Positions 1 through 64,000 of a stretch of 64,000 nt of DNA are shown here, piece by piece; position 1 is the first letter of the stretch, and each line of letters begins with the position of its first letter. This DNA is from Amoebophrya sp. A120. Taxonomy: Eukaryota > Protista > Dinoflagellata. The translations under genes and the position numbers were made by a program. The notes under the pieces are model-generated. The model ran no database searches. It was not told the origin of the DNA and saw nothing but the letters and a program-made list of their open reading frames with translations. Location: contig CAJINV010000003.1 in assembly GCA_905178155.1 (NCBI GenBank), positions 7,546,198 to 7,610,197 of the forward strand, in the 5' to 3' direction.

Positions 1-56
1 TTCTTCTTTTTTTTCTCCTTCTTGAGGGACGGGTCGCCCTTGAATTTCAGCGACAT
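1..56 (-). CDS. 5' end of a gene running off the window; Lys-rich N-terminus MSLKFKGDPSLKKEKKKK
   Basis: ATG at 56 on the minus strand followed by an open frame with an LKFKG + poly-Lys (NLS-like) start; too short to assign a family. Confidence 0.4.
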   Translation of the reverse strand, partial: MSLKFKGDPSLKKEKKKK

Positions 57-835
57 GGCTTTCAGTCTGTTCAGTCAAAAGAACTACTCGGTCGTGCACA
101 GCTAGCTGCTGATTCATCAACTTCTACCTTGAGACAACAGTAAAGTTCTTCTCCTAGTAGTTCTCAGACAAGGTCGTTGCTTAGTTTTCCCAAACCAACC
201 AAGTACAAAAAAGGCAAATCAGGGATGGAAAGGGGTCGCCAAAGCCAAATAAAGGGTCGTAAAAATTTTGGGGTGAGATCACCAGTACTGTTGAATAGTA
301 GACGCGTATGCTTGCCAAGGACTCACACTTCCTCAATGAATTGCCGGTGCTGATCGATAGCAATAGGAGAAATCCGCGGAACAGTTGCATTTTGCTCGTT
401 TATCCAGCAATAGTGTCGACGAAGCCGCGCCGACGCCGACCATTCCTATCTTGATTCATATTTCATCTTCCTTATTTTCATACAAGATTTGCAGTGGTGA
501 AACGATTTTCTAGTCATCTCTCTTCTTCAAATTGATTCGAGGCCGCGTATTGCGTTAAGTTTGTTTGTACAATTGATTTTGTGGTGCTACGTCGATCACG
601 ATCTGGCTTTTCTTTATTTATTCATTTTGCATACAGATACCGTCCGACGATTTATAGCATTCAAAATTGGAATCACTTCATTGGCGGGAAAGGGAGCGCG
701 AGAAGTACATTTTTGGTAACTGCCAGTTGTTCAATTCGAAACTTGGTAGAAGCTTTCATACATATTAAGGCTCAAATCAGCGATCAAGTCCGCGTACACG
801 TAAACATACAGAGTTGGGGTCCGCGATCATCTCCC

Positions 836-2659
836 CTACACGTGTTCGTCCTCGACGTCATCCTCGTCGACGCCCCGGATTTCCTCGTCGGTGAGCGCTG
901 GCTTGCCCCGCATGCAGAAGAAAAGCAGCACGGACACCAGAACGACGCTACCGACGGCGGCCACACCGTAGAGGATCATCGATTTTTGATCCTCCGCGGA
1001 CTGCTCGTCCTTGCCGGCGCCCTTCCGCTGGAGGATCTTCTCCGCCTGAATTTCACTGCCGTCGTCGTTTTTTCCGGTCACCTTCACGGTAGCGATGACG
1101 ACCGTGTCGTACTTGGCCTTGGCGGCGTCCGCGGCGGCCGCGTTGGATTCCCCCGCAGCGAAGGTCATCTTCCCGAGGCCGTCCGGATCCAAGCTCACGT
1201 CCACCGCGACATACTCGTGCGCGCCGGACTTTCCGGGCGGCGTGGCGGGCTTGGACTGTCCCTTCGAATCGAAGTGCACGTACCCCTTACCCGTGCCGTC
1301 GGCTCCGCCCAGGTCCAGCACAATCAGGTTCTTCTCGTCGTGTCGCACCTTCGCGGCGGTTAGAAGCATCTGGACGACTTCTGCTCCGTCTTTCGGCACC
1401 ACGTTGGACTCGCGCAACTCGCCTGCCGCCTCGGTGTTGGACTTGCCGCCGTCCTCGCCGTCGGCCTTCGCGGAGGACTCTTCGTCCCTGTGTGTTCGTT
1501 GCGCGATCTTCTGCTGTTCCAGCGTCGTGGTCTTGACTGTGGTCTTCTTCACGTTCACTTGCAGGGCGGAGGACGCCGGTGGAGGTGTGGGAGGCATTGC
1601 GGGTTGTTTCCCTTTCAGCTCCACGGCCAGTTTCTTCTGCTGCGTGGCCGCTGGCTTGTTCGGCTGCCGGGAGGAAGAGCGGCTAGGTGGCGGCAGCTCC
1701 AACGCACTGAACGACGTTTCGGCTTGTTCACCATCAATTGCAGCATCGGCTTGTTCCTTTTCACCTTCACGCCCAATGGGATTGTCCTCTGCTACTGCAG
1801 CTTTTTTTACAGCAACTTCGTCGGCTGCTTGCTCCGTCGTGTACAACTTCTGAATCACGGCATCTTCACAGGTTTCTTTGGCGTTGATTGGGGTGCTCTC
1901 ATCATTTTGCGTTTTGTGTTCCAACATTTTCAGCATCGTGATTGGATCCTCGGAGTCGTCGAACGACTCCTGCGCTCTGGCGCACCGTGCTTGAATCAAC
2001 TTGCCGAGGGTTTCTTGATGCTTGGCAGCTCCTTCTTCGGACTTTGGCGGTTCGCCAGTGTGTGCGAAAAGCGCCTGCACGCCCGGGTCCCCCAGATCCT
2101 TGAAATCCAGACCGATGCCGAGGTAGCGATGCTCTCCCGTCCCTTCAGGCGGTCGTGCGTCCTTCTGCCCACCCTGCTCTTCGTCAATACTACGGTGGAC
2201 GTACAACTGTTGCTCGCCGTTCTTGCTTTCGAAGACATCCACGATGACAATGGGCGGATGGGGACCATAGAAAACTTGATCCCCACCCTCCTCGTCCTTC
2301 CCCCTTCTTCCAGTCGCAACTTCCAGCTTCGACACCAGCGGCTGCAACTTTTCGAACCCACTTCCTGTAGGCGGTGTCGCGGCATCCTTGCTGTCTGCAC
2401 CTTCTTCTTCGGCTGCTGCTTTACTGGGTTCTTCTTCTACATCTTTTGCCGATTCTGCGTCACGTCGTTCGCTAGTCTCAGCTACCGCATCGTCAGAACC
2501 ACCGCTCGCCCTTCCTTCACGCAACTCTTTCGAATCGACCTGGAGCTGCAACGCGCTTTCGGGAGAGAAATACTCGATCTCGGGCTCGTCTTTCGTGATG
2601 ATTCCACGAATGACATGTCCCATGGAAAAGACGAGAAGAATCGATTTTCCGACAGACAT
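836..2659 (-). CDS. Single-exon type I membrane/surface protein, 607 aa, unknown function
   Basis: Long ORF with hydrophobic N-terminus (signal-like), acidic low-complexity middle and C-terminal TM helix (ILYGVAAVGSVVLVSVLLFFCM) followed by a short acidic tail. Confidence 0.75.
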   Translation of the reverse strand: MSVGKSILLVFSMGHVIRGIITKDEPEIEYFSPESALQLQVDSKELREGRASGGSDDAVAETSERRDAESAKDVEEEPSKAAAEEEGADSKDAATPPTGSGFEKLQPLVSKLEVATGRRGKDEEGGDQVFYGPHPPIVIVDVFESKNGEQQLYVHRSIDEEQGGQKDARPPEGTGEHRYLGIGLDFKDLGDPGVQALFAHTGEPPKSEEGAAKHQETLGKLIQARCARAQESFDDSEDPITMLKMLEHKTQNDESTPINAKETCEDAVIQKLYTTEQAADEVAVKKAAVAEDNPIGREGEKEQADAAIDGEQAETSFSALELPPPSRSSSRQPNKPAATQQKKLAVELKGKQPAMPPTPPPASSALQVNVKKTTVKTTTLEQQKIAQRTHRDEESSAKADGEDGGKSNTEAAGELRESNVVPKDGAEVVQMLLTAAKVRHDEKNLIVLDLGGADGTGKGYVHFDSKGQSKPATPPGKSGAHEYVAVDVSLDPDGLGKMTFAAGESNAAAADAAKAKYDTVVIATVKVTGKNDDGSEIQAEKILQRKGAGKDEQSAEDQKSMILYGVAAVGSVVLVSVLLFFCMRGKPALTDEEIRGVDEDDVEDEHV

Positions 2660-3616
2660 GGCTGCTTTGACTTTGTTTGCGTTGGTTTCGTGATATTACT
2701 TTTCTACGTGCACCCACCGGAAAAAATCCGTCTGGGCGACCGGATCACTATTCCCTTTCGTCTTTTCCGTATCGGTACAACCGCGTCACAACATGTCAAG
2801 AAATGAGGCAGTGCAATAAGATGACGACACAATGAAGATGACGATGAATCGAAATCGGTCAAATACGATTCCCACACGACCCCCGACGACACCACTGATT
2901 ATCGTCCACCAGTCGAATCGGATTGACGATATCGATTTCTTAGCTTCCGAACCTCATGACGAGTCGTTGCGAACGCGAGACCTATAAACAGCGTAAAAGT
3001 GTTAAGTGAAAAAAGCCCACCGCCCGAGGTTCCTTCATTTGGAATCTACATAGTCGATGCATGTTTCAATTTCTGTACTTACTTCATTGACAAAATTTTC
3101 ATCAACTTTAGGTTGACAAAATTTTGGAAACGATACATTTTGACACTTGAGAATTAGCTAACCGATACGTTTAAGTTCCAAAAGGGATTCTATGGAAACT
3201 TAAATATCAATCACGATCACCATCAAATGAAAGATTCACATGACGAATGAAGATATCAAATTGTATTCTACTCGAACTGTGTCAATCTTGAAAAGAAATC
3301 GGAAACGCTAGTATCACACCGAAACGCTAGTTAGATTAATATCTTCGAGGGGAAAAAATCATAAATACGGGAAAATAAAAATCTCTAGATTTACAAAGTA
3401 CAACTGAATACGAAGCTACAAGTTATTTTTGTATTCACGAAAAGGTAAACAAGAAACGAAAGGTCAGGACTTGAGGCTAATTTGAATTCTCATCGTCAAG
3501 TTTTGGTTAAAATCTTTAGCTGTAAAAAATCCATCCGAGACGGAAATTTTGGATATTGTGATTGCTTTTTCGTCTTCGCTTTCCACCTCAGGAAACGGAA
3601 AAGACCCACCAGAAAA

Positions 3617-6600
3617 TCACTTGGACTGGGATTTGACATATGTGCCACCGTGCTCCTCGGCAAGCTCCGGACGACCCCTACCGGCCGGAACGGTAGGTCC
3701 CTCGTCAGTCGGCGTCCCTGCGCCCACCGTGTAGTCGGGTTCAACTTGGTCCTTGATGAAGATACAGTTCTTGTGCTTTTTGACGACGGTCCGGTGAAAG
3801 TGGTCACAGAGTGCGGTGAAGCCTTGCAGGTGCGCGTTGACGACGTGTGCGAGCTTCGAAGACTTTTTGTGGAACTGGTACCGGCAGAAGACACTCCGAA
3901 ACCGCTGCGTCACCTGGCTCAACAGAGCTGCTTCGTCGTAACTGCTGGTGCTGTCTTGTTCGGATCCGATCGAGTGTTGGTCATCCTTGCTGCCGCTTTC
4001 CACCTCGGCAACCGTTTTCTGTTTGACGGGCAGCAGATTGATGAAGGCGTACCCACGATTGGTGTTGTTTACCAAATCCTGTGGCAAGTACAAGAAGTCA
4101 TAGCAAACCCCCTGCACAAACCTGTTTTGTGAGTTTAGTTGCTTGCGATTGCGGCCTAAGGGCGCGATACAACCAGTGCACTTTTAATACTGACTTGATG
4201 AACCCGGAAGCTAGCAAAACACTCATTCTTATCTTTCCACGTAATATAAAATGGCAACTACGCAATCCGTAGGAGGCAAAAAGTCTGCATGTGTGCGCGA
4301 CACCAGAAGCAAGTACTTACCCGTGCTCGGTGAGCGCGTCTTCAAGTTCTTGAAAAGTGAGCTTGCAGGGGAGGTGCCGAATCATAAGCGTGGAGATTCG
4401 TGGTTGCGCGGCAGGTCCCGGGGTCGTTCCGCTTCCCGCCAGGTCTGAGATGCCGCTGCCACTTCCACACGGGCTGGACGCCGGAAGGGGAATTTTCTTC
4501 CGTTTCGCTGGTGGTGCGGACGGCAGCGGAGGGACGTAATTGGGCACGGACGCGAACTTCGTACGGATTTGGCCGGGGTGCTGCTGAACTGCTGCTGTTC
4601 GGGCGAGGTGTTGTTGAGCAGGTGGCCTTGCATCATTTTTATACCCGTATTGGTGAGGATGCGCGGCTGTCGCGTCGCGTGATTCAGAGCCATCGAAGCC
4701 GGCGCGACCGTCACAACTCCCTGCAAAAAATTCGTCGGAACTCAAATTAATCGCTGCGTCGTCGTTGCAGATGAAATAAATCTACTTAAATCAGTTACAA
4801 AACCGGCCGTTCTACGTCAACGTCGAAGATCGTTCGCCTTGATCATCAATATCACCATCAAGGCAAAAGAAAAACCAAAGAGGTCACATTTCCCTATGCA
4901 TCGCGCTGTTGCAGCAGCTCTGTGCAGATGCAATACAACTTTTAGTACCTGCCTCTCGTTGCGCTTCGTCGTTTCCGTCGCTGCAATCGACTTCCGGATC
5001 ACTTTCCAGGTAGTCAAGCCGCCGCACATGCCGCGGATTTTTCCTCGGCTTCGCGATCTCCCGCTCGCCCTCGTCTGGCGAAGACCGCGACTCAGATTTC
5101 CGGGTCCCGGTTTTCTGACCAGCTCCTCCTGCTGTTTCCAGAAGATCTTCGTCGTCCGGTGAGCACGCAGTTGTTAGAAGATCGGTGGACGAAGCACCGC
5201 ACGTAGTGCTGCTGCGCTGGCCCCTAGTACCGTCAAACCCTGTTGCGGCATGCTGCGGGTGCACCACGTGTGCGGGGTTATACCCGTAATACGCACCGGC
5301 GGCTGTAACCCCTTCGTGGTAATTATGGTAGTAGTCCTCGGGGCTTGCGGGCCACATCATGGGCCCTGGGGGGGGACTCATCATCGGCGAGGCTGATGAA
5401 TTTATCGTGCGACATCACATGATTGCCATGAAAATTATTCACAGGAAAAAAAAAGGTGGAGAAAGGTTGCTGCACAAATTACAGCATATAAAATTGCACG
5501 ACTTCTTCTAGTTTTTAGGTGCATGTAAGTAAAAGAATTGCTTCCGATATAACATTTACGCATCATGCCGGGCCACATCCCCGGAGGCGGTCCAGCGCGC
5601 GGGTCGTAGCACATATGCGGGTGGTACATTTGCGGCCCGTAGTATCCCAGGTGCGGCGTCGGTACACCGTAGCTGTTGCCGGGTGGCGTCTCGGGGCAGT
5701 TGGGATAAGCGATGTCGGTTGTGGCCTATCCCATAGAAAAAGACATGCAGGGCACAACTAAGTAAAAGTAAGAGAAAAATCTGTCATGCGCTCCCCCATT
5801 CGTTCCCATAGCGTTCTGTTTATCATATTTTGCGTATTTTTGCTCGCGTTACAAATATGCCCTGCCTGCCTTTTTCCGCGGAATATGGACGCCGTCGGGC
5901 TCATCGGATGAAAGTTATGCACCGGGGGCTGAGCAGCGTACTCCTCCATGGTCAAGGAGGTGCCTTCGTGTGTTGCCGACATCTTGTGCTGCAGAAGTCC
6001 ACCCCCCACAGAAGACGTTCCACTACTACACTCGCGTTTGTACTGAAAAGACGAGGGAGAAGACGCTTGGCTTCCAAACACGCCACCCATCGGCGAGCAG
6101 CCACTGGTACCTTTTTATTTTTTTTAACGTGGGAGTTTATTCCATGTTTCCTTTCTTTTTGTTTCAACTTCCTGGCGCCGCTTCCCTGAGGTACTTTTAA
6201 AGCACTTAGCAAGTCGTGAGTACTACACATGATCCATGGACACAACTAATTTTGATGTGTCAGCACAGCTGCGGCCTAGCCCTAGACCGAGGTAGCGATC
6301 ACGCGAAGCGGCAAAGACTACTCGACTTTACCATCATCCATGCGGCTGTCGTCCGGCTGCGTGCTGCTTTCGACGACGCTATCCGGCAACTTCTCCAGTT
6401 CCGGGGACTCCGCAGTCCGGATCGTAATATCTGCGACATTTTTGTATCGCTTTAATTGGTTCCGTCAAATCAAACAGTGACCTAATCAAGAACAAACGTT
6501 GTAGTTCTTAGACACAAAAAGCACACTTTTTCTTTCTCAGGTTACCTGGGGAAGAGGCGGAGCCCCTGCTCGCACAGCTAGTGCTCGTGGTGGTCCTCGC

Positions 6601-7195
6601 ACGCCGGTCTTCAGTGAAGCTTCCCTGCTCGAAAGACAGTTCCTCGAGGGTTTCTCGGGGAGTCTCCTCAACCATAGACAAGTCCACCTCGGGCATGAAG
6701 ACTGTATTCGACGTGCTCACCTCCTCCTGCATGGGGGTCGTCTCCTCCTCTTCTCGAATGGCACTGTCATCTCCCGGCGCAGTCCCTGAGGACAAGGGAA
6801 GATGGCTCAAAACGGAGACCTCGTCGGCAGCCGGTGGGTATGTTGGGAGCACAAAAGACACTGCGTCTTGAACGTCGTGTCGGGCAGGAGCTCCTTCGCA
6901 CTTGTTCCTCGTCACACCCGATAATCTGGGCGCCGCGCTTGAGGTCGTTCCGCGTTGGCGAGAACGCTGGGCCGCAAGGTGGTTGTCATCGCGCGTGGGG
7001 ATAGTCGTTCCGTTTGCGGGCTCTTCCGCCGTCGAATTGTTTGAAGCAGGGACTGCCTTGGGCAAAGCAGTATTCGCACTCGTAGAAGTACCTGCGAAAA
7101 TGGTTTTGATTTACCCTGCTTGCTGAGGGAAAAGGTGCAGTACCTAAATGTAATCGGACTCCAGACTTACGCATGGCAAACGGAAACGAGAGCAT
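3617..7195 (-). CDS. Mei2-like RNA-binding protein (RRM_2 / Mei2 RRM3 domain), about 7 exons
   Basis: Splicing GT-AG intron 4122-4320 joins STLMIRHLPCKLT...EHG to FVQGVCYDFLYLPQDLVNNTNRGYAFINL, matching the Mei2 RRM3 signature. Upstream exons join in frame via GT-AG introns and one probable GC-AG intron. Confidence 0.8.
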
Positions 7196-7296
7196 CTGAC
7201 AACGCATTTATAAGTTGATTATACCAGGCTGCGCCAGAACGGCCGGAAAAAACTGGATGAGAAAAACAACGAACACCGCTACCAGAGCGGGAAAGA

Positions 7297-7404
7297 TATA
7301 CACAAAAAAATACCCATCCCGATCCATTTTTTGCATGACATACACAGGACGTCATGCATGTTTTGCATGACAAACTCGATGGGGGTGAGTATTTTTTGTG
7401 GATA
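7297..7404. mobile_element. 108-bp MITE-like element of the TAT...ATA class, upstream of the Mei2-like ATG
   Basis: About 30-bp imperfect TIR (tatacacaaaaaaatacccatcccgatc vs reverse complement tatccacaaaaaatactcacccccatc), flanks AAAGA/AAAGG (4/5 TSD), internal GCATGACA motifs. Confidence 0.75.
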
Positions 7405-7877
7405 AAAGGCGACGAAATCGTACAGCAAATCCGCCAACATGTTGCAGAAAAAAGAAAAACGCTAGATGTGGGGCGGCCCGAGCTACGATGCCGCTTTCTA
7501 CTACAGGATTTGTACGAAGAAAAAGAAAACTCAGTTCGGCAATGATGCAAACGACGGGGCGACGAACGATTCGTAACTCTGCTCACGGCTTCCTACCGAC
7601 CTAGCTACCCGATCAAAGCAAATCACATTCGCTCGTAGACACGACTCTAGCATGCGTACTCGACTGACCTGATATAATTACAACACATCAACGAACACGG
7701 AAAGTCCGCGAGGAAATGACATTCTAGCTCGCGATTTCTTGTTGAGAATTTGAAGGAACACCAGCACAAGGATCAATCTCTGCTACTGCTCTGCAGCGGG
7801 GACATTCATCTACACGAAACAACGAGAAAAATTGCTTCATTTGTTGCTGCATTCGTCGTTGCTTGTCACTTTGTCAC

Positions 7878-9419
7878 TTACAGTAATTCAACCCTGTAGT
7901 CGAGCATTTCCCCTGCTCGAAAGGGAACTACGGCATGGTCCTTCCCTAGGATATCGTCGCCGAAAGTATCTGGGACGTAATTGATCTGCTTAAACAGCCG
8001 CATTTTTGGCCCTTCGTTTTTCGGGAAGCCGAAAAATTCAGCGCCGAAACGGCCGACAAAGTCCGGCAGCAGGTGAAGCCTCTGTGCCTGCGAAAAAATG
8101 TCCGCCAAGTATTGTATGACGAGCCCGCCAGTGAATACACCAGCAGCCGCTACCGCTGCCTCCTTTTTTGACCTCGGGTGCGGCGCACTGTCGCTGCCGA
8201 AGAAAAATTTCGGGTTGCCGCTAAAAACGACCTGCGATCATATTGCCATTGCGGTCAAGTATCAATCTTCACGTTCCATCGCGAAGGCACACGCTCATGT
8301 ACCTCCATGCGGTTCGGGCGGGTATCAATATTAAAGAGGAAGCAACGATTCTTTCATCAAGCTTAGCACAGTCACAATACCTCTCTGATTTTGTTTCGAT
8401 CGTGTGGTAGCTTCGGAATGGGCTTGCAGAACATGTGGCAGCAGCCAACCACTTGGTCGATGCAGATGTCGAGGTGGTGCGCCGTGACCGTGGCGGCCAC
8501 GTTATCCGGAGGAAAAACGTCCCCAACCCAGAGTCAAAATGATAGGGAATCGACTACACCAGCCTAGACGCTCACTCACTTTTTCGGAGTTGTGCATGAC
8601 AAGTTTCCATCCACAGTGTAGTGGTGGTTAGAAAATGAAGGCGCATGAGAGAGCCATATTCTCTTCCTGTTTACAGCATGTTACAAATCCCAAAACACTT
8701 TTGGAAATGCCTCTCATGGAGACGAGATGCACATTACAAATGTTCCAGCTCCTGTCATTCTTGTACATTTGCCTCAACACAACTCTGGGGTGGGGACGTT
8801 TCTCCACACGATACACGTTGGCTGGTAGGCTAAGCACGGTTTCCACTGCATCGCGGGTCGAAACATGCTCCAGCACGATTTTCAGGCGGGGAAACTCCTT
8901 GGCGAGGATCTGAAGCTCGCCTAAAAACATGGCTTCCGCCAGCATGACGCACTCGTTGGGCACTTCCCCGTGCAGGTGCAGCACCATCCCCAGCTCCTCC
9001 ATCTTCCGGAACACCGGGTAATACTGTTCGTAACTTTCCACGCCCGCATCGCTATTGGTCGTCACCCCGCGGGGGTAGCTCTTCACACCGGTGACGATCT
9101 TCTTCGCTTCGCCGGTGGTCGAGCACGTCACGACGCAATTAAAGGCCTTTTCGATTTCCTCGGGCGTGAGTTCGGGGCTGAGGTACAGCAAAATTTTATA
9201 ATCGATAGAGGGATCGATTTTGCTCAGTTCGTCGTAGTAGTCTAACGCCTTGGCCGTGTTGCTCACCGGCGGGATGGTATTTGGCATTACGATAACGCGC
9301 TGCACGCCGCTTTGTCGCAACAAGGGCACCACAACCCGACTCATGTCTCCCTGTCGCAAATGCACGTGCCAGTCATCCGCAAGCGGTAGCACTAAATCCT
9401 CCGTCGGTGCTGCGGCCAT
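7878..9419 (-). CDS. pyrC: Dihydroorotase (homodimeric PyrC/URA4 type), 3 exons
   Basis: Motifs DWHVHLR, VMPN, K.YP.GVTTNS, HLHGE, LEHVST, then ATVTAHHL...FCKP and FFFGSDSAPH in downstream exons. Intron 1 is non-canonical (element 8503-8813); intron 2 (8232-8380) is GT-AG. Confidence 0.95.
8503..8813. mobile_element. Introner element, family A (311 bp), non-canonical intron in dihydroorotase
   Basis: TSD CACGT at 8498-8502 and 8814-8818, about 32-bp imperfect TIR starting TATC. Removal gives LPAN-VAATVTAHHL in frame. Confidence 0.9.
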
Positions 9420-11392
9420 CGCTCTTTTCTAGTATGAATGAAGATGATCAAGACCTCTTTTTGAAGTAAATCAAGAAGGAAGCGATACCCTTTTGCGCTA
9501 GCTACAGTCTCCTGCGTCTTCTGAGACTGGATCAGCCGAGACCAGCTGTTCGTCGAAATTCTACCGAAAAGAGTTTACACGACACCACAGTCGCACGACT
9601 CGGATCACGATTCATTTTTTGGGGACAGAACAAGCGTGCTGCCAAGAACTTCACTCAATTTCGATTTTTCTTGGCTCAGAACGCAGGTGTTAGGAGTCAG
9701 CCGATCTGTGAAAAACCAATTGCTGAAATTCAGCCTACTTATGTCGAGAGAAACACAAACAGTCACTCGAGGCTTGTCGCTTGATTAACTTGGTTTTTGT
9801 TATCATTTCCTAAAAGGCGACGAACAAAGAAACAACAGGAGGAGGTAGGAGAGGTTCTTGACGTAGTAGTATTTATTCTATCGCGCGTTTAGCACTCAAA
9901 AGCGCTCGCCCACGTTTGGTTGGATCAAACCGAATCTGATAAGTGCGGAGCCACGCCACCCTCGCAGTACGCCCTCAGACGGAGTAAAACACGTCCCTAC
10001 CTGCAGCGTGGCTGAAACACTACATGTCCTTACGACATATCACCTCCGTTTGTCAAAGAAGTCAAGCCTTGGCCGTGAAGCAAAAGCCGACGATCCGGGG
10101 CGCCCAAACTCCCTCGTCGTCATCTTCGTGCTCAATGAAGGATCGACAACTTCAGGCTTTCAACAGCGCTCCCCAGGCTTGTTGAAGGCCGCGGGGGCAG
10201 CCTTTTCCAATTGCCGGGACGTTTTCCTTCGGGGGGGGTGCGGCTCGTTTACGCCGGGGGATATCCACGGACCCGCGTGCGTTCTTCGATTCAGCTGTAC
10301 GAGTCCGCGCGCGAATTCAGCCGCGCGCTGCTCCGGCCGCGGCCCCCCCCCGGGGCCGTGGACTGCACCCCAGTGCGGTAAACCTGGCCGCCCGGCTGTA
10401 CGCCGAACCAGCCGTCAATCTGGTCTCCCACAGGCCCCTCGCGCGGAAAGTTTGGAAAGTCAGCCCCCGCCTCTTGAAGTGGCAGGGTTCGCGTTGCCAT
10501 GGGGCACGATGGGCTCGCCGTCCTCCCGCTGCTCCGAGTGCCCCAGGTACCCCATGTGCAGGGCCGCTATGGCTTGCGCGTTCTCCGCGGACGCGTCCTT
10601 GTCCGCCGTGATGTCGCACACGGTTCATCAGCTGTACGAGTCCACCGAAGAGACTATTTTATTTCTTCCAAAACGAACTATATATTATAAGCAACTGTTG
10701 TAAGTACACGTTTCAGATGAGGAGCATTTTTTTTTCTCATTGTCACCGCAGAAGGACAAGCCCCCTGTAAGTAGAGTATCAATCTAATCTTAATCTTATA
10801 GCAAATTGAAAATGCCCCCGTCCGCCGTCGGGATTGGTTCATTTCTAGTGATCGCCATATTTCTTGTGTTTGATTCAACGGCATGAACCTTGGAGAGGAG
10901 ACGTGTTGCATCAGGGAATTTTTAGTGCGATAGAATTGATCTTCCCGACACAAAAGAAACCCAACCTCAGCTCATACCTACAACATAGTGCAAAACGCCC
11001 AGCGGGCTGTAACAAGGCTAGCACTAGTGTTTACTCTCTCGTAAGTTCAAAAATATTCAGGCACTCCCAGCACGGAGTGGAAACACGACTACAGTGTTCC
11101 TGTCGTTAGTTCTGATCTTATAGTCACAGTGAAGATCTTTAGGTGTGGTCGCGCCGTTCTGTGTTACTGCGTATTCGTATATGAAAAGCTGATTGGTTTC
11201 TGTTTCTGAAATTTCTGAAGTGTCAAATTGTTAGGCCTTTTGCAAATAGTACATCTCGTCTTTGTGCGATTGCGATTCTCATATCGTCCACATTACTTTT
11301 TGTAGCGTAATGCTGAGTTGTATATTTAATTCACAGCGAAGTTATAATACCTTTCAGCACATCAAAGTGCCGCGGCAAAGCATGCCGCTGCT

Positions 11393-13587
11393 TCACTTCT
11401 TTTCGCTCTGCAACTGGATACCGGCACTCCGCGCGTAATCGCGGTTGTAGGTGGTCATCGACGCCACTTGCCGGGAGCCCTTGTCATTAATGGAGGAAAG
11501 CGGCAGGTGGCCAGTGTAGCCGGGGATATTCAGATGGTACTGTTCAGCGAGGTTGTACCATTTTTCGCGCTCGTTGATTCCGCACTCGATCTTCGCGCAG
11601 TGCGAATTGGCCGTGTTCATCGGAAGGTAACCTGTTGGTTGTTCACTTGCTTTTTTATCATGCAGTTGCATTTCTAATCAATGCAAGATCCCGATCAATG
11701 ACGTATGCTTCGTCGGTTCGGTGTCCTTGATGCAGATCCAAAATCAAAATGCAAAGCAACCGTGAAAACCTGAATATGCATGGTACCTTGGTAACCCGGA
11801 ATGTGGAATGTTCCTCGCGTTGTGCCGCGCGTCAACTCAGTCTTCAGGGTCACAAACTTGTTGATCGACTCCTTCGGAAGATCTGTGAAAAATTCATTGC
11901 ATCCACTTGGGATTTTTCAGATACTGGTGCAAAACAATGGAAACGAGAAGAACGACGCAAATCTTATTCTTACTTACTAAAAAAATACAAGAAATGCCAG
12001 CTTCTCCGCACCGTGATCAATGTCCGACAAAAATATCCGGTTACCTGGCTCGTCTCCCACACGGCCTTCTTTTGCTACGTCTCCGACTTTTGCCATGAGT
12101 GTCTTCTCCAACACGGCGCGCTCGTCTATTACTCGAGTGTGGCCATCTTCCTTCGGTGCGATTCGGCCATCGTAGTTGTAGGACGGAATTACAAGCTTCT
12201 CCGTTGGGATACTTCCTGCCGCACTGTTTTCGTTTTGTCATTGTCGACCTTGGCGCCTTTTTTTCTAGTTCTGAAACGCAATTTGCTCTTGCTGAAATAA
12301 CCAGAGAAAACCAATCACGAGATGAATAATACAAGAATATTGAGTACCCATAATCTGCGGCATAGGAACTGGTGTAGGGCTCTTCGGCGAGGCACGTTGG
12401 TGGGTGCGCTACTTGAAATTTTGGTCCTCGGAGGCGCACGTAATTCTTGCACTCTGCCGGGCACTGTTTTCGTTATCGTTTGAAATTGAATACATCATTT
12501 CAGTTTCTCATGCGCTTGTCCAGTAATCTATCTGTAAGCGCTAGCACTCAAAAACAGCACGTAATGCACACAGCCGACATTCAGGAAAAGTGATACCGCA
12601 TAGCCGTCCTTGTTGGTTGTCTCCCTGTAAGTCGACGACCATATTGCAGCTCCTGTTCGTGATGGACCACTCGCTCCCCCTGACAGTCCTGCCGTTGCTT
12701 CTGTTGGCGCCTGGAGGTGGAGTGTGTGTCCCGTCGAAAAGCGACATCATTCATCGATTTTATTTTGGAGATATATTTGATGACAGCACACGACATGAGG
12801 GCCGCAGTGGAGTGCGCTTTTCCAATAGCATCAAAGTTGAGCGTCCCAAGGAGAAGGACAGGACGTGAAATAAAGAGAAAACGGTGATCGCTTTTGACCT
12901 AGCTCGTTAAAACCACAAGAAAATTCGTACCTTGCTCAGCGTAGAGCTGAGTTTCTGTTCCCAGTTTGCTTCGAAGGTCGGACCTTTTGGCTTCTCCTCC
13001 TCCTCTCCGGGTTTCTTTTGGTGCACCTGCAGGGTAAATAAGAACATACTTACGAGGTGGAAGACAAAATAAAAGCAGCTGCCAACATAAAGATACAATT
13101 CCGCTTGCGCTTCTCGAGGCGAGCGATAAAATTGTAAAAGTTAAAGTAAGTAAGTACTAGCAAAGCTGCTGGAATAAGCGGCTTCTGTGGGTTGGTGTAG
13201 TCCTTTGACTTGACGGTCTTGTTATACTGGATGTCATACTCATTCCCGTCCTTTAGTTGGTGCTGGATGAAGTTCTTCCTGCATGTGATTTGTTTCAAGT
13301 ATTTTCCTGGCCACATGGACATGAACTATGCCATCACGGAAAGCATTTTCAAGCATTGCGAAGTGAACAAGTTAAAAGCGCTTGATTGATGCATCCGTGA
13401 AAGACGAGAAATACTCTGAGAGCTTGACTTCTGTCGTGTAAAAGCCATCCCTGTCGTAGAGACCTTGCCCGGGTTTTGCGGCGATAACAGGCGCATCTTT
13501 CGTTGAAAGGAATATCCCGTGCTGTGTTACAACCTTCGGGATGTGACTTATGTGGTCCTTCAACTTGATTTGAGCCTCGGTCGCCAT
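11393..13587 (-). CDS. Multi-exon protein with PGY(Q/T)G repeats, FAM166/DUF2475-like ciliary microtubule inner protein
   Basis: Exons join in frame through GT-AG introns (one probably GC-AG). The C-terminus contains HIPGYQGYLP and NIPGYTGHLP motifs. Confidence 0.6.
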
Positions 13588-14355
13588 TCTTGCTGAAACG
13601 TTTCGGCGCGGACGTGCCGCTCGGAGCCTTGTCCCTTATTCAAAAAACGCGCTGCTTTGATGCCGCAGAATAACTATAGCAGCGCTCGCAGCATGATGAT
13701 AACTCTAAATTTTGTTTTTCTGTCGCCATGAACAGTTTTGATTTTCATTTTCGCGAAGATAGTGCCGGGGAAAGCAGGCGGACGCCCACTACTGCTACGG
13801 TAGCAATCCCGATTGACGAGAAATCGAGCGAACGACGACAACAACAAACTCCGCCTCTCAAAATAAGCTCCACCATCCGAATAAGTAACTCTCCTCCTCT
13901 CTCACGACGTGGTGTCGCCAGTGCCGACACGCTATCGACTGCAACCAAACATCAAAACGATTGGGCAGAAGGTGGAGGATCGCGAAAAATCTATAAAGTA
14001 CAAGTTGCACCGGCGTGATAGATCGATGCTTCGTGGGAACAACCAACAGGGCGCCGTACGAGGCAAAACTGCCAAGAAATTGAGGCAATCTTTAGAAGAA
14101 GTGCCACGATTCATACAATGTACCATCACGATCGGCGCGACATGGCCAGCACATGCCAAGGATTGCTGAAGCTGATCTCCGTCGTAAACCAAATGTCTGG
14201 AGCACAGCGAGACAGAATGGAGGACGAGCCAGCTGTGGAGTCTTTTTGTCTTTATTTACGCACGACCCTGTTCGTCCGGTTCTGCCGTTCTGCATCGATT
14301 CCTCTCGACCAGTACGCAGGCGTACGACCACCCCAGTGATGAACCTAGAGATCAT

Positions 14356-15380
14356 TTACGCAGGCGCGGCTAGCTTTGCGCAGAGGCGATCGACCTTGGT
14401 CTGCACACTGAAGTCCAGGACGGATTCGCCCATCTTCACGACGATTCCACCGAGAATGCTGCTGTTCGTCGTGTACGAAACTATAAGCTCGCGTCCACTC
14501 TCCCGCTTGCGCAACATCGCTTCGACCTGAGTGGAAAAAGGTTTCTGGGGCGTCACCAAAGCACTGGGCGGGCAACATGTTTTTACAACATGATGTTGTC
14601 CAGCACGCAACAAGAACACGGAAGCTACTGTTCGACAACTGCAAACATACATATCTGTACGCGTTCTCTGTCTTTGGGTTGCAGGTCTTTCACCGTGGTG
14701 ACTTGGCACAAAAGCTGGTTTTTCTCCGCTCGGTAAAACACCTCATAATTGTCGATCATCCGCTTGAGGTCCGCGAGCCGGCGGTTTTCCAGAAGCGTTT
14801 TCAGGTAGTTCATGGTTATTGCATCGTAGCCGTATTTCTCGCTCATGGCCTGAAACACCTCCTGCTTCTTTGCGGGCTGGATGGCGGGACTCTCTACGAA
14901 GAGCGCAAAGTCCTTGCTCTCCTCGTAGCACGATCGGACGTGAGAAAGATCCGTGAACACCTGGGATGTGATTTATTTCCTGCCTCAGGGTTGTAGCGAA
15001 GTGATAGATAGGCTCAGGCTGTTCCTTGTCGTTGTCAACACCTGCACGACTAGTACCGAAACAAAACTGGTGCAGTTTCACGAGACAGAGCAACCTTTGA
15101 TGCAACATATGGAAATCCAAAGAATTTGCTTGAATCAGAAGGACGAGTCGCAGAAGGCGCAACTACAACGGTGCTGTGCGATGGATACCTTGTCTAAGAC
15201 ATTCTTCTTCTTCGAGGCGTCCAGTAGCGCGCCGGAATACCTTCCCGCCAACGACAAGTCCTCATGCTTCCGAGCTTCAGAAGCGAAACAGCGCCTTGCA
15301 GTGGCGGCCGCAGAAGAATGGGAAGCTCTGTTTTGCGTAGCTAGCTGACCGCCCGCACGACAAACAAGACGCCCAAACAT
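14356..15380 (-). CDS. ATP5PO: Mitochondrial ATP synthase OSCP (delta) subunit, 3 exons
   Basis: Presequence-like start, LAGRYSGALL, LLENRRL, SILGGIVVKMGESVLDFSV. Canonical introns at 14961-15188 and 14527-14660. Confidence 0.93.
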
Positions 15381-16194
15381 TGTAGAAGATGTCAACGGCT
15401 GCGAAGAGCCGAGCTGACCTGCTCTTTCAATCGCCGCTTTTCTTGAGTACCACGACCCTCAGGGAATCTGAATCTGTTGCATCACCAAGAGCGGAAAAAA
15501 AAACACAAACATATATTTCGTGCTGGCAAACGGGAAAGTAAGTACTTCTAGCCGACGCGGAGCCCTTTTACGTCTCATCTTTTCATCCGAAAAAAGGAAG
15601 AGCGATACAGGGCGGAGCTTCGAACGTGCGGACAGGCATGTCACACGCAGCGAACAACAGGCACACGCAGGCCCCTACGCTGTGAGAATAGAAACATATC
15701 ATGTTGGTCCAGCATGTTGTGTTCATCTTTATTTCATTTGACATTTGTTCTATACCTCACGAGAGATGAGTGAATGTCTGTGTAATAAATCTGATGAACG
15801 TCCTCGCTGGATGGTACTGCAGGAGAGCCCAAAGGCAAAACATTGCAGTCGCACTCCCGGTCCACCACTTGCGGCCGGGCTTTCGAGAAACAGACGCCAG
15901 ACCATTTCCACGCATCGTCGAGACAGTCGCCACAGACAGCAGCTGAACGCATTCACTGCCAGTATCCACCTCGCTCGCCGTTTCTAGAGACGCGAAAGGC
16001 TCCAATGGCTTCACCAACCGTGCAGCACCTGCTCCCGGTCTGCACAGCGAAGAACCAGATCCTCGTTTCTGTAGCGCCGGATGTTGAACTCAAGCTTCTA
16101 GAACAAGAACAACAAAAAAATCTTCACCAGATATCACCTCGCAGCGGCAGCGGTCGCGGCACGACTATAACAGAGAAGGCCGCCCCGTCTCTGG

Positions 16195-19100
16195 TCAAGT
16201 ATTCCCCGATTCCCGCCGGGTCTGGTACCTCTGGAAGGCGGCCATGACGTACTGGAGCTGCATAACCCGCCGAACCTGGGTTGCGATGTGAATGTACTGA
16301 ATCATGTCGCGAAGGTTATACCCTCCGATCGCTTTCACACGGTCGTAGTCCTCCCTCGTCAACGCCTCGGGAAAACAGCAAAGCTTCTTCAGAAACACCT
16401 TGTGCATCAGCGTCAAGTAGAAGTTCAACCTGCAAGTAGAAAAAAATATAAAATGGTCCTTTAACTTTGCACAAAAATAGACACCATCAGAACCGCCCGG
16501 AATTGCCAATTCCTAGAAGCACCTATTGCTATTCTTCCACCTCTTACAACTCCGTTGATTGCTTAGTATAGCAGTGGACGACCATGAACAAACAGTAAGC
16601 TAGCATAGAAGCGAAGGTAGATAGAACCCAACTCAAAAGAAAAACCTTGTGTAGTTAAAGTCGTCAACTTCTAGGCCGTAGACGCGAAAAACGTAGGCGA
16701 ACAGCGCTCGTCGAATCGGGAGCGTGGAACTGACCTTGATACCGCCGACGGAGGAGTCGGTGTAGCTCTGTACGTACTCGTACTCTTCGTGAATTGCGTC
16801 AGCGATCTCGGGACAGTACTGCCCTAGCAACGGGTACGCGTGATCAGCCCAGCTGTACTGTGACGCCGCAGACGCGGCACCGGCCCCATAGTCTACGTAC
16901 TTCAGCTTGAATGTTTCTGCGCCTTTTGTACCGACATCACTTGCGTCCTCAAGGCCCGTAAGCTCCACCCCACTCGCGCGCGCGAGCAGAAAATCGCATA
17001 GCGGCGCGCGAACGATCGGTCGCGCAGCCATCACTTCCTGCAGGGAATGCCGCTCCTCCTGAGTCAGCGCGTTGTCTGTCAGTCGCCCGAGCTCGCGCCA
17101 GTCCTTCTCGCTTTTTATGGGGTTCAGCAACTCTTGCTCCTCCTGCTTGGAGATGAAGTAGTACCTGTAATTTAATGATCACCAAGCAGAGAAGGGGAAT
17201 CGAAAGTTCATATGGAAATCAGTCCGACTCGTACGGAGCCGCCTCATAACACAGCCTTTGCAGCCAGTGCGTTGGTGGCAAGAATATCGGAGATGACCAC
17301 ACCTGACGCCACGCTTGGACGTCCAGAAAGCACCGAGAACACTGTGTGCTCGTCAAAGAACATCCAGCAAGCATGATAGTGATACTACCAGTTCGCGGAC
17401 TCGGAGAGATTTTTGCGGAAGCAGCAGGGCAGGTGGGCGAGCACCTGAGCTCGTTTGGGGTCCTCCAAAACGACGAGCCGGTGCTTTTCTTTGTCCCCGC
17501 CGCTGCTCGTGCTCTGGCGTTCGAGCGAGGTGAGGTCCTCTTCCTCCGACCGCGCCGTGGCAAAGCTCGCCGTTCGGTAGCTCTCTTTGTTGCTGGCGAC
17601 CATCACGGTTTTATTCTTACTCGTGTTGTTTTCATCCTCCTCTGCGACACCCGTGTCATCCGGCGGCTCCGGCTGCGCTTGCGGCGCGGGAGCTATGAGC
17701 GATACAGACTCGGGGGATATTTTTCCATCGGTGCTTCCGTCGGTAAGGATCCACTTTTCGTCCCCCGGTGCCAACGGGTCTTCGAGCTCTAGGCCGAGCG
17801 CGAACACAAACGCCGACATGGAATGGTAGGTACTCAGGATCGCCAGCGCCGACAGCAGCTCCGTGCTCGACCACCGGCAGGCTGAATCATCCGGGTCGAG
17901 CAGCTCGGCGAAACTCACGACCGCGGTGCCCCGGCTCCTGTCGTGTTTTTCGGGACTGTTTCCGTGAGACGGAGAGGTCGTAGTGCCCTCCCCGGTTTGC
18001 TCCAGCAGCAGCCAGGGCTGGTGGCACATCACTTCGTTGAACTTCGCGATCGCGAGTAATTTTTTCGGAATTACGTCGGCACGCCCCGCGAGCCAGGTGC
18101 GGTCACCTCCAGTAAAAATGAAGCTTCGCCTTGTAGTGGACATCACGACACATAACAAAAACACAGGATCGAATTCGTCGAACGAGTTCTTGGACAATGA
18201 CCAGCTACAGCTTTTTTTACGACGAGGCCAATCATAATCGTCTTAAATTGGCCTCAAAACGACGGCCTAAAAATTGCTGCTGAGTAGAAGGAGTAAACAA
18301 ACAACTACCTCCCACTAACAGGAACATTTCCGCCGCGTGCCGCGCAAGATACTCGCAGCGCAGTTGCGTGGCCCCCAGCAGCGCGAGGTAGTGCCGCCAC
18401 GGTTTCGGCAAAGGACCCTCGTCAAACAGGAGCGCGCGCTTCGAGGAGAAAAACCGGTCGAGGAAGCCGTCGTGGGCTGCAAGGGCCCAGTGCAGCGTCG
18501 TCAGGTTTCCATTCTTCTGCTGAAACAGGTCTTGCCAACTCGGGCTCCCGAAATCCACGGGAGGTTTCTCTGCCTCCCCTGACTGGTCAAAGGAAGAGCC
18601 GCTGTGTATCAAAAGGAAAAATCCCCCCACCCCATATCGAAATGGAAATCTGTGATGCGGGATTTGTGTACACAAATCGGCTTTGTATTGCAGGAATGCA
18701 TCGCGGCCACATCCCCAGGCTATGTAGGGGCGTATCGGTCTAGTTGTTCAGCACGGCAAACGGCTCCCCTTTAGGCCCAACAGCGTGACAAATCGCCTCC
18801 ATAATGGGGGCGAAGCTTTTGCCCTTGTCTTCTTGCAAGACAGATGCGATTTGTGACCTCAAATCAGCAAAGCAAATTTTCGGAAACATGCCTTTTCGAT
18901 ATGGGGAGGGGGGATTTTTCCTCACAATACTGTGCGAGCTCGCAGTTGGCGGATGCAGGAGCGCACTATCAAATGTAAAAATGTCTGGGTCTGAAAGAAT
19001 GCAAGATTTGTGATGCAGTTTTTCCATCATCATCATCATGTAGTGGACACCCTCTCCCAGCGCCACAGGTCAAGGATCCCCTCCCCGGGGGGTGGGCGAG

Positions 19101-19954
19101 GGAGCGCTTTCGGCAACCTCATCATACAAAAGCCGAGCGCTACCACGGCAAGTCGCCCCAAGAAAAGTGCCAACCAGTCGGGAGCTACCCACCACACCTG
19201 ATCAGTACAGCCCGGCCAGCTAGCCGAGCGCGACAGCCCAACATACAGAACGATCCAGGACCCGACCCATTTTACGCAATACGTTTTTGTTCTCACGGAA
19301 GAGACGACGTACCCCTTTGGGTTAAGGCGCGAGACTTTTCCATGACCCATGAGGCCTGGAATGCAGCATCTAGCATGACAAACGCTGTGACGTGTCTATC
19401 ATGCATATCCTGCATGAGAAACTCCCTGTCAAACTGATGAAAAGTGCACAGCTTTTGGTAATCATGCAACACAAATTTTTGCATGCTTCAGATTCAGCAT
19501 GACAAGTGGCATCCTTCCAGACCCAGACATTTTTGCATTTGATACGCACACCACTGGGAACACTTTTCCCGGACCTCAAGTTGGGGACTAAATTGCGCAA
19601 GCCGTCGCAGCCTGAAGAAAGAGTCACGACAGAAAATGGACTGCATATTGTGACGTCGTTTCCGCATATTTATAAGTAACTTGAACCTACGTAGAGCATG
19701 GAGTTCTTGACGACCCGAATAAGGGAACGTGAAACTACTTGGATGCTCTCGTCCCTCTCCGTTGCTAAAGACAAAAAACACCTGTTCCACAGACGAAACG
19801 CTTTTTCCCTTTCTTGTGGCTCAGTGGCGTGACTACTCTGAGCGAGGTGCTCGATCTCCTGGCCGAGGTTCTCGAAGCCTGCCGGCGTCTGGGAAGCGAG
19901 CAGAAACCCGACGTGCTCCACGGCGCAATCCAACAGTTTGTCGATGCCCTCCAT
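16195..19954 (-). CDS. SESN: Sestrin (PA26 family), multi-exon, with two introner introns
   Basis: GPLPKPWRHYLALLGA..C.YL, GGD.TWL.G, HQPWLL, WSSTELLSALAILSTYHS, YSWADHAYPLL, IRRALFAYV.RVYGLEVDD and C-terminal QLQYVMAAFQRY all match the sestrin consensus. Confidence 0.88.
18607..18929. mobile_element. Introner element, family B (323 bp), in sestrin
   Basis: TSD CTGTG (18602-18606, 18930-18934), about 36-bp TIR (tatcaaaaggaaaaatccccccaccccatatcgaaa). Homologous along its length to 62735-63055. Removal gives TASSHS-GSSFD in frame. Confidence 0.92.
18967..19544. mobile_element. Introner element, family C (578 bp), in sestrin
   Basis: TSD CGCAC (18962-18966, 19545-19549), about 50-bp TIR (tatcaaatgtaaaaatgtctgggtctg...). 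Same TIRs as 57374-57635. Removal gives CSQWCA-LLHPP in frame. Confidence 0.92.
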
Positions 19955-20696
19955 GTCCAACTATTGGTTTTCCGTCCTGTCCACGCATAATCGAAAGGCA
20001 AGAACTCGTACACTCTTCTTCTAACCCATGATCTATCTATGTTTGTAGTAGTATGGTATATCGAAGGACGTGACTTACATTACAAATGATCTATCTAGTA
20101 TCAAAGTGAAGTCGTTAGACGTTACATATACAAAAGGGCAACTCCCAGAGGCCGAAATACCCCTACACTGACAGCAAGGATGAAGCTCAGTCACTCGTAA
20201 TTGTTTACTCCCTCGTCATGTGACGCTGAGAGCAGCCTTCCTCAGAAAAGATCGCGACGCTTTTGAAAGGGCAGAAGAATGAATGACGCGTATTAGCCAC
20301 GGCCTCGCAACAGAACTCCAAGTGCAAGCTTCTTGATGGTTGGGCGGGAATTGTAGCAAAGATATGTTGGGCGCTGCAACAGCATCTACTCTACCTCTAG
20401 TTCTGCATGTTCTTGGGGATTTCGAATATAAATCTTTCGAACCTGAAGTTCACTCAGGCTCATCGAGTAGTGTAACTCTAACTTGAACAAAAAAACTTAG
20501 TGAATTGAGCACGAGTTGTTCTTCTATAGACTCTGTGCTCGCCAACAAATTGGTACTGTTCGAAAACGAAAACTAGGTGTGAGCCCGTCTATCGGACGAG
20601 TCTGAGAGCAAGGAACTAAAAAATGATCCGCATCACCAGATGCCTTTTTTTGTGGCAACACCCACAACTGCGACACCGAGTAGGGTGGTCGCTTTT

Positions 20697-23600
20697 TTAG
20701 GCAGCCATATTCCACGTTTTGTCGTCGTAGATTGCCTTTAGCAACTCGTCCGTGCGCTTCGCAATATTCACCGGCTCGATAGCCAGGATTCGCGTCGCAG
20801 ATCGTGTATCGCCCTCGTAGGTTTCTTTGTATGACCGCAAGCGGAGCTTGTACAGCGAGGCTACCTGCCAGCTCTTGAACCATTCGTCCACTGTGATCTG
20901 CATTTCTGAGGCATCCTGAGCTGTCTTCCCAGCTGTTGTGACAAATTTCTTCAAGTACCATAGCAGTGGTCAGTCTGCCAGTGTCGATTGTCGAAGAAGT
21001 GCCTGCATCACAACTTTGTCCTTCACTTGACCACGAAAGGTGACTGCCAACAGGTCGGCGATACGTTGCTGCACTTTGCACATCAACAAACTACGCAACA
21101 TTATCAATATAAATCAGAAGAACGTACTGAGCTTCTTCATATCGTCGTCAAACAGGTTCAGAATGCTGTCGCCGAATCCGTCCTGAAATACTGCGCGGAC
21201 AAGCCATCGCTTGACGGGCGTGACGAGGCCGTGGGTGGGGCATACGCCGTCACGAACTTTCTTGTTGCAAGTGGCCGGAGGTGCGTTGGCAGGCGCATTG
21301 GCGCGGACGACCTTTTCTGGGCACGCTTCATACCATTGCGGAACTTCCTCGTCCTTGCGTTGCGTCAGGACGCGCATCATTCGCGCGTAGGCTTCGGTGA
21401 TGATAAACTGCTCTTTATTTTCCCCAGACGCAGGCTCGATCTCGTCGACCAACTCACCCAAGTTTACCTGTAATTTCAACGTGGGACTTTTCTCTGATCA
21501 GACTCTCACCTAGACCTATCTGTGGTACTGCTCACGCCTTGGCGCTGAAAGTTCGACCAAGCTAGCAATGGGCGTCACTTACCGTCGTTGCAGAAACGCC
21601 GCCACAGGCAAGAAGCAGTATAAAACTCCCACTGGCTGGTTCGTCTAGGTGGTGCAGTTGCAAATATCTAACTCAGGGGAGAGTGACCACGTGCATACCT
21701 GTCGCACTTGATTTCCACCTATTTGTCCCGCACCTGCTTCGCGCATAGACACAAATGCCTTCGATGAGCCCCCGCTTTTCCACCACTTTTCTATCTCTTT
21801 GCTGCGGTCCTGTTGTGAAAGATTTTTTTTGTGCAGTTGTGAAAGGGTGAAGTTGTTGCAACTGTATTTTCGGAATTATATAAGTGCACGAAGATGGTGG
21901 ATTGCCATTACATAAAAATCCATTCCCCTTCCAAGGATTGAACATCCCAAAGAAAAAAGCCGACAGGTCAGAAAAAAAATAATTAAATAATAATTGTTAT
22001 TGTCAACAATAAAAGCAAAACAAAACAACAAAAAAAATTGCCGCCATACCATGCGGATTAGCTTCAGGACAGATCAGCAATCCGCGCGAATCACGGTGGG
22101 ACTTTTTTTATTGTCAACAATAAAAGCAAAACAAAACAACAGGAAGAAAGTGCCGCCATACCATGCGGATTAGCTTCCGGGCAGATCAGCAATCCGCGCG
22201 AATCAGGGCGGGACGGTGATCGCCCGCCTTTTTTATTTTTGTGGCGAATTTCTCTTATTCGCGCCATACCGTGCGGGCTGGGGTTCGTAAGGGGTTGCCG
22301 GCTTCGCCAATCCGCATGGCACGGCGCCCGCAGTCGGCTTCGCGACTTTTTGCAGATTTTTTATGTTCGCGCCTTAGCGTGCGGGCCGGCTTTCTGGCGA
22401 AGCTGCCGGCTTCGCGAATCCGCACGGCACGGCGGCCGCAATTAGTTTTGTGAATTTTGGCGAGTTTTTTTGTTTCGCGTCATACCGTGCGGGCGGGGCT
22501 TCGTAAGAGTTTGCCGGAGTCGCCAATCCGCATGGCACGGCGCGCGCAGGCGGTTTTGCGACTTTTGGCGAATTTCCTATGTTCGCGCCATACCGTGCGC
22601 GCTGGCTTTCTGGCGACGCTGCCGGCTTCGCGAATCCGCACGCCACGGCGGCCGCAGTTATTTTTGTAAATTCTCGCGATTTTTTCCCTTTTGCGCTATA
22701 CCTTGCGGGCTGGGCTTCGTAGGAGGTTGCCGGCTTCGCCAATCCGCACGCTTGCCAGCTTTTCGACAATTCCCGAATATTCGGAATCGCCGGAATCAGA
22801 GGCGGCGAGACTTCAAATCCTTGCGAAGTTTTTCAACGCTTGGGAATGCCAAAAATGCGACCCCCGCCTCTATCTGCGGAAACTGACACACTTAAAGTAA
22901 CTTCATCCCCCTTCTGGAACTTTTTGCCGTCCGAGTTCGTCCGCGGATACTTTCGAATATTCGGAATCGCTTCAAAATAGGCAGGCAGGAGTTTGGAAAT
23001 TGTCGAAGGTTTTGCCAGCTTTTCGAATATTCCCGAATATTCGGAATCGCCGGAATCAGAGGCGGCGACCGAGGCTTCAAATCCTTGCCAAGTTTTTCAA
23101 CACTTGGGAACGCCAAAAGTGCGATCCCCGCCTCTATCTGCGGAAACTGACATACTCAAAATAAGTTGCTTCCTCTGCTGGGAATTTTTGCCGAGTTCGT
23201 CCGCGGATACTTTCGAATATTCGGAATCGCTTCAAAATAGGCAGGCAGGAGTTTGGTAACCGTCGAAAATGTTCCCGAATATTCGGAATCGCCGGAATCA
23301 GAGGCGGCGAGACTTCAAATCCTTGCCAAGTTTTTCAACACTTGGGAATGCCAAAAATGCGACCCCCGCCTCTATCTGCGGAAACTGACACACTCAAAAT
23401 AAATTACTTCCTCGGCTGGGAATTTTTGCCGAGTTCGTCCGCGGATACTTTCGAATATTCGGAATCGCTTCAAAATAGGCAGGCAGGAGTTTGGAAACTG
23501 TCGAAGGTTTTGCCAGCTTTTCGAATATTCCCGAATATTCGGAATCGCCGGAATCAGAGGCGGCGAGACTTCAAATCCTTGCCAAGTTTTTCAACAATTG

Positions 23601-26600
23601 GGAATGCCAAAAATGCGACCCCCGCCTCTATCTGCGGAAACTGACATACTCAAAATAAATTACTTCCTCTTCTGGAAATTTTTGCCGAGTTCGTCCGCGG
23701 ATACTTTCGAATATTCGGAATCGCTTCAAAATAGGCAGGCAGGAGTTTGGAAACTGTCGAAGGTTTTGCCAGCTTTTCGAATATTCCCGAATATTCGGAA
23801 TCGCCGGAATCAGAGGCGGCGAGACTTCAAATCCTTGCCAAGTTTTTCAACAATTGGGAACGCCAAAAATGCGACCCCCGCCTCTATCTGCGGAAACTGA
23901 CATACTCAAAGTAAATTACTTCCTCTTCTGGAAATTTTTGCCGAGTTCGTCCGCGGATACTTTCGAATATTCGGAATCGCTTCAAAATAGGCAGGCAGGA
24001 GTTTGGAAACTGTCGAAGGTTTTGCCAGCTTTTCGAATATTCCCGAATATTCGGAATCGCCGGAATCAGAGGCGGCGAGACTTCAAATCCTTGCCAAGTT
24101 TTTCAACAATTGGGAACGCCAAAAATGCGACCCCCGCCTCTATCTGCGGAAACTGACATACTCAAAGTAAATTACTTCCTCTTCTGGAAATTTTTGCCGA
24201 GTTCGTCCGCGGATACTTTCGAATATTCGGAATCGCTTCAAAATAGGCAGGCAGGAGTTTGGAAACTGTCGAAGGTTTTGCCAGCTTTTCGAATATTCCC
24301 GAATATTCGGAATCGCCGGAATCAGAGGCGGCGAGACTTCAAATCCTTGCCAAGTTTTTCAACAATTGGGAACGCCAAAAATGCGACCCCCGCCTCTATC
24401 TGCGGAAACTGACATACTCAAAGTAAATTACTTCCTCTTCTGGAAATTTTTGCCGAGTTCGTCCGCGGATACTTTCGAATATTCGGAATCGCTTCAAAAT
24501 AGGCAGGCAGGAGTTTGGAAACTGTCGAAGGTTTTGCCAGCTTTTCGAATATTCCCGAATATTCGGAATCGCCGGAATCAGAGGCGGCGAGACTTCAAAT
24601 CCTTGCCAAGTTTTTCAACAATTGGGAACGCCAAAAATGCGACCCCCGCCTCTATCTGCGGAAACTGACATACTCAAAGTAAATTACTTCCTCTTCTGGA
24701 AATTTTTGCCGAGTTCGTCCGCGGATACTTTCGAATATTCGGAATCGCTTCAAAATAGGCAGGCAGGAGTTTGGAAACTGTCGAAGGTTTTGCCAGCTTT
24801 TCGAATATTCCCGAATATTCGGAATCGCCGGAATCAGAGGCGGCGAGACTTCAAATCCTTGCCAAGTTTTTCAACAATTGGGAACGCCAAAAATGCGACC
24901 CCCGCCTCTATCTGCGGAAACTGACATACTCAAAGTAAATTACTTCCTCTTCTGGAAATTTTTGCCGAGTTCGTCCGCGGATACTTTCGAATATTCGGAA
25001 TCGCTTCAAAATAGGCAGGCAGGAGTTTGGAAACTGTCGAAGGTTTTGCCAGCTTTTCGAATATTCCCGAATATTCGGAATCGCCGGAATCAGAGGCGGC
25101 GAGACTTCAAATCCTTGCCAAGTTTTTCAACAATTGGGAACGCCAAAAATGCGACCCCCGCCTCTATCTGCGGAAACTGACATACTCAAAGTAAATTACT
25201 TCCTCTTCTGGAAATTTTTGCCGAGTTCGTCCGCGGATACTTTCGAATATTCGGAATCGCTTCAAAATAGGCAGGCAGGAGTTTGGAAACTGTCGAAGGT
25301 TTTGCCAGCTTTTCGAATATTCCCGAATATTCGGAATCGCCGGAATCAGAGGCGGCGAGACTTCAAATCCTTGCCAAGTTTTTCAACAATTGGGAACGCC
25401 AAAAATGCGACCCCCGCCTCTATCTGCGGAAACTGACATACTCAAAGTAAATTACTTCCTCTTCTGGAAATTTTTGCCGAGTTCGTCCGCGGATACTTTC
25501 GAATATTCGGAATCGCTTCAAAATAGGCAGGCAGGAGTTTGGAAACTGTCGAAGGTTTTGCCAGCTTTTCGAATATTCCCGAATATTCGGAATCGCCGGA
25601 ATCAGAGGCGGCGAGACTTCAAATCCTTGCCAAGTTTTTCAACAATTGGGAACGCCAAAAATGCGACCCCCGCCTCTATCTGCGGAAACTGACATACTCA
25701 AAGTAAATTACTTCCTCTTCTGGAAATTTTTGCCGAGTTCGTCCGCGGATACTTTCGAATATTCGGAATCGCTTCAAAATAGGCAGGCAGGAGTTTGGAA
25801 ACTGTCGAAGGTTTTGCCAGCTTTTCGAATATTCCCGAATATTCGGAATCGCCGGAATCAGAGGCGGCGAGACTTCAAATCCTTGCCAAGTTTTTCAACA
25901 ATTGGGAACGCCAAAAATGCGACCCCCGCCTCTATCTGCGGAAACTGACATACTCAAAGTAAATTACTTCCTCTTCTGGAAATTTTTGCCGAGTTCGTCC
26001 GCGGATACTTTCGAATATTCGGAATCGCTTCAAAATAGGCAGGCAGGAGTTTGGAAACTGTCGAAGGTTTTGCCAGCTTTTCGAATATTCCCGAATATTC
26101 GGAATCGCCGGAATCAGAGGCGGCGAGACTTCAAATCCTTGCCAAGTTTTTCAACAATTGGGAACGCCAAAAATGCGACCCCCGCCTCTATCTGCGGAAA
26201 CTGACATACTCAAAGTAAATTACTTCCTCTTCTGGAAATTTTTGCCGAGTTCGTCCGCGGATACTTTCGAATATTCGGAATCGCTTCAAAATAGGCAGGC
26301 AGGAGTTTGGAAACTGTCGAAGGTTTTGCCAGCTTTTCGAATATTCCCGAATATTCGGAATCGCCGGAATCAGAGGCGGCGAGCCTTCAAATCCTTGCCA
26401 AGTTTTTCAACGCTCGGGAATGCCAAAAATGCGACCCCCGCCTCTATCTGCGGAAGCTGACATACTCAAAATAAATTACTTCCCCTTCTGGAAATTTTTG
26501 CCGAGTTCGTCCGCGGATGCTTTCGAATATTCGGAATCGCTTCAAAATAGGCGGGGGTCGCATTTTTGGCATTCCCAAGCGTTGAAAAAGTTGGCGAGGG

Positions 26601-29094
26601 TTTGACGCCTCGCCGCCTCTGGTTCCGGCGATTCCGAATATTCGAGAATATTCGCAAAGCTGGCAAAACCTTCGACAGCCTCCAAGCCCCTGCCTGCCTA
26701 TTTTGAAGCGATGACTGCGATCGCCGTGCCGTGCGGATTCGCGACGCCGGCAACCTCTTGCGACCGCCAGCCCGCACGGTGTGGCGCAAAAGAAAAAAAC
26801 TCGCCAAAATTTACAAAACTAATTGCGGCCGCCGTGCCGCGCGGATTCGCGAAGCCGGCGACTTCGCCAGAAAGCAAGCCCGCACGCTATGGCGTGAACA
26901 AAGAAAATCCGCCAAAAGTCGCAAAACCGACTGCGGGCGCCGTGCCGTGCGGATTGGCGAAGCCGGCAACTTCTTACGAAGCCCAGCCCGAACGGTATGG
27001 CGCGAAAGGAAAAAACCCGACAAAATTTACAAAATTAATTGCGGCCGCCGTGCCGTGCGGATTCGCGAAGCCGGCAGCTTCGCCAGAAAGCCAGCCCGCA
27101 CGGTATGGCGCGAACCAAGAAAATTCGCCAAAAGTCGCAAAACCGACTGCGGGCGCCGTGCCGTGCGGATTGGCGAAGCCGGCAGCCTCTTACGAAGCCC
27201 AGCCCGCACGGTATGGCGCGAAAGAAAAAAAATCGCCAAAATTCACAAAATAAACTGCGGCCGCCTTTCCATGCGGATTTGCGAAGCCGGCAGGTTCGCC
27301 AGAAAGCCAGCCCGCACGCTATGGCGCGAACGGCGAAAATTCGCAAAAAGTCGCAAAGCCGACCGCGGACGCCGTGCCGTGCGGATTGGCGAAACCGGCA
27401 ACCCCATACGAAGCCCAGCCTGCACGGTATGGCGCGAAGCAAAAAACTCGCCAAAATTTAAAAAACTGACTGCGACCGCCGTGCCGTGCGGATTCGCGAA
27501 GCCGGCAGCTTCGCCAGAAAGCCAGCCCGCACGCTATGGCGCGAACAAAAAAAAACTGCAAAAAGTCGCAAAACCGACTGCGGGCGCCGTGCCGTGCGGA
27601 TTGGCGAAACCGGCAACCCCCTACGAAGCCCAGCCCGCACGGTATGGCGCGAATGGACGAAATTCGTCACAAAAATAAAAAAAGCAGGCGATCACCGTAC
27701 CGCCCTGATTCGCGCGGATTGCTGACCTGCCCTGAAGCTAATCCGCATGGTATTGCGGCAATTTATTCTTGTTGTTTTGTTTTGCGTTTATTGTTGACAA
27801 TAAAAGTCCCACCGTGATTCGCGCGGGTTGCTGATCTGTCCTGAAGCTAATCCGCATGGTATGGCGGCAATTTTTTTTGTTGTTTTGTTTTGCTTTTATT
27901 GTTGACAATAACAATTCTTATTTAATTATTTTTTTTCTGACCTGTCGGCTTTTTTCTTTGGGATATTGAAGCAACAGTGCGTAGTACGCCGGGCTTCCCC
28001 TTCTTTGGATCGACCAGAAATGCGCCGGTATCGTTGAACACGCCAGACCGGCCTTGAAACTCTTTCACCGCCACGCCCTTGAGCGCCACGATTTTTGGAT
28101 TCTTCTCGTCGACATACCCATCCTTGTTCAGCAAAGCCTCGCGCGGGTACTTTTTCGCAGTCTCGCCGAACACAGACACGTCCAGCTCCGTCTCGGTCTC
28201 GTCAACAACGGTAAACTGATACTTCGTGTACTGAACGCCGTTCTTTGTCCAGGTGCGGGTTTCCTCCACCTTGTTGACCACTCCGATCACGTCGATATTG
28301 CAGGGCAAGGGCCGGGTTCGCAGCTCCCGCAGGTTCGAAAAATCAAAGCTCGCAATGGTGCCGATACTGCCGTCATCCTCCACCGCTTCGACGACACTTC
28401 CGCCGTTGAACTGAATCTCATACTCGTGCTTCTGCTGGTTGTACGCTTTGTTCGCTACCTGACCATTCGCTTTTTGGTGCTGGTGTTTCCGCTTGCATTT
28501 TCACTCTTCCTAATCATCTTTTCGGAAACCGAAACCCTGCCAACACGTGTTGCACGTTAGGATTCGAGAGGTAGCAGGAAGAGGAACAGCTTTCTGTTCC
28601 GCATGCTTAAGTACGATATCTTGTTTTGAGGCCTCGAAATAGAAATACCACATTAGCTGTACCTTAACGAGGCCTTTGCTAAATTTGAAGACTTTCGGGG
28701 GCTCGACGAAGTTGAACTTTGTGACGGCGTCGTTGAAAAAGGATGCTCGAATCTCACCGCCGTCCTGGTCTATCAAGTCGACACTGAAAACCTGATCAGG
28801 AAATACAATTCCGACGCGTGTGCATCAGTCACACAAGAAAAGAGAAATCCGATGGAAGATCGCAAGCATCATCATACAAATTGGTTCTCCTTGATTTAGC
28901 CAAGCACAACGAACTAAGTAGATGGATCTGAAGATGCGAAAAAAGTGATATCTTACCTGTCCAGCGTTTTTCTGACCATCAGCTTGTTTCTTGTCCCAGG
29001 TTCGCGTCTGAGATCTCGTTAGCACCCGCGCACATATCGTCCAGTTCTTGTGGTAAGGAGTCACCTCCTCTATGGGGAAGTAGCCGTCGGGCAT
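20697..29094 (-). CDS. RPA1: Replication protein A large subunit (DBD-A, B and C), probably short form lacking the N-terminal domain
   Basis: PIEEVTPYHKNWTICARV..RSQTRTW, GEIRASFFN, IDVIGVV, IVALKGVAVKEFQGRS, WYEACP...CNKKV Zn region and ETYEGDTR C-terminus. Intron 21810-27987 (GT-AG) contains a 6-kb element. Confidence 0.92.
22240..22750. repeat. Left-arm ~108-bp subterminal repeats (alternating A/B, ~216-bp dimer), about 5 units
   Basis: Recurring cgccataccgtgcgggctgg...gccggcttcgc(c/g)aatccgca every ~108 bp; reverse complement of the right arm. Confidence 0.85.
22752..26550. repeat. 256-bp tandem satellite, about 15 units
   Basis: ORF track repeats at exactly 256-bp spacing (23342 to 26158). 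Central units look identical and edge units are diverged or partial. An inverted partial unit follows at 26551-26710. Confidence 0.97.
26715..27680. repeat. Right-arm ~108-bp subterminal repeats, about 9 units
   Basis: Recurring gccgtgccgtgcggatt(c/g)gcgaagccggca...cccgcacggtatggcgcgaa; inverted relative to 22240-22750. Confidence 0.88.
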
Positions 29095-30295
29095 TTTCAA
29101 CTATCTACGGGAAGAGAGTTAGTTACAAGATAAAAGGCATAGCAAGAGCTACAACATAAAAGGCATGGGAAGGTTGTCTTTCCGGTTCGCAATCCAAAAA
29201 TATCCACCACTTTTTTCTCTTTCCTATGTTCAAAAACCGCTTGCGACTTCGAAGGTGCTGCAGTTCAATACTTTACATTTTCGTTGCCTTTTGTCCATTC
29301 TTTGCCGTTTGAAGTGCACTCTTTGCTACATTCACGATTGGTTTCAACTGTCACACACTCGCTGCGAAGAAAGTGCTTCTTCATCGCGTATCAACATTTC
29401 GAAACATTTAATATTTTTTCTATCTTTATGTATGTGCACGACGATCACGCCCAGCTTTTGCTGGAGCCAGCGCATCTCAGAAAAAAAACTGAGATTTTTG
29501 TCAGCATCAACACAGCATGTCCAGTGGTCACCTCCACGAACTTCACACAACGCATTGTTTGTCACACAAGGGCGACGTCACATAAGTTTTTACAATCGAT
29601 CTACGTACTTCCAGAAACGAAGCGAAAGCAAAAGCTGTCTTGTCTGCATTGGTTGTCAACAAGGTACAGGTGCTAGTTCATTCATTGTACAGCAGAGTTC
29701 ATTTTGCCTCGCCAAGAGAAACGCGCTCGTCGCCCTGGATGACCGACGACGACACGTACGATGATATTAATTTTCCTTTGTCATGCCAATGATGCACATC
29801 TGCACCGCTGATGTATTAAGAAGAAGTTAAGTACCGCTCAAAACCGCAAAGTTCTGTTTATAGTCAAACTTGGCAAATTCAGAACCAAAAAACTGTTCTA
29901 CTACACACCTCGTGCTGCAGCGCTATCGTGCAAGCCCACACTGAGGCTGGCCTCGTGCATTGTTTTTTGCTCCTATCGTGAAAATCGAGCACGAGCATCT
30001 ATCATGAAACAAACGCTACAGACACCACAGCACGCGCCGATGAGATCGATGAAACATAGTTGTTGCTAAGAAATGGTGTAGTTGCTGGTTTCTTCATTTC
30101 GATTACAGATTCCTTCCGTGGCACGAGTACGGCCTTTGCCATGATGCTACTGTTAGTGTTTCTGTTTGTACGCGAATAATAGAAAATAGTGTTTGATGCG
30201 TTGCTGCTTGAAATAATCCAAGCTTGCATTTATGACGATCATTTGTATTTCATTCATTGTACAAACCGCACTCGCGGCGGCCCTGCGGATTTTTG

Positions 30296-30490
30296 TCACA
30301 TCAGGATGATGTTCCTCACACGATCAGAATCCGCGTCGTTGCTCGAGGCTGACGTGGGCGGAGCGGCTTTTCGTATCTTGCTCAACTGCTCCGCCTCCAG
30401 CGGCGACAGAATCTGCCCGGCATGCACCGTAGTGGCAAATAGCGATGGCGGGGGCGGCAAATTGTTTAAGCTGCGCGTGCTACTCTCCAT
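30296..30490 (-). CDS. Possible exon of a small hypothetical gene
   Basis: ATG-initiated frame MESSTRSLNNLPPPP... with coding-like composition; no family match and splicing unresolved. Confidence 0.25.
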   Translation of the reverse strand: MESSTRSLNNLPPPPSLFATTVHAGQILSPLEAEQLSKIRKAAPPTSASSNDADSDRVRNIILM

Positions 30491-30642
30491 CAGACTGTCG
30501 CCACCGTGCAGACGCGATGTGGTACCTAGGGATATGAAGATGATCAAGTAGTGTTTATGGGGCGTCTTTGCCGCGTATGCGTGGTAAATGCGACCAGCGT
30601 AATAAGTAAATTCATATACCAAATATAGCCGCCGGGGCGGGG

Positions 30643-31314
30643 GTAGTGAGGTCGTGGGCGTTTTTTTTTCCGACCGCCGCCATGGCCGCGGCTTTGCTTT
30701 TTCTGGGCTCGCCATACCGCCGTGAGTAACGTTATGCCGCACGGTATGGCGGTCACTTGAGAAACATCACAAATTTTGGCACATTTCCAAAATTCCTTTC
30801 CGAAAGCGAGCCTTTATGCTATGGGGCCGATCCGGGCGCCACGGGGGGCGCCCAAAAAGCGAAGAAAAATCGGGCCCGTAGCATGCGGGTTGGCTTTGCG
30901 CGTCTGGCGCGCTTTTTCTCTTTTGCGTTTTTATTTTTCACGCCGGCGCTTTTTGCAAAGCTCCCCAGGCTCTGAAGCCGGCGAAAAGGCGGCCGCTTTC
31001 GCGGCCGCCCAAAATGCTTCGAAATCGCGGCCGTGCCATGCTGTTTCGCTGTTCTGATTTTGGGCGCGTTTTTTGCGCGCCTCTTTTTGGGCGCCCCAAA
31101 TCGCCAGAAACTAAGGCGGTGGGCTCCGCAGAAGGGCGCCCCTTTTGCCGGCTCCCCTGCGTCGTTTTATCAAGTGCGAATCGATAGTTTTCGCTTGATA
31201 ATTGAAATTTTTTTATGTCAAAAAACGCTTTCGGCCGCTTGAAAACTGCCGGTCGTTTTGCTGGCTGGGTGTCAAAAAAACTCCCCGGTTAGAGCCGTTC
31301 GGTGACCTCACTAC
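30643..31314. mobile_element. Possible degenerate TIR element related in texture to the foldback arms
   Basis: 11-bp IR gtagtgaggtc/gacctcactac; internal cgccataccg/cggtatggcg motifs shared with the foldback subrepeats; no TSD found. Confidence 0.35.
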
Positions 31315-31546
31315 ATATTATCGTTTACGGGCACGCACCAGCGTCCTATACCTATTCATACATAAGAGTAAAGATAGTGCCTCGCTCTCGCTCATCAATT
31401 TGTTCTGCATTTCGGGTACAGCTATACTTCCGCATCGGCACATAAGTAAGCCCATAACGAGTCCAATCGTCCAACTGTCACATCATAACCATAAGTACAC
31501 TCACAGCAGAGCATAAACATCCTGATCCTCGCGGCTCGAATCACAT

Positions 31547-34500
31547 TCACAAAACACATACTAGCTCTAGCCGACACATGATTAGAAATGATAATGAATC
31601 GCGAGAGGGCGAGACTGCATCAAGCGTATTACGTCGAAATGAAACAAAGACCAGTATTAAAAAAATACTCATGTAGGAGCTCATGTGTGATCGTGACTGC
31701 TTCGTCGGACTGAGTGAGGTGCTCGTGTCATAACTGTTCGGGGGCCATGCCTGCTTTTTCGCGGGTCTGGTACCGCGCTGCCGGTTATTGCGCGCTGCTG
31801 CTCCTGCCTGCTGCTTCAGAACGCCGTGAACCGCCGGCATGCTGCCATGCTGAAACTGACTGCTTGTCGACGGGCCCGCCGCCAGCTCTGTTCCCGGGTG
31901 GAACTCGGCATTGTAGCTTCCCGCAGGGCCTCCCGCACCTGTACTAGCTCCCCCCGACGGCCCCGCGGCGCCCGACACCATAGTTCCTGTAGTGCTGCTG
32001 GCGCCGGACTTGTTGTGCGTGCCGTCAATGAAATCTCGGTCCTTCTGCTTCGCGCGATGAAAGTTGTTGCTGCTGGAGGACAACGACGCCGAGTGTGCCT
32101 TTTTGCGATCGTAGTTCGGAAAAAGGTCGTACAGATCTGCGGCGTGCCGATGGTACGTCGGCTCATCGACTCCGGGAAGGACTTTCTTGTTGCGCGGGTG
32201 CTCAATACTGCTCTCCGCAACGGACGAAAACATCAGACTGTCGAAATGATCACTGCCCGACGTCGTGGCCAGGTACTGCTGCTGGGACTGCGACTGCGCT
32301 CCCGGGGGGTGAGTCGTGGACGGTATGGCCCCCGCTGTGGATGCCATAGACGTAGTGTTCCATGATTGCTGTGTGGTGTTCTTGGAGCTTGTCGTCGGCG
32401 AACTGTTTCGCGTCGGGTGCGCCGGGAGCTGCGTCGATTGACTTAAGTGCTGTTGGTTGATGTTCTGGTGGTGCAGAAAAGAGATCTGGCTCGAGGAAGA
32501 CGAGCCCCCCGCCGCACCGCCGCCGCCGATCGCCAGCATGTTGGGGCCGATCATGTTGACGCGCTTGCCGCGGTCGGGGCTCCGAGACATCGCGGCGTGC
32601 GCGTGGACCGCTAGGATGTGCATGATCACGCTCAAGTCCTTGGTGCGCACGTCGCAGAACGAGCCCATGCGGTCACAAAGCGTCCGCCACTCCTCCAGTT
32701 TTGCGACGTTGAACCGGGTGCGGAACCCGAGCCAAACTTCCAGTCCCTGTCGCAGCGTCCGGCCCGGCCACTCGAGCAGCTTCTCGAGCTTCGGCAAAAA
32801 CCGCACGTCGTCTACTTTCTTCATGAACTTGGTCCAGTTCGCCAGCTGCTCCAAATTTTCCCCCTGAAAGACCTGAATCTGCATGTACTCCCGCAGGGAC
32901 ACCAGAAACGTTTTCAGCAAATCCAGTTCCTCCAGCGGAATGCGCTTCTCCGTGTCGTCGTCACTTTCGTCATCTTCGATCACCGGGTTTATTGCGGAGT
33001 TTGGATCGACTAGCGCGACGGTGGAGGAGGTCGCGCCTAGTAGGCGCGCCGTGCTCGTGGTGCTCTCCTCCAGCAGCTGCTGGCTGCTATGGGGCGAATT
33101 GATGGTGGCCACGCCCGAAGTGCTGCGGCTTTGCTGCTCCCAGGGCTGCCGACTGTTAAAGAAGACTGACCGCCAGAAGTCAACGAGCGCGAACACTGTT
33201 TGCTCGTCTCGCGCGTCGTAGTAGGTCAAATTGAGCCCCCGACACACGATCCTGCCGGCCTCGAGCGCGAATTTTTCGTTCAATTTCTGCGTGCCACCCT
33301 CGGACTTGGAGCCGTCCCCGCCGGACGTCAGGCTGGAGGTGTTCTGGCTACCGGACCCGCCACCAAATCCGTCCGCACCCCCTATCCGCGACGACTCCAG
33401 CTTGGCGACCGCTTTCTCAATACTCCCCACTTCCTCGCACGCGTGCACGAGCCGCACCAGCTGTCCGCGGTGCTTTTCATCGTCGAGCACTTGTGCGAAC
33501 ATGGGCGACGCCCGGAGCAGCGACATGGAAAACAGCTGCGTTTGCACTTTTGTGAGATCCACGCCACGGACAAGCCACAGAAATACGTCCAGGCCCCCGT
33601 TCTCGAGAAGTACTTTCAAGAAAGCCTTCAGCGGCGAAAACTTGTAGAACGCCTTTGCGCCAAGAGTACGGTGGGCCTCCGTGGAGAGTGCCGCAATGTC
33701 CTCTGCGTCTCGCGGTGGGAGCAGAGTCTTTCCCGAGGACATGACCGCCACCTCGCTGGCGAAGGGGGGCGGCTTCACGTCGGGCGCGAGGGAACCAAAC
33801 TTTTCGTAAAACTTCTTTTCTGTCTTCGTCTGATTGGCTTTCTGGGGCACGGTGATGTCCTTCGCCTGGCCGCCGGTACCGGTGGCATCGTCCGCAGAGG
33901 AAATCACCTGGGCCATTTTCAACGCATCGACGGCCAGCAGGAACTCCGTCATGTCGCAACCTTCCACGCACTTCAGAAAGAACGCGGCGCCGCGAAACTG
34001 CTTCACCTTTTTTATCAGCTTGAACCAGTCTCGCCACGTGTCGTCAGCGAGAGTGTCCGCGTCGAACCCGGGCGGGAGCTCCCCTAGGGGCTGGTTCAAT
34101 TTCGTCGGTGACGGGGTGGACCACAAAGGACTGCGGTTTCGGTTGGCCCGGGTCTTCGTCGGCGTCGTCTCGCCGACGTCCTCCCACGCCTCGCGGCCAA
34201 ACATGGTTGCCACACTCCCCGGCGGCAATTCCTGTTCCGCCTCGCGCGACTTCGCGCGCCAAGCTGCGGTCATGCTCGCAGCCTCGTCGCGGCCCGGGGA
34301 CGCCGACAACTGCCGGTCCAACCGACTCCGCACGGGCGAATACTCCCGCCGTGAATCGCCCAAGAGAGTCTCGTGGTTTTCCGGCACATTACACGCATAC
34401 TTGAAGTTCCGTTTTCCCACAATACCGCACTGATGCAGAATCGTCAAACAGTTCTTGAAGTTCTCGGACCGGCCCTGAAAGGCGTTATGCAGGTCCCCGA

Positions 34501-37500
34501 TATGCTTGTGGTAGAAGCCAAAGTGCAGATCTGACAGCTCTCGCAAGTTGCCGCAGGTGGTCTGCAACAAGATTTCTTCGGACACGGAAAACATGTTCTG
34601 CCAGTGCACCGGATGCACCCTCTGGATCCAGCCGGCCATCTTGGTAAAACTGCCGATGGCGCTATCGTCGCCTGCTATGGCTCTCATGCAGGCGGGAAAG
34701 GCGTTGCGATCCTCCGCCGTCTTCGGCATGTGATCGCGGGCCCGCATCAGGGGCTGCGTCAGTTCGAAGATTTCCAAACTTTCATCGGCTCCGCCGCATT
34801 CTCCCATGATGGTCAGGACTCGGGCGAGCTTTTCCAAGTTACACTCACTTGACTTCATCAGGTTCATCAGGGTCCTCACTGCGCCCTCCTTCTCGGCCGG
34901 CCAGGCTCCCCGGCTGCACAAGAATGTCTCTCCGTCCTGATCCTCCAGGTCTTCCAGACTCGCAGCACTACTACCACCGACACTAGCAACCTCGCCGAGT
35001 CGCTTCCGGGTCGTCCCCTTGCTGCTGCTCTGGTCCAGCGTGTTGATCCCCTGTTCTGCCCTCTCGCGCGCAATTTTCATGCTTTCCAATATACCGCTGC
35101 TCTGAAACTGCCGCCGCTTCAACTCGTTGCTAGTGCGGCCAGCCGCAGGCACCTGCTTCAGCGTCATCAGCTCTCCGTTTTTGCCGTGCTCCCAGCGCAC
35201 AAGGTCTTCGATCAGGTCTGTGAGTGCGGGCAAATCCTGGGCCCGCGGCGCCAGGTGCTGCATCAGTGTGCAGAGCTCCACAAAATCAAAGCTCTTGTAA
35301 CCCTTGCGGTCGCGCTGTTGCAGAATTTCCATACCGACGATGATGTTGCCAGACCCGCCGAAGAAGTCGGTCACGCAGCGCACGAAGTGCGGGAACTCCT
35401 GTCCCCGTCTCAGCCGCATCTTCAGCGAGCCCAGGTCCTTCGTCATTGCCATCATCTTGTCGTACCCACCTAGCTGGTTGATGATTACGGAGAGGGACTC
35501 CAGCTGCTTGGGCTCGAACGCTTGCAGGAGCGACACAAACACGGTGAGCAGGAACCCGATCTGCGGCAACTCGTCGACAAGATCCTTTGCACTGCGCGTA
35601 AACTTGTTTAGCGTAGTCGTGCTCACCGTCTGGACGAGAAACAGTGCCTCCGCGAGTTCAGTTACGCTGGGCGACTGCTGCGCGTCGCTGTCCTTCCAGA
35701 TACGCTCTACAGCCCATGCGTAGTCCAGCACGCGATCCAGCTTCGCAAAATCGTCTAGGAGGTAATTGAGCATGTCTAGCACTTTGTCGAATCTGTTCGC
35801 GTAGGACACCTCAAACCTCGTTGATTCCTTGCCTCCAGCTCCCGCCTCGCCCGCATCGTCACCGGCTGGGGGAGGTTCTTCGGTCTTCGGCGGTGCGGTG
35901 CTGTCTTCCGCAAACAAGCCTAGATCCTCGATCAGCTCCGCCGTTAAAACCGTTGGTAAAGGTTCCTCTTCCTCTTGTTTCTGCTGCTGTCCTCCTCGCC
36001 CGCGCCCGCGAGCTTTTTGCCCGCTCGAGCTCGAAGACGAGGGCCGGCCCGCGGAGGACGGGCGCGCACCTCCGCCAATGCCGGTGGGCGCGCTGGGCGG
36101 TGCGTGCTTCTTTGCCTCCTCTTCCTGTTCTCGTGCGGTTTTCTCGGCTTCTTTCTGCTTTCGCTTCTTTTCCGCGTTTATCTCACCCTGTTTTTCCATT
36201 GTTGTGCGTATCTTCGCAACCTGTCTTGGCTCCGCATCACACGCACTCAGCTTCTGCAAGACCGTAAACGCAGATACACCCTCCTCCCCGGCAAGCAACG
36301 ACACGAAGTCTTCCCCGCGGACCAGCTGTAGTAGATTTATTTGTACTTACATGACGAGCTGCAATTGCAAACCGTGCTCAGCAACAACGACCCAGCTACT
36401 ACACAGTCAGGGTCAGCAGCTATTAACTTCATTTGTATCATTTGCGAAAAAAACGAGACACGTCGTTCCTTACACAAACTCGCAACTACATTCCTCATCA
36501 ACATCAAGGGCAATGGTCTTACCGCAGCCGGAGTCTCTGGGGGAAAGTACTTGTTTGCGACCACCTTGGCGCTTTTAAGCATCCTCAAGGCGCGCTCGCA
36601 GTCCAGGAAATTTCCAAATCCCGGCAAGACCTCCGTCACGAGCGCGTCGATTTCCTTCGCGCCAACCTTACTAAGCACAGTGTACATGGTGGCCAGCTTG
36701 TCCGCGTCCGGGTGGCCGCTGCGAAAGCTCTTGTGGTCCACGAGCTCTAGACTCCACTTCCACTTGCTCCCAAACCGGCCCAGCTCGTCCGCGAACTCGT
36801 TCCACTTTTTATCCCCGGGCTTGTACTTCTGCAGGTTCTTCAGGATCACCTCGACATCCGCCTTCTTGACGAAGCCGAACTTCTCGTACACGGTTTGCCA
36901 CAGGTCCTCCGCCTCCTTTTTCTTGGTCTCGATGGCCTTCAGCTTCTCGTCCGTCATGTTGTCGTCTAGCTGTTCGTGAATGTTGTCCGGAATGTCCTGG
37001 TACTTGGCCAGCAACTGGAAGAACTTGCGCGTGTTGCCGATCAGCTTCACTAGCTCCTGCATCCGCTGCGCGGCGTCCATGTTGCCGGGACCGCCGGGGC
37101 CAACACCTCCAACTCCCGCGAGGCCTCCCCCAACGGACCCCGAGCCGTACCCCTCGGGACCGCCCATACCGCCACCCCCCACTACCACTACTACTTCCTT
37201 CCCGTCGATGATCTGCGTCTGTGTGATGACCTGACTGCCGCCGCCGGCCACACCTCCACCTGCGTATGTTTTCCTAGACAAAGAATGAAGATGAAAGAAC
37301 AGGAACAACACGAAACAAATTAATTTCCCATAAGTAATTCAAGACGCACCTCAGGGTTCCCAGCAGAACCAGCAGCGGTGGCCGCTGAACGAGATCGAGC
37401 TACTTTGCATTGTGCCTTTGCCTCACGGTCACGTGATTGCAGAAATGAAAGAAACTAAATGTACCAGCGCCGCCTGCCGCACCTCCGTGACTCCCCACAC

Positions 37501-40500
37501 TTGCTGCCGGCACTGACTGCTTTCGCGTGACAGGCTTCCCAGTTTTCGGGTCAGCCGTATCCCATAGGAAAAAGGTAGCACCCCAGCATATCGATTTGCG
37601 ATGCAAAAGTACGTATCCAAAAAATCTTTCTTGCGAGGCCTTCTCGCCCGTGCGTGTGTCACATGAATGTTGATACAGTTACAGGTACAACTTCGCTTTG
37701 CATTACCTCCTGCTCTCCAAATATGCTATTTGGCCGCTAGCTGTTTTATTTGTGATAGACCGCCGGTTTTCCAGTTTTCGGATCCATGACGGGCACCTCA
37801 ACTTCCACCACACCCCCTGCGGCCGCCCCGGCGGCGCCCCCTCGGCTTCCCGCCCCGCCTGAGACGGACCCGCGCGCGCCCGCCGGGCCGCCTCCACCAG
37901 AAGCTCCGCCGCCTCCACCTGCTCCGAAGCCCGATACAGAACCGCGCCCCCCGCTTGCGGCCGCCTGCTGAACCGCCTCCGCCGGATCCACCTGCTGCGT
38001 CATCATCTTCGGCTTTCCCGTGACGGGATCCACTACCGGCTGGCCCGTGGCGGGATCGATTACCGGCACTTCCATAGTGACAACCTGCTTCTTTTCCGTG
38101 AGGGGTTTGCCATCGGCCCCCACCATTGGCTTTCCGGTCTTTGGATCCAGTATCGGAACCTCGACGGTCTCCATTTTCCCCCCAAGTTCGGCGGCCGCCT
38201 GCTTCGCGGCCTGGGCCGCCTGCTCCGACGGCGGGGCCTGCAGCTGAGTCTTCGGTTTCCCCGTCTTCGGATCAATCACAGGTTTGCCCGTGACCGGGTC
38301 CACCACGGGCACTTCCACCTGCACCACGGGCAGGCCATCCTCGCCCACCAACGGCTTGCCGTCGGCACCTAAAACTGGTGTGGTCTTCTTCGTCTCCATT
38401 ACGGGGTTCCCGTTCTCGTCCAGGACCGGATTACCGTTCTCGTCCACCATCGGCATACTGACAACCATTACCTGTGGGACAGTAGCGAAAGCAAAGCATT
38501 TTTGTGCTAAGAAGTTTTTAGTACGACACTCTACTCTATGATGTTACTTCGGGCAGTTCAGACAAATCGTTCGAATAAAAAATACGTGCGGGAGCACCAG
38601 GCCGGGCAGACTCGTGGCGCTGCAACTTTTTGGGTTCACAAAGACCGCACGCAGTGCGGAAAGAGGCTGTGCCTGGGTTTGCCATCTACTCGAACTTGGG
38701 AAAAACGCGAATACCCGCCTGCCTCAGAGCCGCAAAAAGTAGCTCATGATCAAGTGTACTTCTAGTAGTTTGTTCCTTATGTACTTACTTACTATACCGG
38801 GTTTCCGTTTTCGTCGACGACAGGGTTTCCGTTCTCGTCGAGCATGGGCGCGGGTGGCTTGGATGCTGCTTCGGCTTTTGCAGCCTCCAGCTTCTGGCGT
38901 GCTTCTTCCTCTTCGACACGTTTCTGCTCCGCCACGCCGGCTTCGTAAAACTGCTTCAGGCGGCAGATGGGGTTGAGAACGTCGTCCAGGGTAAAGCTGG
39001 CAGCCACGAACTCGTCGGTCCACTCTCCCGTACCGTACTGGTTGCTACCCCGCAAGCGGCCCGTGATACGGAGCGGCATCTCCCGTAGCTCGCGACTGGG
39101 CGCGAAGGCCTGCAAAGCCCCGGTCTCCCAGGCTTTCTCAATCACAGACTCGAGGGATATCGTGGAGGACACGCGCCCTGGCGCGCTCGGACTCTCGTAC
39201 ACTTCCAGGTTGAAGACCTGTGCGTCCAAAAGGATCTTGTGCTCTTCCATCGCGAGGGGCAGCAAACTTTCCTCATCACTCGCGTCGGGCACGGTGGGGA
39301 AGGCCTCGGTTTCCCGCGCGTCAAAACTAAAACTCTCTCTTGCAGAGACGCCATCCTCGAACGTCACTTCTGCCATGTTGTGTTCACCCTCGACTATCGG
39401 GTCGGGTGCTTCGGTGGCCGGTGCGGCTGCTTCTTCGTCTGCGGCAGGTGGGGCCGGCGGGGGCTCCTCCACCGCCGCGGCTTCTGCTTTTATTTCCTCG
39501 GCGGGCGCGGCTGCTTCTCCTGCCGCTGCGGCACCACCGCCTGCTGCCTCAGCCTCGGCAGCTGCCGCACGTTCTGCCGCGGCCTTTTCCGCTTTCTCTT
39601 CCTCGGCCTTTCTTCGCGCCTCTTCCTCGGCCAGCCGCCGCTCCTCGGCAAGTTTTCGTTCCTCTGCAAGGATGCGCTGCCGCTCCTCCTCCGCCAGGCG
39701 GCGCTCTTCGGCCTCCTCCGGCGACATCAGGCGCGCTACCGTTTTCTGTGCGGCCTTGCTCAGTGCGGATGGTTCCTTGCCCGTGGCTTCCACGCACAAG
39801 CTGAGCTCAATGTCGTAGCATGAGGACCGCGTCTGGCCTCCCCAGTCGGTGACTACAGGAAAATCTACTGCCAGATCCGCTCGACCCAGACGGGGAACGG
39901 AAAAGCCCGCCTGAAACTTGTCGATAGCCCACCGCACTTCTGGAACACTACTGCTGTACGGACACTTCACCGGCACCGCGGGCACGCTAAACGGACTTCG
40001 CCCGGCCTAGTTTTGTTTCGTGCATTCTTGTTATTTTAGAAGTTCTAGCTGTACTTGGAGCATTTTACAAGTGCATGGCTGTGCCAGTGCGCCGTTGTCG
40101 CAAAGGCAAAGGAGAGAAATCATACAGATACAGATGCACGTATGAACCAGTATTTTATACCTGATTGACAGCGGAGAAGCGCATGATGATGAATTTTTTC
40201 TTCATGTGAGGCGGCACTAGCCAAGCCTCTGGCACAGGGCGGATGATTGTTTCCACGTCTCCCGTGGAATTCAGCTTCCAGTGCACCTTCACGCTCCGCC
40301 ACCCTTTTTCCAGCTCGGATGCCTGCTTTTTTACATTCACGCTCAGCTGCCGCGATAAGCGGGCCTTCTCACCCATCAGACTGGTAAGCTCGGTCTTTCG
40401 CGAAATCACCTCCATGTCCTGCTTGGTTCCAACCAAGTACTCCGCAACATAATCGTAAATTGCGGCACGGTTTTCGTGTTCTGGCTTTTTGAAGCGGATC

Positions 40501-43500
40501 ACAGCCTCTTCTGCGGTACAACTCACGAACTCGGGCGCTCCGGGCTCTGAGGGGGCTAAGCACACCGGCGCCTAGTAGGATAATGGAAAACATGAGGATG
40601 AGCATCTTCTTGAAGATCTTCATCAAACTCGGTACGGACTAAAAACTACTTCTTTTTTGTCGTGCATACAACATCCAATTGTATCCGCCAGGTAGTAGTC
40701 CTATCGTGGTATATGTTCGGTGCATTTGATTTTGAATGCCTCGAACTCTGACCCGGAGAAAAAAACGCTTACCTGATACGAGACCGATTCCAGAGACTGA
40801 TTTCCGTCGATGATTTGGAACTTCGAGGTTGGTTCCTTTTCGCCGCCCTCCTCGCCCTCGTCAACATGGACACCGCCCGCGGCGATGGCGATTTTGTGGC
40901 GCGGCAGGACATTGAACTTGTACTTGACTCCCGGGTGGAGGTTGGCAATGTCGTACACGCAAACTTCCTCGTCGGCGCCCTTCACAGCGTTCCATCGCCG
41001 CCCCAGCGAGAACTTCTCCTTGGACAGCCGGGTCGACTCTTCCACGGTCTCCAGGTCCGGGGCAATATGGATGTGCCAGGATCGAAATCGACAAAGTCGA
41101 AAAATTTGTGATGCATAAAATGTAGGGCACAGAAGGCCTGTATTGGGGAGCAGGCAAATAAGGCCGATTGTAAGCCTGGTTAGGGGTATACAATGTGCTT
41201 TCAGAGTAGCATGACAGAAGCAGCGTTCTTTGCCCAAACAGCATGACAGACTGGATTCATTCGGGCGCTCCCGAAATTTGTCATGCGCCACTTGGAAACT
41301 GAGGCTCCAGCGGGTATCGATTTTATGCATTGCAAATTTTTCGATTTTGTCGATTTCGATCCTGACACTCCCATAGGCAACCTTGATCACGTACTCCACG
41401 ACCGGACCGAACATTTTCTGCTCCTCTTCGGATATTGGGGTCCAGGATATCCTGAGTAAAAACGTACCCACGCCAGAGTTGTCATGCAAATCTGCATGCT
41501 GAAAATGTTTCTCATGCGGAGCCCCATGAGAAGCATTTTCCAATCGTGTTTTGCAATCTGCCACGCTCCAATCAGCATGGTATGCTAGATCTGTGATGCT
41601 GCTGAGCTAGCTCAAACAGCACTACACTACGAATCCAAATTTGTCATGCAAAACAGCCAAAACTTGTGGACTTGTCTAGCCGATTCCCCAACTTGACTAT
41701 GGTGTGGGTACGTTTTTACTCAGGATACAGGAAAGGCTCAAATCGGTTGGCCGGATGGAAGACGCGATGGGACGGCCCGGCCGCGGCCCCGAGATGGCGA
41801 AGTTGACCGCGCCGCCGACTTGCTTACCGTAGATGCTCCCGTTCTGCGAGGCGAACAGCCGGAATTCGTACCGCTCGGTCGGGTCCGGCGGAAACGGGAC
41901 CTGTAGGGTGACAATCCCATTCAGCTGGCGGGGAAAATTGGGCAGGTGGACCTTGGTTTTTGACAACTCCCCGATGTTCTGCCCGCGCAACTGCCACCCG
42001 CCGCCCCCGGCCTGCGTCCACGTCACGCCTGCCACCACGACGGAAATAAAAGGCATTTTCTGCAAATCGCCAACGAGTTTTTTCGGAATGCGGTACGCTA
42101 TCGTGGCGGTCTCGCCGGGACTGAACGTCTGCTGGGACGTGCCTGCGTAATCAAGCAATACAACCCAATACAAAAATACAATACGTTAAATAGATTTTCG
42201 CAGAAAGCCTCCGCAAATTGTGGCTCACGGACAGGCCGCAAGCGATCCTTCATGAGGAGCAGAAACGTGAGATGAAGATGAAGTAGGTGAAGCTGAAGGT
42301 AATAAAACATGGAACAAAGAACATGAGCGCAGTTCATTGCTGCAGAACATCAACAGCAGTTGTACACAAAACGTCCGAGACGTGCGTGCCGATGGCTTGG
42401 GACAGGACGGAGGCAATGGTAACTTTCCCACCCTGCTGGTAAAGCTCGTCGTAGAGCGCAATGACCTCCTTCTTTCCCAACTTTGGCATACAGGGAATCT
42501 GGTTTTTCCGCTGCGACAGAAAGGACTTCTTGGCGAACCGCTCCTGAATCTCGGGGGAGAGATACACCCCAAAGAGGTCGGCGGCGAAGTCGGCTTTCAT
42601 GATGTGCGTGTTCGGGTCCAGACTGGTTTTCCCAAACACCTGCTGCATGGTCATCCCCGCCTCCGGGCGCGCGTTCCAGAGGCGAATCGCGAACTCCTCG
42701 AAGCCAAAGGCCATGCCGCTGTCGGTCATGCGTTCGCCGAACTCCTCGTAGCTCAGCGAGCGGTTGCCGTCCAGATCCATCATCTCGAAGAAGTTCAGGG
42801 CGTCCTGCCGGTTGAAATCCAACTTGCTGCCGAACTGCTCAAACAGCTCCCATTCCTCCACCTCCGCGTCCTCCCCACCTTTCTTTTTCGCCTGCATGTC
42901 CCGGAGAAAAAAGAAACATAGAAGAAGTGCCAAAACACATAAGTCGTACTCCGTCTTGCTCTTGCTTTTGCATAGTTATAGCCGCAGCAGCATGCTCGAT
43001 CCTCATCATACTTCTTGCAGTCATGCATGTCTATTTTTGCGCTTACGAAAAATCGGTGACGCCACGCTAGGTGTATTTTTCTCTGGGATCATACTGCATT
43101 CCGGCAAAGGCGTTCTTCCAGTTGCCGAACCGCACCAGCAGCCGGCGGCGAAAGTGCCCGATGTCGATGGACGGTGCCGCAGTGCTCATGGCGGTGAGGA
43201 AGGAATCGAAGGTAATGCCGTCCACTCCCTGTGGCAGAGGTTCCTGGTACATGCCGAAAGCTGCAATGTAGTCGTAGAAGCGCTTGGCCTCCGCCTCGAA
43301 CCGGCTGAGCAGCGCTTGGTCGAACACCAGCGAGTGGCCCCCCCCGGCGTTGCTGCGCTCGTATGCGCGCCTCTGGATGCGCACATACTCCTCGATCAGC
43401 TTCTCGCGGGGGATATACTCCACCACGGAGTTGCCGTGCCGCAGCTCGTCATGCATCTCGTCGAAGCTCTGCCGGAAGGAGTTGTAGTCCTGCAGCACCG

Positions 43501-44571
43501 CGTTCCGGAAGTAGAGCATCTGGGCCTCGCTCACGTTGGACAGTGCGGAGGCTAGCTTGTCCACGCGCAAGCCCGTGTCCATGATGTTCCGGTGCCCCCC
43601 GAAGAGCTGGAAGAAGTTTTGCAGCGCGTCTTGCTCCAGTTCGGGCGGCAGAAACCCCAATTTATGATCCTCCAGCGGAAACACGTGCTGCTTCAAAATG
43701 CCAGAAAACTCCTGGAAGTCGATCCACCGGTCCCCGCTGGGCTCAAACCGGTGCAACACCTCGTTCAGCGAGCCCAGCCGCTGCATCAGCGTGATCCGGA
43801 ACTGGTTGAAGAATGCCTTGGTCACCTTCGTCATTCCGATCAACAGGTTCGAGATCTCGTCCTGTTCGATGCCGATTTCACTCCGGAGGGACGCGAGCTG
43901 CTGGCTTTCCGTCACAAACCGCTGCGCCTCGAGTACGTTCAGCAGTCCGCCCTTGGTCATCAGGAAGGACTCCACCCGCAAGCATTGCGCGATGCCCCAC
44001 TCCACCGAATTCAGCTCGTCCAGCCAGTTTTGCCACAGCACTTCCTCTTCTTCCTCGCCGTCCGCGCCCGCAGTACCCTCCGACCCCGACGCATTCGCTC
44101 CGGCACCCTGCTCTTTCAGGGGAATCCCATCAATGCTGTACTCGTTAAGCCGCCCATAGAGTGCTGCAATCCTGTGAAAAAAAATACGATTCGCAGCTCT
44201 TCAATTTCCTCTTCTTACTGGGTCTTCATCTATACATCTGCATCGAAAGCATGTCATTTCGAGTTCAGCTCTGACACACTCGCCAGCTTTTCTCTACTTA
44301 CCCCAACCTGCTGTGCCGCTTGACAACAAATTTCAATTTGCATGTGATTGAATAAAAAGCCTTGCGCTAATAAAATATGAAAGTAGTAGTACATGAGCTG
44401 GCCTTTCTCCACAACCTTGGGAAGCTCTGGTGACCCATCCATCACGGAGGACTTCCTCCCATGCAGGGTTTTTCGAGCTGCGGGCGTGGCTCCTTCCCCG
44501 TCCTCCGCATCAGGAACGGCCGGAGCCTGCTGCTCGGCAGCGTTCGCCTCCTCGTCTTCCGGTGACGACAT
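31547..44571 (-). CDS. Very large multi-exon protein with EF-hand-like and fibronectin type III domains, coiled coil and DPxTGKP/DENGNPV repeats (may be more than one gene)
   Basis: Contiguous minus-strand ORFs (up to 1585 aa) separated by GT-AG or introner introns. EF-hand DLDGNRSLSYEEF; FN3 motifs DLSLSWTP, NLHPGVKYKFNV and PSEPGAP. Confidence 0.65.
37558..37757. mobile_element. Degenerating introner element (200 bp) in the giant gene
   Basis: TATC...GATA ends, about 35-bp imperfect TIR, flanks AGCCG/GACCG (3/5 TSD). Removal gives KPA(V/A)DPKTGKP in frame. Confidence 0.75.
41066..41375. mobile_element. Introner element, family D (310 bp), in the giant gene
   Basis: TSD GGCAA (41061-41065, 41376-41380), about 55-bp TIR starting TATGG. 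Removal gives IKVA-PDLE. Confidence 0.9.
41448..41727. mobile_element. Introner element, family A (280 bp), in the giant gene
   Basis: TSD CAGGA (41443-41447, 41728-41732), perfect 24-bp TIR tatcctgagtaaaaacgtacccac. Removal restores the FN3 strand DLSLS-WTP. Confidence 0.93.
42897..43093. mobile_element. Degenerating introner element (~197 bp) in the giant gene
   Basis: Direct repeat CTGCAT (42892-42897, 43094-43099). One end is intact (sense TATGATCCCAGAGAAAAA) and the other eroded (TTTTCTCCGGGACA). Removal gives GMQ-AKKK in frame. Confidence 0.7.
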
Positions 44572-45190
44572 CGCTGTGATTTAGCGGTCACAGGGCAATA
44601 GTTGGGGGCCTCATGGTGTGCATCGTGGAGCTCCCGAGTAGTGGTTTTTTTGCAAAACCACTTCTTCGTCTCGTCTCCTGCCTAGATGATAGAGTGATAT
44701 TTGATTGGGAGGGTCGTGACTTTCTGGTCTTACTTTACTGAGGACCGCGCGGAGAAAAGTGACGGGGAGCCTGGCTCCTGCAGATCAACCACGCCACGCT
44801 CACTTCGATTTCGACCACTGCAGCGCTCCGCGAAACAACTTCATTCGAATTGTCAACACATATTTAGACCATCGAAAACGATTGCGCTCATACGAAATTT
44901 TGGTCCACGATCGGGAGATGAGACGAGACGAGGCGAACGAGCATTATGTCGACATGAGGTTTTATTCATCCGCCATTGCTGCAAAACGCAAGCACGGTTG
45001 AGACTAAGGATGCGACCCCGAGCCCAAAACACAACATATACAGCAGTTCCCGGCAAAAAAAAGTCGTGGCTGAGTCGAGAATGAGTCACCGACTGAATAA
45101 TACTCTACTTCTTGGTTAAGGACTTTAGAAAGTATCGTACAGGTTAGTGACGTTCGTGCTTCTGCTTTGCCAAAGCGACAAAGTTCAACA

Positions 45191-46672
45191 TTATACTATA
45201 TTCAGGCGCAGGTGCTCAAGGATGACAGCCGCGCAGTCCCGCTGCGCTTCCCGAATGGATGCATGAGCCTGCTTGGATTGAAACAATCTCCCCTGTATAG
45301 AGAAGCTCGCACGAAAGCCGCGATTACTTTCACCGAGCTCGAAACCTTCCGAGCGCAAGCGTAGGTTCTTGCGCAGGCAAAGCTGGGTTAATTGCTGCAA
45401 TGTGTCGCCTCCTCCACTGCACCCTCCTGAGCTGCCTTCGAACCCCTGCAAAGATGTTCCGGCGCCTCCTGTTGGCCCCGCAAATATCGCATCCATGCGA
45501 GCCTCCGGTCTCGTCGGGTTCGGGTGCTCATTGTTCTGCAAACCCCCGTCGCCCTCCGGTACGCCCGGCGTACTTCCGGTTTTGTTGAAGTGGCTCGTCT
45601 TCCCCTTCCGGACGGCAGCGCCGCCGCTCGAGGAACCAAAAACACGCTCAAACTGGCAGCTTATCTTGGGGCTGCCCGTGTGCTGCAAGCGTACCCTCTC
45701 CAAGACCGCATGGGACGCGAACGCGTCGCAGGCCGCATACTCCAGCTGTGCCTTGGACAGCGACTCGAGCTCCCAGTTCGAGCAGCGGAGGTCTTTTTTC
45801 AGCCGATGTCGCAAGAAAATCCCCACCAAACCCTGCAGGCTCCGGGGATTGGTCTGCAAGTAGTGCGCCAACTCGAAGAGGCACACAAAGCGCTGGCCCT
45901 CGATCCCGAATTCTTGGGAGAGTTGCTCCAACTCTCCACTGGCCCCCTGCGTCACTTTGCAAATTTTGTCGGATTCCAGAATTTTCGTCAAAAGTGGAAA
46001 ATCGAAAATCTTCGAATCAGTCTGATCGCTATAATCCCTTCGAACTTGTTCTTCCCCGGTTTCGTTCCTGGAAAGTGACGAGCTATCCGCAGTTCTTCGC
46101 GTTTGGTCTTCTGGTGCTGTCGAAGAAGTGGTAACTACGCGAGGACCTCTACTTCTGACGAAATACGGGTTTCGCCAAAGGGCGCAGAGCTCTCGTGTGG
46201 CCAGCTGCAGCACTGCCGTGCGATTTTTGCGACCAAAGAGTGCTGGTTTTGCCTCGGAGTCGAACCCGATGATAGTTTCGGGAGACGCATTTAGAAAATG
46301 TCTTCGCAACAAGTCGGCATGTTCCCGTTCGTCCTCGCGGCTTGTCAAGACGAGCACACGCCCAGAAAATTTCAAGACCGGCAGCGCTAACACCTCCAGC
46401 GGCGTTATGGTTAGGTCCAGCGGGGGGCCACTCGAAGGAGAGGATGCTCTCGGCAGCGGACTCAGCGGTTTTTTCTCACTCGCTGATGACAACGGATAAT
46501 TGGGGGCTGCCTTGATGACTTGATTCCCGGTGCGTGCTGTCGTCAACCTCCTTTTCAGGGTGGAAGCCACAGAATTACACGCACGTGCTCGTGCCCGCAT
46601 GGGGCTAGCGTGCCAAAGCTCCATTCCGAACTGTGCCATTTGCATCCTAACGCTTTCTGTTGGAGATGCCAT
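45191..46672 (-). CDS. DEDDy 3'-5' exonuclease (WRN-exo/EXD2/Mut-7 type) with C-terminal dsRBD-like domain; intronless
   Basis: IIGFDSE, TAVLQLAT, SLQGLVGIFL, RCSNWE...LSKAQLEYAACDA. The C-terminus LQQLTQLC...FRASFSIQGRLF...SIREAQRDCAAVILEHL fits the dsRBD pattern. Confidence 0.88.
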   Translation of the reverse strand: MASPTESVRMQMAQFGMELWHASPMRARARACNSVASTLKRRLTTARTGNQVIKAAPNYPLSSASEKKPLSPLPRASSPSSGPPLDLTITPLEVLALPVLKFSGRVLVLTSREDEREHADLLRRHFLNASPETIIGFDSEAKPALFGRKNRTAVLQLATRELCALWRNPYFVRSRGPRVVTTSSTAPEDQTRRTADSSSLSRNETGEEQVRRDYSDQTDSKIFDFPLLTKILESDKICKVTQGASGELEQLSQEFGIEGQRFVCLFELAHYLQTNPRSLQGLVGIFLRHRLKKDLRCSNWELESLSKAQLEYAACDAFASHAVLERVRLQHTGSPKISCQFERVFGSSSGGAAVRKGKTSHFNKTGSTPGVPEGDGGLQNNEHPNPTRPEARMDAIFAGPTGGAGTSLQGFEGSSGGCSGGGDTLQQLTQLCLRKNLRLRSEGFELGESNRGFRASFSIQGRLFQSKQAHASIREAQRDCAAVILEHLRLNIV

Positions 46673-47224
46673 GGAGCAATCGACGCAGTCTGTGTAGTAC
46701 TCAAGAAAAATCAAGAGATCGAAACCAGCCGCACATTTTTATGATCTTTGGACAGAAAAAGTCCGCGCTCTGACACAGTAATGGATCCGATCGCGTTCGC
46801 GCCTCAGAAGCCGATAAAAACTTTACCGAGTTCGATCTTGCTTTTAAAATGATCAAGGAACTTTTGAAAAAAAGTTCAGTCCAAGCTCCCCATATGCAGC
46901 ACGGAGAACAAAAGCGCCAAATACCGCACTGGCCTCGCTTGCACGCAGTCCCCTTGCTCCGGGGGAGAAGCCAAAGAGCCGGTTGCTTTTTCCTTGTCTT
47001 GTAATATGCAACATTTTCTTTCGAACGCTCGGCTGCACCGGAAAAAAATGCGTCGTGTAGTCGCAGATCTTTGTGCCTCCTCTATTTGACCTCCGTCGTG
47101 TCGGTCCTTGTAATCTTCAAGTCCACGACCGTGGAAGGATCACCTCATACGGATGCCTTTGTCGACTCCGCCACATCCACAGCCTGCGACTTCGTGCGAG
47201 CGCGAACAACGACCACGACGGTGA

Positions 47225-49944
47225 CTAGAACACACCAAATAACATGTAATACGCAGCGTTGGATTTTTCCGTCGTAAACGTGACTACCAACTTGCCGCCC
47301 CCCACGTCAATGGCCTGCAGCTCCTTCATCCTGCCGTCTACGCCGGGAACCGGCTTTTCGCGGCACTGCGCCACGTCCACACTACCGCTTGTGAGGTCGA
47401 TCGGACAGAACTCGACGAAGCTCTGCTCCTCCCCCTCCGGCGCGTAGAACGCCATGAGAAGCGGCTCGTCCTGCTTCGAGTTCACCAGCGAAACGAATGG
47501 AACCTGGCCGGGTCGCTGTAACTGCTTCGTCGAAATCCACTTCAACTTCGGCTCGGTTTTCGCCTTCGGGTTTACCTCGAGAGTCTTAAAGACACTTACG
47601 CCTGAGGAAGACACGCCTAGCCCGAGGCAAGCGATCTTACCTGACAACGAAGCTAGATCCCGCGTCCTGTCGTGTTCCGGGAGTCAATGTTGATGCAATC
47701 AAAACGGGCGGACATTCGAGAAGGTAGAAACGGAGGACTCTTTCAAAACCTAAGCATCTACACTTCTACACCACTCCTTTTCCGCGGAAAAAAATTATCA
47801 ATCCTCAAAAAATTTATTGTACAAAATTTTTTTCATGTCTTTCGGAAAGGCTGAAATAGCTGCAGGCAGGAAAGTCAGCGCTCCTTCTTCAACCATGCCA
47901 TACGTCACGACCGCGTCTTGCTGCACCGTGCCGCCGTTTTCTTCGTCCTCTCGCGGTGCTCGCGAAAACTCCAGGAGAAAACCGGTCGATGACATCTGCA
48001 ATTTTTGGTGCGCAATCACCCTACTCGTGTGCTGCCGTAGCGATTTGGAATCGCATAGAGTGAGGATATGCAGTCGCGCTTTAGCAAAGACAGAGTGGCA
48101 AAGGATGAGCCCGGAAAGTTCCAAGCAAAAACACACGCTCTCGTCGCCCGTGGTGCGCAGCAGCAGCACGCAATGACATTTGTTATCCTCGAAAAGTGAA
48201 AAATCTACTATCCAACCCGCGCTACTAACTTACCCTGGCAGTCCTCAAATCGCTAACTGCGGTATCGGAGAACTGCACGGGATCGGCTGTGGACGGGGTC
48301 ATCTTGAATCGCTCGAGGTCAAACGTCAACGCAGCCCCGGAAAATGTCCCTTCCGCAGCGGACCTTCTGTTGAACATCGCAATGTAGGAATTCTCTTCTG
48401 GAAATAACTGCCCGACAATCCGGCTGTTCGCTTGCTGCTCGCAAAACTTCACTGTCGGACTCCCTGTTTAAATTTTCATCAGACTTTTCAATTGAAATCA
48501 AGCAAGAGCAAAGATCTCGTACGGGCCACTACAACTTTTAGGAGAGGATTATCGTCTGTCAGTCGCAGTTTGTGGTTCTGCAGATTGATGATCTTGTTCA
48601 AATACACTGACTCCTACCCGTTGGGCAATTTTTGTGCATCAAAATGAGAACGCAACGCAATCACACAGGAAAAACCACATGAAATATTTTGGCATAAACA
48701 CGAGTACATTCCATGAATCCACGGCCCATGGAATCATCGATATCAGCGGACACGGCGAGGCAGTCTCCGTCGGCTTGGGCAGACCTGAAGGCAATGACGA
48801 TTTTTCCGTTGGTCCCGTCAGCGCCAGGCGCAGCGACGACGGAAGGGTCCCACGCTTGCACCTTCTCCTTCTTGTCGTTCACGGAGAACATCTCCGGGGT
48901 GCCCCACTCGAGGATGGTGCCCCTGATGGTGCCCAGCAGCAGGTACCCGCGATTGTTGCGGTCTGCGTTGCGATACACGACGAGAATCCGGTCGGCCCCA
49001 AGCGGAATCATGGAAAGGTCGAGGACCCGCTCGTCCAAGCCATTTAAACCGTCGGTGAGCAATTTTTTCGGAAGATACGTCGGCGGCTCGCTGCACTTCA
49101 ATCCGTCGCCGAAGTATCCGGGCTGGCACAAGCACTGAGCTCCCTGCGTCGTTTGGGTACAAACGGCGTGAAGTCCGCATTTTACGTTGCCGCATTGCTG
49201 CCCATTTCCGTTCACGCCAACCACCTTCAGGAGGGCGTCCGTCACTTGCAGCAACTCTTGCATCGCAACAACCAGTTCTATCAGCGCCAATTTACTTTCT
49301 GGAACCGCTTGCGCTTTTGCTCGTGCCAGCTCGGGCTAACTAGCACCACCTTGCAGCAGTTCGCGTAGCCGCGGCTACCTCTCTTCGCATGCAATGTCAA
49401 GAATGCTAATGGTAATGGTAATACTTCTGAATCTGCATCCGTGTTCTGCTGCCGCGGATAATAAAAAAAAAGCAAGCGAGTGCCGAGACGCGGGAAATGC
49501 GTTCGTTCTATTTCAACTTTTTCTACTCCAAAGGTATATGGAAGCTGTACACGATCGCTCGCGTTGTGCCTCGCATTCATTGCTACCAGAAAGAGTTTTC
49601 CGATTGCTTACTGATTGTGCCTGGAGCTGCTTGGTGATATCGTAGAATTTGGCAGCTTGTGTCATCGTGTACTCGGTGTCAGCATTTTCGTCTGCCGCTG
49701 TGGCTTCTTGCGCGATCACGGGCTGCTGTGCCTGCGCTTCACTCAGCTGGCTCTCGAACGCCCCGCGGTGCTCCGACAAGTACTTCGTCAAATACTGCAT
49801 CCGCGTACCAGCTCCTTTGAAGCCACCATCCTGTCTTCGCAGCACTACCGAAGCTGTGCTGCGAGCAAGAAGCAGCGAGGCCCATAGAACAAAGGCAGCG
49901 CCTTGGAGAACGCATGCCTTCGCTAGGGACATTGTTGTACGCAT
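47225..49944 (-). CDS. Secreted multi-exon protein with an EGF-like domain (3' end unresolved)
   Basis: Signal peptide, coiled-coil segment, CGNVKCGLHAVCTQTTQGAQCLCQPGYFGDGLKC, followed by beta-rich segments. Confidence 0.7.
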
Positions 49945-50376
49945 ACTGCTACCAACGACACAAGCGCTACGTTGTTCAGCACCTCACGGCGTGCGCTCCG
50001 ACAGCAGACGCCTAGCCCACTGCCCTCCTAGTACCGGCCTTCTAGTCATTATCATGTTGCTTCATGCCTGTCCCGCCTTCACCTATCATTGCGCTTGTTT
50101 TTACCAACACGTGATGAAACAGGAGAGCTTCACTACTTGCAGATTTCTACGGACTCATCAGAGAGGCAGTTTGCCCACGATTTTTTGCTGTCTCACTTCC
50201 TCTTCGCGCATGGATCACTGTCCTTCGCTTCATCTCTCAGAAGAGGTTCTCATGGCTCAACCGCACAGGCGCACCTGCATGCCCTACAATAGCATTCGCA
50301 ACTCTTCATTTCCGTGCGCACGGCCAGATATTTTCTGTGATAAATAAAAACGAATCAAGGAAGCAGAATGTAGAAC

Positions 50377-51579
50377 CTATCTTTGTGGAAAGGCATTGCC
50401 GAACGCACTCAGACTACTGTCGTCGGACGCGAGCGCGACGTTCTCAGGTTTGTATGCTGCAACATCTCGCCAAGACGCAGGTCGCAGTGCCTCACTGCAT
50501 GTAACCAACGCTGTTTGCATGTCTGCAAGTTCGGAGAAGTTCAGCGCAAAAGCTGCATAAATCTCTTGAATTTCGTCCTGTTCATCGCGAGAGAAAAAGA
50601 CCACTTTCAAAAGCACTTCTTTTTTCAATCGCTCGAGAAGCTCCACGGCACGCACTTTCTTCGCTCGCAAGTCCCGCAAGATTTGAAGTACTGAACCACT
50701 CGAAAGCCCCACCTTGTCCGCCTCTTCAATAATGCGCTGCGCAGCGTTTTGGTTCCAGTGTCGGGGGCATATCTGCGATGCGGCAACTCGTACAAATGGC
50801 TCCTTTTTCTCGAAGAGTGCGCGTGTCGAGCCCGCTCCCTCTGCGTATGCTCCGCCATCGCTGAAAACCGAAGATGCTCTCGCCTTTCCTTCACTTGTAC
50901 TACTCGCATCCACTCCACGCATGGGTTGATCTCCTTCTGGGGGCCACAAGAAACTCTTTCTGCCCGGCGTTGCATTCCAGGACATTCGCGCGACTGCATC
51001 TGCCGCCTCGAATTGCTCACGAACCCAATCTTCCTGAAACCGCACAGGGCGGCCTGAAAGCTGCGACAGCTCCTCCTGCTCTGCTTCGGGATCCGCCTCC
51101 CTGCCACATCTCGGTGTTGCACCAACGTCCTCCCGAAACCAACCTGCGTCGTGCAAATTATGACATTTCGACCGCGAAAATAGCGGTTCGTCACGCCGAT
51201 TGTTTCCTGCAAGGGTGCGTAGCCCTTTCCGACTTCGCTTTTCTCGCGTCGAACGTTCATTGTTAGCCATGCAGTACGAGTTTGGGTCTTTGGCAGGCTC
51301 GGGTTGTGGGTCTGCAAAAAGATTGACATGATCACACCCAGGCGAAGGCTTTGCGGAGGGCGCTCGCAATTTCCTATCCATGCCGCGGTAAGCAAACACA
51401 GCACCATGCTCGGACATTGCGGAGCTCATTTCGCGCCTCTGGTGCTGGGAAATAGTCCAGAAGCTCGGTAGAGACGTAGGTGCTTTTGACGACGGAACCT
51501 GCCTGGCTAATTTGGTAAAGCGGCAGCCAAAATCCACCCATCGCAGGCGCTGCGTGCCTTCGTTCATCGTGCAGGCCAA
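50377..51579 (-). CDS. Hypothetical protein (~350-400 aa)
   Basis: Long ORF on the same strand as neighbours with a helical C-terminal region; start codon uncertain; no family recognised. Confidence 0.55.
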   Translation of the reverse strand: MACTMNEGTQRLRWVDFGCRFTKLARQVPSSKAPTSLPSFWTISQHQRREMSSAMSEHGAVFAYRGMDRKLRAPSAKPSPGCDHVNLFADPQPEPAKDPNSYCMANNERSTREKRSRKGLRTLAGNNRRDEPLFSRSKCHNLHDAGWFREDVGATPRCGREADPEAEQEELSQLSGRPVRFQEDWVREQFEAADAVARMSWNATPGRKSFLWPPEGDQPMRGVDASSTSEGKARASSVFSDGGAYAEGAGSTRALFEKKEPFVRVAASQICPRHWNQNAAQRIIEEADKVGLSSGSVLQILRDLRAKKVRAVELLERLKKEVLLKVVFFSRDEQDEIQEIYAAFALNFSELADMQTALVTCSEALRPASWRDVAAYKPENVALASDDSSLSAFGNAFPQR

Positions 51580-52146
51580 GACCGGTCAGACCAAGCGAGA
51601 AAACCCACAGCCACCTTGTATTTACTCGGAGACCAAAAGCGCACACGAAACCGGGGCTATGCGGCCCACAATAACTTTCTTGGGGGGCACGACATACTTG
51701 TATTCGCTTCTGTTTTTTTGTCACACACCTCGCATAGACTGGGGGAGAATACAACCTAGAATGACACAAGAAGAGCAACGATTCATTTGATATCGCAAAA
51801 ATTAGACATGACGAACCCTGTGAAACCGCTTTACGACACACAAGCGAGCCCGCCTTGTCGTTGGCGCCACAAAAACATCAGCAGGAAACAATTACCACCA
51901 GAAGGAAACGTGTATAGTTCTATGACTTCTATTCGGAGAAATGACCGGACGGTAAAAATAGCAAAACGCGCAAAAACACTGCGAACGTGACTGTACGGAG
52001 GGCATCAGGTGGGGCCGCCCAACTGCGAGTTGTTCATCAGAACGAAAACGAAGAATCTACTCACGACAATTAGAATTATTGGCCGAGGCACACATACCCC
52101 ATAATTATTTCGTTCCTCCAGATGTCGTCCTCGTTGTTCTTAAAAA

Positions 52147-53718
52147 TCATCCCGCGCACACTTGTCGCAGAGCTCTCCATGAGAGTAGGTGCAATGTCAA
52201 TACGACGGAGAACACTACCAACTCTGCAAACGCAGCCGCAGGAGAGCTCGCTTTCGTCGGCTCTGCCGCGGGCTCCGAAGCACTTATCTGGGGCCCTCGC
52301 GCATTCGCAGAAGACACGTCAACCACAGGTTGTCGCCCGGCCGCGCCGGAGCTGCTCACCGAGTTCATCGCTTTGGAGACGGCGGCTGCAGCGCTTTGCA
52401 CCACCGCAGATGTTGACCCCACGCCGGGAGCCGGAAGTTGTACACTGCCACTCGTGCTCGGGTCCACAATGGTGCGGTCCCCAAACCGCAACAGCCCGCC
52501 CTGGAGGTAACACGCAGACCGCGGCGCCTCCGCGCAGATCGTCTCGTCTACTTGCCGCGAAGCCGCTGCGACTTGCTGCCCGGTGGAACCGCTGAGACGC
52601 GCGGTGGAATTCGCTTTCGCCCGGCCGCTCCTGTCTGTCCCACAGAGGTCCTCGGCGGATTTGAGCTCCAGCACGTAGATCTTGTTCCAGAGCTTGCCGG
52701 CCATGAGAAGTTTCAGGGCGCCGTACTCCCAGTTGTACGCTATCCCATTCGGAGTGCTGTCACCGAACCATTTGTGGACGCGAAGGTCGATGTACCGATC
52801 GATGCGTCCGGTCCAGGGGTTCAGCCGCCCCACGCGGTTGGTGAGCCAGATGTTCACCCAGATCGTGCTTGGGGCCACGAACTCGATCTCGTTCAACATT
52901 TTCACGGGCTTCCTTGTCGTCGCGTCTACGACCCGCACTTTCCGGAGCAGTTTTCCCTCTGCGTCCAGATGGTAAAGGTGCGCGTCCCCGGTGGTAGCGA
53001 ACAGACGACAACCGTCTGTGGTCAGCCCCCAGCCCTGGCCGTGCGGAAAAGGCACCGCTCTCTGGAACCGCCACGTCTTCTTGTCGTAGATGTGCATTTC
53101 CCGCTGCTGGTAGGTCAGGGAGTAGGTGCGGTTGCCCAGGTCCACCGTCCCTTCGGAAAACACGCGGGGGACGCGGATGGACTTGCTTACCTTCAACTGC
53201 GAGGGGGCCTGGAAATTCAGCTCCTTCAGCTCGGACCGACCGGTCAACCCACAGGACTCAACCAAAGTACCCGCATCGCGAAAATACAGCCCCTCCAAAA
53301 AGCAGTCCGAGTCGGGCTTCTTGATCTCGGTCTGGGATGCGATTTGTAAAACTTTGGTTCTTGCAGAACTTGCTAACCTAGTCGTCGAACTGGCTGCGAA
53401 TCGCTCCGCTTGTTGCGTGGGCGAAGAGGCGGGAGATCTTTCTTCTCGGCTTCTCTTGTCCCAAACCTCTGACGTCGATACGGGCAGAGTCCTTCGAATC
53501 ACGTTGCTGCTGCGACTGGTGCGCGAATAGAAGTTGTCATTCTGTTGTTCTGGTACGGCGGGTCCACCGCAACACAGCAAAACAATCACGGATGCTGTAC
53601 CCCCACCGCACAACAGATAGGCAGAGGCTTTTTTCCCGCACCAAAGAGAAACCGACCTGCTGTCGGGAGCCATTTCCAACTGTTGGGGACCACGTGCGGA
53701 TAGGCCCACCGGTGCCAT
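52147..53718 (-). CDS. Glutaminyl-peptide cyclotransferase (plant/bacterial beta-propeller type), intronless
   Basis: FLEGL, ESCGLTGRS, FSEG, LTYQ, GWGLTTDG, LNEIEFV, VNIW, NGIAY and GKLW motifs; N-terminal hydrophobic anchor and hydrophobic C-terminal tail. Confidence 0.9.
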   Translation of the reverse strand: MAPVGLSARGPQQLEMAPDSRSVSLWCGKKASAYLLCGGGTASVIVLLCCGGPAVPEQQNDNFYSRTSRSSNVIRRTLPVSTSEVWDKRSREERSPASSPTQQAERFAASSTTRLASSARTKVLQIASQTEIKKPDSDCFLEGLYFRDAGTLVESCGLTGRSELKELNFQAPSQLKVSKSIRVPRVFSEGTVDLGNRTYSLTYQQREMHIYDKKTWRFQRAVPFPHGQGWGLTTDGCRLFATTGDAHLYHLDAEGKLLRKVRVVDATTRKPVKMLNEIEFVAPSTIWVNIWLTNRVGRLNPWTGRIDRYIDLRVHKWFGDSTPNGIAYNWEYGALKLLMAGKLWNKIYVLELKSAEDLCGTDRSGRAKANSTARLSGSTGQQVAAASRQVDETICAEAPRSACYLQGGLLRFGDRTIVDPSTSGSVQLPAPGVGSTSAVVQSAAAAVSKAMNSVSSSGAAGRQPVVDVSSANARGPQISASEPAAEPTKASSPAAAFAELVVFSVVLTLHLLSWRALRQVCAG

Positions 53719-54417
53719 CTCGAGTATGCAAGAACCAACTTCCTGCTAACGCTGAGAGCGCGACACGGGGTAGCGCACAAGTAGAACGAGCATGAGCTAA
53801 CCAGAGGTCGAAGTCCGCAGACCATTTGCAACTTTTGGACTCTGCCTAATACGGCTTCGAGTTCGATGAACGCAGAGGCAGACCACCGCCACCATTAAGA
53901 GCATTTATACTTATTCTCGGGGAGAAAACAAAGGCATGAGCCTGAACTAGAACTCCCGATCAAAAACATAAACATTGACATTCAGGATCTTCTTTATTCT
54001 TCTTGACGCAGCTTCACGATAAAGTTTTTCAAACCGAGACCAACCGATCGACAAACGATCTTGCTTTCGTGTTCCGTCGCATGAAAGGCACATGGCCGAC
54101 AACCAAGTCGATGCACGCTTGCGAGATGGCGATGTCGAAATGCCATGGCAGCTGTATGTTGCATCGCCGAACCTTCCGTTCGCCCATGTCAAAATTGTTA
54201 CATAAAACTCCTTGGTGTCCAACAAGACTGCTGGTGGAGCAGTTGTACAACAGACGGCACACAGCAGTCGCGCTCGCGATCGTTTTTCACTATATCGCCA
54301 AGGAAGAGGGACGGCTTTGGTGTTATCAACACGATTCTCGCAGTGCTTTCCCGGCACAAGGAAAGCTTTGACTATGGTGTGAAAAAATCTTACTGGTGAT
54401 GCTTCTACATTGATGTC

Positions 54418-55099
54418 TCATTTCAGTTTACTCAGATCGGCGGCACAGTCAGCGGGCGGTGTACCGGAAAACGAAGGCTCTTTCTGCAGGAAGACGTCAC
54501 AAGAATCAGCCCACACGAGCCCCATGCAATTGGAAATCCACCAGCTGGGGCCCCACATGGAAAAGTAACTGCTTTTTAGCGGGCGAACGATCAAGTCCAA
54601 CATCAGCAACCCCGTAAGTCCCCCGAATGCAAAAAGCCGCACCGCATCGCACTGGTACTTGAACTCCACATACCTAGGCAGTGGAATAGACAAGTTCCCC
54701 TATGATTGAGAATCCGAAAAACGCGGTTGCTCAACGAAATTAATCTAACTAAACAAACGAAGATGCAGGCATCGCAATTTCACCTCGCGCCGAATCAACA
54801 AGCAATTTGGAGGTAGGTACGTCATTGCCGGATGCGTGAAAAATCTCTGGGCGGCTTGCATGGAACTTGTGACATCGAGAATGTCCTTACCCCGCTTCGC
54901 AGTACCTGGACGGAGGAACAATTGTAGGTATACTTCATACATCCAAATAAATCGTCCCTCTTTTTCATTGCTGTGAGGTACTTACACTTCTAGTTCTGGC
55001 TTTCTTTGCTGAGATCCGCTATTGTAAGCAGGTATTACCCAGCGCTCGCGACTGGACTCGGGTGGCCTGCAGGGTTCTTCTTGTGAACGTCGAGAACAT
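54418..55099 (-). CDS. Small putative mitochondrial membrane protein, 3 exons
   Basis: Presequence-like MFSTFTRRTLQATRVQSRALG; GT-AG joins give FFTHPAMTYVEFKYQCDAVRLFAFGGLTGLLMLDLIV with one TM segment. Confidence 0.6.
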
Positions 55100-55690
55100 C
55101 CTTTCGAATGCTATTCTTCTTATTCGCTAAAGGCTGTACAGGTTGACAAGCAAAAACAAAAACGATTGCATCGCTTTACTTCCTCAGCTTTAGCTGGAAA
55201 AATCATTTCATTCGCGAAAAAAAACAATCCTTTTTCGGTAAAATAGCACAACAACAGCCTCCTAAAAACTCGGACTTCCAACCTCACTCGCTCCAGACAG
55301 TGACAGTCCCTCCCCTCCACTTCCCCTCTTTGAACACATCCTCGCTGCCTCTGTAGAAAAATCGCTTTACAATGGCGCAGCAACGCCCTGTTCATCAAAG
55401 ATGCATGCTGCGGTGCCACTGTGCATTATCTCGAGTTCATTTCGTGATTTCTTGGTTGTACTTGTAGTCAGCAGGGTTTTTCATTTGCACGGAGGGACGA
55501 AAAGGGCCTACCGTGTATTCACATGCCGTTCCGTCACATGGACATGAAGACAAGCGAGCACTGTATTCTCACACGTAGACAGGAATGCGCTGAAAAGGCG
55601 CTCCCGCAAATCAAAGCAAATCACCATCCACCTACAGACGGTAGTGGTCTTCTATGTATGAAGTAGGTCGTCACACACCCCGCCCTCGCC

Positions 55691-57728
55691 TTAGAGCGGA
55701 GCGCCTGCAGGGGACGACGCACTGGCCTCATCCAGACCACTTGCAGACGTGCCTAAAGGCCGGACCTCGCGACGTTCGGTGGCTATGCGATCGCCAGTGA
55801 GAAGAGGAAACTGTCCGTCCTCGGGCCGCGCCAACGTCTCTCTGCACACGGGGCAGTTTGATCCCCCGAAAGATGCCCACTTCTCCAGGCATTCGCGGTG
55901 GAAGACGTGCGTACATGGCGCTTCGCCAACCTCGTGTCCCGCCTCAAGTTCCTGCAAGCAAATGCTGCAGTTCTCACCGTGCGCAGGGTCGGACTCACTC
56001 AGCTTGTAGGTCACACACCGACTCAAAGTTTGGGCCACGCTCCGGGCGCTCCTTCCCCGCGTGTCGCCCCGGAGTATTTGTCGCCGAAAGACGTGCAGCA
56101 CAACTGATTTGATTGTATCTTGGTTAGATATTACGCACTGGCAGGTACAAAACCACAGAAACGTAAACCTCGTGATGTTGCATTGTTCATCTACGAAAAA
56201 AAGACAATGTGAGGCGAGTTTCTTCGACAGTCTAAAAAAATGGAAGACAAAAAGTACACGGCGCACAACACGGGAGACAGGGAAGGCAACCGCAAATCGC
56301 AATGAGCAGAAGGGCGGGCACGAGGATTTGGAGGACGACGAGACCGGACACGATGTAGAATAGTAGCCAGGGCACAACGCCACGTCCTGGCAGCTCGTCG
56401 TCGTAGACTTGCCACGGCATCCACCTCGAAAAGACCACTGCAGTCGCCACGTACGCCACAAAAAAAAACCAACTTAGGCTGCAGAAACTGAGGAGGTTCA
56501 CACGGTTAATGTTGTGCAAAAGCCTTGCTTTGCAGAGAGACACCAGTCCCATAAAGGCCGACAAGAAGAACACGAGGAGCACGTGCCGGAGGTAGAAGTT
56601 CTGCAGGGGCCCGAGAAGTAAGTAGGCGGGCCCAGTCACGGGCGTTTCAGGCCGAATCAGGTGGAGATAACAAACGTCTCTTGTGCTTTGCTTCAGCGTA
56701 GTAGGAGCTGTCCGTGCTTTCGCAGCTGATAGCAGGGCGTCAGACTCTTCTTTCGAGAGACTGCGGGGCGGCTCCGCAATCAGCTGCGGCTTGCCGTGAC
56801 TGAAAGCTGTACTTCCTGGTGGTGCGGCTCCCAAGGTGGCCGAGGAAGCATATTCCCACATGCTCTCTGCATGTGGGACATCACCACCATCGTCCTGGCG
56901 AAGGCGCGCTGGTGCAGCGGAAAGACGGCGAGAGGAAGCGTCTGCACGGTCAGGCTTCGTCCGCTCTTCCGCTGTCGTAATCCCAAGTTTCCGCCACACA
57001 TCACCTACTCCACCTCTCTGCGACGAGGTGGATGCGGGTGGGCGAGCATCATTTACGCCCTGGCCTTGCAACTGAAATACGGCTGGATTCAGGGGTATGC
57101 GTCCAATCGCATAAAAGTCCGCGAGGCTGCTCGCAGATCTAGATCCGGCAGCTGCTCGACGCAGGTTCGCACTGGTGCCGCCGCCTGCTTCGACCTGGTT
57201 CTCTACCGCAGCTGCCGCCTTTTGCAGGGACAACAGGCCCTGCGCTGCGGAAGCTGGCAACGGGGGCGGCGTCGTGTTGGGATCGAACGGCACCAAGCAT
57301 TTGTCCGCCGGAAATTCCCACCAGAGGATGAAACACCAGACAAAAAAGAAGCTGTACGTCAGGGCACCCATGTTATCAAGTGTAAAAATGTCTGGGTCTG
57401 GAAGAGTGCGAACTTGTCATGCAGATTTTACATGGCCCGTGACGTCTGCGATGTATTCCCTGGCATCACAGATTTTCTGGGTGCTTCTTGATGCCTATTC
57501 CGCATGACAAATGGCCTCCCCGCGTAGCAGAAACTGGGCTCCTCTTGCTGGTCATGCAATACAGATTTTTCTAGAGTCCAAAATTAGCATGACAAACTTG
57601 CATTCTTCCAGACCCAGACATTTTTACATTTGATACATGTGCTGCGGCTGCAACTCGCATATCTGTTCTGGCTGATTCAATGGTGGCAGAGGTTCCGCCC
57701 TCCTCAAACCGGAAGACCAAGAGGACAT
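55691..57728 (-). CDS. Multi-pass membrane RING-H2 E3 ubiquitin ligase
   Basis: CSICLQEL...PCTHVFHRECLEKW...CPVCR and several TM helices upstream. The first intron is element 57374-57635. Confidence 0.8.
57374..57635. mobile_element. Introner element, family C (262 bp)
   Basis: TSD CATGT (57369-57373, 57636-57640), about 50-bp TIR matching 18967-19544. Removal gives LQPQHM-GALTY in frame from ATG 57728. Confidence 0.9.
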
Positions 57729-58644
57729 CGTGGCCCCTTGCACTAGACCCAGACAGATCTACCGGTGGCGATGCTCCAGGCCCAGTCAGCTATCTGGCTG
57801 TCCACAGAATTCAGCGGAGGTTGCGCACCGAAAGAATTTTCACACGTCGTGGCCCTTCCTGTCGCCTATCCCGATGGTACCCGTACCTCTCCAAACATCG
57901 ATCACTGACGAAATAAGCACTTCCAGAAGACTGGCCGACCAAAACTACACCACAAAGCCATAATGTAAGCCACACTGGTGAATGAGATAACAACACGCAT
58001 GAATGTTCTATACTAAGTGTCGGTATGTGTAGCCTATCCGTATGCTTGGCTAATCTGTGCAGGCAAAATCGCCCCTAAAAAGCTACTAAAAATCTAACGC
58101 GCCTGCTAGGTGAAATTCGAATTGAATGAGCCGGCTGGAGCGTTCAGTATGTGTATGGAAACACTAATGATCGGGGGAAGAAGTACTTTGCTTCGCGGTA
58201 GAGTCACCTGCTATTTTGTACTTTCAAAAAACATTTGGTGTTTACTACGTCGATTGGCACAACGTACTACTCATTATACCCTCATTTGTATTCTGCTCAT
58301 TCATTGACCGGCTCGCTCGTAGAATCCCTCAAAAGACAAGAAAACGTGTCTGAGCAAGTGGTTACCGATGCCGATGCGTCCAAGGTTGCCCTGCAAGCGC
58401 AGCTCGCTTTTTACCAGGGACACGAACACACTAAATCCTAACGTATAGAAAAAATGTTGTTCGTACCACAAACAACTACTCACGCCACTCACAAAGTTCC
58501 AAAATCAGCTTTATTCTCGAAGAAGACCGTCTGTTTCTGTGCGGTCTGCATCTACTTGAGTAGTTTGTCTCTTTGTTTTTGCTGAGCATCAAATATCAAC
58601 ATGCTTTGTTTGCAACCTCCGCCAATCTGACCCACTTCAGCTAT

Positions 58645-59217
58645 TTACTGTGCACAAGCTTCCAGGTCCACCGGAAGTGCCTGTTCGGCTGCCTCCAGAA
58701 AATCCAGCATGCTCTTCTTCGCTTGCGCCAACTCCCGCTCCCCTTGCTCCATCCGGTGATGCAGCATTGCGAGCTTCTCGCTCGGCGTCTCATCCTGTTT
58801 TCGCCTTGAGGCGACAGACACGTTTTGCGCGCGCGCCTGCGCCCTGACCGCAGCAAGCGCACGGCGCTCATGCGGTTCGAACAGGTCCGAAACCCGTTGC
58901 AATCGCTTCCGCAGGTCATCGGTCCAAACCTGGATGTTCCGTCTGGCGGACCCCTTAACATTGAGGTCCGGGAACGACTCTTCACCTGCTAATGCTGCGC
59001 CGGACCTCGACGACCGCGAGGAGGAAAGAAACTTCTTCGACGGCGAAATACTAGGAACTTGCGATTGCCGTCGCAAATTAGACGAGGGACGTTGCCTGCC
59101 TGACGAAGCACTTCCGTCCCTCCTGGAAGCAAGAGCACGATTCTCCAAGCGAGAACCACGACCTGACGCCGGCTCCGCAGGCTGTAACCGGCTAGTTGAT
59201 GACGTTCGACGCTGCAT
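58645..59217 (-). CDS. Hypothetical Ser/Arg-rich coiled-coil protein (further 3' exons likely)
   Basis: 190-aa ATG-initiated ORF with heptad-like C-terminal half. Confidence 0.5.
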   Translation of the reverse strand: MQRRTSSTSRLQPAEPASGRGSRLENRALASRRDGSASSGRQRPSSNLRRQSQVPSISPSKKFLSSSRSSRSGAALAGEESFPDLNVKGSARRNIQVWTDDLRKRLQRVSDLFEPHERRALAAVRAQARAQNVSVASRRKQDETPSEKLAMLHHRMEQGERELAQAKKSMLDFLEAAEQALPVDLEACAQ

Positions 59218-60060
59218 CGCCAGGTGCCTCCTACGGACAGGGGTGCAGTAAAGTGCCGGTCTGCAGCTTTAGCAAAAGCGAAAGGTTTCTCGATTCAGGT
59301 AGCGATTGTCATGGAAATCTTGCTTGGTCTTCTCGAAAGTCTGCCGGGCGCGGCTGCCGTCGTACTCAACTTTCTCTGGTGGGGGCGCCTCCTGCTCAGC
59401 TTGATCGTGGATCGCACGCGCGATGGCGAGCTTCCGCTGCCACTCGCCGAACATTATCCCAGCGGCACACAAAATTTTGCAAAGTGGAGGGAATTTCAAG
59501 TGCGCAAACGCGGCGGCCGCAGAAGCGTACTTAACTGATTCCAGGAAATGAAGGTGCTACGCAGAAGCTGCTTTGACTTCTCATCGCGCGCGCGAACAAA
59601 ATTGATTTTCAATGACTATGCATCTGCTGGGCTTTCTGCATTATTGATTTGCCCCTGCTTGTTTTTCGCGCATCGAAACAAATCAACCATTCACGTCGTG
59701 TGCAATTCACACTCAGCTCGCTGCACCGGTTCTGCTGCAGATTGTTTGATACAACAGATTTCGCGCACGAAAAAAATACGCCCTTCCACTTTGAAAAACT
59801 CCGTCTGTTCGCCGACATACATTCGCCACCGAGCCGCTTGAAGGAACAGCTGTGGTCCAATTGCGTCAAGCTTTCCTCGTTTAAATTCGACTTCAGATTG
59901 GACTGATTATGGAACGGTCACCAGCTGTGACACTCTCTAGAAAGACCTTGAAATCAACCTTTCTCGCGACGCGCAAGAAAGAGCACATCGTGTGTGGTGG
60001 AAATGCGGTTGATGCAGCGGATGAAAATGTGTTTGTATGCGGTACAGCACTTGTCAATGC

Positions 60061-63000
60061 TTAACATGCAAATGGTACTACAACTCCTGAAAACAATGTG
60101 GATGCAGCTTGTTTTTTGTTACACTTCCTAAATTTATCACAGATTAGCGGGCCATATTGAATCCAGCGAATTTCTGCTTCGCACTGCTTTCTTCGACGTC
60201 TTTCCCGGGCGTACTCCTTCTTCAAAGCTTCGATTTTTGCCTCCATGGTATGTGTCTTACCCTCATCAAAGTCAACAGCAACACAGTAGAGTTTCGCAGA
60301 TACTAAACATGGCTTCTATTTCGAAAAACCTAGACTACTTGTTTCGTGATGCTACCGGTCCCACAAGCACAAATAGCGCGGTGGATGAGGTTTGCCTTTG
60401 GTGATGAGGACCGCATGGAAGCGAGGATAAAGATGATATTTGTATTTCCTCAAGGTGGCATATATCACGATTATCCGGATTTGACCAAAAACGACAAAGA
60501 GCCCGTCCGCAGGGGCTTCATCAAGTCAGGAGAAAATCCCCCTTCCCTCTTGCTCATTTATCACCGTCCTGCTTTGCTGCAGGCGCTTTTGCTCGAGGTG
60601 CTGCTCTAGAGCGAAAATTAACGATCAGCGTGGACGAAATTTTCTCGGAACGAAGCTGCAATTGTAAATGACGAATGAACAGTTCAACATCACTTGATTC
60701 GTGACAGATATGTAAAAAAATCCGAAGCCCAGGCAGTTTGATCCCGCCCGTCACCACTTTTTTCTGCTGAGTGTTATCTCAAAAATTCCATAGATGGAGA
60801 GCCTGACAATGGAGACGCCGCGCGGCCGTTTTGCTTTTCGCGGAGGTGCGCCAAAAAAGGCTCTTCCGACGCACTCACAAGCTCGTAATTTCTGCCGTGG
60901 CGCGGAGGCGGCTGGCCCGGGGTACCCCGTGCTAGGTGCTCCAAGGCCTCCTCCTCCCGACGCTCCGTCTCACGCCGAACGCGCAACTTCTGCACGGGAC
61001 ACGTGGCAAACTCGAGTTCCGCCGTTTCCAGGGAATACAGCAGCTTCAGGTCCTGTTCGCGCAGGCCTCCCGGTGACGCAGGCCCCAGCTGCTTCCCGCG
61101 CACGCCGCCGCGCAGCTGTTCGCGCTCCCGCGTGCGAAATTTCCGATCCACATGCTCGAGTCCTCCGCCACGAGGGGAGGTCGGACTGCCCCGGGAACCG
61201 CCCCGCGTGCCCTGCTTGTCGCGACCGCCCGCTTGGCTTGCGCTGCTCGTGGACGCTGTTCCCGCTCGTCCAGCTGTTATAAACAAGTCGCACCGGCCTC
61301 GAAGAAGTTAACTTCACAACAAAAAAGTAACAATGTCGTGTTATAATCTCGGAAACAAAAACTACCTCGAACATAAACAAAAAAAAAAAAGGAATGCCTC
61401 AAGTACACTTGTTTTCAAGCATCCGATTGGCCTCTTGAATCTCAGGTAGCTTCTGGTGTCGGTGGCTTTTTCGCAGCCGGTCCAGCAAATCCCGTAAGCG
61501 TTGGACCTGCAGTTGGAATAAAAGAACGCATGTGATGCTGGTAGTAGTTGGCATAAAAGAACGCACCTCCTTCCAGTAAATGAAACTACTATCATGTCGA
61601 CGATATGCGCAGCGAAGACCAAAAATTTCATATCACCTCCTCTTCCGCGAGGACACGCAGCTTGGTTTCGGTGCTGAGGTTTCGCGTCAGCAGCGCCTTT
61701 GCCTTGTCCAGGGATTGCAGTTTCCTCACAATTTTCTCGACGCGGCGCTGCCGACCCTGTGTGCTGGGATCCCCGGCCGCCGCATCCTTCCGCTGGTCCT
61801 CCGCCACTGCGTTGACGTCTCGACTGATGTCTTCTTCACTGCCGTCACTCTTGCCGCGTCCCCCGGTCCGATCCGCATCGATTCGCTTCTTCAGAGCGTA
61901 GTTGTCCGTTTCGAACTTCTTCGCTTTCTCCTTGAGCTTCTCCTTCTTGCGAAGAACCACGGCAAGCCTCAACTTGTGGGCCGCGACTTCCACTAGTAGC
62001 TGCTTCACGCGGAGCTCGTTCTCGCGCTTCTGCTGTTCCGTGAAAGATACTGCGGTGCCGTAAAAGATGCTCTCCTCCAACAGATCCGCGGCGCCCTCCT
62101 CTAACCCGCCGGTCCGGTAGCCAGCGCCACCGCCGCCGCCCCGCTGCGAGGTCCCGCGCGGTCCGTTCCCTGACGCTAAGTTCTGACCCTGTGTTGTTTT
62201 TTACCCGAGGGAATAAACTGTGTGACTCTACTGGCTAAGTACTCCCACGAGAACGAGGGGGACCGTATGTGTTTTTTAGTTTTGAGGCTTATTAATTGTT
62301 CAGAAAAGTCTTGCGCACAAAACTTGCTCTCGCAGCTACCCCCGAGAACCTGAAGATGTTGAGGCATCGATGTTGAGTACGTCATTTTGGAACGCCGCGC
62401 CGGCGGTCGAAGAAGAGCTTCCACCTGCTGCTCCTGCTGTCCCGTCGCGCGCCTGCGCCGTAGGTGGTGGGGCGGAGTCACCACCCGCAGGCTTTACTTC
62501 CGCCAAAATGCCCTTCATTGCAAGTTCCCAGTGCTCGGAAGTCAGGTGTAGACCTCGAACGCAGGTGCTTATGTCATCTGCGGTACAAAGCCGAAACTGC
62601 AGCAGGCGTATGAACATCGTCGACAGTTCCTCTTTCAGCTTTGCTTCCCGGTCCTGCGACTTCCGGAGCCCGTGCGTGAGGTGTTCGATATTCGTGTTCA
62701 AGGTCTTTACCTCCTTTGCATGCTCCTTCTCCTTTATCAAAGGGAAAAATCCCCCCTCCCCATATCGAAACGAAGTTTCTGATGCTGGATTTGCGTACAC
62801 AAATCAGGTCTGTCTTGCTGGAGAGGACTGCAGGCATATGCTAGCCTGGGTCGAGAGGTTTTGACGTAGGGGACTAGCATGACAGATGTCGGCTCTGTAA
62901 GCCCAACAGCATCACAAACCGCCGGCATAGTGCGGCCTGACTCTCTGGCTCTGCCTTCTTGCAAGACAGACAGGATTTGTGACCTCAAATCTGCATCACA

Positions 63001-63180
63001 AATTTTCAGACGAGTGCGTTTTCAATATGGGGAGGGGAAACTTTTCCTCTCAATATCCTTCTGAGAATCCACACTGCCCGCAAGTGCCGACCCAGCGGCG
63101 TTACTTCTTGTCTTATCCACCCCTGCCGACCCAGCAGACCCAGAAGCCCGCCCGGGCGCAGCTGCGGCTACACTTCGCAT
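60061..63180 (-). CDS. Multi-exon coiled-coil protein, unknown function (3' end uncertain)
   Basis: ATG 63180 frame joins across element 62735-63055 (SVDSQK-EKEHAKEV); further charged helical exons with GT-AG boundaries. Confidence 0.6.
62735..63055. mobile_element. Introner element, family B (321 bp)
   Basis: TSD TCCTT (62730-62734, 63056-63060); TIR and interior homologous to 18607-18929. Confidence 0.92.
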
Positions 63181-63796
63181 ACTCAGTTCTTTCCCTCACG
63201 GGAGGTACAGGCTGTGAATCGCGCACATGCAGGCTTCAACTACAACGTAAGCAAGAGTATACTAAAAAAGTAAAAAAAGAAAAACCAGTGCCGATAGGAA
63301 GGTCCCTTTTCCTTCTACCGCCCATTAGATGAAACCTTATTCATTGACATTGGCAGCATTTTCCTCACTTCTTACCCTCGAAAATCCCGCAAACCAATTA
63401 TACAACCAACAACTCTGTGGCAAGTACTTCCTTTCATCAGGTTGCTTTTACGCTCCACGTCGGCTTTCTCATTGAAAGAATGCGAACAACGACATGTGCA
63501 TGCATAAGTATTTCCACTTGTTGTGCCCTGCACAGTCTTGGTCCGACCCACATATCGAAGTCACCTCACAAAATTCACGACAAATTTCGAATCGAATATG
63601 AAACGACTCAAACAAACGACTGCACGATAGGCGGCTAAAAAGACCGCATGACTATATGAGCGACCGATTATTTCAAGAGACCCTGACGCCCTGAGACCTA
63701 AACCAACGAATCACGACGGCAGCGCGGTTTTCTTGTGTTTAGAATGAGGGGAAAAAAATACGCATAGCGTCGCGATTTCGCTTTGTGGATTTTTTT

Positions 63797-64000
63797 GGGG
63801 GATCCGCCCGCCCCCCGGGGATCCGCCTTCGCCCAGGGGATCCGCCCGTTGCCCGGGGATCCGCCCGCTCCCCGAGGATCCGCCCGCTTCCCGGGGATCC
63901 GCCTTCCCGCAGGGGATCCGCCCGCTCCCCGAGGATCCGCCCGCTCCCCGGGGATCCGCCTTCGCCCAGGGGATCCGCCCGCTGCCCGGGGATCCGCCCG
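63797..64000. repeat. GC-rich ~19-bp minisatellite with GGATCCGCC core, running off the window
   Basis: About 11 consecutive units, e.g. ggggatccgcccgctcccc and ggggatccgccttcgccca. Confidence 0.9.

What the first reader, a model, noticed from the sequence alone, without database searches (positions are those of the whole stretch)
7297..63055. One insertion signature (TAT...ATA ends, TIRs, 5-bp TSD) creates non-canonical introns across unrelated genes
Seen: 11 elements at 7297, 8503, 18607, 18967, 21943, 37558, 41066, 41448, 42897, 57374 and 62735, of at least four sequence families. They share TAT...ATA termini (one left end reads CAT, one end is eroded) and a 5-bp flanking direct repeat that differs at each site. 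Nine sit in coding exons. Deleting the element plus one repeat copy restores the frame, including conserved motifs (dihydroorotase NVAATVTAHH, FN3 LSLSWTP). No GT...AG register exists within any of the repeats. Established: IR/DR-bearing non-canonical introners are reported in Amoebophrya, and their mobiliser and splicing route are unresolved to my knowledge. Inference: a single transposase making 5-nt staggered cuts mobilises all families, and the host removes them at RNA level without a 3' AG.
Basis: partly seen in the sequence, partly recalled or inferred. Interest (0 to 1): 0.9.

Follow-up and report, generated by a model that had tools for sequence, protein, structure and literature searches.

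The report
Known transposon-made introns of Amoebophrya
These are the already published jumping-DNA introns of a marine parasite of algae: short elements with matching ends that sit inside genes and are missing from spliced transcripts where tested, likely moved by one still unidentified enzyme and likely cut out by a relaxed form of the normal splicing machine.

Summary
The elements are real: 7 pass a strict scan against a mean of 0.11 in 100 shuffles. They match the published introner elements of Amoebophrya sp. A120: TAT + 7 nt + AAA ends, 5-bp direct repeats, about 29,850 copies (PMC7789003). One A120 family is already labelled 'Ginger, 5-bp TSD, TA/TA termini' (PMC12130899 supplement).

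The 6-kb element is not removed at its own ends; it lies in an ordinary GT-AG intron.

Three additions, not found in my searches:
(1) In 71 related loci the repeat is a perfect 5 bp in 173 of 292 TIR pairs (4 bp in 4, 6 bp in 1), with no splice-site bias.
(2) A subterminal motif, TGT[CG]ATGC, is shared by 23 of 28 sequence clusters, which favours one mobiliser.
(3) One eroded copy fixes the splice register: 1 nt before TAT and 4 nt after ATA, giving N-TA, like this genome's GTA donors.

No transposase was found. Verdict: already known, with useful leads.

The parts
8503..8813 (-). introner in dihydroorotase exon; perfect 5-bp repeat; family shared with 41448
   Evidence: homolog alignment extends past the junction only in frame; no RNA laid here
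18607..18929 (-). introner in sestrin (PA26) gene; perfect repeat; family shared with 62735 (73%)
   Evidence: public protein P0124 contains the joined form
18967..19544 (-). introner in sestrin gene, 37 bp from the previous one; family shared with 57374
   Evidence: P0124 contains the joined form
37558..37757 (-). eroded introner with 3/5 repeat; the RNA joint removes 37554-37758, i.e. 1 nt before TAT to 4 nt after ATA on the sense strand
   Evidence: joint in 4 of 4 runs, no sliding possible; register worked out
41066..41375 (-). introner in the large EF-hand-containing gene; perfect repeat, 56-bp TIR
   Evidence: contig length fits removal
41448..41727 (-). young introner in the same gene; TIR 30/32; high-copy family
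   Evidence: contig length fits removal
42897..43093 (-). eroded introner in the same gene; perfect repeat, one end reads TGT
   Evidence: contig length fits removal
57374..57635 (-). introner in RING-finger gene; perfect repeat; strong terminal hairpin (z -7.0)
   Evidence: X4 contig continues at 57641
62735..63055 (-). introner in a coding exon; perfect repeat; has a GA..AG register
   Evidence: frame evidence only
7297..7404 (.). 108-bp near-palindromic element, 4/5 repeat, no coding frame recovered
   Evidence: 80% like L044 copy
21943..27965 (.). 6,023-bp foldback-like element with long TIR arms and internal 108- and 256-bp tandem arrays; perfect repeat; no Pfam-recognised ORF; ends match a 171-bp family 25/28
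21810..27987 (-). canonical GT-AG intron (6,178 nt) of the RPA1-like gene that contains the 6-kb element
   Evidence: loose ends in 4 of 4 runs, mapped; P0121 has the same join
5727..5885 (-).

Best explanation
These are Amoebophrya A120-type introner elements: non-coding TAT..ATA inverted-repeat elements that duplicate 5 bp of target, are absent from spliced transcripts where tested, are likely moved by one integrase-family DDE transposase, and are likely removed by a relaxed major spliceosome. Step 1 (shown): insertion duplicates 5 bp of essentially random target. Step 2 (inferred): a transposase of the Ginger/IS3EU-GingerRoot type acts in trans; it recognises the TAT-N7-AAA ends and repeated subterminal TGT[CG]ATGC sites and cuts the target with a 5-nt stagger. 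Step 3 (shown for 2 elements directly, 3 by length): element plus 5 nt is removed from the RNA, which restores the original exon. Step 4 (shown for one copy, generalisation inferred): the intron starts at the last base of the upstream repeat (N-TAT) and ends 4 nt into the downstream repeat. Step 5 (inferred): the TIR supplies the +2 U and +3 A of this genome's GTA donors, +1 G and the 3' AG are dispensable, and the 3' site is set by distance from the paired TIR.
For: Identity: two window proteins are 100% identical to NCBI proteins named Amoebophrya sp. A120, and the end grammar matches Farhat section 11 and the Fig. S19 legend. TSD: 173 of 292 TIR-paired candidates, found without using the repeat, have a perfect 5-bp repeat; 4 have a 4-bp and 1 a 6-bp repeat. 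A coding-like open frame results in 168 of 235 when element+5 is removed, against 62-77 for +3, +4, +6 or +7. Contigs of run X5 diverge into many flanks at exactly the TAT/ATA boundaries. Shared motif: 224 of 250 elements and 23 of 28 clusters carry TGT[CG]ATGC, peaking 30-50 nt from each end and reading inward; the top 8-mer is in 21 of 28 cluster representatives against at most 6 in 100 shuffles. Mobiliser class: A120 fam38 is labelled 'Ginger, 5-bp TSD, TA/TA termini'; IS3EU/GingerRoot have TA..TA ends. Splicing: joint 37553-37759 in 4 of 4 runs; 57373 joined to 57641; a 1,708-nt contig gap equals the exon sum with three elements removed, and the gene reads 1,600 codons without a stop. All 16 RNA-supported GT-AG introns begin GTA.
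Against: No transposase ORF in 17 element ORFs scanned. Farhat et al. found no putative transposase in A120 and argued against general transposase-mediated mobilisation. The exact motif is absent from the 6-kb element, 37558, 42897 and 5 of 28 clusters. The register rests on one element in two samples of one study, and the tool marks that joint 'between: not known'. A codon-based test of the register on imperfect repeats was inconclusive: 14 of 26 and 4 of 10. Mismatches at repeat positions 2-5 are mostly synonymous (14 of 23, p about 0.001 against neutral), which may mean the register slides, as Farhat's Fig. 3 legend states. U1 snRNA was not detected in these genomes. Nothing here tests the spliceosome directly. 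The runs are only guessed to be RNA by the tool; I treat them as RNA because they join 14 listed GT-AG introns.
Confidence: 0.55

Rival explanations
1. Same transposon origin, but removal is spliceosome-independent: a hairpin-guided nuclease and ligase, as proposed for euglenid nonconventional introns.
For: No base bias in the repeat: the base before TAT is A 52, G 41, C 29, T 24 of 146. A young copy folds strongly, z -7.0. U1 snRNA not detected. Euglenid TIR/TSD introns leave full-length circles (review).
Against: The eroded 37558 copy folds no better than shuffles (z 0.09) yet is removed in 4 of 4 runs. Its cut sites are asymmetric about the hairpin (-1/+4) and give N-TA like the GTA donors. 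At repeat position 5 the intron-side copy is G in 7 of 12 mismatches against 1 of 12 on the other side (p 0.07, weak). Fritillaria TIR/TSD introns are spliceosomal (review).
Confidence: 0.25
2. Several unrelated transposases converge on similar ends; there is no single mobiliser.
For: Gozashti et al. assign A120 introners to several TE classes, including a Mutator family with an 8-9 bp TSD. The 6-kb element and the 171-177 bp family lack the exact motif.
Against: Among TAT..ATA elements the repeat length is uniform, positions 11-14 are 87-95% A over 500 ends, and 23 of 28 clusters share the motif. The Mutator family has GG/CC ends and is a different class.
Confidence: 0.25
3. TGT[CG]ATGC is an RNA-level splicing signal (protein site or branch point) kept by selection, not a transposase site.
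For: Its reverse complement lies about 40-55 nt before the 3' end on the sense strand in several window elements.
Against: It occurs in both orientations at both ends and internally, also in the non-exonic 7297 element. It is degenerate in two old copies that are still removed (37558, 42897).
Confidence: 0.15
4. The joined forms are reverse-transcriptase template-switching artefacts at direct repeats with hairpins.
For: Such artefacts are favoured by direct repeats and secondary structure (PMC4176328).
Against: The 37558 joint lies outside the 3 bases its two repeats share, so it uses no microhomology, and that copy has no strong hairpin. Retention gives stop codons in 9 of 10 exonic elements, including dihydroorotase.
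Confidence: 0.03
5. The elements are excised precisely from DNA before expression.
For: Precise removal of element plus one repeat resembles ciliate-type excision (recalled, not from a call).
Against: Run X5 contigs run unbroken and without differences through 37558 (37400-41094) and 42897 (41705-57398). X5 may be the window's own source, and contigs drop rare variants.
Confidence: 0.02

Closest known systems
Amoebophrya sp. A120 introner elements (Farhat et al. 2021, PMC7789003)
   Same: TAT + 7 nt + at least 3 A ends, direct repeats (5 bp in the Fig. S19 legend), non-canonical borders, RNA-supported removal, co-oriented genes; window proteins identical to A120-named proteins.
   Different: The paper reports repeats of 3-5 nt and variable splice positions, limits intron analysis to 40-1000 bp, and in its main text has no hit for 'subterminal'. 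Here the repeat is 5 bp when measured from TAT/ATA, a shared internal motif is found, and one register is fixed. Figures were not visible to me.
A120 introner family 38, 'Ginger' (Gozashti et al. 2025, PMC12130899)
   Same: TIR element, '5-bp TSD, TA/TA termini', ORFs with LTR-retrotransposon homology likened to Ginger integrase-type transposases.
   Different: It is 808 bp with 5 copies. In the rows I read (parts 15 and 17 of 33, plus search hits) most other A120 families are 'TIR DNA, Unknown' with mixed automated TSD lengths. I did not see its sequence, so its link to the window's families is untested.
IS3EU/GingerRoot DNA transposons (PMC6839031, PMC10045372)
   Same: TA..TA termini, TIRs, integrase-related DDE enzyme, little target preference.
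   Different: The TSD is usually 6 bp, not 5; no enzyme was found here; not reported as introns in the passages read.
Ginger2/TDD
   Same: 4-5 bp TSD per PMC10045372 (6 bp per PMC6839031); integrase-related enzyme.
   Different: Termini are TG..CA, not TA..TA.
Fritillaria borealis and euglenid non-canonical TIR/TSD introns (review PMC11282704)
   Same: MITE-like origin, TIR and TSD at borders, no GT-AG.
   Different: Fritillaria has preferred AG-AC/AG-AT borders; euglenid introns give circles by an unknown route. Here the repeat shows no base preference.

Membership tests
Amoebophrya A120 introner elements | Inverted repeat starting TAT, about 7 free bases, then at least 3 A | tested here: met
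   15 of 22 window ends match the pattern TAT-N6..8-AAA; positions 11-14 are 87-95% A over 500 ends
Amoebophrya A120 introner elements | 3-5 nt direct repeat at the borders | tested here: met
   perfect 5 bp in 9 of 11; 173 of 292 in related loci
Amoebophrya A120 introner elements | Removed from RNA at non-GT-AG borders | tested here: met
Amoebophrya A120 introner elements | Repeated in families across the genome | tested here: met
   8 of the 10 short elements cluster with copies in L001-L071; 37558 and 42897 are singletons
Amoebophrya A120 introner elements | Host is Amoebophrya | tested here: met
   P0121 and P0124 are 100% identical to window frames and named Amoebophrya sp. A120 by NCBI
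IS3EU/GingerRoot | TA..TA termini | tested here: met
IS3EU/GingerRoot | 6-bp TSD | tested here: not met
   6-bp repeat in 1 of 292, 5-bp in 173 of 292
IS3EU/GingerRoot | Integrase-related DDE transposase in autonomous copies | tested here: inconclusive
   no DDE/rve hit in 17 ORFs from long copies; whole genome not available
Ginger2/TDD | TG..CA termini | tested here: not met
   ends are TAT..ATA (the loci scan required TAT/ATA); one eroded window end reads TGT
Ginger2/TDD | 4-5 bp TSD | tested here: met
Major (U2) spliceosomal introns | GT..AG borders | tested here: not met
   0 of 11 window elements; 7 of 146 related copies, equal to chance; the fixed junction is CT..GC
Major (U2) spliceosomal introns | Lariat intermediate and dependence on U2/U6/Prp8 | not testable with these tools
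   the one raw-read run laid (X7) gave 0 reads on the stretch

The most novel reading that the evidence does not exclude
All TAT..ATA introner families of this genome are one MITE system moved by a single undescribed integrase-family transposase, between Ginger2 and IS3EU/GingerRoot (TA ends, 5-bp TSD), that binds TGT[CG]ATGC repeats. The host spliceosome reads them by a ruler fixed to the TIR (-1 before TAT, +4 after ATA), needing only +2 U and +3 A. The repeat length and the ruler add up to scarless removal at any target sequence, so any exonic insertion becomes a perfect intron.
Probability: 0.3. Interest if true: 0.75.

Novelty: already known. Interest (0 to 1): 0.36.

Why it matters
The elements are published, so the observation itself adds little. 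How they move and how they are spliced remain open in the papers I read. The three additions turn those questions into direct tests. The shared motif is a probe for finding the autonomous element and for binding assays. The -1/+4 register predicts the junction at every intron whose two repeats differ. The lack of target bias says the 3' splice site cannot be read from sequence. If the ruler model holds, it would be an AG-independent way to define a 3' splice site and would explain how one transposon class could add tens of thousands of introns without harming proteins.

Tried and rejected
No whole genome was held, and the metagenome records behind L001-L071 could not be searched as genomes, so no genome-wide scan or transposase search was possible.

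No RNA holder was on record.

In the window 6 of 9 exonic copies have G before TAT (p 0.018). This suggested selection for GT donors, but it was rejected in the larger set (41 of 146). AG at the -1/+4 acceptor is not enriched either (15 of 146).

The codon-likelihood test of the register was inconclusive. Farhat's Table S4, where all nine predominant A120 motifs have T at +2, fits the register but is not counted as evidence, because an aligner's preference inside ambiguous repeats could produce it.

Pfam on 17 ORFs (6-kb element, 578-bp element, 30617 repeat, 2,861-bp copy in L065) gave no transposase. A viral-contig scan with the end grammar gave 2 hits without TIR partner or repeat, judged chance. 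The 6-kb element's 25-nt terminus had no exact match in the 71 loci. No sister-strain ortholog was recovered for sestrin, so empty sites in A25 were not tested. Three look-ups of earlier findings returned nothing. My note of '24 of 28 clusters' was a miscount; one search gives 23.
Full report
OBSERVATION. All 11 elements are present. Nine have a perfect 5-bp flanking repeat; 7297 has 4/5 and 37558 has 3/5. TIRs run from about 23 bp (eroded 42897) to several hundred bp (21943). A strict scan (TAT..ATA, perfect 5-bp repeat, at least 13/20 TIR identity) finds 7 in the window, against mean 0.11 and maximum 1 in 100 dinucleotide shuffles. Blastn groups the 11 into three pairs and five singles. A 12th copy lies at 5727-5885.

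HOST AND GENES. All genes examined are on the minus strand. They include dihydroorotase, sestrin, an RPA1-like OB-fold protein, an EF-hand-containing protein and a RING protein. Two window frames are 100% identical to NCBI proteins named Amoebophrya sp. A120. Removing element plus one repeat reopens the frame at 9 of the 11 sites. For dihydroorotase, 115 homologs align past the junction only in frame: median 241 bits for +5, 237 for +2, 239 for +8, and 197-199 out of frame. Homology therefore fixes the frame but only weakly the exact length. The public sestrin protein P0124 contains both joined junctions; that is an annotation, not my RNA check.

RNA EVIDENCE. The run search listed 9 runs, none of the holders on record as RNA. 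I laid 6 of them on two stretches. X1-X4 (two samples, one study) join 14 listed GT-AG introns, so I treat them as spliced RNA. Element 37558 is skipped in 4 of 4 runs at 37553-37759 with no sliding possible. After 57373 an X4 contig continues at 57641. One X1 contig has 1,708 nt between 40005 and 43094. That equals the exon sum with 41066, 41448 and 42897 each removed with one repeat, and the resulting gene reads 1,600 codons without a stop; the joint table was cut (116 rows hidden), so these three are shown by length only. The 6-kb element is different: contigs of all four runs stop at 27987 and continue with 21779-21808, which is a 6,178-nt GT-AG intron containing the element. Run X5 is unbroken through 37558 and 42897 and splits into many flanks exactly at TAT/ATA of the high-copy families; it may be the window's own source. 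X7 gave no reads.

LARGER SAMPLE. One TIR used as a pattern fetched 71 metagenome loci, 304 kb, none overlapping the window's unique sequence. Of 292 TAT..ATA pairs found by TIR alone (this set includes false internal pairings), 173 have a perfect 5-bp repeat and 39 have one mismatch; a 4-bp repeat occurs in 4 and a 6-bp repeat in 1. A second pass that did use the repeat gave 240 elements. Of these, 179 had a confident coding strand (61 dropped) and 146 of those a perfect repeat. Their repeats show no splice-site bias: the base before TAT is A 52, G 41, C 29, T 24, and 7 of 146 have any GT-AG register against 6.9 expected. So 'no GT..AG register' in the window is simply what random targets give.

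SHARED MOTIF. TGT[CG]ATGC occurs 21 times in 2,890 bp of the window's 10 short elements (8 of 10) and 5 times in the other 54,382 bp, one of these inside the missed 12th element. Among 250 elements in 28 clusters it is in 224 elements and 23 clusters, with a peak 30-50 nt from each end reading inward. Because I chose the motif after looking, I compared the most widely shared 8-mer: 21 of 28 representatives, against at most 6 in 100 shuffles. Clusters are threshold-based, so some singletons may be diverged members of larger families. Repeated subterminal sites are what a transposase binds in many TIR systems (recalled); that role is inferred here.

SPLICE REGISTER. At 37558 the two repeats differ, so the joint can be placed. 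Of six registers only one predicts 37553-37759: the intron starts one base before TAT and ends four bases after ATA (CT..GC). All 16 RNA-supported canonical introns begin GTA (14 listed joints, 1 by length, 1 by loose end), so this register keeps +2 U and +3 A and frees +1. Limits: this is one element; a codon test on 36 repeat mismatches was inconclusive; and synonymous enrichment at repeat positions 2-5 could mean sliding registers. The young 57374 copy folds strongly (z -7.0) but 37558 does not (z 0.09), so a strong hairpin is not needed for removal.

WHAT IS KNOWN. Farhat et al. 2021, PMC7789003 (abstract, sections 11, 12, 16, passages, supplement passages and part 3 of 5; figures not visible) describe A120 introners whose IR starts TAT, has seven free bases and then at least three A. 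They count 29,850 copies in 1,954 families, show 5-bp repeats in the Fig. S19 legend, detect no U1 snRNA and find no transposase in A120. Gozashti et al. 2025, PMC12130899 (passages; supplement searches and parts 15 and 17 of 33 of file 8; files 13-14 not searched) describe A120 family 38 as TIR-flanked with LTR-retrotransposon homology, and their table labels it 'Ginger, 5-bp TSD, TA/TA termini'. IS3EU/GingerRoot have TA..TA ends with 6-bp TSDs, and Ginger2 has TG..CA ends (passages of PMC6839031 and PMC10045372). A 2024 review (PMC11282704, section 6 and passages) treats the Amoebophrya splicing route as open. PMC4176328 (passages) is cited for template switching. Roy et al. 2023 and Henriet et al. 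2019 were seen only as references or through the review. I found no report of the motif or of the -1/+4 register in searches. These cover open-access text only, and Farhat's logos (Figs 3, S19-S25), which I could not see, may already show both.

VERDICT. The finding is a true and well-read instance of a published system, so it is already known. The single-mobiliser idea is partly in print and gains indirect support here; the enzyme is still missing. The spliceosomal ruler model is my best reading at about 0.55 for the whole chain, while identity with the A120 introners is near certain. Interest 0.36.

Noticed in passing
window 5727-5885: A 12th TAT..ATA element, with a 4/5 repeat, in a coding frame; related to the 171-177 bp family (L066:2435-2605, L043:2760-2936).
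   Followed up: partly
window 21943-27965: Foldback-like element with about 500-bp TIR arms of 108/216-bp repeats around a 99% homogeneous 256-bp array (12.8 copies). Its outer 28 nt match a 171-bp family 25/28, so it looks like an expanded member of that family. The array copy number could be an assembly matter.
   Followed up: partly
window 49273-49611: A 339-nt GT..TG intron joined in X1 and X4, with no TIR or TAT ends seen.
   Followed up: partly
window 30617-31321: A different repeated element inside the canonical intron 30526-31668. It begins TAC, has several flanks in contigs and an 89% copy in L048; no 5-bp repeat was found.
   Followed up: partly
L065:3001-5861 and L020:3504-4710: Long copies (2,861 and 1,207 bp) with perfect repeats that carry similar internal cargo by eye; no Pfam transposase in the L065 ORFs.
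   Followed up: partly
L001-L071: Mismatches between the two repeat copies pile up at positions 1 and 5 (17, 7, 7, 4, 12 over 43 elements; p 0.02). Those at positions 2-5 are mostly synonymous and those at position 1 are not. Unexplained.
   Followed up: partly
window 1-64000: All genes examined lie on the minus strand, and all 16 RNA-supported GT-AG introns begin GTA.
   Followed up: partly
window 63798-64000: A 19-bp GC-rich tandem array running off the window's end.
   Followed up: no
window 18967-19544 and L034:3001-3388: A 112-bp internal piece is shared at 95% between members of two different families, suggesting a nested insert or exchange.
   Followed up: no

Follow-up and report, generated by a model that had tools for sequence, protein, structure and literature searches.

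The closest described counterparts of the elements analysed here are the introners of Amoebophrya sp. A120, for which Farhat et al. 2021 (PMC7789003) describe a TAT inverted repeat, seven variable bases and an A-run, flanked by direct repeats of 3-5 nt, and set out a hairpin model; in that account most Amoebophrya introns lack GT-AG ends, U1 snRNA was not found in A120, no cognate autonomous transposase is reported, and the route of removal is an open question. The text of that paper uses 'orientation' of gene order and carries no orientation tally. Among 22 of the 58 A120 rows of Gozashti et al. 2025 (PMC12130899), the introners are classed for the most part as TIR (terminal inverted repeat) DNA elements, and their ends are mainly non-canonical; fam124 and fam214 measure about 278 bp and have 30-bp TIRs. 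The filter of that study demanded 5'-to-5' similarity, and across 12 of its 14 files there are no orientation data. The method of Gozashti 2022 admitted opposite-orientation matches. Introners that serve as introns in either orientation are as such already known from Polarella glacialis (Roy et al., bioRxiv 2020.10.14.339549, whose text cites Aureococcus likewise), and share with the family described below the TIRs, the target duplication and the presence of introns in both orientations. They differ in that they recruit GT/GC/GA and AG ends from the element ends or duplications, which our family does not do at most of the listed sites, and in the one-orientation bias noted in the text of that preprint, whereas our family is without detectable bias. 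The nonconventional introns of Euglena (PMC12501133), for which pairing was experimentally required, also resemble our family in lacking GT-AG ends, in having paired ends and in their proposed MITE origin, but they need CDG at +4, a CHG motif placed 5-6 nt before the 3' end and an exon that starts with a purine, their end sequence is unrelated, and the word 'orientation' is absent from the main text. No analysis of orientation in Amoebophrya came up in a literature search that covered text passages and part of the supplements.

Elements A and B of the 64-kb window (the whole stretch of DNA analysed; Table 1) are introners of this published A120 system, and the feature is real: they have in common with the introners of Farhat et al. 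the host (by protein match), the TAT inverted repeat, a direct repeat within the 3-5 nt range, a repeated family and non-canonical ends. While the text of that paper leaves the borders open, A and B each start with TATC, finish with GATA, have 32-nt inverted arms and are flanked by an exact 5-bp duplication, so that the removed segment is the element plus one duplication, 316 nt at A and 285 nt at B, and not the element alone. The pattern of TAT, seven variable nucleotides and at least three A is seen at either end of B and at the left end of A; the right end of A has decayed. The motifs quoted in the preliminary description all lie where it placed them, and its claim that the left end of A matches the reverse complement of the right end of B is confirmed: A aligns end to end with reverse-complemented B (local score 80), whereas in the same orientation only the 32-nt terminal repeat aligns (score 39). 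Once 20-40 nt are cut off each end, the interiors score 50 in opposite and 19 in the same orientation; a score of 50 was reached in none of 1000 shuffles (shuffle maximum 27-30), and the best score in 300 dinucleotide shuffles was 26. A blastn comparison gives 66% over 219 columns (E 4e-10), and global identity in opposite orientation is 64.5%, which places A and B in separate subfamilies of a single family. Each transcript folds into a long terminal stem (Table 1). Such a stem is expected of any TIR element.

Table 1. Coordinates of elements A and B, their host genes and the other introners of the window
Feature	Position	Strand	Remarks
Element A, TAT...ATA introner, MITE-like	8503..8813	.	311 nt; transcribed as reverse complement; fold z -4.5
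A left terminal inverted repeat	8503..8534	+	32 nt, 27/32 complementary
A right terminal inverted repeat	8782..8813	-	sequence
A 5-bp target-site duplication, copy 1	8498..8502	+	6-nt repeat if the element's end base is included
A 5-bp target-site duplication, copy 2	8814..8818	+	exact repeat
Element B, family of A, orientation opposite to A	41448..41727	.	280 nt; fold z -7.4
B left terminal inverted repeat	41448..41479	+	30/32 complementary
B right terminal inverted repeat	41696..41727	-	sequence
B 5-bp target-site duplication, copy 1	41443..41447	+	exact repeat
B 5-bp target-site duplication, copy 2	41728..41732	+	exact repeat
Dihydroorotase exon 1	8814..9419	-	P0001 exact match, aa 1-202; RNA-like contig edge at 8814
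Dihydroorotase exon 2	8381..8497 (8378..8497 in the P0001 match)	-	P0001 exact match; conventional GT-AG intron next
Dihydroorotase exon 3	7878..8228 (7881..8228 in the P0001 match)	-	P0001 exact match
Upstream exon of the B host gene, which encodes an uncharacterised but conserved protein	41728..42152	-	62% identity to P0125
Short exon of the B host gene, flanked by B and the 41066 element	41376..41442	-	homologue alignment
B host gene, downstream exon	40701..41060	-	homologue alignment
Introner of another family, in B host gene	41066..41375	.	5-bp duplication; no in-frame stop; absent from homologues
Introner in sestrin (PA26) gene	18607..18929	.	orientation as in relative at 62735
Introner in sestrin gene	18967..19544	.	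orientation as in relative at 57374
Introner	57374..57635	.	5-bp duplication; relative of 18967 element, same orientation
Introner	62735..63055	.	5-bp duplication; relative of 18607 element, same orientation

Both host genes, dihydroorotase for A and an uncharacterised protein for B, lie on the minus strand, so that A and B are transcribed in opposite directions, as the preliminary description had said. For A, the best protein match is the annotated Amoebophrya sp. A120 protein P0001, which fits three minus-strand exons of the window letter for letter and links 8814 directly to 8497, so that 316 nt are taken out and a dihydroorotase stretch conserved in homologues results. In the RNA-like run X1, the genome match of a 1279-nt contig (X1/2) begins exactly at 8814, with 544 letters beyond it, and the depths of the bins (52, 18.8, 68.5 and 37.2) agree with those predicted for spliced mRNA (51.9, 18.4, 68.5 and 37.1); contig edge and depth are strong but indirect evidence that A is missing from this one RNA-like run. 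A contig of run X8, read as genomic, covers 5500-18630 without a gap. Of two raw-read runs, X11 placed 88 reads at the window, nearly all of them partial repeat matches, and X12 placed 0. For B, removal from the host message is suggested by protein conservation. The host is read in frame -3 of the minus strand, and a HMMER search found 12 homologues, several of which match translated introner sequence; a homologue search with a single B-host exon gave no match among proteins of 211-2000 aa, and Pfam gave none for the upstream exon. When five removal lengths were tried, a gapless junction with the homologues appeared only at 285 nt, with scores of 334 against 87-104 at other lengths (P0122) and 699 against 474-491 (P0125), while a retained B would introduce a stop at its tenth codon. 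Judged from the sequence, the conserved protein is restored at A and at B alike by taking out the element with one duplication.

The family was further sampled by exact end pattern in one related assembly (JACKZZ01 contigs; at least 129 loci), where at least 200 elements reduce to 190 non-overlapping unique ones and, after seven same-site duplicates were dropped, to 183 distinct sites. Each of these sites, at least 183 in all, combines TAT...ATA ends with an exact 5-bp repeat; at least 84 belong to the A/B family, and among the matches listed none of 2868 pairwise orientations within the family is inconsistent. Host strand was assigned by a codon model run on sequences already without the element plus 5 bp; in leave-one-out trials on 186 chunks, 21 passed margin 10 and were called, and after retraining on the loci 32 of 63 window chunks passed margin 8, every call being correct. 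Among the matches listed, 22 sites are transcribed as B and 20 as A (p 0.88; 42 of the 84 family sites called, the other 42 being without a strand call), and the retrained model gives 27:23 with 50 of 84 sites called; an orientation bias in the family is not detectable among these matches (95% CI 0.36-0.68). The use of either orientation that the preliminary description proposed from two copies is thereby encountered again in a related assembly. Also among the matches listed, family copies 97% identical to each other occur in opposite orientations, copies of either orientation match B at 95-96% identity, 7 of 15 same-locus pairs, a comparison that needs no strand call, are opposite, and orientations are mixed in six of seven other families (11:5, 7:4, 3:2, 4:2, 1:1 and 2:1, with one at 2:0).

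Coding potential in the related assembly is consistent with removal at these borders. Among the matches listed, 19 of 22 and 14 of 17 sites have their best coding frame once the element plus 5 bp is taken out, and retention disrupts the frame at all 22 and all 17 (39 of 39), in a test that is partly circular, since element plus 5 bp was removed before strand calling, that precedes de-duplication and that excludes six short-flank sites. Pfam, run on 87 of the 97 proposed flanks, placed 10 of the 87 above the curated cut-off, one of them doubtful (Fes1, locus L075). A cobW domain at locus L063 continues across the junction (1-78, then 83-111), as does a Glyco_transf_34 domain at L067 (18-95, then 106-166), and these two give independent support for both orientations; Tfb2, SMC_N, ALAD, SpoU and UDPG dehydrogenase each anchor one flank.

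Stem-guided removal of the A/B-family introners is the reading that we prefer, with a probability of about 0.6. Since the interior works either way round, the signal would be confined to the arms and the duplication. The machinery likely reads the paired ends, ignores interior and strand, and cuts the element with one duplication from the pre-mRNA; the stem may draw the two duplications together, with the cut falling at a set distance from the stem base, and the favoured candidate for the catalyst is the U1-less spliceosome of A120, ahead of a non-spliceosomal enzyme. A second, spliceosome-independent excision system in A120, one that sees the terminal stem alone in any orientation, target or length, is a tentative suggestion that we think less probable; if true, every insertion would be erased from mRNA, which would explain the genome-wide invasion of exons. 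The preliminary description had made removal depend on the symmetric hairpin ends and not on strand-specific signals, and of this the indifference to interior and strand holds, by the near-even tallies among the matches listed, whereas dependence on the hairpin does not follow from orientation by itself: an inverted end is symmetric, with a U-run and AC at the 3' side both ways, so that linear motifs are equally symmetric and orientation cannot separate them from a hairpin.

Such linear signals (a conserved G9 with the A-run on the 5' side, and on the 3' side the U-run and perhaps a branch A) could be read at fixed distances by a modified spliceosome or a protein, the hairpin being a by-product of transposon anatomy, an alternative that we find somewhat doubtful. 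The consensus end does carry five successive U and then AC, some 9-15 nt in from the tip and on the 3' side of the transcript in both orientations, T10 departs from consensus at 2 of 50 5' ends as against 9 of 50 3' ends among the matches listed, and Euglena introns need a motif as well as pairing (PMC12501133, main text); yet the 3' end is not better conserved, with 81 differences at 3' ends and 54 at 5' ends among the matches listed, no stronger constraint on the 3'-side end was found there (sign test 19:13, p 0.38), and the 41066 family has another end sequence, although its host too is restored by removing the element plus 5 bp. An excess of G-U over A-C appositions in the sense-strand stem also speaks against a purely linear signal. 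Among the matches listed it amounts to 54:26 in the first 20 positions (p 0.002) and 65:47 over 30 positions (p 0.11, not significant); without position 10 it is 40:23, and a sign test gives 36:17. Position 10 alone gives 14:3, which a linear bias towards T on the 5' side would explain equally well. Compared with an interior control, the TIR excess among these matches is indistinguishable from strand-biased mutation (Fisher p 0.63 and 0.20), and we take it as a hint of selected RNA pairing.

Because the either-orientation introners of Polarella and Aureococcus recruit splice sites, orientation by itself leaves the spliceosome possible, and A and B might be conventional introns of the spliceosome, the duplication supplying GT/GC/GA and AG ends in the same manner. 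The cut register slides within the duplication. A G before the initial T, which makes a GT donor, is present in five of the seven clean window elements, and among the matches listed GT-AG registers occur at 8 of 99 sites on the sense strand and at 1 of 99 on the antisense strand, with AG acceptors at 51 and 36 of 99, respectively. However, a G[TCA]-AG register is possible on the sense strand at only 11 of these 99 listed sites (antisense, 4 of 99) and is missing from the other 88, which argues that the ends are not recruited as in Polarella; among the seven window elements only that at 62735 has one (GA-AG), and an AG acceptor is absent from every exact-removal register of both A (7 registers) and B (6 registers). 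The sense-strand G at duplication position 5, taken up as a candidate donor from the window elements, was rejected, its frequency being only 0.30 in 100 listed sites and not above the flanks. The recruited-ends explanation is thus largely refuted by the G[TCA]-AG count and is improbable; it is this shortage of usable end dinucleotides, a point absent from the preliminary description, that points away from ordinary splicing. One class of cDNA deletion artefact arises when reverse transcriptase jumps from one direct repeat to the other where they flank a hairpin. Removal might accordingly not be splicing at all, the protein being made by a bypass such as a ribosome hop between duplicated codons, which we regard as very improbable: hairpin and direct repeat are an anatomy prone to template switching, and the RNA evidence here and in the text of Farhat et al. 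2021 is entirely cDNA-based, but the depth across A fits total loss with no retained form, and retention breaks the frame at every tested site listed, conserved enzymes included. Any 5-nt duplication contains a duplicated codon.

The A/B family has likely spread as non-autonomous DNA transposons, to judge from its anatomy: it has TIRs, a duplication of constant length, no coding capacity and many copies, the features that define MITEs and other non-autonomous TIR DNA transposons, and TIR DNA class is already published for A120 introners (PMC12130899, supplement file 8). The target is biased in a palindromic manner, with C2 at 70 and G4 at 75 of 183 sites against 44 for G2 and 39 for C4 among the matches listed. 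Taken with the inverted ends, the constant 5-bp duplication and the even split, this bias favours a TIR DNA transposon over reverse splicing of excised intron RNA into transcripts, in agreement with the preliminary description. Reverse splicing predicts sense-only insertion without duplication, in conflict with the mixed orientations listed, the exact 5-bp duplications and the palindromic bias; we found no evidence in its favour and consider it scarcely credible, the listed tally speaking decisively against it unless about half of the strand assignments are mistaken.

What is new here is modest: introners that do without recruited splice sites are divided evenly between the two orientations, and this narrows the mechanistic question. 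The even split and the near-identical copies would confine the signal to about 32 terminal bases and the duplication. They also provide a natural experiment in which the same end is 5' in half of the copies and 3' in the other half, so that pairing and motif could be told apart by counts across the genome. In annotation, the borders are best drawn to enclose the element and a single 5-bp repeat, and searches for families that insist on 5'-to-5' similarity would split or undercount such families.

Rfam gave 0 matches within the window. The window contains 11 TAT...ATA pairs flanked by an exact 5-bp repeat, and in seven of them the arms match at 13 or more of 20 positions, against a null mean of 0.06 at 12 or more of 20 in 100 resampled windows.

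Two copies that resemble the introner at 8503-8813 and face opposite ways bound a single 118-codon exon at a locus in a related assembly (L066). The highly covered transcript at 11629-13414 carries seven conventional introns, several of which have 3' ends that are A-rich and lack a pyrimidine tract. Three decayed elements in the window provide material for asking what amount of stem is required, and at those beginning at 5727 and 37558 the frame that remains after removal of the element and one 5-bp duplication is open and plausible.

Introner-type ends are also found on a far larger element, the left end being CATC and the right end TATC, with arms that match at 58 of 60 positions, and its interior holds 108-bp subrepeats and an array of 14 units of 256 bp. 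The host gene is replication protein A large-subunit-like, and the element probably sits within a conventional GT-AG intron of it.

In the case of the introner of another family at 41066-41375, which interrupts the gene of a conserved uncharacterised protein, the element plus one duplication has a length divisible by three, the host frame runs through it without a stop, and the stretch is absent from homologues, so that gene callers could retain it as 105 false residues. Introner translations are present in protein databases as predicted proteins or protein ends (P0121, P0123 and P0132).

Across the window (1-64000), the minus strand carries the genes examined and plus-strand GC skew is negative in 31 of 32 bins, which together fit the co-oriented gene blocks of Amoebophrya, as expected. 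The non-coding repeat shares 89% identity over 734 columns with L080:1799-2531 of the related assembly.

Coordinates of elements and repeats in the window and at L066
Feature	Position	Description
Decayed element	5727-5885	imperfect arms; duplication 4/5
Decayed element	7297-7404	imperfect arms; duplication 4/5
Decayed element	37558-37757	imperfect arms; duplication 3/5
Large element	21943-27965	6,023 bp; introner-type ends; exact 5-bp duplication
Non-coding repeat	30616-31317	internal 15-bp inverted repeat
Tandem repeat	63760-64000	19-bp unit, GC-rich; continues past window end
Two copies like 8503-8813	L066:1501-1779 and L066:2132-2413	mutually opposite orientation
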